NCBI GenBank assembly: GCA_019057865.1
Contig: JAHLWP010000035.1
Location: 1-42,765 of the forward strand
Length of the DNA stretch: 42,765 bases
Direction: 5' to 3'
DNA from: Promethearchaeota archaeon
Lineage (GTDB): Archaea; Asgardarchaeota; Lokiarchaeia; Sigyniarchaeales; SOKP01
The position numbers and the translations under genes are program-made. Below the pieces are notes generated by a model. It was not told where the DNA came from and ran no database searches. It worked only from the letters and a program-made list of their open reading frames with translations. Positions 1-42,765 of the stretch are shown piece by piece; positions within the stretch are counted from its first letter, which is position 1, and every line of letters starts with the position of its first letter.

Positions 1-497
1 GCTCCAAATCCAATTATAAAAAAAAATCCTGCTCCCAGAACTCCTGTAGATTTAATATCTACACCATCAACGCTAGCAGCAATTCCGTGAGCAAATTCAT
101 GAGTAGTTAATATAAACAAAAGAGGGAGAATTAGATAAAATAATAAAGGTAGATCTATTGTAACACCAGGAATTAAGGGAACTACAGCTTGTTCGATTCT
201 AGGATTTATTATTAAATTAATGAAATTTGCAAAGAAAAAATAAAATGCAAAAATTGTGAATCCAAATGATACAAAAATCCCTATGGTCCAGAAAATTTTC
301 CAAAACTTTGGTGCTCTTCTAGAAATTTTTTTTATTAAATTATTTAACTTTTTAGTTTTAAACATAGCTAATAATGGGAAAAAGAGATACGCTGCCTCTT
401 TTTTATTTCTTAATAGATATGCTAACAGAGCTACTAGTATCCAAAAGATGAGAGAAATTATAAACCAAGGATTAAAGAAAAAATCTAAGAAGGTCAT
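1..497 (-). CDS. Site-2 protease (M50 membrane zinc metalloprotease), runs off the left window edge
   Basis: Not in the ORF track. Minus-strand frame from ATG at 497 reads MTFLDFFFNPWFIISLIFW...PLIPG...LFILTTHEFAHGIAASVDGV, with hydrophobic segments and the HExxH motif. Confidence 0.9.
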   Translation of the reverse strand, partial: MTFLDFFFNPWFIISLIFWILVALLAYLLRNKKEAAYLFFPLLAMFKTKKLNNLIKKISRRAPKFWKIFWTIGIFVSFGFTIFAFYFFFANFINLIINPRIEQAVVPLIPGVTIDLPLLFYLILPLLFILTTHEFAHGIAASVDGVDIKSTGVLGAGFFFIIGFG

Positions 498-727
498 ATA
501 ATTTTTTACTCATTTTCCAACTTCTTCTATCTAATTTATATTAAAAGTTAAAGTTATTGGTTATTATTTCTTGTTAATATCCAGTTATCAATCAAAATTT
601 CTATTCTTAATTTTGGGATTAAAAAATACCATTATAAAAATAGAAAAAAATTAAATTATAATTTTAATATTGTAATATATAGATTAATCATTAATCTTAC
701 AAACCTTACCATCCTCAATGTATTAAA

Positions 728-859
728 AGCGGGGTGGGCTAGCCTGGTTTATGCCGCAGGGCTCATATGTGGTAAATATTTACCATGGAGAGACCCTGAG
801 ATCGTTCGTTCAAAAGTAAGATGCTGATTTCCAGCAGATTGAAAATCGAACCCCCGCTA
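728..859 (+). tRNA. Initiator tRNA-Met(CAT) with two introns (37/38: 768-792; 59/60: 815-845)
   Basis: Acceptor stem AGCGGGG/CCCCGCT with A1-U72, G11-C24, three G-C pairs in the anticodon stem, CAT at 764-766. Removing both inserts restores the CTCATAA and TTCAAAT loops. Confidence 0.93.
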
Positions 860-1018
860 CTACTTTTTCTTATTTATTAACGAAATATATTAAGACACAC
901 AGTTTTTATTAAAGATTTGATAATAATAATTATTTGCAGCTTAACAATTATAGCTAAAATAAGTTGTTCATATAATAATATTTATTTAGAATTTATGAAT
1001 CATAAGAAATGGATTTGA

Positions 1019-1717
1019 ATGAGTTTTTATCAAAGTAAATTTCCAGCAATTAAGTGTATGATTAAGCATGTCTTAGAAGGTCAATTTTCTGAGGATGATG
1101 TCTTACTATACACTATTTTTGGGAAAATAAAGAATGTTCATATTATTGGAACTATTATTGAAAAGCGAGAGGAGGTTTATCAAAGAGAAGGTGAAGAAAG
1201 ACAAAGAATTATATTCGATTTAGATGATGGTACTGGATTGGTTCAGGCAGTTAAATGGGAGGCTAATTTTGAAAAATATGAAAACTTGAAGAAAGGAGAT
1301 GTCATTGATTTGGTTGGAAATTTCCCAAAAAAATGGAAACTGTATAACACGATCTCAATAAATTTTTTAACGAAAGTAGAAGATCCAAATCTAATTTTGT
1401 TGAGAAATGGGGAAGTAGTTAAAAAAATTAAATCAGGAGAAATCCAAGAGATACCAGATCTACTAGAAAATGTTAATGATGTTGATGAAATCTATGTGGA
1501 TGATTTATTTCACGAGGAACAAAACATTAAAAAAGAGGATATTAAAGAAAACATATATAAAGTAATTGAGGAACATTCTTCAAATGGATTTGGGATTAAT
1601 TTTGAAGAGCTAAACAAATTGATTCAAATTACTGAAAGTGTTTTGAAAAAATATATTAAAGATCTGGAGATGGAATCAAGAATTTATCAATCTGATAATT
1701 ATTATCAATCTTATTAA
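1019..1717 (+). CDS. Replication protein A 32 kDa-like subunit (OB fold plus C-terminal winged helix)
   Basis: OB motif LDDGTG, acidic linker, C-terminal wHTH (LKKYIKDLEMESRIYQ). Confidence 0.8.
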   Translation: MSFYQSKFPAIKCMIKHVLEGQFSEDDVLLYTIFGKIKNVHIIGTIIEKREEVYQREGEERQRIIFDLDDGTGLVQAVKWEANFEKYENLKKGDVIDLVGNFPKKWKLYNTISINFLTKVEDPNLILLRNGEVVKKIKSGEIQEIPDLLENVNDVDEIYVDDLFHEEQNIKKEDIKENIYKVIEEHSSNGFGINFEELNKLIQITESVLKKYIKDLEMESRIYQSDNYYQSY

Positions 1718-1815
1718 AAGTAAAGTTATAAAACAATATTTCAAAAAAGTAAAATATATTTTCTACGCAATTTTTTATATTTATAATTAAGTTTAATTCA
1801 AATTTGATAATAATC

Positions 1816-2229
1816 ATGGATTTATACGATTATAAGAAATTGCTAGATAAAGTATATGAAAAAATTCCAGAAAATGTAAAGCAGTCTGCTAGATTTGAGA
1901 TTCCCAAGGTAGAAATTCGTATAGAATCAAAAAATACTTTTATCACAAATCTTAATAAAATTCTTAACACTCTAAATAGAGATAAAAAGCATTTTATGGG
2001 AATTTTCCTTAAAAAAGCAGGGACAATGGGTGAGATTCGTGGGCAACAATTATTCTTGAAAGGTCAATATAAAGAACAAGTATTAAACCGGTTAATTGAA
2101 AATTATACAAAAACCTACGTATTATGTAGTATTTGTAATAAACCAGATACTCAAATTCAAAGAGAGGGTAAAAAATATTATCTTAAATGCACTGCCTGTG
2201 GAGCAAGACAAGAGATAAAAGAAAAATAA
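1816..2229 (+). CDS. eif2b: Translation initiation factor aIF-2 beta subunit
   Basis: Y..LLD..Y..IP, RFEIP, YVLCSICNKPDT...LKCTACGA zinc ribbon. ATG at 1816; alternative TTG at 1804. Confidence 0.95.
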   Translation: MDLYDYKKLLDKVYEKIPENVKQSARFEIPKVEIRIESKNTFITNLNKILNTLNRDKKHFMGIFLKKAGTMGEIRGQQLFLKGQYKEQVLNRLIENYTKTYVLCSICNKPDTQIQREGKKYYLKCTACGARQEIKEK

Positions 2230-2241
2230 ACTAGAAAGGAT

Positions 2242-2538
2242 ATGAAAGTATACCTGAAAATTCATCTTAAAGATGAAATTGAGACAATTGCTTGTTGCGA
2301 TGAAAAATTACTTAACCAAGTTTTTAAGGAAGGTAATTTGAGAATCGAGATTTCAAATCAATTTTTTGGAGGAAAATTATTTAATTTAGAGGATGCTATT
2401 GAAATTTTAAAAGAAGCATCTTACTTCAATATTGTAGGTGAAAATATAATTAGTAAAGCAATTGATTATAAAATTCTCCCTAAAGAGGGAATAAGATCTA
2501 TTAATGGAGTTCCAATGGCTTTAAAGATGATGTTTTAA
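2242..2538 (+). CDS. DUF424 family protein
   Basis: ACCD..LL, FFGG, NIVGE, GVP motifs; typical neighbour of aIF-2beta and NMD3. Confidence 0.85.
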   Translation: MKVYLKIHLKDEIETIACCDEKLLNQVFKEGNLRIEISNQFFGGKLFNLEDAIEILKEASYFNIVGENIISKAIDYKILPKEGIRSINGVPMALKMMF

Positions 2539-3452
2539 TGCCAAATCGATTTTGTGCTATATGTGGCAAAGTAGTTAGTGATGCTGATCCTCATTTTGGA
2601 ATGTGTTACGATTGTTATTTAAAGGAAAAACCTTTATTTGATTTACCTAAACGATTTTCATTGAATATTTGTATAGATTGTGGAAGTTATTCCAAAAAAG
2701 AAGTTTGGATTGAACCGAGAGATAACGAATTATTCCCTACAATCAATGAAGCTATCCATAGATTCTTATTAAAAAATTATTTGAAAAAGGGTAATATTGA
2801 GTTTTCTATCACTCTTGATGAGAAAAGTTATATATTTTCTTCAAAAGATTTATTAAAAAACCTCGATATCGTTGTTAATGGAAAAATGAAAGAAAACACT
2901 AATTTGAAGTATCAAGAAACAATTAATGTAAATTTAAATTATCTTCTGTGTAAAAACTGTTCAAATATAAGGGGAGGAACTTATTATATATCAATTATTC
3001 AATTACGAGTAAAAGATGAAACTCAATTTGATTTAATAGATAAAGCCCTAGATGAGATAAATAAGTATGCTGAAAAACTATTTGAAAAAGATCAAAAACA
3101 TTATATTTCAAAAATAGAGGATCAAAAATTTGGTGTAGACTTATATTTAAGTTCAAATGAATTAATGAATTATATCATAAAACTATTAAGAGTTAAGTAC
3201 TACTTTTTAATAAAAGGGACAAAGAAATTAATTGGCAGAGATATTCAAAAGGGTAAAAACCTATATAGATTAAAAACCTTAATAAAATTTTTACCAATAC
3301 AAAAAAATGATATTGTTATAATAGAAAATGAAGATTTTCTTGTTGAGAAGATTACTAAAAATAAAGTCTTCCTAAGAAACAAAAAGAATTCAAAATTGAT
3401 AAAAAATTATTCCTACTTTTTTAATGAGAAAATTCTTAAGAAAAAAATATAG
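2538..3452 (+). CDS. nmd3: NMD3 family ribosome biogenesis protein
   Basis: Four CxxC pairs (FCAICG, CYDCY, CIDCG, CKNC), IIQLR and GVDLYL motifs. Confidence 0.9.
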   Translation: MPNRFCAICGKVVSDADPHFGMCYDCYLKEKPLFDLPKRFSLNICIDCGSYSKKEVWIEPRDNELFPTINEAIHRFLLKNYLKKGNIEFSITLDEKSYIFSSKDLLKNLDIVVNGKMKENTNLKYQETINVNLNYLLCKNCSNIRGGTYYISIIQLRVKDETQFDLIDKALDEINKYAEKLFEKDQKHYISKIEDQKFGVDLYLSSNELMNYIIKLLRVKYYFLIKGTKKLIGRDIQKGKNLYRLKTLIKFLPIQKNDIVIIENEDFLVEKITKNKVFLRNKKNSKLIKNYSYFFNEKILKKKI

Positions 3453-3463
3453 AGGCAACTTTA

Positions 3464-4336
3464 TTGGAACAAGATAAAGATGAAATAGATGAGGAATTCG
3501 ATGAAATTTTAGATGAGGAATTCAATGAAATTTTAGATGAGGAATTCAACAATAAATTTGAGACTAATATTGATGAGTTGCAAAAAAGGAAAATAGATAA
3601 TAAAAGAATAAAAAAGATTGATCAATCAAAGAAAAGAGCAGTAATAGAATCTGTTTTTGATGAACGTACAATATTTCAATTAAATAGAATATTAACACAT
3701 GGACCACTTGAAAGAATTGAAGGGATAATCTCAGCCGGGAAAGAAGCAAATGTCTATCTAGCATATGATAGAAGTGGAGAAGAAGTTGCTGTAAAAATTT
3801 ATAAAATTGATAGTAATACTTCAAAATGGATGAGGAATTATATTATTGGAGATCCAAGATTTAAGAAAATTCCTAGTAATATTTCAAAAATTATTTTTTT
3901 ATGGGCAAGTAAAGAATTTAAAAACCTTAAAAGAGCATTTAAAGTAGGATTAAGTGTTCCAAAACCAATCTATATTAAGAATAACATATTATTAATGGAA
4001 TATATTGGTTTTGAATCCATTCCCGCCCCAATACTGAAGAATATTAAAAGCCCAAAGAATATAAATGATTTATTAGACGAATTATTAGATTTCATAAAGA
4101 TATTATTTCAAAAAGCTAAACTAGTTCATGGAGACCTTAGTGAATTTAACATCTTATATCATAATCAAAAACCGGTTGTAATTGATATTTCACAAGCAGT
4201 GTCAATTCAACATCCTAAAGCAGAAGTTTATCTAGTTAGAGATATTAAGAATATGTTGAATTATTTTAAAAAATTAGGGGTCAAAACACCAGATCCCGAA
4301 AAATTTTATTATGAAGTCATAAATTTAGACAATTAA
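3464..4336 (+). CDS. rio1: RIO1 serine/threonine kinase (TTG start)
   Basis: ISAGKEANVY, AVKIY, LVHGDLSEFNIL, IDISQAV. Confidence 0.95.
   Translation: MEQDKDEIDEEFDEILDEEFNEILDEEFNNKFETNIDELQKRKIDNKRIKKIDQSKKRAVIESVFDERTIFQLNRILTHGPLERIEGIISAGKEANVYLAYDRSGEEVAVKIYKIDSNTSKWMRNYIIGDPRFKKIPSNISKIIFLWASKEFKNLKRAFKVGLSVPKPIYIKNNILLMEYIGFESIPAPILKNIKSPKNINDLLDELLDFIKILFQKAKLVHGDLSEFNILYHNQKPVVIDISQAVSIQHPKAEVYLVRDIKNMLNYFKKLGVKTPDPEKFYYEVINLDN
3488..3549 (+). repeat. 24-bp tandem repeat (about 2.6 copies) encoding DEEF[D/N]EIL at the RIO1 N-terminus
   Basis: GATGAGGAATTC(G/A)ATGAAATTTTA units start at 3488 and 3512, with a partial unit at 3536. Confidence 0.9.
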
Positions 4337-4379
4337 ATAAATAAAGTAAAATGATTTAATCAAAATTTTTTATATAAAA

Positions 4380-4937
4380 ATGAAAATTGGTAAAAATCGT
4401 ATAGCAGTCTTAATCGGGAAGGATGGAGAAACAAAAAAAGAGATTGAAAAAGCATTAGCAGTAAAAATTAATTTAGATAGTAAAACCGGTGAATGTGAGA
4501 TTTTACCATTAATTAACGTTCTAAATTACAATCCAATTAATGTTTACACAGCAGAAAAAATTGTTAACGCGATTAATAGAGGGTTTAATCCTGTTAAAGC
4601 AATGAAATTATTGGATGAAACTTATGAACTGGAAATTTTTAATCTTTTTTTACTTTTAGGTAAATCAGATAAGAGGATTAAACGAATTAAAGGACGTATT
4701 ATTGGAAGAAATGGAGAAATGCGTAAGGCAATTGAAAGATTTGCTGAAAGTTACATTTCAGTATACGGAAAAACTGTATCCATCATAGCAGATTATGAAA
4801 ATTTACAGATTGCAAGAAAGGCAGTAAGTATGTTGATAAATGGAATGCCTCATCATGTTGCTTTAAGGTTTTTAGAAAATAAATATAATGAAAAAAAGAA
4901 AGAGCAATTTAGACAGATGTATAAACCTGAATTTTAA
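4380..4937 (+). CDS. KH-domain rRNA processing protein Pno1/Dim2
   Basis: RIAVLIGKDG, RGF.P..A, RIKGRIIGRNG, G..H motifs; follows rio1. Confidence 0.92.
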   Translation: MKIGKNRIAVLIGKDGETKKEIEKALAVKINLDSKTGECEILPLINVLNYNPINVYTAEKIVNAINRGFNPVKAMKLLDETYELEIFNLFLLLGKSDKRIKRIKGRIIGRNGEMRKAIERFAESYISVYGKTVSIIADYENLQIARKAVSMLINGMPHHVALRFLENKYNEKKKEQFRQMYKPEF

Positions 4938-4941
4938 TAAT

Positions 4942-5310
4942 CTATTTTAAAAACTTGTTTTTATAGATTTTAGAGGCATTATTTAAAATATCTTTTCCAT
5001 ATATAATTTCTTTTAATTCTTTGAGTAAAAGGCTTTGATTTCTAATGTTTTCTACTGAAAAAATTTCATTAAACTCTTCCTTTTTAGAATAATTAAGGTG
5101 AACTTCAAAGCTTTTAATAGAATATGAATTCGTAGTGTAAGATTTGAAAATAACTATACTCCGTGGATAAAGACTTTTTTCTTTTAAGAAAATACCCCAA
5201 CCATCGAAATAAAAATCAAAATTAATAGAAAAGAATTCATTCCAAAAACTTATTTCTTTAAGAATCCCATCTATTTCATTTTTTATTTTTGGAGAAAACT
5301 TGTATTCCAT
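4942..5310 (-). CDS. Hypothetical protein
   Basis: 122-aa ORF filling the gap downstream of ftsZ; no recognised motif. Confidence 0.65.
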   Translation of the reverse strand: MEYKFSPKIKNEIDGILKEISFWNEFFSINFDFYFDGWGIFLKEKSLYPRSIVIFKSYTTNSYSIKSFEVHLNYSKKEEFNEIFSVENIRNQSLLLKELKEIIYGKDILNNASKIYKNKFLK

Positions 5311-5356
5311 ATAATTTAGTATAATTAGGAATATTTAAAGAAATATTAAAAAAAAA

Positions 5357-6463
5357 TTAATCAAAAGCAATTTCACCAATGTTAAATATATCATTGGATA
5401 AACCTAATTTTGATTTTTTAAATTTAGGTTTATAGGATGGTTGATTCATTGAAAAACAATTACCAAAAATTTGAGGAGATTTAATACCTGTAATAAGAAG
5501 CATGACTCTTAAAAATCCATCAAATTCATCCGAAACACGTGCACCCCAAATAACCATAGAGTCATTTACATCCATTTTTTCTGATATTTTTTTAGCGACT
5601 GAGTTAGCTTCTGCTAAAGTCATGTCATTTCCTCCACAAATATGAATTAAAGCACCTTTTGCTCCTTCTATACTCACATCTAATAATGGAGTATTAAGTG
5701 CGTCATTAATAGCGTCATCAACACGATTCTCATTTCCATTTGATTCACCAACCCCTACAATTGCAACACCACCAGTACTCAATATTGTTCTAACATCTGC
5801 GAAATCCAAATTAATCAAGGATGGTAATGATATTGTTTCAGTAATACCTTTTACCATTGTTGCTAATACTTCATCAGCAACACTGAAAGCTTCTATGATT
5901 GGTAAGTTAGGGGCAATTTCTAATAATCGATTATTATCTATTACGACCAATGTATCAACATATCTTTTTAAAAGATTTAAACCAATTTTTGCTTTATCCA
6001 TCCGTCCAATTTCCGTTTCAAATGGTAGAGTCACTACTCCTACTACAATAGCACCTTCCAGTTTCGCAATTTCAGCTATAATGGGAGCACTACCTGTCCC
6101 AGTTCCCCCTCCTTCTCCACATGTTATAAATACTAAATTTGAATCTCTTAAAACTCTTGTTAAAGCTTCTCGAGATTCTTCCGCAGCTGCTTTACCAATC
6201 TCAGGATTACCACCCGCACCAAGTCCCCTTGTTAAATTTTTTCCAATTAAAATTTTTATTTGAGACTCCACAGCATCTAAATGTTGGCAATCGGTATTTA
6301 TAGCAATACACTGAGCCCCTCTTATTCCTATTTTCATTAATCTATTAATTGTATTATTTCCTGCACCACCACATCCAAGGATCTTAATATTGGCATAGCC
6401 CAAATTTTCAATTTGGGGATTATTTATTTCTCTCTTACGTGCATTTTTGATAAATGATTCCAT
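5357..6463 (-). CDS. ftsZ: Cell division protein FtsZ (FtsZ2-like)
   Basis: GCGGAGNN, GLGAGGNP, GGGTGTG tubulin signature. IDNNRLL and PSLINLDFAD resemble the archaeal FtsZ2 clade. Confidence 0.95.
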   Translation of the reverse strand: MESFIKNARKREINNPQIENLGYANIKILGCGGAGNNTINRLMKIGIRGAQCIAINTDCQHLDAVESQIKILIGKNLTRGLGAGGNPEIGKAAAEESREALTRVLRDSNLVFITCGEGGGTGTGSAPIIAEIAKLEGAIVVGVVTLPFETEIGRMDKAKIGLNLLKRYVDTLVVIDNNRLLEIAPNLPIIEAFSVADEVLATMVKGITETISLPSLINLDFADVRTILSTGGVAIVGVGESNGNENRVDDAINDALNTPLLDVSIEGAKGALIHICGGNDMTLAEANSVAKKISEKMDVNDSMVIWGARVSDEFDGFLRVMLLITGIKSPQIFGNCFSMNQPSYKPKFKKSKLGLSNDIFNIGEIAFD

Positions 6464-6564
6464 TCAAAATCAATTATTGAATTTAATTAATTCTTTAAAA
6501 AAAAAATAAAATTGGAAAATTATAATTGATGTGATATCTAAATATTATATATCTTATATAAAAT

Positions 6565-7785
6565 TCAATGTAATGAAAAATCCTTTTCGATATCAGGATC
6601 AAAGATTTGCTTTAATTGATTATCTTTAATGAGGAAAATCTTTGGTAAAGGATATGGAAAGCGATTTGAAAAAGTTAAACAGTACGCACCTGTATTGGTG
6701 ACTAAAACTTTATCCCCTTCTTTTATATACTCACTAAAAAAGTAATCTTTTGCTAATACATCTTGATCAGTTGGAACTATTCCTAAGAATGTTGTTGGTT
6801 CATTATGCGAAAGATGGATTTTAGAGGCATTATAAAACCTTAGAGAACATCTAGCGAATTTCGGACATATGTGATTTCCTATATTTAAGAAAACATTTCG
6901 ATCATTAGATACTTTTAGAATTTTAGCTATAAATAAACCAGCATCACCAACAAAGTACCTACCAGGTTCAAAATAAATTTTCTCATAATTAATACTAAAA
7001 TCCTCAAAGATGGTTCTTATATTTTTAACAATTTTTCTTAATTGGTTTTGAGGCATTATAGTAGCTTCTGGAAAACCCCCTCCAATATTTATATTTTTAA
7101 CATTAATCCCAATTCGCGAAAAATTCTTTAAAGCCTCTATAATAGTTGTAATATTTTTTTTAAATTGCTCAAAATTATTCATTTGAGTACTATAATGAGA
7201 TAGTATTGTTGTTATTTTGATATTTTTACAACTTGTAATTAGCCTTTCTAAAAATATTAAGTTTTTTTTATCAAAATTAATACCTAATTTACTATTATAT
7301 TTCTGAGAATTAACTCTGATACAAATATTTTGGTTAGTATTAAATTTCTGAGCAACTAAATTAATTTTTTTTATGTCATTTAAATTATATACTATTAATT
7401 CCTTGATTTGGTTTTTTATACTAAGTCTTATCATTTCTTTTGGTAAATAGGGCCCTCCAGCTAATATTTTATTAGGGGGAAATCCGATTTTTAATGCTAA
7501 TCTAAGTTCAGGTAACCCGACAACATTTGCACCAATTCTTTCTGAACATATAATATTACAAATATCGGGAAGAAAATTAGCTTTAAATGAATAATAGCAT
7601 TCAAAATCATTAAATTCAGAACTAACAACATCTATAAATGATTTGACATTATCTCTTATTCTGTTTTCCAAAAAAATTAATAATGGAGTTTTAAATTTAT
7701 TTAGAATATCTTCAAGATATATCAAATCAATTAAAATTTTGCCTCCCTCTTTCTTTAAGAAAGGATTTCCAGAGATTTTTTTCAT
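6565..7785 (-). CDS. Fold-type III PLP enzyme, diaminopimelate/ornithine decarboxylase family (atypical)
   Basis: YSFKAN (PLP lysine), NIGGGF, FEPGRY, NTGAY; the catalytic CESGD motif is replaced by PTDQD. Confidence 0.8.
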   Translation of the reverse strand: MKKISGNPFLKKEGGKILIDLIYLEDILNKFKTPLLIFLENRIRDNVKSFIDVVSSEFNDFECYYSFKANFLPDICNIICSERIGANVVGLPELRLALKIGFPPNKILAGGPYLPKEMIRLSIKNQIKELIVYNLNDIKKINLVAQKFNTNQNICIRVNSQKYNSKLGINFDKKNLIFLERLITSCKNIKITTILSHYSTQMNNFEQFKKNITTIIEALKNFSRIGINVKNINIGGGFPEATIMPQNQLRKIVKNIRTIFEDFSINYEKIYFEPGRYFVGDAGLFIAKILKVSNDRNVFLNIGNHICPKFARCSLRFYNASKIHLSHNEPTTFLGIVPTDQDVLAKDYFFSEYIKEGDKVLVTNTGAYCLTFSNRFPYPLPKIFLIKDNQLKQIFDPDIEKDFSLH

Positions 7786-7795
7786 ATTATTATCA

Positions 7796-9094
7796 TTATT
7801 TTTTATTTATTAGATTTTGATATAATAAATGTGTTTTTTCTGCAATTATATCCCATGTATAATTTTGTGATACCTTTAATTGTCCTGCTAAGCCAAATTT
7901 TTTTTTTAATCTCCTATTTTTTAATAGAACAAGAACTTTTTTGGCAATATCAATTGGATTATCGAATTCCACTAAGAGTCCATCATAATTTTCTCTTATT
8001 ACTTCTGGTGTAGCACCAATTTTCGCTCCAATTACTGGTTTTCCGGCAGCCCAAGCTTCTAAAAATGAAATTCCAAAAGCATCACTTCGACTTGGCATTA
8101 AATATAAATCTGCTTCTCTAAATGCACTCAGCTTTTTTTTATCAAAATAACCAGTTAAATTATCAGGTGTAAAATTAAGGATTCTAGCATTTCTTAACTT
8201 ACGAACTTTTGATAATTCACGGTTAAATGCTAAGGTTGAAGGACCAATAAAAACAAAATAAATTCTAGGAACCTTTTGTAAGATGTAAGGGATTGCTTTT
8301 AAGATTGAAAGTGCCCCTTTTTCATAGTTTTTATATCCACAGAATAACACTAATTTATAATTTTTTTCCTTTCTTTTAAAAAAATTTTGTTTGAAATAAG
8401 ATTTTACGTGTTTGGAGTTTTTAATGTCTTTAAATTTTTCATAATCCACACCCATAGGAATTACCATAATTTTTTCTTTTTGCATACCATAGTTTTTTAT
8501 CAAAACTTTCTTTTCAAGATTTGTACAAGTTATAATGACATCAAATTTGCTTAAAACCTCAATTAAACTTGAATCTAAGTAACGTGGATTTGAAAAATGA
8601 AAAAATGGAGTACAAATTTTAGGTTTGTTAATGAGATTTCCTAAAATTAAAGCGATGATTAAGTTAAAATAAGGATAAAATGTAGCATGTATTAAATCAT
8701 AATTTATTGTTGGTTTTTTTAAGAAAAAATTGATTAAATCCTCCATATACGGCCCATTTTCTATAAATTTTATTAAACTTTCATTACTTAAATTTAAAAA
8801 ATCAAAATTAGGAATTTTTTTTAATTTATTTATTATATCATCAGGAGAAAGATTATAGTTTATCGAGAATCTATTAATCCTAATGTTATTTACTCCGTTA
8901 AAATACTTATTATTCCTCGTTATAAATCTCCCATTAGATTCTCTTAAAGCTTTGAAGTCAATCGCATTTGAAGTATAGATATCTACATTATAATCATATT
9001 TTTTTGTTAAAATTTCTGCCATTCTTTGAAAATAAAATTCAGCACCAGATATTGATGGATAATATCTTGTAGGAAGAAATAAAATATGATTCAA
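7796..9094 (-). CDS. Glycosyltransferase family 4
   Basis: YYPSISGAE, IPMGVD, KG, PSRSDAFGISFLEAWAAGKPVI. Confidence 0.92.
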   Translation of the reverse strand: MNHILFLPTRYYPSISGAEFYFQRMAEILTKKYDYNVDIYTSNAIDFKALRESNGRFITRNNKYFNGVNNIRINRFSINYNLSPDDIINKLKKIPNFDFLNLSNESLIKFIENGPYMEDLINFFLKKPTINYDLIHATFYPYFNLIIALILGNLINKPKICTPFFHFSNPRYLDSSLIEVLSKFDVIITCTNLEKKVLIKNYGMQKEKIMVIPMGVDYEKFKDIKNSKHVKSYFKQNFFKRKEKNYKLVLFCGYKNYEKGALSILKAIPYILQKVPRIYFVFIGPSTLAFNRELSKVRKLRNARILNFTPDNLTGYFDKKKLSAFREADLYLMPSRSDAFGISFLEAWAAGKPVIGAKIGATPEVIRENYDGLLVEFDNPIDIAKKVLVLLKNRRLKKKFGLAGQLKVSQNYTWDIIAEKTHLLYQNLINKK

Positions 9095-9144
9095 AATATA
9101 TTGATCCTTTTTACTTATTAATTATATTTATAAATAAGATACAA

Positions 9145-9537
9145 ATGTCAAAAGATTTATTATTAGCCATTTTTGAAATGGCTAAAAAGAAGCTGGTTCT
9201 TGACGAGGAACTAATAGATTTCTTAGAAGTCCTCTTTCCTGACAAATCTACTAATATTATTGAAGTTTTAAAAAGGGGAATTACAAAAAACATATATAAA
9301 CCCTCAAATAGAATAGTTTGGACCGCGATGGGTGAAAATCAAGAGCATTTAATGTATCCTAAAATATTTTGTAGTTGTCAAGATTTTTATAAATCAGTTA
9401 TTATAAAAAAAGAAAGACTTTTTTGTAAGCATCTTATAGCTCAAATCATTAGTGAAGCTCTAAACAATTATAAAATTAAAGAATTAGAAGATCAAGAATT
9501 TAGTGAAATAATTAGGGATTTGAGGTTAAAAATATAA
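9145..9537 (+). CDS. SWIM zinc-finger protein (SWS1/ZSWIM7-like)
   Basis: FCSCQDF-x11-FCKHLIA SWIM motif in a small single-domain protein. Confidence 0.8.
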   Translation: MSKDLLLAIFEMAKKKLVLDEELIDFLEVLFPDKSTNIIEVLKRGITKNIYKPSNRIVWTAMGENQEHLMYPKIFCSCQDFYKSVIIKKERLFCKHLIAQIISEALNNYKIKELEDQEFSEIIRDLRLKI

Positions 9538-10161
9538 AATTTCAACATTTCTTATTGATTCTTTTACTAGATCAACTAAATTAAGAGTTGATTCAGCTTT
9601 AATAATTTCTAAAGGTTTTGCATGAGTTTCAGGAAATTGAGGATTATATTGGCAACTAGCTGAACTTTGAGAACAAATATTGTACAATCCGATTTTTTCA
9701 CTTAATCTTATTACTTCAAGTTTATCCCAGCCTATTAAGGGGCGCAAGATTACAAAATTATGTAGTAGGTTATTATATGCAAATAAGTTATCAAGAGTTT
9801 GACTAGCTTGTTCTCCTAATATGTCACCAGTTACTATGAGATTTATGTTTTCATTTTTTCCAATCTGCATGGCTATCCTTATCATTAATCTTTTACATAA
9901 AATACAGGTTAATTTTCTTTCACTTCCGGTTTTAAAAAGTTCTAAATTTAAATCATGGTTAATTAAATACAATTTAATATTTTTTTTTGTAAATTTTTTT
10001 AAGATTTTAACAATTTCAATCAGCTTTTTTTTCATGGAATTATTTTCATCGTCTGAAGTTAAAAACGATATAAAAATAGGATGATATTTCTTATTAATCA
10101 TTAAAAATGCAGCAACTGGACTATCTAATCCTCCCGAAAGTAGAGAGACAAATTTCTTCAT
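9526..10161 (-). CDS. ThiI-like tRNA sulfurtransferase, catalytic domain only (no THUMP)
   Basis: LLSGGLDSPVA PP-loop, CILCKRLM, TGDILGEQASQT, RPLIGWDK, distal Cys; 211 aa. Confidence 0.85.
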   Translation of the reverse strand: MKKFVSLLSGGLDSPVAAFLMINKKYHPIFISFLTSDDENNSMKKKLIEIVKILKKFTKKNIKLYLINHDLNLELFKTGSERKLTCILCKRLMIRIAMQIGKNENINLIVTGDILGEQASQTLDNLFAYNNLLHNFVILRPLIGWDKLEVIRLSEKIGLYNICSQSSASCQYNPQFPETHAKPLEIIKAESTLNLVDLVKESIRNVEILYF

Positions 10162-10227
10162 ATAAGATTATCAATCTTTTCTTAGTTTAAAATACAATTT
10201 TTGTATGTTATATATTTTCAAAGCAAA

Positions 10228-10833
10228 TTATTTAACTCTAATTTCTATACGATCCCATTCTTTTAATGCTTTATTGAAATCATCAAGAGAGATTTCATGT
10301 GCGATTTTTATCTTATTTTCAAATTCTAATTGTCTTATCTTTAATATCAAGTTTTTGTTTTTTCTATAGAATCTTTCAACATTAGGATATTCAATTTCAA
10401 ATATTTCTTTAATCTTATTCAAACTTATGTTTTTTAATTCATTATAATTTTCACTAACAAAATTACACAATGGATCAATACTTAGCTCCATATTAAATGA
10501 ATCTATTCTTTTTAAGGCTAATGGATATGCTTTACATGCTAAAGGCTTTTTTTCATGAATAGTACAACCTTCCTCTTGATCGTAAAAAGGACAACATGCT
10601 TTAGGATTATCTAAACATATCTTAAATGTTAGAACTAAAATATTTTTATTAATAATATCAGGAAAAACTAAATCTTCTATAACTTTAAATTCGATTTCAT
10701 ATTTCTTCGCTAGCTCAATTAATTCATCTACTTCTTCTGGATAAAGAGGAATTCTTTTCCTATATCCAGGTTCATTTTCCTCGACCTCATAACAACATAT
10801 TCCACACTTCATACAACGATATTTTAAAATCAT
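10228..10833 (-). CDS. YkgJ-family cysteine cluster protein
   Basis: CMKCGICC, CPFY...GCTIHEKKPLACKAYP. Confidence 0.88.
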   Translation of the reverse strand: MILKYRCMKCGICCYEVEENEPGYRKRIPLYPEEVDELIELAKKYEIEFKVIEDLVFPDIINKNILVLTFKICLDNPKACCPFYDQEEGCTIHEKKPLACKAYPLALKRIDSFNMELSIDPLCNFVSENYNELKNISLNKIKEIFEIEYPNVERFYRKNKNLILKIRQLEFENKIKIAHEISLDDFNKALKEWDRIEIRVK

Positions 10834-11039
10834 AAGCTTTTAAATTATTAATGTTGTTATCTAGCCTAATAATTAAGATCTTTGATAGGATCAAGTTGTT
10901 TTCTTAAATTAAGTTTTTGATAATATGATTATATTACTTTTACACTAATTCTTGTGTCTACTAGGATAATACATCGTTTTTAAATTGATAAAAAAAACCT
11001 TATTAATAGAGTTATTTTTGAAAAAATAAGGTTTAAGAT

Positions 11040-11849
11040 ATGGAAGGAATAAGAATTATCAAACATATAGATCTTTCTAAAGAAGATTTTAATAATCCAA
11101 TTTGTATCTTGGGAATGCCTGGCATTGCTGATGTTGGTAAATTTGCATTAGATTCGTTAATAGGCCAGCTTGATGCTGAGAATTTTATGGACATTATTTT
11201 TGATGATTACCCCGCCGGAGCAATTGTGGATGATAGTATATTATCTGCTCCTAAAGCGGAAATTCTCTATTGGAAAGATCCAAATAAATTGAGGGATATT
11301 GTATTAATTACTGCTGATGCTCAAAGTTTAACTCCTAAAGGAATATATAAAATATCAAATTTTCTTACAAAAATCATTATGCAATGTGGGATAAAATTAA
11401 TTGTAGCTTTAGGAGCTTATCCTGTAAGTAGTCGAATGCTTAACTCAAAAATTCCAAAAATATTTGCTAGCTCTACAGATCGTGAGTTATTAGAGAAGTA
11501 TTTAATAAAGAATAACTGTGAAAAGATCCAAAAAGGAGTTATTATCGGTGCGAATGGTTTAATTCCTACATTGGCAAAGGCAAGATTTAATGTTGATGGT
11601 TTAGTTTTTCTTGCTGAAACTGATAATATTGCGATGGTTAATGAGGATATTACTGATTTAAAAGCATCCATTACACTTTTAGAAATGCTTAAAAAGTCAT
11701 TTACCTTACCAATTAAAAAGAAATATTCTTTAGAGAATATTGAAAGCATAACAAAAAATCTTCAAATCAAAAGAGATCAATTAGAAAAGGATCTTGAGAC
11801 TCTCCAAATTATTGATACTGATGATAAAAGAAAATCATTATACATTTAA
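11040..11849 (+). CDS. Proteasome assembly chaperone PAC2 family protein
   Basis: GMPGIADVGK, ALGAY, GVIIGANGLI, LAET. Confidence 0.85.
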   Translation: MEGIRIIKHIDLSKEDFNNPICILGMPGIADVGKFALDSLIGQLDAENFMDIIFDDYPAGAIVDDSILSAPKAEILYWKDPNKLRDIVLITADAQSLTPKGIYKISNFLTKIIMQCGIKLIVALGAYPVSSRMLNSKIPKIFASSTDRELLEKYLIKNNCEKIQKGVIIGANGLIPTLAKARFNVDGLVFLAETDNIAMVNEDITDLKASITLLEMLKKSFTLPIKKKYSLENIESITKNLQIKRDQLEKDLETLQIIDTDDKRKSLYI

Positions 11850-11951
11850 GGTTATAGATTAGATTAATTATAAATTATACTTATAAAACTCTTTTCTACG
11901 TTAAAGAGATTAAGCAAAAAATATATTAATTATGTTAAATTCAAAATAATA

Positions 11952-12101
11952 ATGAGATACATATGTGCTAGAAAAAGCTGTGGAAAAGAAGTGAGTAAAA
12001 AAGAATTAAGTGCCCTTCCCGGTATCAAGTGTTCTCACTGTGGATTTCGAATATTATATAAAAAACGACCAGATGTTATAAAGCGAATTAAAGTTCGCTA
12101 A
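11952..12101 (+). CDS. rpoP: DNA-directed RNA polymerase subunit P (Rpo12)
   Basis: Not in the ORF track (49 aa): MRYICARKSCGKEVSKKELSALPGIKCSHCGFRILYKKRPDVIKRIKVR, matching the C..C/C..CG.RILYK.R signature. Confidence 0.95.
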   Translation: MRYICARKSCGKEVSKKELSALPGIKCSHCGFRILYKKRPDVIKRIKVR

Positions 12102-12190
12102 AGTTTATTCTTTTTTTAAATAAAAGGTTTTTTTAATTCTTTAATTTGTTACTATTAAAAAGGTTAATGTATAGTAGAGATGGGCTTTAT

Positions 12191-13120
12191 TTATACATTC
12201 AATTCAAAATTGAGGTGATTTAGAAGTTCTTTATATCTATTCCGAATAGTTGCTTCAGTCACGCCAGCAGTTAAGGAAATTTCTTTCTGTGTTCGACGCT
12301 CCCCTTCCTGTATAGCTGCTACGTATAAAGCAGCTCCTGCTAAACCCGTTGGAGCTTTCCCTGCTGTGATACGATACTTTTTTGCTAATTTTAAAATTGA
12401 AGCAGCCCTATTTTGAGTTCTTCCTGAAAGCTTTAATTCAGCGCAGAATCTTGGAATAAAATTTATTGGGGAAGATACTTTAATATTAATTTTTAATTCT
12501 CTTAAAATTAATCTATAACATCGTGCAACCTTCCTTTTATCAACTGATGCAAATTCAATGAAATCATCAAGAGTTTTTGGTATGTTACTCAATCTACAAG
12601 ATAAGTAAATCGATGCTATTAACATAGCTTCTATGGATCTTCCCCTAATGAGATTTTTTTGAGCCATTTTTCTGTAAATATAAGCTGAAGATTCTTTTAA
12701 ATCTTTAGATAAGTTTAGTTGAGAAGAAAATCTATCTAATTCATTCATTGCGTATGCTAAATTCCTATCGATTGATTTATTTGTCCTTGTTCTTACATGC
12801 CATTTCCTTAAACGGTATACTTCTGCTTTCATTTTAGGGCTTATAGTCTTTCCAAAAGCGTCTTTATTTTTCCAACCTATCATTGTACTTAATCCTTTAT
12901 CATGTAAAGTTAGAGTTGTTGGTGCTCCTACTCTAGCTTTCTTGTTTGCTTCTTCTGACGTAAATGCTCGCCATTCAGGACCGGAATCGATGAGTCTTTG
13001 TAATAATACCAGCCCACATACATTACATATTACCTCACCCCGAGACTCATCTGAAATTAAAGTTTTATTGCCACATTCTGGGCATAATTTTAAATTTTCT
13101 TGAGTCATTGAAAGATCCAA
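12191..13120 (-). CDS. tfb: Transcription initiation factor IIB
   Basis: CPECG zinc ribbon, GPEWRAF, HDKGLST, two cyclin repeats, GVTEATIRNRYKEL. Confidence 0.97.
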   Translation of the reverse strand: MDLSMTQENLKLCPECGNKTLISDESRGEVICNVCGLVLLQRLIDSGPEWRAFTSEEANKKARVGAPTTLTLHDKGLSTMIGWKNKDAFGKTISPKMKAEVYRLRKWHVRTRTNKSIDRNLAYAMNELDRFSSQLNLSKDLKESSAYIYRKMAQKNLIRGRSIEAMLIASIYLSCRLSNIPKTLDDFIEFASVDKRKVARCYRLILRELKINIKVSSPINFIPRFCAELKLSGRTQNRAASILKLAKKYRITAGKAPTGLAGAALYVAAIQEGERRTQKEISLTAGVTEATIRNRYKELLNHLNFELNV

Positions 13121-13288
13121 ATATGTCTACTCTTTTAAAATTCAGTTATTTAATTTCTATAATCATTTTCCCACATTTAAATGTTTGCGTTTCAAGGATT
13201 TGTCGGTTAATAATATACTCAATTTTTAATTTTAGTTTTTTAAATTAAATCAAAAAGTTTTAATAAGTTCGGTATTTCTCTCAATATA

Positions 13289-13717
13289 ATGCGACATTTT
13301 TATAAGGCTCATGGAAGACATTGCTATCTTCGTTCTTTTCAAACAAAATGCCCAAAATGTGGTGTAGATGTGTTATATTGGGAATGTACTCATGGCAGTA
13401 AAGTATTTTTTGAATACCCACCCTATGGAAAATTAGTAAGGCATTTTTGTCGATATCAATCAGCTAGGTTTAATAGAAAAAGAAAATTTCCAATAGTAGT
13501 TAAAATTCCAAAGGGTTTATTAGAAAATAGCTCACCAAGTTGTCCAGTGTGTGGGAAATTATTTAAAAATAATAAAGATCTAAATAATCATTTAGAAACT
13601 CTAAAGAAGGATGATAAGCCCCATAAAACATTTTTTAAAAATTATTTTGTATTTGATCAAATTAAACTTTATGAAAAACCAAAATTTGGTAGAATTAATA
13701 TTAAAAAAAAGAAATGA
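13289..13717 (+). CDS. Zinc-binding hypothetical protein (Zn ribbon plus C2H2-like finger)
   Basis: CPKCG..C.HGSKVFF..H.C and CPVCGKLF...L..H. Confidence 0.7.
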   Translation: MRHFYKAHGRHCYLRSFQTKCPKCGVDVLYWECTHGSKVFFEYPPYGKLVRHFCRYQSARFNRKRKFPIVVKIPKGLLENSSPSCPVCGKLFKNNKDLNNHLETLKKDDKPHKTFFKNYFVFDQIKLYEKPKFGRINIKKKK

Positions 13718-13844
13718 AAAGTTTAGAGTATTGTTATGAATAAATTTTTAATTAATTAGTATATAATTATTTTATAATAAATATTAATGTCATTAAATCT
13801 TATTAGATTCAGATATTAATCTATTAGAATGGGAAAAAAATAAA

Positions 13845-14456
13845 ATGCCAGTTGATCCAGAATCTGCGATTCATAATTTAATGCAAGCTGAACCATCGAT
13901 TATTGCTGCTGTAGTGATCCGTGGAAGGGATATTATCTATTCTACAGATAATTGGGATATTAGTGTTGATGTTGGAAGAGTTTTATCAAGTTGGGCCTCC
14001 ATGAATGCTCAATTTATTATGATTTCAGGAGTGAAATATTCACTTCTGCAGTGCACTTCAGAAAGATTAGTTGCTACTTCAATTAGAGGGGAAGGTCATA
14101 TTGTTGGGGCAAAAGATGAAGTGCATAAGGTAATTACTTATATTGAACCAGATGGTCCAATGAATGCAGCATATATGGATACTGCTAGAACATTAGCATC
14201 ACTGAGCTCCCAAGGTCCATATATAGAAGGAAGTACTCAGTTAGGTGCTAAAGGTGCTGCAATGGGAGGGACAGCCAAAGCAAGTATAAATATTGATCCT
14301 CATCTAAAAGGTGAGATACAATCATTTTTAGAATGGCTTAAGGATACTGAAGGTCTTTCAGGATATATCAGTTATTATCTTCAACAAAATAATATCCAGA
14401 TAATTACTGAGTTATCAGAAATTTATAATGAATTAAGAAAGATTTTTGGCGTTTAA
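13845..14456 (+). CDS. Asgard profilin-like protein with C-terminal extension
   Basis: STDNWDIS, ISGVKY..L..T.ERLVAT...GEGHI, ITYIEP match my recollection of the Loki-profilin pattern over the first ~120 aa; ~80 extra residues follow. Confidence 0.8.
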   Translation: MPVDPESAIHNLMQAEPSIIAAVVIRGRDIIYSTDNWDISVDVGRVLSSWASMNAQFIMISGVKYSLLQCTSERLVATSIRGEGHIVGAKDEVHKVITYIEPDGPMNAAYMDTARTLASLSSQGPYIEGSTQLGAKGAAMGGTAKASINIDPHLKGEIQSFLEWLKDTEGLSGYISYYLQQNNIQIITELSEIYNELRKIFGV

Positions 14457-14511
14457 AATCCAGCTATATAAGCGAAAAAAATATTAAAAGCAATTTAAAT
14501 ATTGGACAACT

Positions 14512-14970
14512 GTGAGATTTGTGGGAGAAAAAAAAGAAAAAAGTTACTTAAAAAAAATGAAAAAGTTATTTGCTAAAAAACCAAAACCAAAAAATCAAAA
14601 TGGGAGTATTGATTATCCATCAGAAGAAGATGTAGAATTACAGATTCCAACTATACCAGAAGCACCAAAACAAAAAGAAAAATTTGCTTTAGATTCTCCT
14701 GACTTATCACCCGATGTACTTGAAAGAATAAAGAAAGTAGAATCTCCTGATAAGAAAGCTGTTTTAGTAAATTGTGAGAGATGTAAAGCAGTTATACCTA
14801 TACCTATTCCAAAAAGGATGGTTTTAAGCTCAAATTTGCCAATAGTTCCTATAAGTTATGTTCATATGAACCTCCAAAATAAGGATCAACATTGTATAAC
14901 AGTATATATTGATCACGACTTTGATATTCGAAGACAAAGGATATCTGATGTCATTCTTTCTTCTGATTAA
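14512..14970 (+). CDS. Hypothetical protein with a CxxC/His metal-binding C-terminal domain
   Basis: CERC...IP...PISYVH...H.ITVYIDHDFDIR; Pro/Lys-rich N-terminus. Confidence 0.7.
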   Translation: MRFVGEKKEKSYLKKMKKLFAKKPKPKNQNGSIDYPSEEDVELQIPTIPEAPKQKEKFALDSPDLSPDVLERIKKVESPDKKAVLVNCERCKAVIPIPIPKRMVLSSNLPIVPISYVHMNLQNKDQHCITVYIDHDFDIRRQRISDVILSSD

Positions 14971-15061
14971 TTTTATGACTATCTCTAGTCTTAAATAATC
15001 ATCTTTTCAAATACTTTAATTCATAATATTAAAAAAGATTTTTTTTTGGTATACCTGATTG

Positions 15062-15292
15062 TTAAAAAATTATTAAACTAATTAGGAGCGCAATAAGAAA
15101 AGGAAGTAGGCCCCAACAACATAAAAATCCACACCAACTTTTCTTCCATTTAATATAATCATTAGGATTTAGAATTACATGACAATTTGGACAATATTTT
15201 TGTATTTGATTATTAATATTTGTCCCGCAATTATAACATAAGAGCAGTTCATTATCTAATTTTCTATTATTTTTAAGCTCAATTTTTAACAC
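15062..15292 (-). CDS. Small zinc-ribbon membrane protein
   Basis: CYNCG...YCPNC followed by a C-terminal hydrophobic helix. Confidence 0.65.
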   Translation of the reverse strand: MLKIELKNNRKLDNELLLCYNCGTNINNQIQKYCPNCHVILNPNDYIKWKKSWCGFLCCWGLLPFLIALLISLIIF

Positions 15293-15448
15293 TTCGAAAT
15301 TTACTATGAAATGAATTTATAATTTGATTATATAAAATGACGACTAATTTTTATGTAATATTTAAATAAAATTAAATTATATAAGCATTGTTAAAACAGG
15401 ACTTATATATTTTATTATTACCTTAAAAGTAATATTAATTGGAAAAAA

Positions 15449-15811
15449 ATGAAGCTCTTAGCAGAAAAGGATATAAAAATTGAAGATCTTACAATTTATT
15501 TAAATCTTTTTCAATTACATAAAAGTTTTCTTTTACTTATATCAGATCAAGAAAATATGGGAATTGGAAATGTAACATTAGGAACACCCCCTCCTATTGA
15601 AGGTTTAAAATCAACCACAGCATCATATAGTCTGTTTGGTGTAGACCCAAAACTCTTAAGTACATTGATAGCTGAAAGAGCTTCAAATATTCTTAAAGCA
15701 CCTGTATTGCTTCTTTTATTTCTGAAAATTAAGAAAAAGGATAAGGAAATAGCTAAACCACTTATAGATTTCATAAATAACGTTTTAAATGCTATTAAAG
15801 AAAAAAAATAA
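15449..15811 (+). CDS. Proteasome assembly chaperone PAC3/PAC4-like protein
   Basis: 120 aa; SFLLLIS...IGNV.L..P...S.SLFG....LS..IAER......PVLL pattern resembles PAC3/PAC4. Confidence 0.55.
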   Translation: MKLLAEKDIKIEDLTIYLNLFQLHKSFLLLISDQENMGIGNVTLGTPPPIEGLKSTTASYSLFGVDPKLLSTLIAERASNILKAPVLLLLFLKIKKKDKEIAKPLIDFINNVLNAIKEKK

Positions 15812-15813
15812 AA

Positions 15814-15944
15814 TGCAGGGAGTGGGATTTGAACCCACGTACTCCTGTGAGACCGGATTTCTCATCAGAAATTGCATTAATCAACGGAATTGTATTTAAC
15901 AGATCTTGAGTCCGGCACCGTTGACCAGGCTTGGTTATCCCTGC
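15814..15944 (-). tRNA. tRNA-Leu(CAA) with a canonical 37/38 intron (15859-15904, 46 nt)
   Basis: GCAGGGA/TCCCTGC acceptor, CCGGA-CTCAAG[intron]A-TCCGG, long variable arm, BHB central helix CTCA/TGAG. Confidence 0.95.
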
Positions 15945-16134
15945 TTGAAGAATTTTTTACATAAATTAATACTTTAAAAAATAAAAACTATGTTAAAATC
16001 CCTCTTTTATTCAGTTATCTCTGCTTTTACATAATAATATAATTAAATTTTATTATAAATTCTTTCGAAAGTATTTTCCTTTGAATCGTAAAATAAGGTA
16101 AAGGTTAGAGGAGAAAATCTTTTAGTTATTTTTG

Positions 16135-16368
16135 TTAAAAGAGCATAGGTACAGTCATTACCAACATCATTACTGCCAACATTACAATTAAGAAAATACA
16201 CTGGATCCTCGATTTTTTCTTCTGTTTTCTATCTTGTTCGATATAGTTATCTTTACAGCCTTGGCTGCAAAATTTTCTATCAGGTGGCATTGCCTTACCA
16301 CAAATAGAACAATGTAGATGGGGTCCCCATTTTTTTTTAATTTGATCTTTCCACGAGGATTGAGACAT
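16135..16368 (-). CDS. DUF2116-like Zn-ribbon membrane protein
   Basis: PHLHCSICGKAMPPDRKFCSQGC plus a C-terminal transmembrane helix. Confidence 0.85.
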   Translation of the reverse strand: MSQSSWKDQIKKKWGPHLHCSICGKAMPPDRKFCSQGCKDNYIEQDRKQKKKSRIQCIFLIVMLAVMMLVMTVPMLF

Positions 16369-16445
16369 ACTATTTTCCTTTTAATATGATTAAATTAAAT
16401 GCTATATTAATTAAATAATCTTAATTAAAATAATTTATGAGATCT

Positions 16446-17183
16446 TCAATCTTTCGAGATAATAGTCCCACTTATAGCTTTATCTCCTTTCCAAAATTTT
16501 TTGAATTCACTAAGCTCTTTCCCAGACATTATAAAAACTTTTATATTACTACGCTTTAAGATTTGTAAAGAAACCATATCAAAAATACGATATTCTCCTG
16601 CCGCAGCCTGTTTAGAATATGTTTTTTTTACAATTAACTCTTGTAGCTCATCGTAATTAAGGTGTTTAAATAATTTTGCATCATTAAACTTCTTTGGATC
16701 TTTATCATAAATACCATTTACATCTGTTAGAATTACTAAATCTTGTGCACCTATAAACTCTGCTACTTCAAGAGCTACAGAAGTTGTAGACTGTCCTGGT
16801 TGCAATCCACCCATTATAATAAATTTATTAAAAAGAATTGCTATAGACAATTCCTCAATTGATTTTGGTACAAGTGGATAAGCAAAATCTTGAAAAGATG
16901 CTATAAATAATTTTGAATTAATACGGGATATTTCAATACCAAAAGCATCACATAATGCTTCTGATCCATTAAACGATCTCACTGCATTTATATACTCTCT
17001 TGCAACTAATCCCCCGCCACAAACAATAACATGAGTACCCGAATATTTCCTGCTTTTAAAAATCTTACAAAATTCAGCAATTTTTTTTACATTAATTTTG
17101 TACTCCTCAGTAAATATTAATGATCCACCAATTTTTATAACATTATTTTCTTTCATATTTTCATTCATAATATTTTCATTCAA
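16446..17183 (-). CDS. pyrH: Uridylate kinase
   Basis: VIKIGGS, VCGGGLVAREYI, MGGLQPGQST, TDVNGIYDKDP. Confidence 0.93.
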   Translation of the reverse strand: MNENIMNENMKENNVIKIGGSLIFTEEYKINVKKIAEFCKIFKSRKYSGTHVIVCGGGLVAREYINAVRSFNGSEALCDAFGIEISRINSKLFIASFQDFAYPLVPKSIEELSIAILFNKFIIMGGLQPGQSTTSVALEVAEFIGAQDLVILTDVNGIYDKDPKKFNDAKLFKHLNYDELQELIVKKTYSKQAAAGEYRIFDMVSLQILKRSNIKVFIMSGKELSEFKKFWKGDKAISGTIISKD

Positions 17184-17237
17184 TTTATCCTTTTATTAAT
17201 ATATAGTTGATTTAATAAATTAAGTTTCTTAACATAG

Positions 17238-18203
17238 ATGACCTTAGATTCAAAAGAAGTTATTGTTGAAGTTCCTCACAGAATATCAGCATTCTTTGAG
17301 ATTGTAGATAAAATTAATGATAAAAAAATAAAAAATCCTGAAAAAATTGGCTCAAGAGGAGCTGGCTTTAACGTTAGTGCTGTGGGTAGAACTAAAGTAA
17401 TAATCGAAGGAGTGGATGAATTAGATAAAAATGAATTAAATATATATATTAACAAAAAGAAAGTTAACCAAAAAGCCGAAACTACCTATTACATTTATAA
17501 TTATATTAACAAATTTTATTTATCGAAGCCTGTTAAAATTGAAATTTATCATGATTTTGATTTACCTGTTGGATGTGGATATGGAGCAAGTGGTTCAGGA
17601 GCTTTAGGTGCAATATATGGCTTAAACCAAGTTTTAAGATTGAATTTATCGAAAATTGAAAAAGGTAGAATTGCTCATATTGCCGAAGTTGTAAATCAAA
17701 CAGGATTAGGTACAGTATGTGGACAATTGGCAGGTGGATTATGCATGTTAAAAGAACCTGGGTATCCCTGTGTTTTTGAGCGTATAGAGTTTCCTAAAGA
17801 TTTAATAATTATTAGTGGATCTTTTGGGATAATCCCTACCAAATCTATTTTAACAGATCCTGTATTAAATTTGAAAATAAAGATGGCCGGTAGAAGGGCT
17901 TTAGAGAAATTAACCTTCAAACTAAATATAAAAACCTTTATTAATGCTTCAATTGAATTTGTAGAAGAAACAGAGATACTTGAAATCTTAAACTTAACTG
18001 AGATTAAAGAGTTAATGGCGAGTTTAAATAAATTGAATATATTAGGAGCAAGTATGAATCAATTAGGACGTTCAGTATATTGTATTTGTAAAAATAAGAA
18101 TAGAGAGCAAGTATTAGAAATATTTAATTCATATAAACCGCAAATAGAAATTTATAACTTATTATTTAACGATAAAGGGCCTCAAATTCTAAAAAACATT
18201 TAA
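17238..18203 (+). CDS. Pantoate kinase (GHMP family)
   Basis: VPHRISAFF, GSRGAG, PVGCGYGASG, AHIAEV...TGLGTV, SMNQLG. Confidence 0.88.
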   Translation: MTLDSKEVIVEVPHRISAFFEIVDKINDKKIKNPEKIGSRGAGFNVSAVGRTKVIIEGVDELDKNELNIYINKKKVNQKAETTYYIYNYINKFYLSKPVKIEIYHDFDLPVGCGYGASGSGALGAIYGLNQVLRLNLSKIEKGRIAHIAEVVNQTGLGTVCGQLAGGLCMLKEPGYPCVFERIEFPKDLIIISGSFGIIPTKSILTDPVLNLKIKMAGRRALEKLTFKLNIKTFINASIEFVEETEILEILNLTEIKELMASLNKLNILGASMNQLGRSVYCICKNKNREQVLEIFNSYKPQIEIYNLLFNDKGPQILKNI

Positions 18204-18227
18204 AAAAAGAGATTCTTCTTATGGAAT

Positions 18228-18743
18228 TTATTGGAATATATTGTTAAATATATCACTAATATTATGGCATTTTCTTATACCATAATCATTCCATAAATTA
18301 TACTTTAAAATAATTTTATTTGCTTTCTTACCTACATGTTGAAAATTATTTTTGCTTAAATATTTAATTCCTTCTTTATAATTTTGAGGAATTTTTATAT
18401 AGATGTATGCTATTCCTTTTTGTTTTTGAATACTTAAGAATTCTTTTAATATTTTTTCTCCAATTTTTTTATTACGAGAGATTGGATTCACAAATAATAA
18501 GTGTAAGTACATTATAGGGACTAATTTCTCTAGTGAATCCACTTGACTTTTATCTTCAGCTACTAAAATACCTACTAATATATCATTAAGATGAGCTGAT
18601 AGAACAAAAAAATCTTTATTTAAAAACTTATTCTTAAAATCATCAATAAAATCTATAAACTCTTTTGCACATAAATCTAAATCAGTTAAACTTTCATTAT
18701 TTGCCGGTCTAATCTCAATTTTTAAGTTAGATGTTTGAGGCAT
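18228..18743 (-). CDS. GNAT-family N-acetyltransferase
   Basis: LFVNPISRNKKIGEKIL motif A; Y.K..F. Confidence 0.75.
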   Translation of the reverse strand: MPQTSNLKIEIRPANNESLTDLDLCAKEFIDFIDDFKNKFLNKDFFVLSAHLNDILVGILVAEDKSQVDSLEKLVPIMYLHLLFVNPISRNKKIGEKILKEFLSIQKQKGIAYIYIKIPQNYKEGIKYLSKNNFQHVGKKANKIILKYNLWNDYGIRKCHNISDIFNNIFQ

Positions 18744-18753
18744 TGTTAAGGAA

Positions 18754-19485
18754 TTATTTGTATAATTCTTGCTTTAATTTTTGTATTAGATCTGCCTTTA
18801 TCATTCCATTATTTCTATCATTTCCCTCACATATAACGCTTCTTACACCAATTATATCGGGTGAGATCTGCTTAATTTTAGGTAAAACTTTAAGATTTAA
18901 ATTTCCAGCTAAAGCAACTCTAAGATTCGATTTTATGGCTTTATTTTTAAACTCAAGTAGTTGATCAACATTTAAAAAATCAAATAAATTTTTTTCATCT
19001 TTAATATAAGTATCTAGCATAGCAATTTCAGCTCCAGATTTAGTTGCTATTTCTGGAATTGATAAAAATTCAGGTGATGTTTCCATTCTAGAATAATCAG
19101 CATAACCAGCAGCTACGACTAAGATATTTTTATTAAAATCTTTTACTGCTTTAACAACATTCTTCATTAATTTAATACCCTGTTCCTTATTTTTTGGACC
19201 TTTCAATCCTACTTTTATAATATCTGCACCTGAAACTGCTGCTCCTAAAGCAGCTAATGAAGCAGAGCCCGGTAAATAAGGAAAATCACCAATAGTTGCA
19301 CTTAAAAGTTGAGAACTATGAAACGGGATTAAACTTTTCATCCTTTTAATCATCCAAGGAAAATTTGCCCCCAAAGATCCCTCTTCAGGGTTTTTGCAAT
19401 CTATATAATCAGCTTGAGCAGCAATGGCAATTTTAGCCTCTTCAATAGTTTTAGGACTTACTAATAGTTTGATTTTGTTCCGCAT
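18754..19485 (-). CDS. mfnB: (5-formylfuran-3-yl)methyl phosphate synthase, methanofuran biosynthesis
   Basis: LLVSP...EEA, IDCKNPEEGSLGANFPW, SATIGD, KVGL, MLDT..KD, LAG.L, DIIGVRS. Confidence 0.92.
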   Translation of the reverse strand: MRNKIKLLVSPKTIEEAKIAIAAQADYIDCKNPEEGSLGANFPWMIKRMKSLIPFHSSQLLSATIGDFPYLPGSASLAALGAAVSGADIIKVGLKGPKNKEQGIKLMKNVVKAVKDFNKNILVVAAGYADYSRMETSPEFLSIPEIATKSGAEIAMLDTYIKDEKNLFDFLNVDQLLEFKNKAIKSNLRVALAGNLNLKVLPKIKQISPDIIGVRSVICEGNDRNNGMIKADLIQKLKQELYK

Positions 19486-19653
19486 AACTTATTTATATTA
19501 AGTAAAAAATATTTAAAATATTTTTTAGATATTAATTCATACTGCTATTTAATATTAGTTAATTAACCTATAAAAAAATCTTAAATAAGAATATTACATA
19601 AAAATTTAAATTAAATTATTATTATTAAATATAAAATAAAATTTGGTAATATT

Positions 19654-20181
19654 ATGTCTCCAAAAGAAATTACAAAAGTAGACATGACTAACGAAGTTTT
19701 TAAAGAACCAATTGAAGTGATTAAACAATTATCTGATAATCTAGATTTAAAGTATACTAAAGTAATACAAACCTATGTTATGGAAGATAGGCGATTAAAT
19801 CTATCATTAGAACATCAAGGCTCCAGTTATTTTAAAGGAAAAGTAGTTTGGATTGGTAATAAGAAAGATGATACTGAAGGATCTATATTTTGTGTTGATA
19901 CAAAAGATGAGCTCAAGCAAATTAATCCTAATGCGGAAAATACTGAAAAAGTAATTTTAGATATAAAAAAAGAATTAATTAGAGTTAAAACTGTGTCGAA
20001 AACAAAGTGTTCTGTATGCGGCAAAAATATAGAAATCTTTGACGAACTAACCGGTTGTCCTATATGTGAAGCAAAAGCGCATAAAGATCATTTAATAGAT
20101 TGGGTTAGAATGAAACATTCTTGCCCTGTTTGTAAGAAATCTTTAAATGTATCAAGTACAGGTGTGATTTTTATCGATTAA
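19654..20181 (+). CDS. Protein with a C-terminal RING-like zinc finger
   Basis: CSVC-x12-CPIC-x4-H-x2-H-x3-W-x6-CPVC. Confidence 0.75.
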   Translation: MSPKEITKVDMTNEVFKEPIEVIKQLSDNLDLKYTKVIQTYVMEDRRLNLSLEHQGSSYFKGKVVWIGNKKDDTEGSIFCVDTKDELKQINPNAENTEKVILDIKKELIRVKTVSKTKCSVCGKNIEIFDELTGCPICEAKAHKDHLIDWVRMKHSCPVCKKSLNVSSTGVIFID

Positions 20182-20929
20182 ATTTTTTTTTTTGCTTAAA
20201 ACTTTTCAATTTATCAATATTTAATGATCCATCATATAAAGCAGTAGCAATTAATACACCTGAGAAATTTCGTTCTTTAAAACTTATTATATCATTGAAA
20301 TTTTTAATACCTCCTCCTACCAATATGTTTCCCTTAAAAGAACGCAAAATTTCTTGATATGATAAAGGAATACCTCCCAATTTCTGCCCAACTCGATATA
20401 AATCTAAAAGTATAATTTCCCTAATCCCAATTTCTTCTATTTTTTTAATCACTTTCAAAGGTATTTGGTTCTTTATTTCTTTAATACTTGAGATGATTTT
20501 TCCCTTACACATATCTATACTTACAATTAATTTATCATTCCCTACAATATTTATAGCGTCAGAAATTATTTGAAAATCTCCTATTGTTTCTAGGCCCAAA
20601 ATTAATTTATTAAAATCAAATTTAGAAAAAATTAAAAGATCTTTTCTATTTCTAATTCCTGGATCTATCATTATATTTACATTTAAAGTCTCTAATATTT
20701 TAATATATAGGTCTAAATTCGGTTTTTTTTTAATAATCGCATCTAAATCTGCAATATAAAACTCATAAAAGCAAGTTTGTTGTTTTAAATCTTTTATAAT
20801 TTCAATTGGATTTGAAGATTTAAGAATTTTGGATTTTAAAGGTTTATATTTATTTCTTTCACCTTTTACCGCATGTACCGCTTCAGAATTTAATATATCT
20901 ATTACGGGTATAATTTTAAAGCCGACCAT
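20171..20929 (-). CDS. HisA/HisF-related TIM-barrel protein (type associated with C1-cofactor biosynthesis)
   Basis: IIPVIDI...AVHAVKGER..Y.P, YIADLDAI, LGLET, LLDL.RVG, VGGGI, ATALYDG. Confidence 0.85.
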   Translation of the reverse strand: MVGFKIIPVIDILNSEAVHAVKGERNKYKPLKSKILKSSNPIEIIKDLKQQTCFYEFYIADLDAIIKKKPNLDLYIKILETLNVNIMIDPGIRNRKDLLIFSKFDFNKLILGLETIGDFQIISDAINIVGNDKLIVSIDMCKGKIISSIKEIKNQIPLKVIKKIEEIGIREIILLDLYRVGQKLGGIPLSYQEILRSFKGNILVGGGIKNFNDIISFKERNFSGVLIATALYDGSLNIDKLKSFKQKKKFNR

Positions 20930-21108
20930 AGAATTTAACTAAAAATAATTTCTATAATTAAAACAAAAGTTCAAAAAATTACAGATATGGAATACTCTTT
21001 TTTTTTTTAAAAAAATTGATATTAATTAATTATTAAATAATTTTATTTTTAAAGTATAATTTCTAAAATACCATTGATTAATTAAACTGCAAATTTGTTG
21101 TGTTTTAT

Positions 21109-22818
21109 ATGAAAACTGAGGCATATATTAGGAAAATAATTGAAAATACCGGTTTAGAAAGAAAGGAAATTGAACAATTAGTTGAAGAAAAGAAGACAGA
21201 GTTAAAAGGTTTAATTTCTGATGAAGGTGCTTTATTTATTATTGCTAAAGAGTTAGGAGTTGATATAAAGGAAGAAACTAAAAGACTCCTAGAAGATATT
21301 GATATTAAGGTTGCTGATATTAGCGTAAATATGAAAAATATAACTCTGATAGGCAGGGTTAAAGAAATCAATAGTGTCTTCACTTTTAATAAAAGTGATG
21401 GTAATATTGGAAAAGTGGGATCCTTTTTATTACATGATGATACCGGAGATATACGAATTGTCTTATGGGACGAACACATAAATATTTTTAAAGAAAATAA
21501 TTTTGTTAAAAATGAATTGGTTAAGATTTTAAATGGATATGCCAAAAAAGGTAAATATGAAGAAGTTGAAATTCATATAGGTAATTTAGGAAAGATAATC
21601 TTATCACCCGAAGATGTTGATTATAAAAATTATCCTAAAATAAAAGAGGAATTTATCTCAATAAGTAATATTGATTTAACAATGAAATCAGTTGCTATTG
21701 AAGGAAAAGTAATACAAAAATTTCCAATAAAAGAATTTGTAAAAAAAAATGGCGAAAGTGGAAAGGTAGGGTCTCTTATTTTGATGGATTCTACAGGATC
21801 TATAAGAGCTACTTTTTGGAATGAAGATACTCAGAAATTTAAAGAATTTGAATCTGATGATTATATCGCAATTACTAATTTGAATCCAAGATTAAATAAT
21901 CTCGATTCTACAACAATAGACTTATTTGCTAGTTCTAGCTCAAGCATCACTAAAAAAGATCAACCTATACAACTAGAAGTTGAATTAGTTGAAAATATTA
22001 ACCAACTTCAAAGTAGACAAAATATTGTCTCATTTAAAGGAATTATTACCTCTATTGATAATTTGAAAAAAGTTAGACTAAAATCAGGGGATGAAGTTTA
22101 TTTATTGAATTTTATTGTGAGTGATAATACAGATTTCATTAGAATTACAGCATGGCGTGAAAGAGCAGAAAGCCTATCGAAAAAACTATCAAATAATACA
22201 GGAGTAATGATTAAAAATACACTCTTAAGAGTTAATAGTTATTCTGGGAGAAAAGAAGCTTCAATAATAGCGGATACAAATTTAGAAATAATTAATCTTA
22301 GTTTTAGCAACCTCAAGAAATTTGAAGGTATATCAGAGACTAAAAATATTTCTCATTCGAATAATATTACAAAAATTAGTGAAATAAACTCACTAGGTGT
22401 CTTTGAAATAAAAGGTTTTATTGCTAAAGAAATAAACAGAATAAATATCTACAATGCCTGTTCTAAATGTTTTAGAAAGATAGAAAATTGTAATTGTGAA
22501 GAAAAGGGTGAAATAAAACCTAGAATGATTTTAAACCTTTTTATTGACGATGAGAGTGGTATAATACGTTCTTCATTTATAGGTGACATTGCTGAGAAAT
22601 TACTTGGAAAAGAAACTGAAATTATAATGAAAGTAATGGATACTTCTGATTATGATAAAGTTTTAGAGAAACTTTCAAGCCAGTTAGTAGGAAGAGATAT
22701 TTGCATCAAAGGAAAGGTTAAATTCAATGATTATTCAAATTCGTATGAATTAAATGCTTTTGATTTTCAAGAAGTAGATGTCAATTATGATTTAGAGCAA
22801 ATAATAAACGAAATTTAA
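21109..22818 (+). CDS. Replication protein A large subunit (RPA70-like)
   Basis: Four OB folds (DDTG.IRIVLW, DSTG.IRATFW, DNTD.IRITAW, DDESG) and a Y.AC..C...C.C zinc finger. Confidence 0.9.
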   Translation: MKTEAYIRKIIENTGLERKEIEQLVEEKKTELKGLISDEGALFIIAKELGVDIKEETKRLLEDIDIKVADISVNMKNITLIGRVKEINSVFTFNKSDGNIGKVGSFLLHDDTGDIRIVLWDEHINIFKENNFVKNELVKILNGYAKKGKYEEVEIHIGNLGKIILSPEDVDYKNYPKIKEEFISISNIDLTMKSVAIEGKVIQKFPIKEFVKKNGESGKVGSLILMDSTGSIRATFWNEDTQKFKEFESDDYIAITNLNPRLNNLDSTTIDLFASSSSSITKKDQPIQLEVELVENINQLQSRQNIVSFKGIITSIDNLKKVRLKSGDEVYLLNFIVSDNTDFIRITAWRERAESLSKKLSNNTGVMIKNTLLRVNSYSGRKEASIIADTNLEIINLSFSNLKKFEGISETKNISHSNNITKISEINSLGVFEIKGFIAKEINRINIYNACSKCFRKIENCNCEEKGEIKPRMILNLFIDDESGIIRSSFIGDIAEKLLGKETEIIMKVMDTSDYDKVLEKLSSQLVGRDICIKGKVKFNDYSNSYELNAFDFQEVDVNYDLEQIINEI

Positions 22819-22937
22819 TTCTAATTTGATTGTATAATACACTTTTTTTAACTAGTTTTTATTGCTTTTATCAGTATTTTTATAAATAGATTAATTTGTT
22901 AGATTATAATCAGTATAGAAATTAAGATTTATTTTAT

Positions 22938-23873
22938 ATGAAGGAAGTTGATATTATAGGATTAGGGGAAGCCGTTATAGATTGGGTGGCTGAAATACCA
23001 CATTTTCCGAGACCTGATGAAAAAGTTGATGCATTAACCGAGAAATATTTTCCAGGTGGAGTGACTGCCAATTTTTTAGTAGCAATAGCTAGACTAGGAG
23101 GTAGGTGTGGATTTATTGGTGCAGTTGGAGATGATTTATATGGAGATTTCTTAATTAAAGACTTTAAAAATGAAAATGTAGATGTATCATTTATAAGCAA
23201 GAAACTAGGCAAAAAAACTCCAATCAATTTTATATTTATTGCTAAAGGGGAAAAAACAATTATCCAATCAACTCATATGTATAATACAAAATTAAAAATT
23301 TCTGATTTAGATGAATCGTATATAGCTGAAGCAAAACTTTTGCATACAACAATAATTCATCCTGAACTTACTAAAAAAGCAATTGAAATTGCGAAAAAAC
23401 ATGATGTAAAGGTTAGTATAGATTTGGAACCTCAGATTGCTCAGAGAGGGTGGAAAGTTTTAAAAAAGATAATTCTAGAGGCAGATATCCTAATACCTAA
23501 CAAAAAAGGTGCTAATTTAATTACAAAATGTAAAACACCTAAAAAAGCTGCTGAAAGATTAATTAAGAAAGGAGTACCAATTGTAGTTATAACTTTAGGA
23601 AGTGAAGGGGCCCTAGTTGCAACAAAAGAATTTCAAAAAAAAATTCCATGTTTTAAAGTTGATAATATAATAGACACTACAGGTGCTGGTGATACTTTTA
23701 ATGGAGCCTTATCAGTAGCTTATTGGATTAAAAAAATGAATTTGGAAAAATCAATCATTTATGCAAATGCTGCTGCAGCATTAAAAATTCAGAAATTGGG
23801 AGCTAGAACAGGGATGCCTAGCGAAAGTGAATTAATAGCGTTTTTAAAAAGTAAAAATATAGTTAATTTATAA
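22938..23873 (+). CDS. PfkB family carbohydrate kinase (ribokinase-like)
   Basis: PGG..AN...ARLG, GAVGDD, TLGSEGA, DTTGAGDTF. Confidence 0.92.
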   Translation: MKEVDIIGLGEAVIDWVAEIPHFPRPDEKVDALTEKYFPGGVTANFLVAIARLGGRCGFIGAVGDDLYGDFLIKDFKNENVDVSFISKKLGKKTPINFIFIAKGEKTIIQSTHMYNTKLKISDLDESYIAEAKLLHTTIIHPELTKKAIEIAKKHDVKVSIDLEPQIAQRGWKVLKKIILEADILIPNKKGANLITKCKTPKKAAERLIKKGVPIVVITLGSEGALVATKEFQKKIPCFKVDNIIDTTGAGDTFNGALSVAYWIKKMNLEKSIIYANAAAALKIQKLGARTGMPSESELIAFLKSKNIVNL

Positions 23874-23949
23874 TTAATATTAATTTATAATTATTTTTTT
23901 ATTCTAAACCAACTTAAAAACTAAGTAGTAAAAATAAAAGATTAATATT

Positions 23950-24390
23950 TTATTGGTCTATTAGGCAAATATTTGCATATTCATGAGGTTTGTTTATTAA
24001 ATTTCGATAATTTTTAAGAATCTTCTCAGATGATAAATCTGTGGTTTGTAAATTAAATGGCCAAACTCCTACTACAATATCACCCAATTTTTTCACATTT
24101 CCAATTAAATAACCTACTTTTGCTCCATCTGATTTAAGTGTATATAATACAATAAAATAATAATTATATGAATATCTAGATTTTTTAGTACCAATTACAA
24201 CAACCTCTTCAATATTTTGAAAATATAAAATGTTGTGGCTTAATTCACTCAAGTTTTTTAGCTCCAAGATAAATTGAGTTGTAACCTTTATTGGTTTATC
24301 TGAAGTTATATCTTTAAAGCTCAATGTTAATTTCTTATTTTCAGACTCTTGAACTCCTTTAAAGATTACTTTATAAATATTGAAATCCAT
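23950..24390 (-). CDS. Hypothetical protein
   Basis: 146-aa ORF with no overlap and no recognised motif. Confidence 0.65.
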   Translation of the reverse strand: MDFNIYKVIFKGVQESENKKLTLSFKDITSDKPIKVTTQFILELKNLSELSHNILYFQNIEEVVVIGTKKSRYSYNYYFIVLYTLKSDGAKVGYLIGNVKKLGDIVVGVWPFNLQTTDLSSEKILKNYRNLINKPHEYANICLIDQ

Positions 24391-24471
24391 AGAAATTAGG
24401 TAAAGATTTATTTTTTTAATTATATAACTTTTTATATCTAGATTTCTGAAAGAGATGTTAATTATTATTAT

Positions 24472-24804
24472 TTACCTTTTTTTTCTTTTTTCTTGAATAA
24501 GGATATTTTCTTCAGGAAATCCTAAATCAATTAAAAACTTTTTCATCTTAAAACGATGATCTCCTTGAAGTTCAACCTCGTTATTTCTTACAGTTCCGCC
24601 TGAAGCACACTTTTTCTTTGCTTTTGTTAAGATATCTTTAAGATTAACATCAAAATTCCCTACAAATGTTATTACTGTAACCACTCGCCCCCATTTCCTT
24701 GTGTCATTAGATATTATTATTTGTTGCTCATCAGCACTTAAGCCTTCACAAATACATAGTTCTTTTGGAAAACTACATATTGGACAAATGTCGTCGTCTT
24801 TAAT
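24472..24804 (-). CDS. sui1: Translation initiation factor aIF-1 (SUI1), probable ATT start codon
   Basis: The track ORF (24472-24684) extends 40 codons in frame: (ATT)KDDDICPICSFPKELCICEGLSADEQQIIISNDTRKWGRVVT...CASGGT....VELQGDHR. An in-frame TGA at 24816-24814 closes the frame, and there is no ATG/GTG/TTG before the Cys motif. Confidence 0.92.
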   Translation of the reverse strand: MKDDDICPICSFPKELCICEGLSADEQQIIISNDTRKWGRVVTVITFVGNFDVNLKDILTKAKKKCASGGTVRNNEVELQGDHRFKMKKFLIDLGFPEENILIQEKRKKR

Positions 24805-25082
24805 ACTCTCTTTTCACAACCTTTAATATTAAAATCTTTTTAAAATACAATACTTGAAAAATAATAGAACAATATCTTTTAAAAATCTTTCACTCTAGAG
24901 TGACACTTTTATAATGTAAAAAAGAGGGAACTTAAATTTGATAAATTAAACATTAAAAATTTATCTTTTAAATTTATAATATTAGATTTAATTTATCAAG
25001 TAAAAAAATATATAAAGATTAAATTTTATTTAATATAAAAAACTGTACTCTTTATTTTAGTTTAATAATGTGAATAATTAAT

Positions 25083-25616
25083 ATGCAAAGTTCATGGATA
25101 TTTAAAGTAATTGTGGCAGGGGCTGGTGGAGTTGGAAAAACTGCTATGATAACTCGTTATTGTACAGGGAGATTCGAAGAAGGGTATAAAATGACTATAG
25201 GTGCAGGTTTTTATACAAAATCTGAAATTCTTGATACAGGAGAAGCTGTTAAAATGCAACTCTGGGATTTTGCAGGAGAAAAACGTTTTCGCGAACTTCT
25301 ACCCGACTATTGTAAAGGGGCTAGTGGAGCATTCATATGTTTTGATATAAGCGATTATGATACATTTAGAGAAATACCTGAATGGCTTAAGATCATCCGC
25401 CAAAAAGCTGGATTTATACCAATAATTCTTATGGGTATGAAATGGGATCTACCCAACCATGAAGTTGTTTACGAAATTGCAAATGATTATGCTGAAAAAG
25501 CTAAATGTAATCAGTGCGTATTTTGTTCTTCGAAAGGAAATATCAATGTAACAGATTCTTTTCAGGCCATGGCAAAATGGTTAATCTATTATGCCACTCA
25601 AACAAATATGATATAA
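25083..25616 (+). CDS. Rab-like small GTPase
   Basis: FKVIVAGAGGVGKT, YKMTIG, LWDFAGEKRF, MKWD, CSSK; no C-terminal prenylation motif. Confidence 0.9.
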   Translation: MQSSWIFKVIVAGAGGVGKTAMITRYCTGRFEEGYKMTIGAGFYTKSEILDTGEAVKMQLWDFAGEKRFRELLPDYCKGASGAFICFDISDYDTFREIPEWLKIIRQKAGFIPIILMGMKWDLPNHEVVYEIANDYAEKAKCNQCVFCSSKGNINVTDSFQAMAKWLIYYATQTNMI

Positions 25617-25707
25617 TATTAAAATTCTGATTTTAATCTGGTTTTATTAAACAGTAAAAGCTAAATATAATATTTAATAAAATTATTATAAAATAATCAT
25701 AAAAAGC

Positions 25708-25902
25708 GCCTCTGTAGCTCAGTTAGGTAGAGCACCGCCTAAATTATGTGCGCCTAAAGCACCCGGCTAAGTAAGCTTGATTTCACAGCTTCTCCGGAAG
25801 TTAACCGGGCGGTCGCATGTTCGATATTCTGTCTGATGATATCCAGACAGAACGGGTTCCATACAATGTTCGAGCTCCAAGCAGTGGGAAAAGCCAGGGG
25901 CG
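25708..25902 (+). tRNA. tRNA-Asn(GTT) with four introns (22/23, 33/34, 59/60, 63/64)
   Basis: Exons 25708-25730, 25758-25768, 25800-25825, 25859-25862 and 25893-25902 join into a 74-nt cloverleaf: GCCTCTG TA GCTC AGTTAGGTA GAGC A CCCGG CTGTTAA CCGGG CGGTC GCATG TTCGATC CATGC CAGGGGC G. G73 fits Asn. Confidence 0.88.
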
Positions 25903-25973
25903 CTTTACTTCTCTTTTAAAATAATAATAAAAAAGAGTGTGAAATTTTATATTTATTATTTAATCAATTATAA

Positions 25974-26114
25974 TGCTCCCGCCGGGATTCGAACCCGGGT
26001 CGCAGGGGTTTTCCCTATAGACGAAGGAAATAGGTCTATATGAAGGCCCCGTATGCCACGCCCTTTCCTTCTCAATATTGAAGGGATTGATTGGCCAGAC
26101 TACACTACGGGAGC
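25974..26114 (-). tRNA. tRNA-Glu(TTC) with two introns (D-arm ~24/25: ~26054-26087; anticodon loop ~36/37-37/38: ~26009-26040)
   Basis: GCTCCCG/CGGGAGC acceptor, GTGT D-stem, CGGGG/CCCTG anticodon stem, CGAC variable loop, CCGGG-TTCGAAT-CCCGG T-arm, TTC at 26044-26042. Exact junctions are ambiguous by a few nt. Confidence 0.8.
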
Positions 26115-26358
26115 AAATTTTTATCTAATTAATTTTTTTTATCCTTATGATAGAGTAATCAAATAATATTATTCAAAGAATTTGATAAATCACGACTTAT
26201 GTATAATTTTGTAATTATTTTTTAATTTTAAATTTTTTCATAATCTATTTTGGAAAATTAGACTTAGTAATTAATTAACTCTTAAAATAAGTATCTTTTG
26301 TACAAATTCATTGAAATTTCTAAATTTGATATTTTAATTTATGTGGTATTGAATCTAA

Positions 26359-26443
26359 TGCGGGAAGGGAGATTTGAACTCCCGAACTCCTACGAGAATG
26401 GATTCTAAGTCCACCACCTTTGACCAGACTTGGCGATTCCCGC
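26359..26443 (-). tRNA. tRNA-Leu(TAG), intronless
   Basis: GCGGGAA/TTCCCGC, GTGGA-CTTAGAA-TCCAT, long variable arm, GGGAG-TTCAAAT-CTCCC. Confidence 0.96.
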
Positions 26444-26613
26444 TTTTTGAGATTAAATTGTAGATTTATTATTTAATTAAAATGGTTAGAAATAAATAAA
26501 TTTTATATTTGTGAACTTAGTTCTAAATACGATTGAATTAAAAGAAAAAAATTTATTATTATATATAATATAAAAATTTTATATTAATAATAAAAAAAAA
26601 GCCTGAGTTTTTT

Positions 26614-27612
26614 ATGAGTGTAAGGGAATCTTTAATTAAACATTTAACGTCTATTTTACGGGCATCTGAAGGAACAATCTTAGTAGTTCTATGTGATCAA
26701 AATGGTCTATCTATAGCTAAAATTGGCAGGAAAAGTGATATAGATTTAAATCCAAATCAAATAACAAGTTTAGCATCAGCAGCGTTTTCTGCTAGTCAAG
26801 AAAATTGGGAAGATTTGAACATTAAAGATCAAGTTATTTCATTTTCATATTTTGATAAGATTTGTTTGATAACAATAAGAATTAATGAAACTCTTCTTAC
26901 AATAGTTCATGATTATCATAAAGAATGGCCATTAGATGCTGATAATCTAGCTAGTTCTATGTATTATTTAAAACAAAAGTTAGGTGATTTTTTTGGGGGT
27001 GGCAGAGAATCTGAAAAAGAAATTGAAGAGTTTTGCGATAAAGTTCGAAGTGCTACGTATCTTTTCGGGATGGGATCAGAAGTTCCTTTTACATCATACC
27101 TCCCTGAAAAAATTGATAAATCAGATATCTTAAATTCTATAAGCACTGTTTTGGATTCTGTTCAAAATCCTATATTTATCAGGTATAGTTTAGTTAGCCC
27201 TTCTGGTTTGACTTTAGATGCTCGAGAAGTTAGTGGGAAAGATTTACCTGTTTCCGTTGAAGCATTTTCTGCAAATGCTAACGTAGCATTTCAAAAAATG
27301 AAAGAAGAATCAGAAGGAAGCTCAATTGGTGATCTCTTAAGTTATATAGCAATCGCAGGTCAAGATACTGAAAATTTTTATGGTCTTCTCGCAAGTCCTT
27401 CAGGAAAAATAAATTTTTCAAAAATGGAAGATACTTCAAATGTTCAGGAAATATCTTTTATTGGATTGTTTACATTAACATATGGAGGTATTCCCGTTAT
27501 TAGTGAAGCCAGAAATATTATTTTTTCAATATTAGAAATTCTTGGGAGTGAAAAAACGACACAGAACTTCATTGAGTCTATAAATGTTCTTACTAGTTAT
27601 AAATATGATTAA
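26614..27612 (+). CDS. Tandem roadblock/LC7 (MglB-like) domain protein
   Basis: Two repeats of the roadblock pattern: VVLCDQNGLSIA...ITSLASAAF and SLVSPSGLTL...FSANANVAF. Confidence 0.8.
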   Translation: MSVRESLIKHLTSILRASEGTILVVLCDQNGLSIAKIGRKSDIDLNPNQITSLASAAFSASQENWEDLNIKDQVISFSYFDKICLITIRINETLLTIVHDYHKEWPLDADNLASSMYYLKQKLGDFFGGGRESEKEIEEFCDKVRSATYLFGMGSEVPFTSYLPEKIDKSDILNSISTVLDSVQNPIFIRYSLVSPSGLTLDAREVSGKDLPVSVEAFSANANVAFQKMKEESEGSSIGDLLSYIAIAGQDTENFYGLLASPSGKINFSKMEDTSNVQEISFIGLFTLTYGGIPVISEARNIIFSILEILGSEKTTQNFIESINVLTSYKYD

Positions 27613-27693
27613 GGATAAGAAAACTCATGATTTATGAGAATATATATTCCTACTATTAGATAATAATGTAATAGTTGACTTAAAGGTTGAGTT

Positions 27694-28155
27694 ATGAAGG
27701 ATGATAACTCTATAGTATACATGCCAAAGATTTATTGTCTTCATTATAGAGAGTGTGATCCAAAAAAATGCACAGCCTTAAAACTAAAGAAATTTAACTT
27801 ATTAAAAATAATAAAAAAAATCAAGGGTGTATTGAATAATTCAATTGTTCTAAATCCTTTCGCTCGAACAGAACTAACCATTGATGATAGGGAAATTATC
27901 ATTAGATATGGTCTTACTGTAATTGATTGTTCTTGGAATAAGCTTTTGGATTTAAATAAATTTAATTTAGGAGTATCGCGTAGATTACCTCCTTTATTGG
28001 CAGCAAATCCAACAAATTATGGAAAATGGGAAAAGTTGAGTTCTGTAGAAGCAATAGCAGCTACTTTTTTTATTACTGGTTTTTATAATTATGCAGAATT
28101 ATTGCTTTCTAAATTTCATTGGGGGAGCCAATTTAAGAATTTAAATAAATTTTAA
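27694..28155 (+). CDS. tsr3: SSU rRNA aminocarboxypropyltransferase Tsr3
   Basis: ECDPKKCTALKL, VIDCSW, RRLPPLLAANPTNYG...LSSVEA, F.WG..F..LN. Likely start is the ATG at 27721. Confidence 0.95.
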   Translation: MKDDNSIVYMPKIYCLHYRECDPKKCTALKLKKFNLLKIIKKIKGVLNNSIVLNPFARTELTIDDREIIIRYGLTVIDCSWNKLLDLNKFNLGVSRRLPPLLAANPTNYGKWEKLSSVEAIAATFFITGFYNYAELLLSKFHWGSQFKNLNKF

Positions 28156-28182
28156 AAAAATAAGTAAGATTAAAATAAAGTT

Positions 28183-29787
28183 CTATTCTCCACTACTCTT
28201 TGAGAGTCCTGAAGCGGCAATTACATCGTCAATCTTTAATATCATCGAGGAGACTTCTGTTGCTGATTGTATTGCTTGGGTTAAAATGGACAATGGTTCA
28301 AGAACACCTAATTGTACCATGTTATCTGGTTTTCCAGTATCAATATTTACTCCATTGGCCTTACCGTCATCATTTTCATGTTTAGATCTTAGTTCAACAA
28401 TTAAATCAACTGGATTATAACCCGCATTTTCTACTAATGTTTTTGGTATAATCTCCAAAGCATTAGCATAAATTTCTATTGCTAATTGTTCTCTACCCCC
28501 AATTGATCTTGCATATGCCCTTAGTCGCTTTGCTAATTCTATTTCGGAAGCACCTCCACCAGGTAAAATATAAGGTAATTCTATTGCTGCTTTTACTACT
28601 GATAATGCATCATGTAACATTCTTTCTGCTTCATCGACCACATGTTCGATTCCTGCTCTAATTAATATACTAACAGCCTTAGGATCAGTACATTCTGAAA
28701 CAAAAATCATATTATCATCTCCGATTTTCTTTTCTTCTACTTTTCCAGAATTTCCTAAATCTTGTGGGGTAATTTCAAAAATATTGTTAATAATTCTCGC
28801 ATTAGTAGCTCTTGCTAGTTTCTCCATATCAGATCTTTTAACTCTCCTAATACAAATGATATTCTCCTTAGCAAGGAAGTTCTGAGCTTTATCATCAACT
28901 CCTTTCTGGCAAAATACAACGTTAGCACCTACTTCTTTTAATTTTGCAACACGATTTTTTAACATATTTGCTTCTTCTTCAAGAAATTTATTTATTTGAT
29001 CCGGGGTCTGAATTCTTATTTCAGCATCAAACTCTGTTTTCTCAACTTCTAAAGAAGAGTTTATTAAGGCAATTTTTGCATTTTTAAGAGATTTTGGCAT
29101 CATTGGATGAACTATTTCTTTATCAACGATAATTCCATCAATAATATTAGTGTCTAAAAGGCTTTTTCCTTCTTTTTTGATTATCTGGATTTGATCCAAA
29201 TCAATTATAACATTATCACCACGTTGTTCTTTAATTTGACTAACTGCTTTTACAGCGATGCTAGCAAAATGACTTTTTACACCCGTTATTAATTTACTAT
29301 TCATTGATGTTTCTGCAACTTTAGTTAATATGTTATTGTCATTGATATCTATTTTGATTGCAAGATCCAGTAAAATTTCTTTACTTTTTAAAAGGGCCTT
29401 TCTATACCCTCTAAAAATTATTGTGGGATGTACTGATTGTTCCATTAATTCTTCTGCAAGATTTAATAGTTCTCCAGATATAATTACGCTAGTCGTTGTA
29501 CCATCTCCAACTTTTTCATCTTGAGTTTTTGCTACTCCAACTATCATTTTAGCTGCTGGGTGTTCAACATCAATAGTATCTAAGATGGTTGCTCCATCAT
29601 TTGTTATTGTAACATCTCCTAATGAGTCAACTAGCATTTTATCCATGCCTTTTGGTCCTAATGTAGTTCTTACTGCTTCTGCTACTGCTTTTGCGGCGGC
29701 TATATTATTTTTTTGGGCATCTTTTCCACGTTTTCTTTCGGTCCCTTCTTTTAAAATGAGGATAGGGACACCTGATAATTGTGCCAT
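28183..29787 (-). CDS. Thermosome (group II chaperonin) subunit
   Basis: [38 protein letters not shown]. Confidence 0.97.
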
Positions 29788-29899
29788 TTAATTTTCACTT
29801 TCAAAATTTTAATTTTAATAATTTTCTTTATATAGATCTCTAAGTCATAAAATTAAAAAAGTTTACGAAAATTAACTAGTATTAAGTTGTTTAAAGGAT

Positions 29900-29919
29900 A
29901 TATTCAAAATTTTGAATAT
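29900..29919. promoter_or_regulatory. Perfect 20-bp palindrome upstream of the thermosome gene (candidate operator)
   Basis: ATATTCAAAATTTTGAATAT in the divergent thermosome/ATPase intergenic region. Confidence 0.35.
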
Positions 29920-30160
29920 CTTATCTCTTTCTTTAAATAAAAAGAATAAGATTAATAACAAACTTAATGTTATTATTTAGAAATTTAAAGATTTAATGAA
30001 TAAGACCTTTTTGTTCTTTTATTGTAATAATAAAAATATAAACTAATTTTTACCAAAATTATGTTTATATTAATTTTTTGTGGAATTTGATTCTCTTCCT
30101 CTAAATTTTAGTGTTGTTTTTAATCTCAAAGAATTATTTATTGATAAATGAGATGTAATT

Positions 30161-31942
30161 TTGATATCTTTTTTAATTTTTTTGATTATAAGTCTATTTT
30201 GTTTATTAACAAATATTATTTTCTACATATATAGGAAAAGAAAATATTTTTTATATAGGATTAAAATTTTACTTTTCATATTTTTTGCATTTTCAGCAAT
30301 CCTAGTTATAGTGAATATCCCTTTTTTTATTTTCAATCATTCAAAATATTTCATAGATAATGATTATGAATTTACTATTCCTATGATAATCTTTAATTTA
30401 TCAAATTTTATGTTAGGCATATCGATTATTCTTTTTCTTTTAACCTTTTTTCATTTTGATAAGACCATAATAGATCTTGATATACCCTCACGATTAGAAT
30501 CTAAAAAGGGTAATATTCTTATAGGGAGAATTCTAAGGGGGAAAATTAAAAAACAGAGATTTATTTTATCTATTAAGGACCTTGAGAAACATATGTTTAT
30601 TTGTGGAGCAACAGGTACAGGTAAAAGCAATTTTCTTCAAAATTTATTAATAAATTTTACAAAAGTTCAAAACATCCCCTTTTTCTTAGTCGAATTTAAA
30701 GGAGAATACCATTTTTTACAAAAAAAAATTAATAATGTACTCATTCTTTGGCCTGGAGAAAACTTTTCAATAAATATCTTTAATCCTGAAAGTTCAAATC
30801 CAATCATTCATGCTGAAAGAATATTTGATATTTTGAAAAGTGGACAGTTTCTAGATGATAGTTCGGAATATTCTCCTCAAATGGAGAAAGTTCTAGTTGA
30901 AATATTGACAAAGGTTTGCCAAAGTAAAAATCTTCAAAATTGGAAAGGTTTTGAAGACTTTTGTGGAGAATATCTTAAAGAAAATAAGGGGAATATTCCG
31001 ATGTTAAACCAAACTCTTATTAGTATTAAAAATCGAATAAGAAGATTTTCGACTGGACCATTGAATTCAATATTTGAAGAAGAAAATGAAATTAATATAA
31101 ACAAATTATTTAAAAGAAATATAATTTTAGATTTAAGCTCAATCATTCGCTTAGGTGGTGAAAAAGAAGATGCACTCTTTTTCTTAAATATGATATTGAA
31201 ATATTTATGGGATAAGAATTTATCTAAAGGAGCTTATAATTTCAAAGGTATTAAACACATTACAATAATTGAAGACGCTCAATACTTTGCTCCAAGAGAT
31301 TTAAGGAGAAAAAATAAATTAACTACTTATTTAGAAGATATTGCTTTATTACAGAGAGGGACAGGGGAATGTTTAATTACTTTAGCTTCACGCCCCGATA
31401 TCAGTAGAGACATTCTCGCTAATAATGGAATCGTTTTAACTTTCAAAAATCATATAGAAAAAGATATTATGTGTGAGTTGTTAAACCTTGATATAGAAAA
31501 AAAACATTACTTATCAATTTTAGAGGAGGGGCAGTGTATCATAAGGATAAATTCAATCAAAGAACCCTTTTTATTAAAGATTCCACTTATTAAAGATGAA
31601 TCTCTATCCATTTCAGAGATATCTAAAACTAATAGTCTTATTATGGAATCAATTAAAAGTAATATCAATACAATACCAAAAATTCAAAAGAAAAAATTGT
31701 TAATTTATCTGAGAAAAATTTTTAGTTTTTTTATCAGAAAAAGTAAAAAGTTTTCTTCGATTTTTAAAAAGAAAAACAAGAAAATAATAGAAAATCAAAA
31801 CTTACCTTTTAAGAATAACCCTGTTTCGAATCAGTTGAATTTTGAAGAGAAACTTTTAAATAAAAATTTACAGGAACATTCTTTTAAAAATTTACAATCT
31901 TATATAAATAATTTATATAATCAGCAAATCAAAGAGGAATAA
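30161..31942 (+). CDS. Membrane-anchored HerA/FtsK/VirB4-family ATPase (DUF87-like)
   Basis: About three N-terminal transmembrane segments, KHMFICGATGTGKS Walker A, EFKGEY, IIEDAQ variant Walker B. Confidence 0.8.
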   Translation: MISFLIFLIISLFCLLTNIIFYIYRKRKYFLYRIKILLFIFFAFSAILVIVNIPFFIFNHSKYFIDNDYEFTIPMIIFNLSNFMLGISIILFLLTFFHFDKTIIDLDIPSRLESKKGNILIGRILRGKIKKQRFILSIKDLEKHMFICGATGTGKSNFLQNLLINFTKVQNIPFFLVEFKGEYHFLQKKINNVLILWPGENFSINIFNPESSNPIIHAERIFDILKSGQFLDDSSEYSPQMEKVLVEILTKVCQSKNLQNWKGFEDFCGEYLKENKGNIPMLNQTLISIKNRIRRFSTGPLNSIFEEENEININKLFKRNIILDLSSIIRLGGEKEDALFFLNMILKYLWDKNLSKGAYNFKGIKHITIIEDAQYFAPRDLRRKNKLTTYLEDIALLQRGTGECLITLASRPDISRDILANNGIVLTFKNHIEKDIMCELLNLDIEKKHYLSILEEGQCIIRINSIKEPFLLKIPLIKDESLSISEISKTNSLIMESIKSNINTIPKIQKKKLLIYLRKIFSFFIRKSKKFSSIFKKKNKKIIENQNLPFKNNPVSNQLNFEEKLLNKNLQEHSFKNLQSYINNLYNQQIKEE

Positions 31943-31976
31943 ACTTTAAGATATTAAGATTCTATAAATTATATAT

Positions 31977-33188
31977 ATGACATTAACAGTAGGTATCGTA
32001 GGAAAGCCTAGCAGTGGAAAAACTACTTTTTTAAATGCTGCTTGTTTAACCAATGCTAAAGTTAGCGAAATTCCTTTCACTACAATAGAGCCTAATAAGG
32101 GTGTTACTTACATAAAAACGGATTGTGTGTGTAAAGAATTAAATGTTAGTGATAATGCAAAAAATTCTTTTTGTATTGATGGTTTTCGCTTTATACCTAT
32201 AAATTTATTAGATGTAGCTGGGCTAGTCCCAGATGCCCATAAAGGAAAGGGATTAGGTAACAAGTTCCTCAATGATTTAATTATTGCAGATGCACTTTTG
32301 CATATTGTAGATATCACAGGAGCTCTTGATAAATCTGGTAAAATGGTTTCAATAGGGGAAAATGATCCATATGAGGATATTTTATTTTTGGAGAATGAAA
32401 TAGATTTATGGTTTAAAGAGATTATTGAAAGAGAAGATTGGAAAAGATTCACGAAAGGAATTTTATCAGAAAAGAAAATGATTGTTGATGCATTACATGA
32501 GAGACTTTCAGGTATCAAAATAAATAAAAAGGAAATTATTTTAGCTTTAAAAAATTCTAAATTAGAAACAAAAAATCCATTAGCATGGACAGCTCAAGAT
32601 ATTTTGATGTTTTCAAAGAAATTAAGAAAAATTTCTAAACCAATCATAATTATTGCAAATAAAATTGATAAAGAAATTAGTGAAAAAAATTTAAATGAAC
32701 TAAAAAGTAAATATAGTGGTCCAATTTTTCCGTGTAGTGCTTTAGCAGAACAGGTTTTAAGAAAATATCATGAAGATAAGGTCATTGAATATCTCCCTGG
32801 ATCAACAGATTTCAAAATTTTAAATCAACAAAAATTGAGCTCTAAAGAATTTGAAACATTAAAGAAGATAAAGGATAAAATATTAAGACCTTATCAAGGG
32901 ACAGGGATTCAAAAAGTTTTAAACTTCGCTACATTTAATGTGTCAAATCAGATTTGTGTTTATCCTGTATCTGATATTAATACCTATTCAGATAATAAAA
33001 ATAATGTTCTACCTGATGCTTTTCTAGTTGAAAAGGGAACTCTATTAAGAGACTTTGTCAGGGATAAAATTCATAGCGATTTAGCTAAGAATTTTATATT
33101 TGGTATTGATGCAAGAACAAAAAAACGGCTTGGAGAAAATTATGAACTAAAACACAATGATATTATCAAAATTGTGACTAACAAATAG
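31977..33188 (+). CDS. ychF: YchF/Ola1 family translation-associated NTPase (archaeal type)
   Basis: GIVGKPSSGKTT, PFTTIEPN, DVAGLVPDAH.GKGLGNKFL, NKID, C-terminal TGS domain. Confidence 0.93.
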   Translation: MTLTVGIVGKPSSGKTTFLNAACLTNAKVSEIPFTTIEPNKGVTYIKTDCVCKELNVSDNAKNSFCIDGFRFIPINLLDVAGLVPDAHKGKGLGNKFLNDLIIADALLHIVDITGALDKSGKMVSIGENDPYEDILFLENEIDLWFKEIIEREDWKRFTKGILSEKKMIVDALHERLSGIKINKKEIILALKNSKLETKNPLAWTAQDILMFSKKLRKISKPIIIIANKIDKEISEKNLNELKSKYSGPIFPCSALAEQVLRKYHEDKVIEYLPGSTDFKILNQQKLSSKEFETLKKIKDKILRPYQGTGIQKVLNFATFNVSNQICVYPVSDINTYSDNKNNVLPDAFLVEKGTLLRDFVRDKIHSDLAKNFIFGIDARTKKRLGENYELKHNDIIKIVTNK

Positions 33189-33202
33189 AGTTGAATGAAA
33201 AA

Positions 33203-33358
33203 TTACTCTTCTTTTGAAGTTAATAGTATATATACAAGTATAATAATTAACAAAATAAGTCCAAATAATACTAATACAAAATTAAATAGTTCTACTTCAT
33301 CATCTGAAGCTTGATACAAAAAAAGAAGTGTTATTGTTAGAAAGTAATAAATTTTCAT
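33203..33358 (-). CDS. Putative small membrane protein (51 aa)
   Basis: Not in the ORF track: MKIYYFLTITLLFLYQASDDEVELFNFVLVLFGLILLIIILVYILLTSKEE; fills the gap convergent with ychF. Confidence 0.45.
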   Translation of the reverse strand: MKIYYFLTITLLFLYQASDDEVELFNFVLVLFGLILLIIILVYILLTSKEE

Positions 33359-33525
33359 ATTATTAATGAATATTTAAAGAAAAATTTAAAAATTTCCTAT
33401 TTTTAATAATGAATATTTTGGGATTAATCCAATTTAAATAAAATCAGCAAATATTCTATTATTAATTTTGATTGAATTATAGTAATACTTTTACAGTCGT
33501 TTAATAGTAAATTTTTAAAAATAAA

Positions 33526-33628
33526 TGGACCTGACGGGAATTGAACCCGTGACCTCTTGAATGCAAGTCTTGTAAATCAAGCAAAATGCTTGTTTTTGTC
33601 AAGCGATCTTCCACTGATCTACAGGCCC
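33526..33628 (-). tRNA. tRNA-Ala(TGC) with a non-canonical 32/33 intron (33567-33597, 31 nt)
   Basis: GGGCCTG/CAGGTCC acceptor with G3-U70, CTTGA-C[intron]TTGCAT-TCAAG, BHB central helix CTTG/CAAG. Confidence 0.93.
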
Positions 33629-33881
33629 ATTTGATTGGGTTTTTTGAACAATTAATAAAAATAACAATAATTAATATTTTTTTCTATCCAATTATTAAAA
33701 TCTGTGCCTATTTAACGCCTTTCATTTTAACAATTAGATTAAAAAGATTTTTTAGAGGTAAACTTTTCATTGTAAATTTTTATTCTCATCTATATTAACC
33801 CCATTTTAGATATAAGTCATTTTAATGCTTTTTATTAAATATTTATCTATAGAGTTCTAATTAAAAAAGAGAAAGAAAGTA

Positions 33882-35500
<1,619 letters not shown>

Positions 35501-35769
35501 AAACTTTCTTCAGTTATAATTGTTAAAATTATAACTACATTTTTTATATCGCATCAATGATTTAACTCTTCATTTAACGGATATCTACCATAATCCAAGC
35601 TTACACCGGAAAAGATGCGATTTACTATAATATAATATAAGAACACTATATTTAAATTTTTTACGTTTTTCTGAGGAAAATATAATTGTTCTTAATAAAT
35701 TTTCGTACTTTAAAAATCTCTTTTCAAATAAAAGTGTATCATTTCAAAAAATTGTACTTGGGATTTAAA

Positions 35770-36771
35770 ATGCACCTAAAAGAAAAAATAGGAATCCATT
35801 TAGACCAAATTAAACAAATAAAAGGAGTAGAAAATGCAGTATTGACTCAGAGGGATGGTAATCCAATTCAATCTACTGGAGTTTGGTTCTCTAAAGATGA
35901 AATTTTTAATGTCAGTTCTGCAACCAGTGCAATTTTTAATGTTGGAATACATCTACATCCAAATGATTTAAAATATATTTTAATTGAAGGTAAAAAAGCG
36001 AAAATTTTAATCGCACCATTAAATAGTCCTTTGCACCATTCTTTAAATAGAATTTTAGAACAGCAAGGTATTTTAGATAACAATCATGAATTTTTTATAG
36101 CAATTACAGCTCAACCTAACGTTAATTTAGGGGGTATATTTTTACAAACGAGTGAATGTTTGAAAAAAATTAAGACAACTTTAATAACTTCCGGAGAATC
36201 ATTCAAACCACCCTTAATTCAGTTTACAACTCAGAAAATTCAAAATATAATCGAAGGATTCAAGGTTAAAGAAAATGAAGAATTTAATTTGAGAGTATCA
36301 TCATTTTCTTTAAGTTTTTCAGAAAATATATCAATTGAACTAAGAAAAATTTTAAATAATTTTTCATTAACAATTCCAGATTTAAAATATGCCTTTATTA
36401 CGATTGAAGGTGGTTTTATTGTTTCTAAAATATTAAAAAAATTTGATGTTAATAAAGAAAAGTTAGATAACATTTCTGCAATGAGTTATTCGCTCTTTCA
36501 AACAGCTAACAGATGTGCATGGTTATTAAAAAAAATGCAAGCAGAGAATATTTTGCTTGATTGTGAAAATACTTTTCAGTTTATTAATGGGTTAGGAAAA
36601 GCAATATTTAGTACTGAAATTGGAAAAGTACGTCAAAAATTGGGGCTTATAAGGTTAATACTTCCACAATTCTCAAAAAAGATTAATACCCTTATTAAGC
36701 AAGCATCTGAAATTCAAGATCATAGAACTTTTGACATTAAAAGATTATTGGGAGAATTAATAATTAAATAA
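35770..36771 (+). CDS. Tandem roadblock/LC7 (MglB-like) domain protein
   Basis: GVENAVLTQRDGNPIQS...VSSATSAIF and LKYAFITIEGGFIVS...ISAMSYSLF...KLGLIRL. ATG at 35770 preferred over the TTG at 35686. Confidence 0.85.
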   Translation: MHLKEKIGIHLDQIKQIKGVENAVLTQRDGNPIQSTGVWFSKDEIFNVSSATSAIFNVGIHLHPNDLKYILIEGKKAKILIAPLNSPLHHSLNRILEQQGILDNNHEFFIAITAQPNVNLGGIFLQTSECLKKIKTTLITSGESFKPPLIQFTTQKIQNIIEGFKVKENEEFNLRVSSFSLSFSENISIELRKILNNFSLTIPDLKYAFITIEGGFIVSKILKKFDVNKEKLDNISAMSYSLFQTANRCAWLLKKMQAENILLDCENTFQFINGLGKAIFSTEIGKVRQKLGLIRLILPQFSKKINTLIKQASEIQDHRTFDIKRLLGELIIK

Positions 36772-36784
36772 TATTGGTGGAAGC

Positions 36785-37681
36785 ATGAATTTTTTTGAAT
36801 TTTTAGATAAACTTAAAAAAAATTATAATTCCTTAATTTTATATTGTCTTCTCGATAGAATTCCAATCATAGTGTTAGGAGAAGATTCAGAGCAAGTTGA
36901 TCAATTTCTAATCGATTTATCTGAACTTATTCATTTTAGAAAAGAATATGTGTTTTATACAGACTTTATTTCAAACAATGAATACAATAATTTAATTTTA
37001 AACGAAAATATCGATTTTAATTCTCAAAGAAGTCATATAAGATGTCCTTGCAATGTAGGTAGAAAAGCACTAAGTCAAATTGAAGATATTAATTCTTGGC
37101 TTATTGGAATGGAACTTCCTGACCAAAAAGATCATTTTAATTATTTAAAAAACTTAATTATAAAAAAAGCGAATAAGGTCTTATTTATAATGATCTCAGC
37201 TAATAATATTTCAATTGAAGTAGAAGGAATTGATCTCAAATTAATTGATTTAACACTAGAACAAAATATTTTCAGAAAAATATCTCAAGATACCGAAAAA
37301 TCTATTGCTAAAATGAAGAGAGTCTTATCCGATAAAATTCAAGTGAATCATCTTGATAATGATCTAATGAAGACTTTATTAGATTTTGAAGTAGAGAAAA
37401 ACGAATTGATAAAAAATATTGTTAAAAGTGAAATTCAAAATTTTTATTCAGGCTCAAAAAGAGCTTTCTTCATATTATCAAGATTATCATTATTAAATAA
37501 TGTAGAGATTAATACAAATATAGGAAGTAAAACACTTTTAGAAACAATTGATTATGAAGAAGCACCTATAAACCGAATACTATCATTTATTGCGAAGGAA
37601 TGGGGGGACAATTTTTCTATCTTAATAGAAGATGGTAAAAAAGCATTTATGGGAGATAAAATAGTTTCACTATGGGGTTGA
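36785..37681 (+). CDS. Putative DENN-like domain protein
   Basis: LYCLLDRIPIIVLGED..QV..F...L..L and SWLIG resemble the core DENN alpha/beta motif; the C-terminal part is helical. Confidence 0.45.
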   Translation: MNFFEFLDKLKKNYNSLILYCLLDRIPIIVLGEDSEQVDQFLIDLSELIHFRKEYVFYTDFISNNEYNNLILNENIDFNSQRSHIRCPCNVGRKALSQIEDINSWLIGMELPDQKDHFNYLKNLIIKKANKVLFIMISANNISIEVEGIDLKLIDLTLEQNIFRKISQDTEKSIAKMKRVLSDKIQVNHLDNDLMKTLLDFEVEKNELIKNIVKSEIQNFYSGSKRAFFILSRLSLLNNVEINTNIGSKTLLETIDYEEAPINRILSFIAKEWGDNFSILIEDGKKAFMGDKIVSLWG

Positions 37682-37688
37682 ATCTGAT

Positions 37689-38282
37689 ATGATTTATGAT
37701 TTTGAAAATAAAACATTACAGGTTAAAATAGTATATTATGGACCGGCCATGTCAGGAAAAACAACATCGATTAAACATCTCTTTTCTTATTTTAATAAAG
37801 AAGATATATTAGAGTCTATTGATAATTCTGTAGGGAGGACCTTATTTTTTGATTTTGGTGTTTTACAATTCAAGGGGACTGAATGGGGATTGAAATTGTT
37901 AATATATTCTGCCACAGGTCAAGATTTTTATGCAAGTACTCGTCCAGCTACTTTAAATGGAGTAGATGGTATAATATTTGTAGTTGACTCACAATTGGAA
38001 TATTTAGAACATAATTTATGCTCTTGGAACGAATTAAAAACACTGTTTGGAGAAGAAATATATAATATCCCTATAGTAATTGCCTTAAATAAATACGATT
38101 TAGATAATATAAAAAAATTAAAGGAACTTGATTTTGTTTCGAATATTAATTATGATAGATTCAAAAATCTATCGCTTAAAAAAACAATAGCAATTAAAGG
38201 AGAAGGAGTAATAGCGTCGTTTTACCAATTAATTAGATTTATTCTCCCTCAACTAAATTTAAAAATCAGTGTTATTAATTGA
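37689..38282 (+). CDS. MglA-family small GTPase
   Basis: KIVYYGPAMSGKTT, GRTLFFDF (MglA-type catalytic Arg), TGQDFY..TR...L.GVDGIIFVVDSQ, NKYD. Confidence 0.9.
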   Translation: MIYDFENKTLQVKIVYYGPAMSGKTTSIKHLFSYFNKEDILESIDNSVGRTLFFDFGVLQFKGTEWGLKLLIYSATGQDFYASTRPATLNGVDGIIFVVDSQLEYLEHNLCSWNELKTLFGEEIYNIPIVIALNKYDLDNIKKLKELDFVSNINYDRFKNLSLKKTIAIKGEGVIASFYQLIRFILPQLNLKISVIN

Positions 38283-38285
38283 TTT

Positions 38286-38483
38286 TTAGTCTTTTTTTTT
38301 TTTATTCTTTTGATACATATTTTTAGATATTCTTTTTATGTATCCTTGCATATAAAATTGTTTTAATAAATTTCTTACTTTACGTACTTGCGAGGCATCA
38401 ATTCCCAAAACACTCATTAATTGAAATATTGAAAATTGTATTGGTAAATTATCCTTAATATTATTATATAATCCCATTTCCAT
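38286..38483 (-). CDS. Small winged-helix-like basic protein
   Basis: FSIFQLMSVLGI......KVRNLLKQFYMQGYIKRISKNMY fits a wHTH with wing. Confidence 0.6.
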   Translation of the reverse strand: MEMGLYNNIKDNLPIQFSIFQLMSVLGIDASQVRKVRNLLKQFYMQGYIKRISKNMYQKNKKKKD

Positions 38484-38574
38484 TTTATTGTAATCTTTTT
38501 CAGTTGTTATATAAAAATGAATAAATATTTTTATAAATTGTTATTCGATTATTATAATTAGATTAAGGTTTGTA

Positions 38575-38681
38575 TAATCCTCAAAGTAACTATAACTTAT
38601 CATTCCTACTTATTGTAGATTACCCCCCTTATTTGTTAAAATTCTTAATTTTAGCTTTTCTAATCCTCAAAGTAACTATAA
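38575..38681. repeat. Pair of identical 21-bp direct repeats, 86 bp apart
   Basis: TAATCCTCAAAGTAACTATAA at 38575-38595 and 38661-38681. Confidence 0.9.
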
Positions 38682-38854
38682 GATCTCATCCCAAATTCAC
38701 GAATCGGTCATCCTAGTCTAGTTTTCATTTCATCGGATCTTTAGACACTATTCTAATTGAATAATTATAAAATAAAATTTAAGTTTTCTAAATTTAGAAG
38801 GAGGGAATTATTATTAATTTTTAGGAAAAATTCACTTTAATGTTTTATAATTCA

Positions 38855-41800
38855 TCATAACTTCTCTAATTCATTTATTAACTCATCTGATTTATGTAGA
38901 TCACACCTTAATTCTTCATGGAAATCAATTAAAGAATTGAGAGCTCTCTTCAAATTTAATTTTACAATCTTTTCGAACTTATCCTTATATTCTTTAGTAA
39001 GACCTATTAGGTCCTCAAATAATTCATAATTAATAACAAAACAATTTTTTCTTAAGACGATATTATCATTTAAAGGTATATTTTTTATTCTTGTATCCCA
39101 TGATTTATGCCATCTAATACCAACAATAAAAAAAAATAAATTTTTATTTTGGTACTTGCTAATCTTCTTTTTGATATTTTCTTCCGATACATCATTTGTA
39201 AAATCAAATATAACAGCACATATATTAGCTATTGTTCTCAAGTCTAATCCAATTTCATTTATAAGCTTATTTCTATTAATATTAAATGATAAAACTTTTT
39301 GGAAAACTTCTTTCATTATTAATCCATCAGGGCCCTTATTGCTATCTTTTAAATATCTGGGTTCTGAATAATATTTCTCATTTAAAATTTTATCAAAAAA
39401 ATCAGTCAGTAAGAAGTTAATACAATTATGAGATTCATTTCCTATGTCCAGATAATCTTCATTTGGAAATCTAATCTTATACGCTTTTCGATTGTCTTTA
39501 AAGAACTTCAAAGCTATAAACCATACAGAAGAATGAGAAACATTATTTTTCCTGGCAATTTCTCTAATATTTAATTTTGAATTAATAATATCCTTCTTTA
39601 TTTGATCCCTTTTATTTTTAGGTAAATGATGTCTATTGAATTTCTGCCTATAAATATCCCTCTTATCTTTATAAAGATCATTTGCCATTCTATACACAGA
39701 CATAGGGGAAACTGAAGATAATTGAGCAATTTTTTGTAGAGTATAAGGATTCTTTTTCTCTAATTCTATCAATATATTTTCTTTTTGGGCTTTTGTAATA
39801 TAATTACTTGTTGGGGCCCATTTCTTATGATATAGATAGATATTCTCTTTATAAAGACTTAAAGCAATCCTAATAATTGTACGTTGAGACACTGAGAATA
39901 TCTTAGCAATTTTTCTCAAGGAGGGCGGATTTTTTTTTTTAAGTTCAGTTATTATTTTTTCTTTTTTTGTGTTTGATATCCTAGCATTCTTTGCTGGAAA
40001 CCGTTCTTTGTATAGGTTATATTTATCATAATATACCTTTTTCAGAGCTATTTTCCTAATTGTTACATAACTAATATACAAACCAATTGATTTTAGTAAA
40101 GTTGCAATTTTATTCAGAGAATATTTAGATGTCTTAATAATTTCAATAATTAGCCTTGTAAACTCCTGATTTTCATTTATGTTTTTACAAGCTTTTAACA
40201 ACAAGTTTTTTTGAATTTGAGAAGAAAAGCAATTAAATTTTAACCAATCTTTAAATTCATTTTTGATAGTGGAACCAAAGTTGGCAGGTCTATCTGAAGT
40301 ATTGTAATACCTTAAGAAGAAAGAATATATAATGAGGATATTCTTTAAATCTAATTTTTTTAAGTATCGAATTAATAAAATTCTATTTGAGCCTTTTCTA
40401 ATATTTATTGCTTTTTGCTTAAAATGAGTTATATTAGGAGGTGGTACAGTAGCGATCTCGTTATTTTTCTTTTTATGTTTCATATATAATGCATTTTCTC
40501 TATGATTTAATTTTTTCTTATAATTTATTAACCCCACTGATTTTATTGGTGAAATATTATAAATTAATTTTCGAATGTGCTTAGCATGAAGTTGTTTAAA
40601 TTTAGAAATATTTATTGAGTGTTGTTTTAAGACTTCATATTTATTGGAAAGATGTCTGAGAAACTTGTATTTTATTTCGTTAATTAACCAAGGATTCCAC
40701 CAATGACTTTCTTGAAAATATGCTTTAAATCCTCTTATATTCAAATATAAATGTAAATAAATTGGATTTATATGTCGGAGTTTCTTTATAATAGATAGCA
40801 ATTCCTCTCTTTCCATTTCAGTTAATTCTCCATTTTCATATTTTTTATATAATTCTTCTAAATCTTCATAATCTTGAAAATTATGAAGTATCTCTTTCAG
40901 AATTTCTTTAATTTCAGAGCTGAGCTCTTCTTCGGTAGATCCTTCTATCCACTTTTTAAGTTTCTTTTGCCATTTCTCTTCTTGTTTTTCTCTCTCTTCT
41001 AATTGTTTAGTTTTTAAATCTTGTTGTTCTAACCATTGGCTAAATCCTTTGGTGTCTTTTCCAGCATATATTGGTCTTTTACCAGTTTCTTGGCGATATA
41101 ATTGCTGGAGCTGTTCGTATTCTTCTTCCTTTGTTTCCTCGCTTTCTGACTTTTTTTCTTTCTCTATGGTCTCCTTAATTCTTTCTTGATAAGACTGCAC
41201 TTCATCTACTTCGATATCATCTAATTCTGTGTAGACATCTTCTTCTGGTTCTTTTCTATCCATTTCTTGACGCGCTTCTAGGTTTTCATCGTTATCATAA
41301 ACAGAGATTTGCCCATTTTGTTCTTGTCCTTCAAGAGCCAAATGTTCTTCATCAATTTCAGCCTGTTCAATTTTTAGTTCTTCACTCACATCTTTTATAT
41401 GTTCATTTTGTTGGTTTTCTTCTATTTCAACAAGGAAAAAATTATCTGCGAGTTCTTCCATTTTTTCATCGATTTCTTCTTGATATTTTCCTTGTTGGTA
41501 TAATTCTTCTTCACTATCTGCTAAATATTCTATCGCATCTACCCTATCGATCTCTTCTCTTACATCCTCTTCATCTTCTTCATCTTCATGGTCAACTGAC
41601 TTTAATTTCTCTTTTTCTTGATGTTCATAGAGCTTTTCAACACTTTTTAAGAGGTTATAAGTTTCTTCTGCTTCCTGCATTAAATTCCTTATTTCTTCAG
41701 AACTATTCCCTTCTTGTTCATACTGTTCGTACTTTTCCCAAAGATAATCAAACTCTTCTGGCTCTATCTCTGCTTCTTCTGATGTATCATTGACATCTTC

Positions 41801-42765
41801 CCCTTGTGCATCACCAGAAAGTATTTCCTCAATATGCTCTTCCTTCTGATCTTCTGTAATTTCTTTTTCTTGTTCCTCTAATTCTTGGGCCTCTTCCTTT
41901 TCTTCTTTATTACTATTTCTTTCTTTAATTTCCCTATAAGCTTGCTCTGCATTAAAAGCAGTATTATCATTTTCTTCTTCAGGATAGCCTAACTTCTCAT
42001 CATATTCTTTCAGCATGCGCCCCAATTCTTCCATATCCCTAACAAATTCTATCTCTTCGGTATCAATAATAGGATCTTGGTCATTTTCGTATTCTTCTGG
42101 ATCTATCTCTATTGCTTCTTCTTCATTTCCTAGGTGTTCATCTTCCTCCTCAGTATATTCCTCACTTTCAGCCTGAAGTTCTTCCTGATTTTCTCCTTCT
42201 ATTTCGGATTTTTCAGGTATTAATACAGTACTTTGAGAGCCGATATTTTCATATTCCTCTTCCATCTCATTAAATTGCTCATCAAATTCCTTATCAAGCT
42301 CCTCATCCGTTACTTCCTCCATCTCATCAAATTGCTCATCAAACTCCTTATCAAGCTCCTCATCCGTTACTTCCTCCATCTCATCAAATTGCTCATCGAA
42401 CTCCTTATCAAGCTCCTCATCCGTTATTTCTCCCATCTCGTTAAATTGCTCATCGAACTCCTTATCAAGCTCCTCATCCGTTATTTCTCCCATCTCATCA
42501 AATTGCTCATCGAACTCCTCATCGCTCCTGTCTGCTAACTCATCCATCTCATGAAATCCTCCATTAAATCCCTCATCAGTCTCATCTGTTAATTCTTCCA
42601 TTTCATGAAATCCTCCATTAAATCCCTCATCAGTCTCATCTGTTAATTCTTCCATTTCATGAAATCCTCCATTAAATCCCTCATCAATCTCATCTGTTAC
42701 CTCTTCCATCTCATGAAATCCTTCATCAAACTCCTCATCGCTCTCAGTATTTAATTCATCCTGTT
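38855..42765 (-). CDS. Giant modular protein (>1300 aa, 5' end outside the window): acidic repeats, four HTH repeats, C-terminal PD-(D/E)xK-like domain
   Basis: The frame stays open from 42709 to the window edge. D/E-rich N-terminal half; HTHs SLNKIA, SLRKIA..FSVS..TI, TLQKIA..SSVS..SV, NIREIA..NNVS..SV; tip G.ESH...SE....PDGLI...FDFT...K..KY. Confidence 0.8.
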   Translation of the reverse strand, partial: QDELNTESDEEFDEGFHEMEEVTDEIDEGFNGGFHEMEELTDETDEGFNGGFHEMEELTDETDEGFNGGFHEMDELADRSDEEFDEQFDEMGEITDEELDKEFDEQFNEMGEITDEELDKEFDEQFDEMEEVTDEELDKEFDEQFDEMEEVTDEELDKEFDEQFNEMEEEYENIGSQSTVLIPEKSEIEGENQEELQAESEEYTEEEDEHLGNEEEAIEIDPEEYENDQDPIIDTEEIEFVRDMEELGRMLKEYDEKLGYPEEENDNTAFNAEQAYREIKERNSNKEEKEEAQELEEQEKEITEDQKEEHIEEILSGDAQGEDVNDTSEEAEIEPEEFDYLWEKYEQYEQEGNSSEEIRNLMQEAEETYNLLKSVEKLYEHQEKEKLKSVDHEDEEDEEDVREEIDRVDAIEYLADSEEELYQQGKYQEEIDEKMEELADNFFLVEIEENQQNEHIKDVSEELKIEQAEIDEEHLALEGQEQNGQISVYDNDENLEARQEMDRKEPEEDVYTELDDIEVDEVQSYQERIKETIEKEKKSESEETKEEEYEQLQQLYRQETGKRPIYAGKDTKGFSQWLEQQDLKTKQLEEREKQEEKWQKKLKKWIEGSTEEELSSEIKEILKEILHNFQDYEDLEELYKKYENGELTEMEREELLSIIKKLRHINPIYLHLYLNIRGFKAYFQESHWWNPWLINEIKYKFLRHLSNKYEVLKQHSINISKFKQLHAKHIRKLIYNISPIKSVGLINYKKKLNHRENALYMKHKKKNNEIATVPPPNITHFKQKAINIRKGSNRILLIRYLKKLDLKNILIIYSFFLRYYNTSDRPANFGSTIKNEFKDWLKFNCFSSQIQKNLLLKACKNINENQEFTRLIIEIIKTSKYSLNKIATLLKSIGLYISYVTIRKIALKKVYYDKYNLYKERFPAKNARISNTKKEKIITELKKKNPPSLRKIAKIFSVSQRTIIRIALSLYKENIYLYHKKWAPTSNYITKAQKENILIELEKKNPYTLQKIAQLSSVSPMSVYRMANDLYKDKRDIYRQKFNRHHLPKNKRDQIKKDIINSKLNIREIARKNNVSHSSVWFIALKFFKDNRKAYKIRFPNEDYLDIGNESHNCINFLLTDFFDKILNEKYYSEPRYLKDSNKGPDGLIMKEVFQKVLSFNINRNKLINEIGLDLRTIANICAVIFDFTNDVSEENIKKKISKYQNKNLFFFIVGIRWHKSWDTRIKNIPLNDNIVLRKNCFVINYELFEDLIGLTKEYKDKFEKIVKLNLKRALNSLIDFHEELRCDLHKSDELINELEKL
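42262..42520 (-). repeat. 57-bp coding tandem repeat (about 4.5 copies; EMEEVTDEELDKEFDEQFD)
   Basis: CCTCATCCGTTA recurs at 42301, 42358, 42415 and 42472. Confidence 0.95.
42541..42730 (-). repeat. 54-bp coding tandem repeat (about 3.5 copies; EMEELTDETDEGFNGGFH)
   Basis: ATGAAATCC recurs at 42551, 42605, 42659 and 42713. Confidence 0.95.

Follow-up and report, generated by a model that had tools for sequence, protein, structure and literature searches.

tRNA genes of the window and their intervening sequences

The window, by which we mean the whole 42,765-nt stretch of Promethearchaeota archaeon DNA analyzed here (contig JAHLWP010000035.1), contains six tRNA genes when both strands are searched, and five of these six genes are interrupted by a total of ten inserts of 25-46 nt (Table 1). 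Removal of the inserts leaves near-perfect cloverleaves in all ten cases, with cloverleaf scores of 32-33 out of 33. The genes were located with an intron-aware solver that couples a T-arm-anchored cloverleaf search to a bulge-helix-bulge (BHB) search and that was run blind on both strands of the whole window. It returned initiator Met (iMet), Leu-CAA, Asn, Leu-TAG and Ala with scores of 32-33, the best remaining locus in the window reaching 23.7, and resolving tRNA-Glu took looser BHB thresholds together with comparative data. In the same window ARAGORN with introns disabled detects Leu-TAG only, the Rfam tRNA model identifies Ala, Leu-TAG and Leu-CAA at the gathering score and Glu with just E=2e-4, and neither of them finds iMet or Asn. 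The tRNA-Ala (TGC) gene lies directly downstream of a 16S rRNA gene and has the G3:U70 pair. The anticodon loop of tRNA-Glu reads CCTTCAC, with a C at position 33.

Table 1. tRNA genes of the window and the introns that interrupt them. Intron sites are given in tRNA numbering.
Feature	Position	Strand	Support
tRNA-iMet (CAT), 76 nt mature, two introns	728..859	+	blind solver 32/33
iMet intron 1, 25 nt, 37/38 (canonical)	768..792	+	central helix 3/4, outer 5 bp, inner 7 bp
iMet intron 2, 31 nt, T-loop 59/60	815..845	+	central helix 4/4, outer 5 bp, inner 2 bp
tRNA-Leu (CAA), 85 nt mature, one intron	15814..15944	-	Rfam 42.4 bits; solver 32
Leu-CAA intron, 46 nt, 37/38 (canonical)	15859..15904	-	central helix 4/4, outer 6 bp, inner 2 bp
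tRNA-Asn (GTT), 74 nt mature, five exons, four introns	25708..25902	+	solver 33/33, zero stem mismatches
Asn intron 1, 27 nt, D-stem 22/23	25731..25757	+	central helix 4/4 in 1 of 7 equivalent registers
Asn intron 2, 31 nt, anticodon loop 33/34	25769..25799	+	central helix 4/4 (CCGG/CCGG), weak flanks
Asn intron 3, 33 nt, T-loop 59/60	25826..25858	+	central helix 4/4, outer 3 bp, inner 9 bp
Asn intron 4, 30 nt, T-stem 63/64	25863..25892	+	central helix 4/4 (TTCC/GGAA)
tRNA-Glu (TTC), 75 nt mature, two introns	25974..26114	-	Rfam 37.2 bits (E=2e-4); relaxed solver; eleven same-genus orthologues
Glu intron 1, 34 nt, D-loop/D-stem 21/22	26057..26090	-	central helix 3/4 here, weak flanks (relaxed solver)
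Glu intron 2, 32 nt, 36/37 or 37/38 (one A ambiguous)	26010..26041	-	central helix 3/4, inner 7 bp
tRNA-Leu (TAG), intact	26359..26443	-	ARAGORN; Rfam 55.1 bits
tRNA-Ala (TGC), 72 nt mature, one intron	33526..33628	-	Rfam 56 bits; solver 33/33
Ala intron, 31 nt, anticodon loop 32/33	33567..33597	-	central helix 4/4 (CTTG/CAAG), outer 2 bp

The boundaries of the inserts carry BHB motifs. In the exact splice register, the BHB central helix has all four pairs in seven of the ten window introns and three of four in the remaining three, the chance of four central pairs being 2.7% (P=0.027) for a random pair. For tRNA-Asn the candidate boundaries were listed using nothing but the mature sequence, independently of the BHB motif, and among the 11 sequence-equivalent registers a single one provides four central pairs for each intron. 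The helix of the fourth Asn intron makes use of the last two bases of the third, which means that the motif takes shape in the precursor before splicing. The flanking helices (h and h') are strong in iMet intron 1, the Leu-CAA intron and Asn intron 3. They are weak or one-sided in Asn intron 2, where the outer helix is absent, in the Ala intron, where the inner helix begins past one mismatch, and in Glu intron 1, which has a near-absent flanking helix, and these three are hence regarded as relaxed BHB forms. The central helix of Glu intron 1 (GGCC with GG(C/T)T) was read by hand in its orthologues, and it has four pairs in most of those examined. Judged from sequence, the window inserts are thus predicted BHB introns in ordinary archaeal tRNA genes, occupying the canonical and, more often, non-canonical positions. 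The earlier note had listed ten introns in five of the six window genes, with Leu-TAG intact, and all of them are present in the sequence; the lengths it gave (seven of 30-34 nt, plus 25, 27 and 46 nt) agree exactly. Its intron positions hold as well, save for Glu intron 1, where both the BHB register and a set of eleven orthologues from the same genus indicate 21/22 and not ~24/25.

Intron load across the genome and the genus

The genome is an 87-contig metagenome bin with an estimated contamination of 5%, and its nearest named relatives, Promethearchaeia MAGs, place it in the Loki-type class of the Asgard archaea. Applied to the whole of it, the solver resolved 43 tRNA genes. Of these, 10 are intact, 21 have a single intron and 11 a pair, tRNA-Asn has four, and the 47 introns in all have a median length of 30 nt. 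Three more interrupted loci were read by hand, bringing the total to about 36 interrupted loci out of 46 (~78%). The genome mean lies at ~1.1 introns per tRNA gene and the window is denser, with 1.7 per gene. There are 34 loci in the genome with a solver score of at least 31, and the maximum attained in a reversed-genome decoy is 27.1. Twenty of the 47 introns are located in the anticodon arm, 14 in the D-arm and ten in the T-arm (nine of these at 58/59-59/60), and position 37/38 is the site of only about a quarter. The central helix has four pairs in 33 solved introns and three in 14, counts that are partly circular, since the solver picks introns by their BHB. The load is therefore genome-wide and mostly non-canonical, as had been surmised for the lineage from the window, and the question raised at the time of whether tRNA genes elsewhere would be mostly intact is answered by 10 intact against about 36 interrupted loci.

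Each anticodon is represented once, except for CAT, which is found twice (initiator and elongator Met), and Cys-GCA, also found twice. The genome census did not find Arg-CCG or Pro-CGG, and tRNA-Sec was partly parsed in it. The 5' part of an Ala-GGC gene lies on contig C55, truncated-looking, ~400 nt from the contig end and abutting a short alpha/beta-hydrolase-like frame; a search of the genome gave no match for its 3' part. Several candidates were discarded. A class-consistency filter removed class II artefacts, in which part of an intron is kept as a long variable arm in a tRNA other than Leu or Ser. ARAGORN wrongly calls two genes intact: its Arg-TCT on C80 is an interrupted Arg-TCT, its Leu-CAG on C60 an interrupted Arg-TCG, and in both a perfect acceptor stem lies further upstream. 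When allowed introns (ARAGORN -i), the same program assigns wrong anticodons to interrupted genes, reading for instance Glu as Arg, and without introns it recovers 10 true genes in the genome; 16 of the 46 tRNA loci fall below the Rfam gathering score. In such genomes, many tRNA genes hence escape standard tRNA finders.

Comparison with relatives reveals that a heavy intron load is common to the genus. The split genes recur in many independent same-genus assemblies, with conserved exons and diverged introns, and a survey of 40 relatives with the Rfam tRNA model lends indirect support, most near-complete genomes presenting 13-36 hits among the matches listed, for ~45 needed. Individual introns come and go. 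The tRNA-Asn orthologue in the same-genus genome G012 is 98-99% identical. Asn intron 1 is present in G012, G014 and G016 and absent from G020, G001, G008, G006, G009, G017, G015, G011, G007 and G013, and Asn intron 2 is absent from most same-genus orthologues. At the junction of Glu intron 2, query bases 75-105 are missing in G015, G016 and G020, and also in the G017 orthologue. In these three cases (Glu intron 2, Asn introns 1 and 2) the insert is precisely absent from same-genus orthologues. Conversely, about twelve same-genus orthologues of Leu-TAG, intact in the window, carry a 33-nt intron at 21/22, and Glu has an extra intron at the junction of variable loop and T-stem in other same-genus genomes. 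That genomes of the same genus lack some of these introns and possess others points to recent turnover.

Splicing enzymes and the persistence of introns

Two EndA paralogues are encoded in the genome, as judged by PF01974 matches on contigs C71 (104.6 bits, in a frame of 200 aa) and C69 (70.5 bits, 207 aa). For the C71 protein the nearest match is an A. pernix endonuclease chain, 3P1Z_B (E=3e-35, 172 residues aligned), and the protein keeps the Tyr, His and Lys in this alignment. Its stretch GSPLGINKPRLEYFSKP aligns without gaps to GQPLDVEKPRGADFEGP of A. pernix, which we take to be the Crenarchaea-specific (L1) specificity loop, and the stretch includes the conserved Lys. The residues of the catalytic triad are assigned after M. 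jannaschii EndA, and in an alignment to 1A79 the C69 protein has a Ser at the position of the catalytic His of that enzyme. The two genes are thus predicted to encode a two-subunit EndA, with the C71 protein as the catalytic alpha subunit and the C69 protein as a beta subunit without the catalytic His. The genome also encodes an RtcB ligase (561 bits).

With gene anatomy, BHB registers, presence and absence in relatives and enzyme genes established, we consider it very probable (about 0.88) that the inserts are BHB introns of ordinary tRNA genes, spliced by EndA and RtcB, and that they form part of a genome-wide, genus-shared and already published Asgard phenomenon. We infer that the precursors are spliced as follows. 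In the folded precursor, pairing would occur between two four-base stretches, one in the exon and stopping 2 nt short of the 5' splice site, the other in the intron and stopping 2 nt short of the 3' splice site; the two-subunit endonuclease would cleave in the flanking bulges, and RtcB would then ligate the exons. An endonuclease of broad specificity would make introns nearly neutral at any site that allows a BHB, and this is the most likely reason for their persistence and accumulation. The assembled contigs of four RNA-labelled runs, which cover small parts of positions 25600-26500 and in which absence of splicing cannot be demonstrated, gave no spliced joint; one metatranscriptome contig covers tRNA-Glu unspliced.

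An adaptive alternative, raised in the earlier note, is that introns, especially those in the T-arm and 3' half, persist by destroying the att sites of integrating elements. The ten T-arm introns, with their concentration at 58/59-59/60, agree with this idea, and the genome contains five PF00589 matches, of which just one, a tyrosine integrase ~1 kb downstream of the intact tRNA-Gly (TCC) and at a contig end, has a tRNA gene within 5 kb. Nonetheless, this amounts to an integrase within 5 kb at one of 10 intact and none of 36 interrupted loci, a difference that is not significant in so small a sample, and a search of the window returned no integrase. The D-arm and the anticodon arm, which host 14 and 20 introns, are moreover not singled out by the idea, and evidence of mobile elements has been reported to be rare near any Asgard tRNA gene and unlinked to intron gains (10.64898/2026.10.13.758758), an observation that tests arrival and not protection. 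We deem att-site masking unlikely. Copying of inserts between tRNA genes, that is, intron transposition as proposed for the Thermoproteales, would make the window the product of a burst of one mobile family. The uniformity of intron lengths (seven of ten in the window at 30-34 nt, a median of 30 nt in the genome) and the use of one T-loop insertion site nine times are what such a process might leave behind. An all-against-all local alignment of the 47 introns, however, has a best score of 12, against 11-13 in five shuffles, and shared intron families comprise 1.5% of intervening sequences across 12 focal lineages of Asgard archaea (focal denoting the three most intron-rich Asgard families), versus 28% in the Thermoproteales (10.64898/2026.10.13.758758). 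Transposition is accordingly an unlikely source of these introns.

A further reading, in which the interrupted loci would be pseudogenes in decay or artefacts of bin assembly, with working tRNAs elsewhere or unassembled, draws on the fragmentation and estimated contamination of the bin and on the truncated-looking Ala-GGC part on C55. It is highly improbable in view of exons whose cloverleaves are perfect or nearly so and keep every invariant base, of anticodons present in one copy apart from the CAT pair and the second Cys-GCA, of the same split genes in many independent assemblies of the genus, and of the occurrence of the sequence in DNA runs from 14 studies.

Beyond splicing by EndA and RtcB, we can only tentatively, and with some doubt, entertain the possibility that the ~30-nt tRNA introns of the genus come from a single, actively renewed pool of BHB micro-introns whose targets also include protein-coding genes of this genome. 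Their median length of 30 nt and their gain and loss within the genus are consistent with such a population, and the absence of shared sequence among tRNA introns runs counter to it. A search of the window for BHB inserts that, once excised, would join open frames gave no convincing intron in a protein gene. If the idea were true, tRNA genes would be the most visible targets of a general and active insertion process in Loki-type Asgard archaea. Two kinds of candidate were rejected: eight putative mRNA introns of 20-55 nt, all at boundaries of neighbouring genes, were judged to be due to chance, and a T-arm-like 14-mer at C79:32113, considered as an att copy, is unlike one and sits in coding-like sequence.

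Relation to published systems

The locus offers a clean and fully dissected example of tRNA gene disruption, including a five-exon tRNA-Asn, in which intron gain and loss are visible between species of one genus. It opens no new question, as the heavy Asgard tRNA intron load, its BHB context and the endonuclease have already been published. A heavy and mostly non-canonical load has been described in PMC5829648 (2018), PMC11291895 (2024) and the bioRxiv preprint 10.64898/2026.10.13.758758 (2026). The earlier note had named prior documentation of such a density for the group as grounds for refutation, and these three works supply it for Asgard archaea. Interruptions affect 92-95% of the tRNA genes of Atabeyarchaeia and Freyarchaeia (PMC11291895), and in a study of 90 Asgard genomes the non-focal families average 0.91 intervening sequences per gene, with a maximum of 1.65, gains being repeated and mostly terminal and insertion sites BHB-enriched (10.64898/2026.10.13.758758). 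The introns analyzed here belong to the same phylum and resemble the published ones in their mostly non-canonical sites, in the presence of several per gene, in D-arm and T-arm hot spots, in the many genes missed by standard annotators, in the BHB motifs at their boundaries, in the two-subunit EndA, in gains on terminal branches and in the lack of intron families. The load of this genome (~1.1 per gene, ~78% interrupted) is lower than that of the focal families (2.2 per gene, 97% interrupted) and close to that of the other Asgard families.

The predicted endonuclease likewise has a counterpart in A. pernix, whose (alpha-beta)2 enzyme (3P1Z / 3AJV) it resembles in the aligned loop region of the C71 protein, in the Tyr-His-Lys set and in having a second paralogue devoid of the His. 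The sequence of the C69 protein, on the other hand, has more in common with M. jannaschii EndA (1A79) than with the beta subunits of Crenarchaea. Across Asgard genomes, an (alpha-beta)2 EndA with the L1 insert has been reported throughout (PMC5829648).

The Thermoproteales, to which the earlier note had likened this lineage, provide the other obvious term of comparison. According to a figure quoted in PMC11291895, 70% of their tRNAs are interrupted, and, by the original accounts as these are cited in later papers (Sugahara 2008; Fujishima 2010), they share with the present genome the interruption of most tRNA genes, non-canonical sites, genes with several introns each, BHB motifs of relaxed form and an (alpha-beta)2 endonuclease. 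The likeness is thus upheld for density, but not for the mode of spread. The introns of the Thermoproteales fall into sequence families that extend across tRNA types, which is the evidence for transposition, whereas the 47 introns analyzed here show none, and the resemblance hence stops at density.

Interrupted tRNA genes in the window

Cuts in the archaeal bulge-helix-bulge (BHB) motif fall at set positions within its bulges. Descriptions of the motif are given in the literature consulted for archaeal tRNA introns, and introns were tested on its central helix of four base pairs, whose exon strand stops 2 nt short of the 5' splice site and whose intron strand stops 2 nt short of the 3' splice site; all four central pairs are expected by chance for a random pair in the window contig with P=0.027. 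For tRNA-Asn, all routes to the expected mature sequence were enumerated with the motif unused; this gave 11 sequence-equivalent registers, and for each intron a single one of them reaches 4/4 central pairs. The intron lengths (25, 31, 46, 27, 31, 33, 30, 34, 32 and 31 nt) agree exactly with the earlier note, and its positions also stand, except for the first intron of tRNA-Glu, which it had placed at about 24/25 and which lies at 21/22. In this register G22 comes from the 3' exon, and a 4-bp central helix followed by an inner helix is obtained in most same-genus orthologues. Canonical 37/38 introns account for two or three of the ten.

The six tRNA genes named in that note can all be seen on visual reading of the G+C-rich islands. 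ARAGORN reports a single tRNA in the window, Leu-TAG, and the Rfam tRNA model reaches its gathering score there for Ala, Leu-TAG and Leu-CAA, finds Glu only at E=2e-4 and leaves iMet and Asn undetected, with large unaligned inserts in each match. A cloverleaf search anchored on the T-arm and acceptor stem and allowed to skip BHB candidates (the solver), run blind on both window strands, recovered iMet, Leu-CAA, Asn, Leu-TAG and Ala at scores of 32-33, the next-best locus scoring 23.7; Glu was solved with relaxed thresholds and comparative data. No convincing BHB inserts were found inside protein-coding genes of the window.

The window is one entire contig (C77) of an archaeal genome of 4.26 Mb, 29% G+C and 87 contigs. 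The closest named relatives by thermosome (85-91% identity) are Promethearchaeia and Promethearchaeota MAGs; the genome is accordingly assigned to the Asgard archaea and, within them, to the class holding Promethearchaeales and Helarchaeales. Besides RPA-like proteins, the window encodes a Ras-family GTPase and Roadblock-type proteins, the latter two being part of the typical Asgard set of eukaryote-like proteins. Its 16S rRNA gene is complete and uninterrupted (Rfam search), and the rRNA genes appear to be unlinked, since Rfam gave no match to 23S or 5S anywhere in the window, the 33.5 kb downstream of 16S-tRNA-Ala included. The snoR127 match reaches 30.7 bits (E=0.05), below the gathering score of 37.

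Features of the window and of other contigs (C handles) of its genome, G000
Feature	Location	Strand	Remark
Box C/D snoRNA family snoR127	window 2522-2646	+	sub-threshold; at open frame's start
Ras-family small GTPase gene	window 25083-25616	+	immediately upstream of tRNA-Asn
tRNA-Glu(TTC)	window 25974-26114	-	anticodon loop CCTTCAC
tRNA-Leu(TAG)	window 26359-26443	-	intact
MAPKK1_Int/Roadblock-like protein	window 26614-27612	+	weak
16S rRNA gene, then tRNA-Ala(TGC)	window 33526-35420	-	
Roadblock/LC7 protein	window 35686-36771	+	
tRNA-Sec, probable	C41:~175100-175345	-	parsed without D-arm
tRNA-Gln(TTG)	C41:227226-227330	-	anticodon loop CCTTGAA
tRNA-Ala(GGC), 5' part	C55:~400-660	-	intact as far as T-loop, breaks off there
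tRNA-Gly(TCC)	C79:40453-40524	+	intact
Tyrosine integrase gene	C79:41549-42001	+	~1 kb downstream of tRNA-Gly(TCC), ~300 nt from contig end
tRNA-Arg(TCT)	C80:4395-4499	-	30-nt D-loop intron
tRNA-Gln(CTG)	C87:26290-26391	+	anticodon loop CCCTGAA

Intron load across the genome and the genus

A strict whole-genome solver run gave 34 loci scoring at least 31, followed by a gap, the reversed-genome decoy peaking at 27.1. Further genes came from relaxed runs and manual parsing: Trp, Val-CAC, Tyr, Glu-TTC, Ser-CGA, Ser-GGA, Ile-TAT, Lys-CTT, Thr-TGT and Met; by none of these means were Arg-CCG and Pro-CGG found in the genome. The 43 fully solved genes hold 47 introns: ten genes have none, 21 have one, 11 have two and one (Asn) has four. 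These introns have a median length of 30 nt (range 18-50) and lie in the anticodon arm (20/47, 11 of them at 37/38), the D-arm (14), the T-arm (10, nine at 58/59-59/60) and the variable region (3). Three more interrupted loci were parsed by hand: a second Cys-GCA copy with one intron, tRNA-Sec and the 5' part of Ala-GGC. The interrupted loci thus number about 36 of 46 (78%), and introns average some 1.1 per gene; at 1.7, the window is dense, yet no outlier in kind. The remainder of the genome is not mostly intact, and hence the load noted in the window holds genome-wide.

Several genes have peculiarities of their own. Position 33 is U in nearly all tRNAs; it is C in tRNA-Glu(TTC), tRNA-Gln(TTG) and tRNA-Gln(CTG), and Glu orthologues in the genus are divided between CCTTCAC and CTTTCAC loops. 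The probable tRNA-Sec has a CTTCAAA anticodon loop, a 9-bp acceptor stem, a long variable arm, an intron of ~29 nt in the T-loop and an apparently encoded 3' CCA. In tRNA-Ala(GGC), the break lies ~400 nt from the end of the contig and borders on a short, convergent alpha/beta-hydrolase-like frame, and the assembly yielded no 3' exon. Candidate explanations for this break are a long intron, a split gene and a scar left by rearrangement. The tRNA-Arg(TCT) intron is composed of D-arm-like repeats (GCCTAGCCAGCC / AGCTAGCCAGCC / TAGCTTGCCTAG); the supposedly intact gene that ARAGORN and Rfam call there, its acceptor stem poor, is a misreading of the downstream part of this interrupted gene.

Comparison with same-genus genomes (G handles) shows intron gain or loss between species of one genus. 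In G015, G016, G017 and G020, tRNA-Glu has the D-loop intron and lacks the anticodon-loop intron, and other congeners carry an extra intron where the variable loop meets the T-stem. The 5' 59 positions of tRNA-Asn are uninterrupted in about ten genomes, its introns 1 and 2 being common to G012, G014 and G016. Finally, tRNA-Leu(TAG), uninterrupted in this genome as well as in G012, G019 and G022, is split at 21/22 by a 33-nt intron in some twelve congeners (loci L003-L006, L030, L115-L116, L119-L127).

Splicing machinery, RNA and integrases

The genome encodes an RtcB ligase and two PF01974 endonuclease paralogues. One (contig C71) has chain 3P1Z_B of the Aeropyrum pernix endonuclease as its best match, retains Tyr, His and Lys, and aligns without gaps over a stretch that we take to be the Crenarchaea-specific loop; the other (C69) has Ser in place of the catalytic His. 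Asgard archaea have been assigned an (alpha-beta)2 endonuclease with an L1 insert (PMC5829648), a type able to cut relaxed motifs, and this gene set fits that assignment. We infer that the window tRNA introns are spliced; assembled contigs from four RNA-labelled runs contain zero spliced junctions and are uninformative on this point. A 233-nt cold-seep metatranscriptome contig (run X19, 10 differences) spans tRNA-Glu at window positions 25943-26173 with both introns retained, and could represent precursor RNA from a close relative or carried-over DNA.

There is no integrase in the window, and the five tyrosine-recombinase matches genome-wide are all more than 5 kb away from any interrupted tRNA locus. 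The integrase beside the intact tRNA-Gly(TCC) may belong to an integrated element at which the assembly broke; its contig yielded no att repeat. Introns might mask tRNA attachment sites from integrating elements, an adaptive role put forward in the earlier note; this single tRNA-linked integrase carries no weight for or against it.

Relation to other Asgard tRNA introns

Disrupted tRNA genes were mapped in four Asgard genomes in 2018, when incomplete tRNA sets were taken as a sign of hidden disrupted genes (PMC5829648). In Atabeyarchaeia and Freyarchaeia, interruptions affect 92-95% of tRNA genes; non-canonical positions are frequent, as are genes with several interruptions (PMC11291895, 2024). 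A 2026 preprint covering 90 Asgard genomes reports, for the three families richest in introns (the "focal" ones), 2.2 intervening sequences per gene, against an average of 0.91 elsewhere, together with BHB enrichment, D-arm introns overlooked by annotators, and repeated, mostly terminal gains for which no general arrival route was found (10.64898/2026.10.13.758758). Our test of the genome's tRNA introns revealed no sequence families, and this absence and the census figures agree with that preprint. The earlier observation of the intron load was correct and careful, and such density is already documented for the group by these three studies: the load is a real genome-wide feature, and a further member of a published Asgard phenomenon.

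Follow-up and report, generated by a model that had tools for sequence, protein, structure and literature searches.

The gene for initiation factor aIF1 in this Lokiarchaeial genome starts at AUU behind a Shine-Dalgarno (SD) sequence, its near-cognate start is conserved throughout the family, and it is retained specifically in this gene, at a position where AUG never occurs among the family genomes sampled. We lean toward the interpretation that this start makes aIF1 synthesis subject to negative feedback. The gene lies on the minus strand of the window, by which we mean the whole stretch of 42,765 nucleotides that was analysed, and its features are the following:

24472..24804, minus strand: aIF1/SUI1 coding sequence from ATT to TAA, 110 codons plus stop
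24814..24816, minus strand: in-frame TGA stop, upstream limit of the open frame
24802..24804, minus strand: proposed AUU start codon (ATT)
24787..24789, minus strand: second in-frame ATT, directly 5' of the first Cys codon
24748..24786, minus strand: N-terminal zinc knuckle CPICSFPKELCIC, codons 7-19, upstream of GTG 24684
24514..24729, minus strand: SUI1 domain (Pfam PF01253, E 4.4e-18), with the same coordinates in the whole-genome search
24682..24684, minus strand: internal GTG, the start in simple ORF calling (Val44 in the 113-aa read, or Val41 when the ATT is codon 1)

Read on the minus strand, the aIF1 frame runs TTG TGA AAA GAG AGT ATT AAA GAC GAC GAC ATT TGT CCA ATA TGT. As the initial annotation had stated, neither ATG, GTG nor TTG occurs between the TGA at 24816-24814 and GTG 24684, which is the first canonical codon; this called GTG (24684-24682) is indeed located 40 codons downstream of ATT 24804, inside the SUI1 domain. 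The product that begins there in the simple ORF listing has 70 amino acids, and a start at this position would lose the CPIC...CIC zinc knuckle together with the first 15 residues of the SUI1 match. The PF01253 match covers residues 29-100 of the 113-aa query and profile positions 2-77 of 77, with 66 bits for a cut-off of 25.5. The NCBIfam archaeal/YciH profile (NF002096) scored 114.5 bits vs a cut-off of 98, and its position 2 aligns to residue 7 of the query, which places the normal N-terminus of aIF1 at or beside the ATT. The four cysteines of the knuckle (C-x2-C...C-x-C) were invariant in a 16-sequence Asgard alignment and present in 80 aIF1 loci from other archaea. A single SUI1 match was recovered in the genome, which is 99.7% complete, whether the search used the protein or the Pfam family.

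We collected the locus first from 22 further species in the genus and then from 13 genera, giving 64 genomes of the family in total. The homologous start codon was ATT in 55 of the 64, ATA in six and ATC in three, and in none of them ATG, GTG or TTG, so that close relatives do not uniformly have ATG here, the outcome that had been named at the start as speaking against the proposal. One further family locus (L063) has GTG at the codon next to the homologous start. Relatives carry in-frame TGA, TAA or TAG stops one to three codons upstream of the start, mostly as a tandem TGA TAA within the genus. Both ATT codons, 24804 and 24789, had been put forward as candidates; the first stood, being fixed among relatives, and the second did not, as it varies between ATT, ATC and ATA. 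Changes in the KDDD codons between the two are mostly synonymous or conservative. Over codons 1-41, from the ATT to the GTG, 46 genomes showed variable columns in 20, 15 and 39 of 41 cases at codon positions 1, 2 and 3, with minor-allele fractions of 0.071, 0.029 and 0.247, respectively; this third-position-biased variation indicates that the stretch is translated and under purifying selection. Nucleotide conservation was unusually high throughout the leader and in the opening codons ATT AAA GAC GAC.

The conservation of the codon in 13 genera, the upstream in-frame stops and the coding character of the ATT-to-GTG stretch together strongly support the AUU start, and we regard AUU 24804 as the near-certain start of aIF1. 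The NCBI proteins of relatives begin with MKDDDIC, hence the NCBI pipeline already calls the ATT. Other gene callers gave truncated products of 70-90 aa in relatives, and the 70-aa product of this genome is present in the protein collection. The output of simple ORF callers would fit a broken gene, a true start at GTG 24684 or a missing ATG due to an assembly or sequencing error. We nevertheless consider all of these extremely improbable, because the same arrangement is found in 64 independent assemblies of the family, the upstream 40 codons are under purifying selection, a protein starting at the GTG would lack the zinc knuckle and the first SUI1 strand, and this is the sole SUI1 gene of a 99.7% complete genome.

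Two further observations were made on the family loci. Second aIF1-like copies of about 60% identity were present in some relatives; these assemblies have 4-9% estimated contamination, and the copies may be contaminants. In some uncultured relatives (proteins P0004 and P0012, from short ENA contigs), TTG TGG replaces TTG TGA in the SD region; the frame is then open from the TTG and encodes MWKK(T/S)IKD..., so that these natural variants have a canonical start five codons upstream of the ATT.

Upstream of the start, the following elements were located:

24814..24821, minus strand: interrupted SD GGTTGTGA (GG..GTGA, vs perfect GGAGGTGA), 9 nt before the ATT
24853..24874, minus strand: conserved AT-rich upstream block TATTGTTCTATTATTTTTCAAG, from the leader alignment (genera g1, g14 and g17)

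The 16S rRNA gene is encoded in the same window (33929-35420, minus strand), and its 3' end reads ...GGAUCACCUCCU. The GTGA at 24817-24814 had been described as complementary to the 16S tail at about 10 nt from the start; it does match the UCAC at the 3' end of this genome's 16S rRNA, with a spacer to the ATT of 9 nt. When GGTTGTGA is aligned with the tail, GG and GUGA pair around a 2-nt mismatch. The SD is invariant in genus g1, and GG-NN-GTGA is retained in most other genera of the family. The duplex of the aIF1 SD with the 16S tail has a predicted energy of -7.9 kcal/mol, for medians of -8.5 in other AUH/CUG-start genes and -3.6 in ATG genes. Spacers between GTGA and start peak at 6-7 nt genome-wide, and 9 nt was found in 38 of 385 cases. 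RNAalifold gave an open chain for 42 family leaders, that is, no conserved RNA structure was found in the leader, and the single-sequence fold of the aIF1 leader had z = -0.45. The block at 24853-24874 would be a candidate promoter; a TATA-like TTTTAAAAAG is located at 24844-24835 on the minus strand. This strongly conserved block belongs to a 278-bp intergenic region that separates aIF1 from a divergent upstream gene for a small Ras/Rab-like GTPase (GAGGVGKT...WDFAGEKRF; 25083-25616, plus strand).

The SD region also contains a short reading frame in another phase:

24800..24817, minus strand: out-of-frame mini-ORF GTG AAA AGA GAG TAT TAA, with its stop overlapping the ATT

The mini-ORF is present and overlaps the ATT as described initially; it did not hold as a conserved unit across the family. 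It could suggest that ribosomes start at the out-of-frame GTG 24817 and then either shift by +1 into the aIF1 frame or terminate and reinitiate at the overlapping UAU-UAA/AUU. Two observations speak for such a route: all 22 loci from the genus have the mini-ORF open, with its stop overlapping the ATT, and genus g5 has an out-of-frame ATGA or TTGA before its ATA. Against it, the GTG is itself within the SD, with just GGTT upstream; in genus g16, with its ATC start, the mini-ORF does not terminate there, and genus g22 has no upstream GTG, ATG or TTG at all. Moreover, genera g18 and g21 and a paralog-like group have the GTG in frame at 9 nt and nevertheless keep ATT or ATA. There is also no slippery site, the codon before the mini-ORF stop being TAT, CAT or AAT in same-genus loci. 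We thus judge this route very unlikely. Since the mini-ORF is not conserved as a unit in the family, comparison of these loci suggests that it is probably an incidental by-product of the SD.

Two other ways of entering the frame were rejected. A read-through product begun at the in-frame TTG (24819-24817) was ruled out by the tandem TGA TAA of most same-genus relatives, and slippage of the RNA polymerase on the A-run that follows the GTG by the fact that most relatives have GTGATAAG, which lacks the A-run.

Direct initiation at the AUU raises the question of the tRNA that reads it. Two genes of the initiation machinery were located in the window itself:

728-859, plus strand: initiator tRNA gene, anticodon CAU, two introns (pattern search, read by eye)
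1873-2208, plus strand: aIF2-beta (Pfam eIF-5_eIF-2B), within a 158-codon open frame with an ATG start

The initiator tRNA has an A1:U72 pair and a GGG/CCC anticodon stem, and its introns are positioned after position 37 and in the T-arm. Neither ARAGORN nor the Rfam tRNA model recovered this gene. An unusual initiator tRNA reading AUH was ruled out by its normal CAU anticodon; AUH codons would thus be read by mismatch, apparently aided by SD pairing. The other initiation factors of this genome, aIF1A (contig C63), aIF2-alpha (C60) and aIF2-beta, all have ATG starts. The tRNA genes of this genome mostly contain introns, and no more than 13-28 are picked up by standard finders. One such intron-containing gene (33526-33628, minus strand) lies just downstream of the 16S rRNA gene, with a UGC (Ala) anticodon as read by eye.

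We then considered non-canonical starts in the whole genome (29% GC), retaining ORFs of at least 100 codons with a strong 6-mer SD, an aligned spacer of 5-8 nt and a frame closed just upstream. The start codons behind these strong SDs were ATG (61), TTG (13) and GTG (8), together with ATA (25), ATT (18), ATC (9) and CTG (2); control codons at the same position were AAT (8), TTA (6) and TAT (0). The three Ile codons taken together (52) were thus nearly as frequent as ATG (61). For 13 ORFs with a non-canonical start, a Pfam domain begins in residues 1-25, upstream of the first canonical start codon. These included ribosomal proteins S10 (ATA) and L21e (CTG), ThiF/E1-like (ATT), GFO/IDH/MocA (ATT), BKACE (ATT), AOR (ATA) and ubiquitin E2 (ATC) proteins. 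Examples of such loci (L162-L181) are found on contigs C25 (16682-16987), C27 (41966-42280), C69 (25357-26091) and C41 (113454-114707), and dozens of SD-led genes of this genome start at ATA, ATT, ATC or CTG. As AUH and CUG starts are common behind SDs genome-wide, an ATT codon alone is no sign of autoregulation. Their wide distribution also implies that the aIF1 of this lineage is not very hostile to AUH behind an SD; it suggests that discrimination against such codons is mild, and AUU may not be as "weak" a start here as in Escherichia coli. On contig C23 (minus strand; ORFs with their parts after the TGA at ~79804-80346 and ~7755-8297), HdrA-like N-termini contain an in-frame TGA (...VCQ-TGA-GINIAE... 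and ...VCR-TGA-GVNIGA...), which looks like selenocysteine and not like a start-codon problem.

What distinguishes aIF1 is the constancy with which AUG is avoided. We compared it with three other genes, each in 30 genomes of the family. S10 starts at ATA in 13, ATT in two, GTG in nine, TTG in three and ATG in three; L21e at ATA in eight, ATT in two, ATC in one, CTG in one, ATG in eight, TTG in six and GTG in four, with six different start codons in just nine species from the genus of this genome; and ThiF at ATT in 15, ATG in 12, GTG in one and other codons in two. Canonical starts therefore make up about half of these controls vs 0/64 for aIF1; this and the other start-codon comparisons are raw counts given without P-values, because related genomes are not independent and significance would be overstated. 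The ATT start itself is already implicit in the NCBI annotation, and what is new here is these controls of gene-specificity.

Similar avoidance was observed elsewhere in the phylum. Within the same order, the sister family has TTG, GTG or ATA at the corresponding aIF1 codon, and ATG in one genus only. The Asgard family f9 (16 genera; loci L122-L137) has CTG in 11 cases, GTG in four, one unclear and ATG in none, and its S10 and L21e genes start at ATG in 23/23 and 24/24 cases (47/47 together). Families f17 (Baldrarchaeia-like) and f11 and one f16 genome offer no canonical codon for aIF1, which apparently starts at ATA there; the start is apparently CTG also in family f6, and GTG in several Asgard families. 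Loci L093, L096-L099, L109, L112 and L157 are those from other parts of the phylum. In some Asgard lineages aIF1 starts at ATG, as it does outside Asgard in 61 of 80 sampled genes, and a TTG start is conserved in Methanomethylicia (L252-L271). The expectation of a conserved non-AUG start was thus borne out in the family and in several Asgard lineages and failed for most other archaea, which use ATG. Taken together, these comparisons make it well supported that selection keeps aIF1 off AUG in several independent lineages.

Such selection could be explained by the activity of the protein. If the aIF1 of this lineage disfavors near-cognate starts, its own near-cognate start would make its synthesis self-limiting. 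In the mechanism that we propose, the 30S subunit would be positioned by the interrupted SD (GGUUGUGA) 9 nt upstream of the aIF1 AUU, which the ordinary initiator tRNA (CAU) would read through a third-position mismatch. The lineage would tolerate AUH and CUG starts behind SDs, with aIF1 as the gene that keeps a near-cognate codon and avoids AUG. The factor would destabilise initiation complexes on near-cognate codons, so that more aIF1 would mean less initiation at its own AUU, and less aIF1 would mean more. The outcome would be negative feedback on start-codon stringency, analogous to that of IF3/infC and eIF1. Discrimination by this aIF1 against its own AUU, and with it the feedback, is what we infer by analogy with characterized factors. 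On balance, we find it somewhat more probable than the contrary that aIF1 is translated from an AUU behind an SD, with the near-cognate start kept, as part of such a feedback loop.

A serious rival is the plain reading in which the AUU sets a low constitutive level of a sparingly needed factor, or is retained through a local constraint acting on the leader or on the initial codons, with no feedback at all. We give it a smaller but considerable probability. AUH starts are routine in this genome, which makes a special mechanism unnecessary, and the leader and the first codons are conserved, so that the ATT could ride along with a wider constraint. The strength of the aIF1 SD, which is normal for AUH/CUG-start genes, also counts against feedback. 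On the other hand, independent lineages have reached ATT, ATC, ATA, CTG, GTG and TTG for aIF1, and this variety suggests selection on weakness as such and not on one local sequence; the family with a non-AUG aIF1 in which S10 and L21e are always ATG argues in the same direction. Furthermore, any discrimination by aIF1 against near-cognate codons would make feedback automatic.

The feedback model could be extended to Asgard archaea as a whole, in which case the near-cognate start of aIF1, whether AUU, AUC, AUA, CUG, GUG or UUG according to the lineage, would act as a stringency homeostat. In this Lokiarchaeial family, the amount of aIF1 would then govern the output of a "near-cognate regulon" consisting of the dozens of SD-led genes with AUH or CUG starts, ribosomal proteins included. 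This extension is tentative and we consider it rather doubtful. Any feedback would in any case not be universal, given that aIF1 starts at ATG in some Asgard lineages and in most other archaea.

If the feedback model is correct, an archaeal counterpart would mean that all three domains have arrived at one and the same logic of control, and the feedback would sit on the eIF1 homolog in the lineage nearest to eukaryotes. It also provides a concrete system that can be tested, with the AUU leader titrated with aIF1. Independently of regulation, callers limited to ATG, GTG and TTG clip aIF1 to 70-90 residues and would clip dozens of genes with non-canonical starts, S10 and L21e among them, by 17-117 codons; Asgard proteomes obtained from such callers are therefore systematically clipped at the N-terminus. 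Our literature search returned no paper that deals with the codon at which aIF1 genes start in archaea, or with AUH/CUG starts in Asgard archaea, and a term search of the text of PMC6237735 and PMC4705826 indicated that neither discusses how the gene for aIF1 starts.

Three known systems can be compared with the proposed one. The bacterial infC gene, encoding IF3, has an AUU start and undergoes translational autorepression (Butler et al., 1987, as cited in PMC4705826). In both cases a factor that rejects non-canonical starts is encoded by a gene with an SD-led AUU start, and relatives have kept the near-cognate codon. The two differ in that IF3 and aIF1 have unrelated folds, and in that feedback has been demonstrated for infC, whereas for the Lokiarchaeial aIF1 it is a proposal. 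Furthermore, AUU starts are extremely rare in E. coli and AUH starts occur in dozens of genes here, making the contrast between aIF1 and other genes smaller. Eukaryotic eIF1 (SUI1) is autoregulated through an AUG in poor Kozak context, according to Ivanov et al. (2010; PMC2964218). It is homologous to aIF1, has the same role in start-site stringency and likewise has a suboptimal start site of its own; however, eIF1 keeps an AUG in a weak context reached by scanning, whereas aIF1 has a near-cognate codon positioned by SD pairing. Finally, the aIF1 of Sulfolobus is reported to block 30S complex formation on AUU mRNA in vitro (reviewed in PMC4705826), and the aIF1 of Sulfolobus solfataricus and Pyrococcus abyssi to destabilise, likewise in vitro, the complexes formed on mRNAs with AUU or another non-AUG codon (PMC6237735, PMC4705826). 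These proteins belong to the same family as the Lokiarchaeial factor, and their in vitro activity is the one that the feedback model needs.

Follow-up and report, generated by a model that had tools for sequence, protein, structure and literature searches.

A tRNA-Asn(GUU) gene predicted to be spliced at four BHB introns in an Asgard archaeon of the class Lokiarchaeia

The tRNA-Asn(GUU) gene analysed here extends over 195 nt (25708..25902, + strand), from G1 to the discriminator G73 and without an encoded CCA, in the window, by which we mean the whole stretch of 42,765 nucleotides under study. It is embedded in a 1-kb non-coding tRNA cluster; the gene for a Ras-family GTPase (25083-25616) is located upstream and a 332-aa ORF (26614-27612) downstream. 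The window has a GC content of about 27% and encodes an archaeal 16S rRNA together with typical Asgard signature proteins (Ras, Roadblock, RPA-like). The host genome, also AT-rich (29% GC), is a 4.26-Mb MAG of 87 contigs, with an estimated completeness of 99.67% and an estimated contamination of 5%. When the flanks of the tRNA-Asn gene were compared with those of close relatives, the 60 nt upstream (25648-25707) showed 0 differences from the related locus L004 and 5 from L002, whereas an ungapped comparison of the 60 nt downstream gave 20-25 differences. Such a divergence of the 3' but not of the 5' flank suggests the presence of a conserved, AT-rich promoter region upstream of the gene.

An earlier note on this DNA, made without database searches, had proposed that the locus consists of five exons and four bulge-helix-bulge (BHB) introns. 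Removal of positions 25731-25757, 25769-25799, 25826-25858 and 25863-25892 (27, 31, 33 and 30 nt) indeed left a 74-nt tRNA-Asn(GUU) in which all 21 of 21 stem pairs are formed, 16 of them G-C, and ARAGORN recognized this spliced 74-mer as tRNA-Asn(gtt) with a perfect cloverleaf. The five exons measure 23, 11, 26, 4 and 10 nt, all on the + strand. Exon 1 (25708..25730) provides the 5' strand of the acceptor stem, U8, A9, the 5' strand of the D-stem, the D-loop and G22, and exon 2 (25758..25768) provides A23-C25, A26, the 5' strand of the anticodon stem, C32 and U33. Exon 3 (25800..25825) comprises G34-U36, A37 and A38 and continues from the 3' strand of the anticodon stem, over the variable loop and the 5' strand of the T-stem, to U59 in the T-loop. 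The micro-exon CCAT (exon 4, 25859..25862) contributes just C60, C61, A62 and U63, and exon 5 (25893..25902) supplies G64, C65, the 3' strand of the acceptor stem and the discriminator G73. The introns are thus placed at Sprinzl positions 22/23, 33/34, 59/60 and 63/64. As the note had stated, none is found at 37/38, the anticodon loop is interrupted at 33/34 before splicing, and intron 4 breaks the 3' strand of the T-stem. The spliced product carries U8, A14, G18G19, U33 and a UUCGAUC T-loop, in addition to the GUU anticodon and G73, which are the identity elements of tRNA-Asn. The gene therefore displays what is expected of a functional tRNA-Asn, namely GUU, G73, the conserved tertiary nucleotides and, as described below, selection on the mature sequence.

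All four introns were found to have a fully paired central helix (H, 4/4 with G-U allowed) with 3-nt bulges on both sides, and cutting after the second nucleotide of each bulge yielded the exons that join into the cloverleaf (21/21 pairs) through the same junctions as in intron-free orthologues; the helices and the cuts are as previously proposed. The central helices of introns 1 to 4 are AGGT/GCCT, CCGG/CCGG, TTCG/CGGG and TTCC/GGAA, and the outer helices h'/h have 4/1, 2/0, 9/3 and 2/2 bp, respectively, so that in every intron h, h' or both reach 2 bp. Intron 1 (25731..25757, +, 27 nt, 22/23) is of the HBh' type, with H formed by 25725-28 and 25752-55, bulges AGA and AAA, and h' formed by 25732-35 and 25748-51. 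Intron 2 (25769..25799, +, 31 nt, 33/34) is likewise HBh', with H at 25763-66 and 25794-97, bulges CTA and AAG, and an h' of 2 bp followed by a 1-nt bulge and 5 further bp. Lacking the exon-exon helix h, these two introns represent relaxed HBh' forms that need an enzyme of broad specificity. The other two have both outer helices. Intron 3 (25826..25858, +, 33 nt, 59/60) is a full hBHBh' motif, with H at 25820-23 and 25853-56 (two of its pairs being G-U), bulges ATA and TTC, and an h' of 9 bp (25827-35 with 25844-52); its h helix is the T-stem, which has 3 bp with intron 4 present and 5 bp once this is removed. Intron 4 (25863..25892, +, 30 nt, 63/64) has H at 25857-60 and 25887-90, bulges ATA and AAG, and h at 25855-56 and 25894-95. 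Intron 1 can be placed in seven ways and intron 3 in two without altering the spliced product; among these, only the placements of the earlier note form a BHB. When segments of the same lengths were placed at random, either in the locus or in the window, a canonical BHB was formed in just 0.8% of the cases per junction. The minimum-energy fold of the full precursor contains neither the intron 4 BHB nor the intron 1 BHB as such, and enforcing each of these motifs costs 1-6 kcal/mol; we treated this unconstrained prediction as uninformative, not as contrary evidence. BLAST of the four introns against their own genome retrieved no related copies and hence no sign of recent intron transposition.

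ARAGORN proved to be permissive, accepting 2,636 of 17,999 arbitrary two-deletion variants of a neighbouring tRNA locus, which makes its call on the 74-mer alone weak evidence. For this reason an independent search was written, in which a cloverleaf anchored on the T-arm is threaded over all BHB-like candidate introns, allowing up to 6 introns. Its unique top solution at the locus consisted of exactly the same four introns. In reversed-sequence controls of 586 regions, no solution with at least 12 G-C pairs was obtained, and five had 10-11. For solutions with 5-6 introns and AT-rich stems, the reversed controls matched as often as the real sequence, so a minimum of 11 G-C pairs was required for acceptance. 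A listing of GC islands made without an ORF mask returned 1,543 islands and was uninformative.

BLAST of 60 relatives revealed 29 further tRNA-Asn loci, all from the same genus. Nearly all of them have, as in the window, the Ras-type GTPase gene, the 332-aa ORF or both as neighbours, indicating that the loci are orthologous. Spliced alignment and, separately, the threading finder assigned 0, 1, 2, 3 or 4 introns to each orthologue. L022 and L025 have no intron; those with a single intron carry it at 59/60 or at 63/64; two-intron orthologues also exist; L005-L007 have three (22/23, 33/34 and 59/60); and four are present in the window gene, L002, L004 and the partial L003. This four-intron layout thus recurs in three other species-level genomes (G030, G033 and G012), derived from other assemblies, and L011 has another combination of four inserts. 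The positions occupied in the genus as a whole are 14/15, 18/19, 22/23, 33/34, 37/38, 59/60 and 63/64. Intron 1 is shared with L002, L004 and L005-L007 and missing in most congeners, and exons 1 and 2 are uninterrupted in orthologues without it, such as L008, L012, L022 and L025. Homologues of intron 2 occur in L002 and L004-L011, and most congeners have an intron at 59/60. Intron 4 has 23 of its 30 bases in common with the 63/64 intron of L016/L017, and L014 and L018 also harbour a 30-nt intron at this position; in orthologues devoid of intron 3 or intron 4, the CCAT bases directly adjoin those of the neighbouring exon. Each of the four junctions of the window gene is therefore confirmed by natural genes in which the same two exons are contiguous. 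No single BHB fits a 60-nt insert found at 63/64 in L010 (G035) and L011 (G022), which may correspond to two tandem or nested introns; if so in L011, the G022 gene would have five introns.

The mature sequences are nearly invariant across the orthologues and their stem changes are compensated. The sole difference between L025 and the spliced 74-mer concerns pair 6-67, which is C-G in L025 and U-A in the window gene, and paired stem changes are also seen in L026, L028 and L029. With the Rfam tRNA model, the intron-free orthologues scored 66.5 and 64.9 bits (G008:C27:7491-7564; G007:C60:1389-1462), an indirect reply to the covariance check that the note had asked for. Within the four-intron clade (L002, L003 and L004), 17 substitutions were counted in 121 intron positions versus 2 in 74 exon positions, the latter both at position 59, a non-conserved site in the T-loop. 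No substitution fell in a central helix, 3 of the 4 changes in h' helices keep the pairing through G-U, and most of the others map to loops. The tree of the flanking genes was moderately resolved; well-supported sister pairs nevertheless differ in their introns (L024/L027, L020/L018 and L009/L012), indicating a fast intron turnover. A wider search detected the split tRNA-Asn pattern in other genera of the same family, and in members of the neighbouring family, to which a complete 4.4-Mb genome belongs, an uninterrupted match over tRNA-Asn positions 7-65. The 0-4 intron series provides a fine-grained natural series for BHB intron gain and loss in the closest prokaryotic relatives of eukaryotes.

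The suspicion that such a gene would be missed by standard finders was borne out, since neither ARAGORN nor the Rfam tRNA model, even in a permissive local search, reported anything at the raw locus. We also looked for any other tRNA-Asn in the genome, as the note had advised, and none appeared in a spliced-alignment scan, in ARAGORN, in Rfam or in a threading census of GC-rich non-coding regions. In the scan, run with the 74-mer on both strands of the whole genome, this locus scored 116 and the next best 40. Among their approximately 30 genome matches, ARAGORN and Rfam found no tRNA-Asn, and they also missed those for Asp, Glu, Gln, Met, Pro, Trp and Tyr(GUA). The census resolved 39 plausible tRNA genes and recovered Tyr, Trp, Pro, Gln, Asp, Glu(CUC), Arg(GCG), Leu(UAA) and the initiator. 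Ten of these genes contain no intron, 18 contain one, 7 two and 2-3 three, so that at least 29 of the 39 are interrupted, in line with the heavy interruption of tRNA genes in other Asgard archaea. These intron counts are lower bounds, because some of the "long variable arms" are probably unremoved introns. The tRNA-Asn gene was the only four-intron gene confidently resolved; a four-intron tRNA-Sec and two six-intron solutions that also emerged were considered dubious. The census assigned, among others, 2 introns to Tyr(GUA), 2 to Trp(CCA), 2 to Pro(GGG) and 3 to Leu(UAA). Loci of this kind, for instance C18:57599-57744 (+), C18:87689-87823 (-), C23:182371-182503 (+) and C69:10646-10800 (+), were not correctly identified by ARAGORN or by Rfam above its cut-off, and the Leu(UAA) locus overlaps a sub-threshold Rfam match. 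A set of 40 high-scoring intron-free tRNAs from relatives covered no more than 16 isoacceptor types, most of which had already been identified in this genome. The Rfam model detected 12-30 tRNAs per genome in 41 genomes of the genus, even in those rated 100% complete, which indicates that hidden tRNA genes are a property of the whole genus. Inferences on metabolism or completeness drawn from tRNA counts will consequently mislead for these Lokiarchaeia.

Taken together, these data make it highly probable that the locus is a functional, and apparently the only, tRNA-Asn(GUU) gene of this archaeon, whose precursor would be spliced at four BHB introns. Three other explanations were weighed against this one. 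Deleting four chosen segments of GC-rich non-coding DNA might by chance satisfy a tRNA finder, and the permissiveness of ARAGORN towards deletion variants of the neighbouring locus lends this idea some plausibility. It is hard to reconcile, though, with the full set of stem pairs and conserved nucleotides, with four cuts that all fall at canonical BHBs (0.8% each by chance) and with the reversed-sequence controls, in which nothing comparable was seen; it is refuted by the orthologue series, whose intron-free genes are identical to the spliced product bar one compensated pair, and we regard it as exceedingly unlikely. No more credible is an assembly or binning artefact in which chimeric joins created the inserts. 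The source is a short-read metagenome assembly, but the same 195-nt layout, with scattered substitutions, is present in G030, G033 and G012, and in a run index 16 DNA runs from several studies hold at least two thirds of the sampled words of a 901-nt stretch, a measure of word sharing only.

A decaying pseudogene, whose inserts are never removed and whose role is taken by a tRNA-Asn gene at another place (unassembled, split or too divergent to be found), has slightly more in its favour. The contigs of the RNA runs cover no junction, standard tools find only about 30 tRNAs in the genome, whose tRNA set is incompletely known, and in a MAG of 87 contigs with 5% contamination an unassembled second tRNA-Asn is possible. 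Against it, strong purifying selection acts on the exons, in contrast to the diverging introns and 3' flank, the BHB helices are kept across four species, intron-free orthologues with the same mature sequence occupy the same syntenic site, and neither the sensitive spliced scan nor the census of this 99.67% complete genome disclosed another Asn-like locus. Overall, we consider a pseudogene very unlikely.

The genome encodes the enzymes that a functional, spliced tRNA-Asn gene calls for. It has two EndA paralogues, 29% identical to each other. The first (C71, L031:1171-1773, 200 aa) found its best match among catalytic alpha subunits from crenarchaeal heterotetramers (3P1Z_B, E = 3e-35). It retains the Tyr/His/Lys triad as well as the Crenarchaea-specific loop's K-P-R, which aligns with K44 and R46 of A. 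pernix, the residues responsible there for broad specificity. Experiments have tied this loop to the cleavage of non-canonical and relaxed motifs (PMC3241643), and its conservation points to an EndA of broad substrate range, probably able to cut relaxed motifs. In the second (C69, L032:1189-1812, 207 aa) the catalytic His is replaced by Ser, so this protein looks like a structural beta subunit. An RtcB ligase is also present (561 bits). The predicted (alpha-beta)2 architecture agrees with that described for most Asgard genomes (bioRxiv 10.64898/2026.10.13.758758). Contigs from four RNA-library runs, which cover only small shares of the stretch, span no tRNA-Asn junction and are neutral on expression, so splicing itself is what we infer from the gene and its enzymes. 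Transcription would yield a precursor of about 195 nt, from which EndA, with its two subunits in an (alpha-beta)2 assembly, would excise the four BHB introns; RtcB would then join the five exons, and CCA would be added afterwards.

Introns 1, 2 and 3 have mutually independent motifs, but those of introns 3 and 4 interlock. The two T's of the intron 4 central helix TTCC/GGAA are the last two bases of intron 3, and both G's (25855-56) of its 2-bp h helix belong to intron 3 as well. Positions 25855-25860 are in this way used by the intron 4 motif and by H, the 3' bulge and h of the intron 3 motif, and these six common nucleotides make the two motifs mutually exclusive, alternative conformations, which implies that introns 3 and 4 are removed sequentially. 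With intron 3 removed, the intron 4 central helix falls to 3/4 pairs and its h to 1; with intron 4 removed, intron 3 forms the full hBHBh' with a 5-bp T-stem, which is then the predicted minimum-energy fold. From sequence and folding, the two introns would thus leave one after the other, most favourably with intron 4 first, an order that would keep the 4-nt micro-exon covalently attached throughout. The 59/60 intron ends in CGAAAA in most relatives having only this intron, and also in the three-intron L006, where it is clearly homologous (sharing ATT...CAGAACG). In the four-intron clade it ends in CGGGTT, and the four changed bases are exactly those that pair in the intron 4 motif. We tentatively propose that recognition of intron 4 may depend on intron 3, that splicing of 4 may precede that of 3 and that the micro-exon may never be free, a reading that we hold to be possible but somewhat less probable than its contrary. 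No description of one archaeal tRNA intron depending on another for its recognition was found in the literature searched. If true, such a dependence would exist in a genus with 0-4 introns per orthologue, and a 4-nt exon between introns with overlapping motifs offers a clean test case for ordered EndA/RtcB splicing.

The earlier note had given three as the highest number of introns known in an archaeal tRNA gene. This holds as the maximum for the Thermoproteales (reviewed in PMC4033280; Sugahara 2007/2008), but not as an overall limit, since up to five have been reported in Asgard archaea. Valentin-Alvarado et al. 2024 (PMC11291895) found introns in 92-95% of the tRNA genes of three Asgard genomes and several in over half, and a preprint of October 2026 (bioRxiv 10.64898/2026.10.13.758758) reported for Freyr-, Jordi- and Atabeyarchaeaceae a mean of 2.2 intervening sequences per gene, with a maximum of five, 30% being missed by tRNAscan-SE. 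In the light of these later Asgard reports, the four introns that the note had called extreme are remarkable rather than unprecedented. The locus resembles the genes of the preprint in having several non-canonical BHB introns of ~20-30 nt at D-arm and T-arm positions, in being missed by standard annotation, in the two EndA paralogues of its host and in the repeated recent gains; it differs in its host, which belongs to a class (Lokiarchaeia/Promethearchaeia) that the main text of the preprint does not name. Heavily interrupted Asgard tRNA genes were hence already known, and this locus adds a well-documented case from another Asgard class. A congeneric 0-to-4 series at one syntenic locus, a 4-nt micro-exon and interlocked, overlapping motifs are described neither in the 2024 paper nor in the main text of the 2026 preprint. 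With the Thermoproteales the locus shares the interruption of a single tRNA gene at several non-canonical positions by BHB or relaxed-BHB introns, as well as an (alpha-beta)2 EndA with the Crenarchaea-specific loop (PMC3241643). The introns of that order form sequence families suggesting transposition, whereas the four found here have no similar copy in the genome; the host moreover belongs to another phylum and is AT-rich (29% GC), and its gene has four introns against a maximum of three. Multiple BHB-type introns at unusual positions also characterize the nuclear tRNA genes of the red alga Cyanidioschyzon merolae, as far as the published description goes (PMC3728597), but in a eukaryotic host and often in permuted genes; this comparison is by description only.

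Other interrupted tRNA genes were noticed in the window. One lies at 25974-26114 (-), 72 nt downstream of the tRNA-Asn gene and on the opposite strand; its D-loop contains an insert of ~38 nt and its anticodon loop one of ~32 nt. It gave an Rfam match in the local search only (37 bits), was miscalled as Arg(tct) by ARAGORN, which accepted thousands of its arbitrary deletion variants, and received no canonical solution from the cloverleaf-threading finder. An initiator-like tRNA-Met(CAU) at 728-859 (+), which neither ARAGORN nor the window-wide Rfam gathering search picked up, has two introns: the anticodon loop is interrupted by one of 25 nt (H 3/4, h' 7) and position 59/60 by one of 31 nt (H 4/4). 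The 16S rRNA gene (33929-35420, -) is closely followed by a tRNA-Ala(UGC) with a 31-nt intron (33526-33628, -); no 23S rRNA comes after these two genes within the window, which suggests that the rRNA genes are unlinked. Finally, a tRNA-Leu(CAA) at 15814-15944 (-) is interrupted by just one BHB intron, of 46 nt (H 4/4, h 6).

Follow-up and report, generated by a model that had tools for sequence, protein, structure and literature searches.

Mutually exclusive splicing motifs of two neighbouring introns in a four-intron tRNA-Asn gene of a Loki-type Asgard archaeon

Within a 42,765-nucleotide contig (the window) we identified a tRNA-Asn(GUU) gene that is split into five exons by four BHB introns, and in which the splicing motifs of introns 3 and 4 (BHB3 and BHB4) overlap and cannot fold together. 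The best overall explanation, to which we give an even chance as a whole, is that this is a functional, single-copy gene of a Promethearchaeota (Loki-type Asgard) archaeon, spliced by EndA and RtcB, whose T arm is processed in two rounds with intron 4 leaving first. The fold exclusion follows from the positions of the two motifs and may also protect the 4-nt exon between the two introns; the order of removal we infer from comparison with related genomes.

Results

A single interrupted tRNA-Asn gene

The host genome (4.26 Mb, 29% GC) has an estimated completeness of 99.7%, and 28 (Rfam) to 30 (ARAGORN) tRNAs were detected in it. Genome-wide searches with the two tools returned no tRNA for Asn, Asp, Glu, Gln, Met, Pro or Trp, and the unspliced tRNA-Asn gene is itself undetected by ARAGORN or Rfam, even at E ≤ 1. 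The following features define the locus:

25708–25902, + strand: tRNA-Asn(GUU) gene with five exons and four BHB introns, 195 nt; G73 discriminator, CCA not encoded
25708–25730, 25758–25768, 25800–25825, 25859–25862 and 25893–25902, + strand: tRNA-Asn exons, 74 nt when joined
25686–25696, + strand: A/T-rich TTATAAAATAA, TATA-box-like, about 10–20 bases upstream of the gene, read from sequence

A four-intron tRNA-Asn gene had been proposed in a first-pass annotation, and this reading holds: removal of the introns leaves a perfect 74-nt cloverleaf with a GUU anticodon, which ARAGORN accepts as tRNA-Asn(gtt). For comparison, the Rfam tRNA model RF00005 gives 64.9 bits for an orthologue without introns. 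The interrupted locus is the only tRNA-Asn gene found in the genome. Upstream, TTATAAAATAA may serve as a TATA-box-like element, judging from the archaeal promoter consensus. Because so few tRNAs are detected despite 99.7% completeness, many further multi-intron tRNA genes must be hidden in the genome, and the case shows why the tRNA sets of Loki-type Asgard genomes appear incomplete.

Geometry of the four introns

BHB motifs were scored by a fixed rule, in which the central 4-bp helix consists of the four bases upstream of each 3-nt bulge and the cut falls after the second bulge base, and the rule was applied to all boundary registers that yield the same spliced product. All four introns fit a register with two 3-nt bulges, and the predicted cuts yield the exact mature sequence. 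The introns, and the short exon between the last two, are:

25731–25757, + strand: intron 1, 27 nt, position 22/23 in the D stem; relaxed HBh'-type BHB
25769–25799, + strand: intron 2, 31 nt, position 33/34
25826–25858, + strand: intron 3, 33 nt, position 59/60 in the T loop; full hBHBh' motif
25859–25862, + strand: micro-exon CCAT, 4 nt, tRNA positions 60–63, between introns 3 and 4
25863–25892, + strand: intron 4, 30 nt, position 63/64 in the T stem; central-helix strand GGAA at 25887–25890

Intron 1 has the central helix AGGT/GCCT (three Watson–Crick pairs and one GU), a 4-bp inner helix and an outer helix of one G–U pair; its register is the best of seven equivalents, all with an unchanged spliced product. 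The central helix of intron 2, CCGG/CCGG, has all four pairs and replaces the anticodon stem, with an inner helix present and no outer helix. Intron 3 combines a central helix TTCG/CGGG (two GC and two GU pairs) and bulges AT-A and TT-C (the hyphen marking the cut) with an inner helix formed by a 9-bp hairpin (25827–25835/25844–25852) and an outer helix of three T-stem pairs (G53–C61, T52–A62 and A51–T63), which extends to 5 bp once intron 4 is gone. In intron 4, T25857, T25858, C25859 and C25860 form four Watson–Crick pairs with the strand G25887, G25888, A25889 and A25890; the bulges are AT-A and AA-G, the inner helix is interrupted and the outer helix has 2 bp (G25856–C25894 and G25855–C25895).

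Inner helices are present in all four introns, and the outer helix is good for intron 3 only. Weak or absent outer helices had been noted for introns 1, 2 and 4, and the scoring agrees (one G–U pair, none and 2 bp, respectively); intron 1 fits a BHB best at 25731–25757 (22/23), a correction that leaves the product unchanged. The CCAT micro-exon is the sole parse that restores the T stem GCATG/CATGC, and either flanking intron occurs alone in relatives. A shifted register for intron 4 was rejected as it breaks the T stem. A blastn-short search of the genome returned no further copies of the four introns, and hence no sign of recent intron copying.

At the top of the 9-bp hairpin, intron 3 carries CUGAUGA (25833–25839), similar to a C box that shares bases with a D box (CUGA); intron 3 of other species has CUCUGA at the same place. 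A C/D-box guide RNA was considered and rejected, the intron being too short at 33 nt and having no separate D box. The site could instead be a K-loop-like site for protein binding.

Introns 3 and 4 interlock

The overlap between the two T-arm motifs centres on the end of intron 3:

25855–25858, + strand: GGTT, the four 3'-terminal bases of intron 3; incompatible roles in BHB3 and BHB4

In BHB3, G25855 and G25856 pair with T55 and T54, the two T bases lie in the 3' bulge (T25857, T25858 and C25859), and C25860–T25862 form the outer helix with G53–A51. In BHB4, the same GG forms the outer helix with C25894/C25895 and the TT enters the central helix with A25889/A25890. BHB3 and BHB4 therefore share bases 25855–25862, in incompatible roles, and cannot fold together. 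Both the mutual exclusion and the use of the last TT of intron 3 in the helix TTCC/GGAA had been noticed in the first-pass annotation, and BHB scoring bears them out. Because the eight bases are shared, the T arm has to be cut and joined twice in succession and must refold between the two rounds, which supports the refolding that had been suggested.

Two considerations limit what can be read from this genome. The exclusion is a matter of geometry, since overlap is unavoidable for any pair of BHB introns spaced 4 nt apart. When intron 3 is removed first, the helix of intron 4 becomes ATCC/GGAA with an A–A mismatch, as had been foreseen, and keeps three of four pairs, so that the fourth central pair of intron 4 hangs on a single base. 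The TT complementarity is weak evidence in this genome alone, because that single base decides and because terminal TT is also found elsewhere; it is the sister genomes that give the complementarity between introns 3 and 4 its meaning. The pair also differs from nested introns, in which the second BHB has to await removal of the first intron before it can form: here, BHB4 is at its best before removal of intron 3.

Intron content across the genus

We compared the gene across its GTDB genus (54 species genomes), in which a tRNA-Asn gene was found in 48 genomes including this one (47 of the 53 others). This yielded 45 distinct tRNA-Asn sequences (loci L003–L153), with three rows of the intron table corrected by eye. 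The exons are invariant across the genus and the introns diverge. The 45 genes carry 0 to 5 introns at seven sites (the D loop, 22/23, 33/34, ~37/38, 59/60, 63/64 and a nested site); such a range within one genus implies that Loki-type Asgard archaea gain and lose introns very rapidly. Introns are absent from L014 and L016, intron 3 occurs alone in about 20 genes, and the rest have other combinations; overall, 34 of the 45 distinct orthologues have an intron at the intron 3 site (59/60) and about 15 have intron 2.

Intron 4 shares 20–29 of its 30 bases (ungapped) with intron 4 of six other genes. Its inner helix shows compensating changes, with T–G, C–G and T–A at positions 7–19 and an A·G mismatch at positions 4–22 replaced by T–A. 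It is present alone in L008 and L011, and L140 also has it without intron 3; in these three genes, each of which appears to be the only Asn gene of its genome, the central helix has three of four pairs (ATCC versus GGGA, GGGG or GGAG) and there is no outer helix.

The genomes G012, G055 and G056 have this four-intron gene too, and their intron 3 is identical. Around the gene, DNA identity to this genome is 98% for G012, ~92% for G055 and G056 and 82–84% for G063, whose gene (L141) lacks introns 3 and 4. The four genomes that share the gene represent one lineage and count as one evolutionary event. They differ at one position that bears directly on the interlock:

25825, + strand: T59, which decides between three (T) and two (G) of four intron 4 central pairs once intron 3 is gone

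Within the subclade, this genome alone has T at position 59; G012, G055, G056 and G063 all have G there. Because G59 is common to these four across the ranking by identity, T59 is taken as the derived state in this genome, on the basis of local DNA identity and one protein. In the three G59 genomes that have intron 3, BHB4 has all four central pairs and a GG/CC outer helix as long as that intron is present; after its removal the helix becomes AGCC/GGAA, with two of four pairs. An alternative register of intron 3 at 58/59, which would restore T59 in the G59 genomes, was rejected, its central helix having one of four pairs.

The nearest homologue of intron 3 in a gene that lacks intron 4 is that of L150, with 23 of 34 identical bases. 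The seven bases that precede its end (CAGAACG) match, and the last four are AAAA versus GGTT in this clade, so that the difference falls exactly on the four bases that pair in BHB4. The AA-to-GG change at the same time weakens the helix of BHB3 itself, turning A–U into G–U pairs. From this comparison, the GGTT ending of intron 3 looks adapted to the motif of intron 4. Terminal TT is also seen on intron 3 in L018, L020 and L134, that is, in 3 of ~30 distinct relatives without intron 4. In G022 (L006), introns 3 and 4 are both present, intron 3 ends in AA, and the helix of intron 4 goes from two of four pairs with intron 3 present to three of four after its removal.

Further observations concern other sites in the genus. 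A 60-nt insert at 63/64 in L118, L143, L144, L147, L148 and L006 (genomes G042, G051, G068, G045, G044 and G022, in that order) consists of two introns: bases 29 and 30 of intron 4, in its 3' bulge, are separated by a 30-nt inner intron. In these genes the intron 4 BHB (three of four central pairs) exists only after the inner intron is removed, so by the scoring rule the insert is a classical nested pair with a predicted obligatory order; counting this inner intron, the gene of G022 has five introns. The blocks CCGC...GTGTGC...AAAG are common to the D-loop intron and intron 1, which may represent a single intron that has slid. G057 has two different tRNA-Asn genes, L150 (G057:C35:101-264) and L151 (G057:C31); L151 is syntenic on C31, and L150 lies on a 2.7-kb contig and resembles the subclade of this gene. 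That contig probably comes from a second population binned into the G057 metagenome-assembled genome (8% contamination).

Splicing enzymes

A broad-specificity splicing endonuclease had been predicted for this lineage from the weak outer helices, along with a check for specificity-broadening loop insertions. At sequence level the prediction agrees with the gene content, as the genome encodes two EndA paralogues and the alpha subunit carries a loop with a lysine. EndA alpha (G000:C71:81560-82162, 200 aa) keeps Tyr, His and Lys of the catalytic triad, and its best match is the catalytic subunit of the Aeropyrum pernix heterotetramer (3P1Z_B, E = 3e-35). Its segment GINKPRLEYF aligns with DVEKPRGADF of the A. 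pernix loop (CSL), which places K58 opposite K44, the residue of the Crenarchaea-specific loop described in PMC6379350. The KPR motif is present in 68 of 80 related EndA loci, the remaining 12 lying outside the search pattern. EndA beta (G000:C69:38262-38885, 207 aa) has Ser in place of the catalytic His, keeps Tyr and Lys of the triad and is closest by sequence to the homotetrameric enzyme of M. jannaschii. The pair is predicted to form an (alpha-beta)2 enzyme with an L1/CSL loop lysine. RtcB is also encoded in the genome.

Order of removal in the T arm

Under the preferred explanation, the (alpha-beta)2 EndA with its L1/CSL loop would most likely remove the introns and RtcB would rejoin the exons. 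Intron 4 would first be cut from the precursor with intron 3 still in place, the 5-bp T stem would then form, and intron 3 would be excised last. The route inherited by the clade would rest on an intron 4 motif completed by the GGTT of intron 3, and the fold exclusion may prevent four cuts made at the same time from setting free the 4-nt exon CCAT.

The first-pass annotation had proposed that intron 4 is preferentially removed first. The G59 sisters speak for this, since their intron 4 helix drops to two of four pairs once intron 3 is gone; against it, T59 leaves three of four pairs in this genome and BHB3 is the more stable motif. By the BHB rules, the order would be required in G012, G055 and G056 and only favoured here, because T59 keeps the route through intron 3 first open. 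We therefore see removal of intron 4 first as evenly balanced in this genome and as more likely for its three sisters.

The energies run against that order. Nearest-neighbour calculation gives a local dG of −12.0 kcal/mol for BHB3 and −2.2 kcal/mol for BHB4, and BHB3 reaches −18.0 kcal/mol once intron 4 is gone; BHB3 is, in addition, complete before intron 4 has been transcribed. For the whole precursor, the folds constrained to BHB3 and BHB4 differ by 1.9 kcal/mol (−64.6 versus −62.7 kcal/mol). These constrained and local energies penalise 3-nt bulges and ignore enzyme binding. Unconstrained folding of the precursor (minimum free energy and partition function, at 37 and 15 °C) predicted neither BHB, each with a pair probability below 10%, and so cannot rank the routes. 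A further point against removal of intron 4 first is that the intermediate left by removal of intron 3 first, with three of four pairs here, is no worse than the natural precursors of L008, L011 and L140.

Read jointly, the observations allow a more far-reaching account, which we put forward tentatively and as falling short of an even chance: the 3' end of intron 3 would have been recruited as a working part of the intron 4 motif, making the two introns a co-evolving unit with an obligatory downstream-first order that runs against the thermodynamic and transcriptional order, and with an exclusion that safeguards the 4-nt exon.

A possible though doubtful alternative is that there is no fixed order, with the precursor flipping between folds, a relaxed-specificity EndA cutting either, both intermediates competent and the TT/AA match incidental. 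BHB3 and BHB4 both score as canonical in the full precursor and their constrained folds lie close in energy, as given above. Each intermediate resembles a natural precursor of a sister gene, whether with intron 3 alone (about 20 genes) or with intron 4 alone (L008, L011 and L140), the terminal TT of L018, L020 and L134 occurs without intron 4, and in C. merolae a pair of introns in one pre-tRNA is removed in either order (PMC3728597). What counts against this account is the intermediate of G012, G055 and G056, which at two of four pairs falls below the 'relaxed' class of an Asgard census (10.64898/2026.10.13.758758), and the waste that a random order would cause among precursors of the sole Asn tRNA gene.

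We regard it as unlikely that intron 3 leaves first, as the more stable and earlier-finished motif, and that an EndA with an L1 loop subsequently cuts intron 4 out through a relaxed BHB that has two or three central pairs. Besides the difference in local energy, this order would accord with the free-energy rule seen experimentally in C. merolae (PMC3728597), with a calculated BHB4 stability that changes by only 0.2 kcal/mol upon loss of intron 3, and with the improvement of the intron 4 helix in G022 (L006). However, it leaves unexplained both the GGTT conserved in four genomes, with its perfect 4 + 2 pairing to intron 4 and the downstream exon, and the weakening of the BHB3 helix to G–U pairs, and in three genomes it requires EndA to cut a motif with two of four pairs.

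Lastly, it is highly improbable that a pseudogene in decay or an assembly error, with junk insertions for introns, accounts for the locus: standard tRNA finders do miss it, but every one of the four inserts has boundaries that form a BHB, the spliced product is a flawless cloverleaf, the same structure with conserved exons and diverging introns recurs in four independently assembled genomes, and no other tRNA-Asn was found in the 99.7%-complete genome.

A metagenome scan for the junction expected when intron 4 is removed and intron 3 kept returned two matches, both in a GC-rich bacterial asparagine-synthase-like gene, and these were set aside as chance.

Neighbouring loci in the window

On the opposite strand, 70 bp from the tRNA-Asn gene, is another interrupted tRNA gene (25974–26114, − strand, 141 nt), which scores 37.2 bits with the Rfam tRNA model. 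ARAGORN reports it as tRNA-Arg(TCT) with a 58-nt 'intron', in which two or more introns are probably concealed. A tRNA-Leu(CAA) gene (15814–15944, − strand) has a 34-nt intron. A tRNA-Ala(TGC) gene with a 31-nt intron (33525–33629, − strand) is found just downstream of the 16S rRNA gene (33929–35420, − strand), and we take it to be the usual spacer tRNA of archaeal rRNA operons.

Over the region compared with G012 (19600–27410; L155, L023 and L002), DNA identity is 98% across 24193–27410 and only 88% across 19600–24361, which includes an RPA-like gene with 70% protein identity to its G012 counterpart. Either the locus is a mosaic with respect to G012 or the RPA-like gene is evolving unusually fast.

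Discussion

Ordered or nested BHB splicing is already known. What is new here is a BHB motif that is completed, rather than blocked, by an unspliced neighbouring intron, together with natural contrasts within one genus.

The endonuclease has clear precedents. An (alpha-beta)2 EndA with an L1 loop has been published for Asgard archaea (PMC5829648). As in the A. pernix enzyme (PDB 3P1Z/3AJV; PMC6379350; PMC5829648), there are two paralogues, a loop lysine (K58) in a KPR motif and a beta subunit without the catalytic His. Unlike in A. pernix, the beta subunit retains Tyr and Lys and is nearest to the M. jannaschii homotetramer, and the enzyme described here is known from its sequence.

Multi-intron tRNAs have also been described in Asgard archaea (PMC11291895; preprint 10.64898/2026.10.13.758758, with up to five introns per gene). 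They resemble the genes described here in that positions are non-canonical, gains are repeated, a gene may hold up to five inserts, and standard finders miss them. Those studies centre on Atabeyarchaeia, Freyarchaeia and Jordiarchaeia, and a text search of the preprint returned no mention of Lokiarchaeia, Promethearchaeia, splicing order or shared motifs.

In the red alga C. merolae, splicing starts with the BHB of higher stability (Soma 2013, PMC3728597). Its pre-tRNAs likewise contain several BHB introns (up to three), including one in the T loop, and their intermediates show a preferred order (PMC3728597). There, the order follows BHB free energy and each motif folds independently (PMC3728597); here, in contrast, the motifs are mutually exclusive, and comparative evidence points to removal of the less stable one first.

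The closest parallel is with the nested multi-intron pre-tRNAs of Crenarchaeota/Thermoproteales (Sugahara 2007 and Tocchini-Valentini 2009, as cited in PMC3978253 and PMC3728597, and restated in PMC8450103 for tRNAscan-SE 2.0). In the accounts that these sources give, those genes likewise have BHB introns close together with motifs that do not coexist, and in both systems this means sequential cutting and joining by EndA and a ligase. The published maximum for Crenarchaeota/Thermoproteales is three introns per gene (PMC8450103), compared with four here. In the cases as cited there, the BHB of the last intron forms only after its neighbour has been removed, whereas in this gene, and more strictly in its three sisters, BHB4 is complete only while intron 3 is present and lends it its last four bases. 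As far as these accounts go, ordered splicing of archaeal tRNAs is described only as the inner intron leaving so that the outer motif can form, and the direction proposed here is the opposite. If true, intron 4 would be the first case of a BHB intron that needs an unspliced neighbour in order to be removed. The genus supplies natural controls for this comparison (T59 versus G59, GGTT versus AAAA, each intron alone, and the opposite dependency in G022), which bear on how an endonuclease of relaxed specificity picks among competing motifs and on how micro-exons survive.
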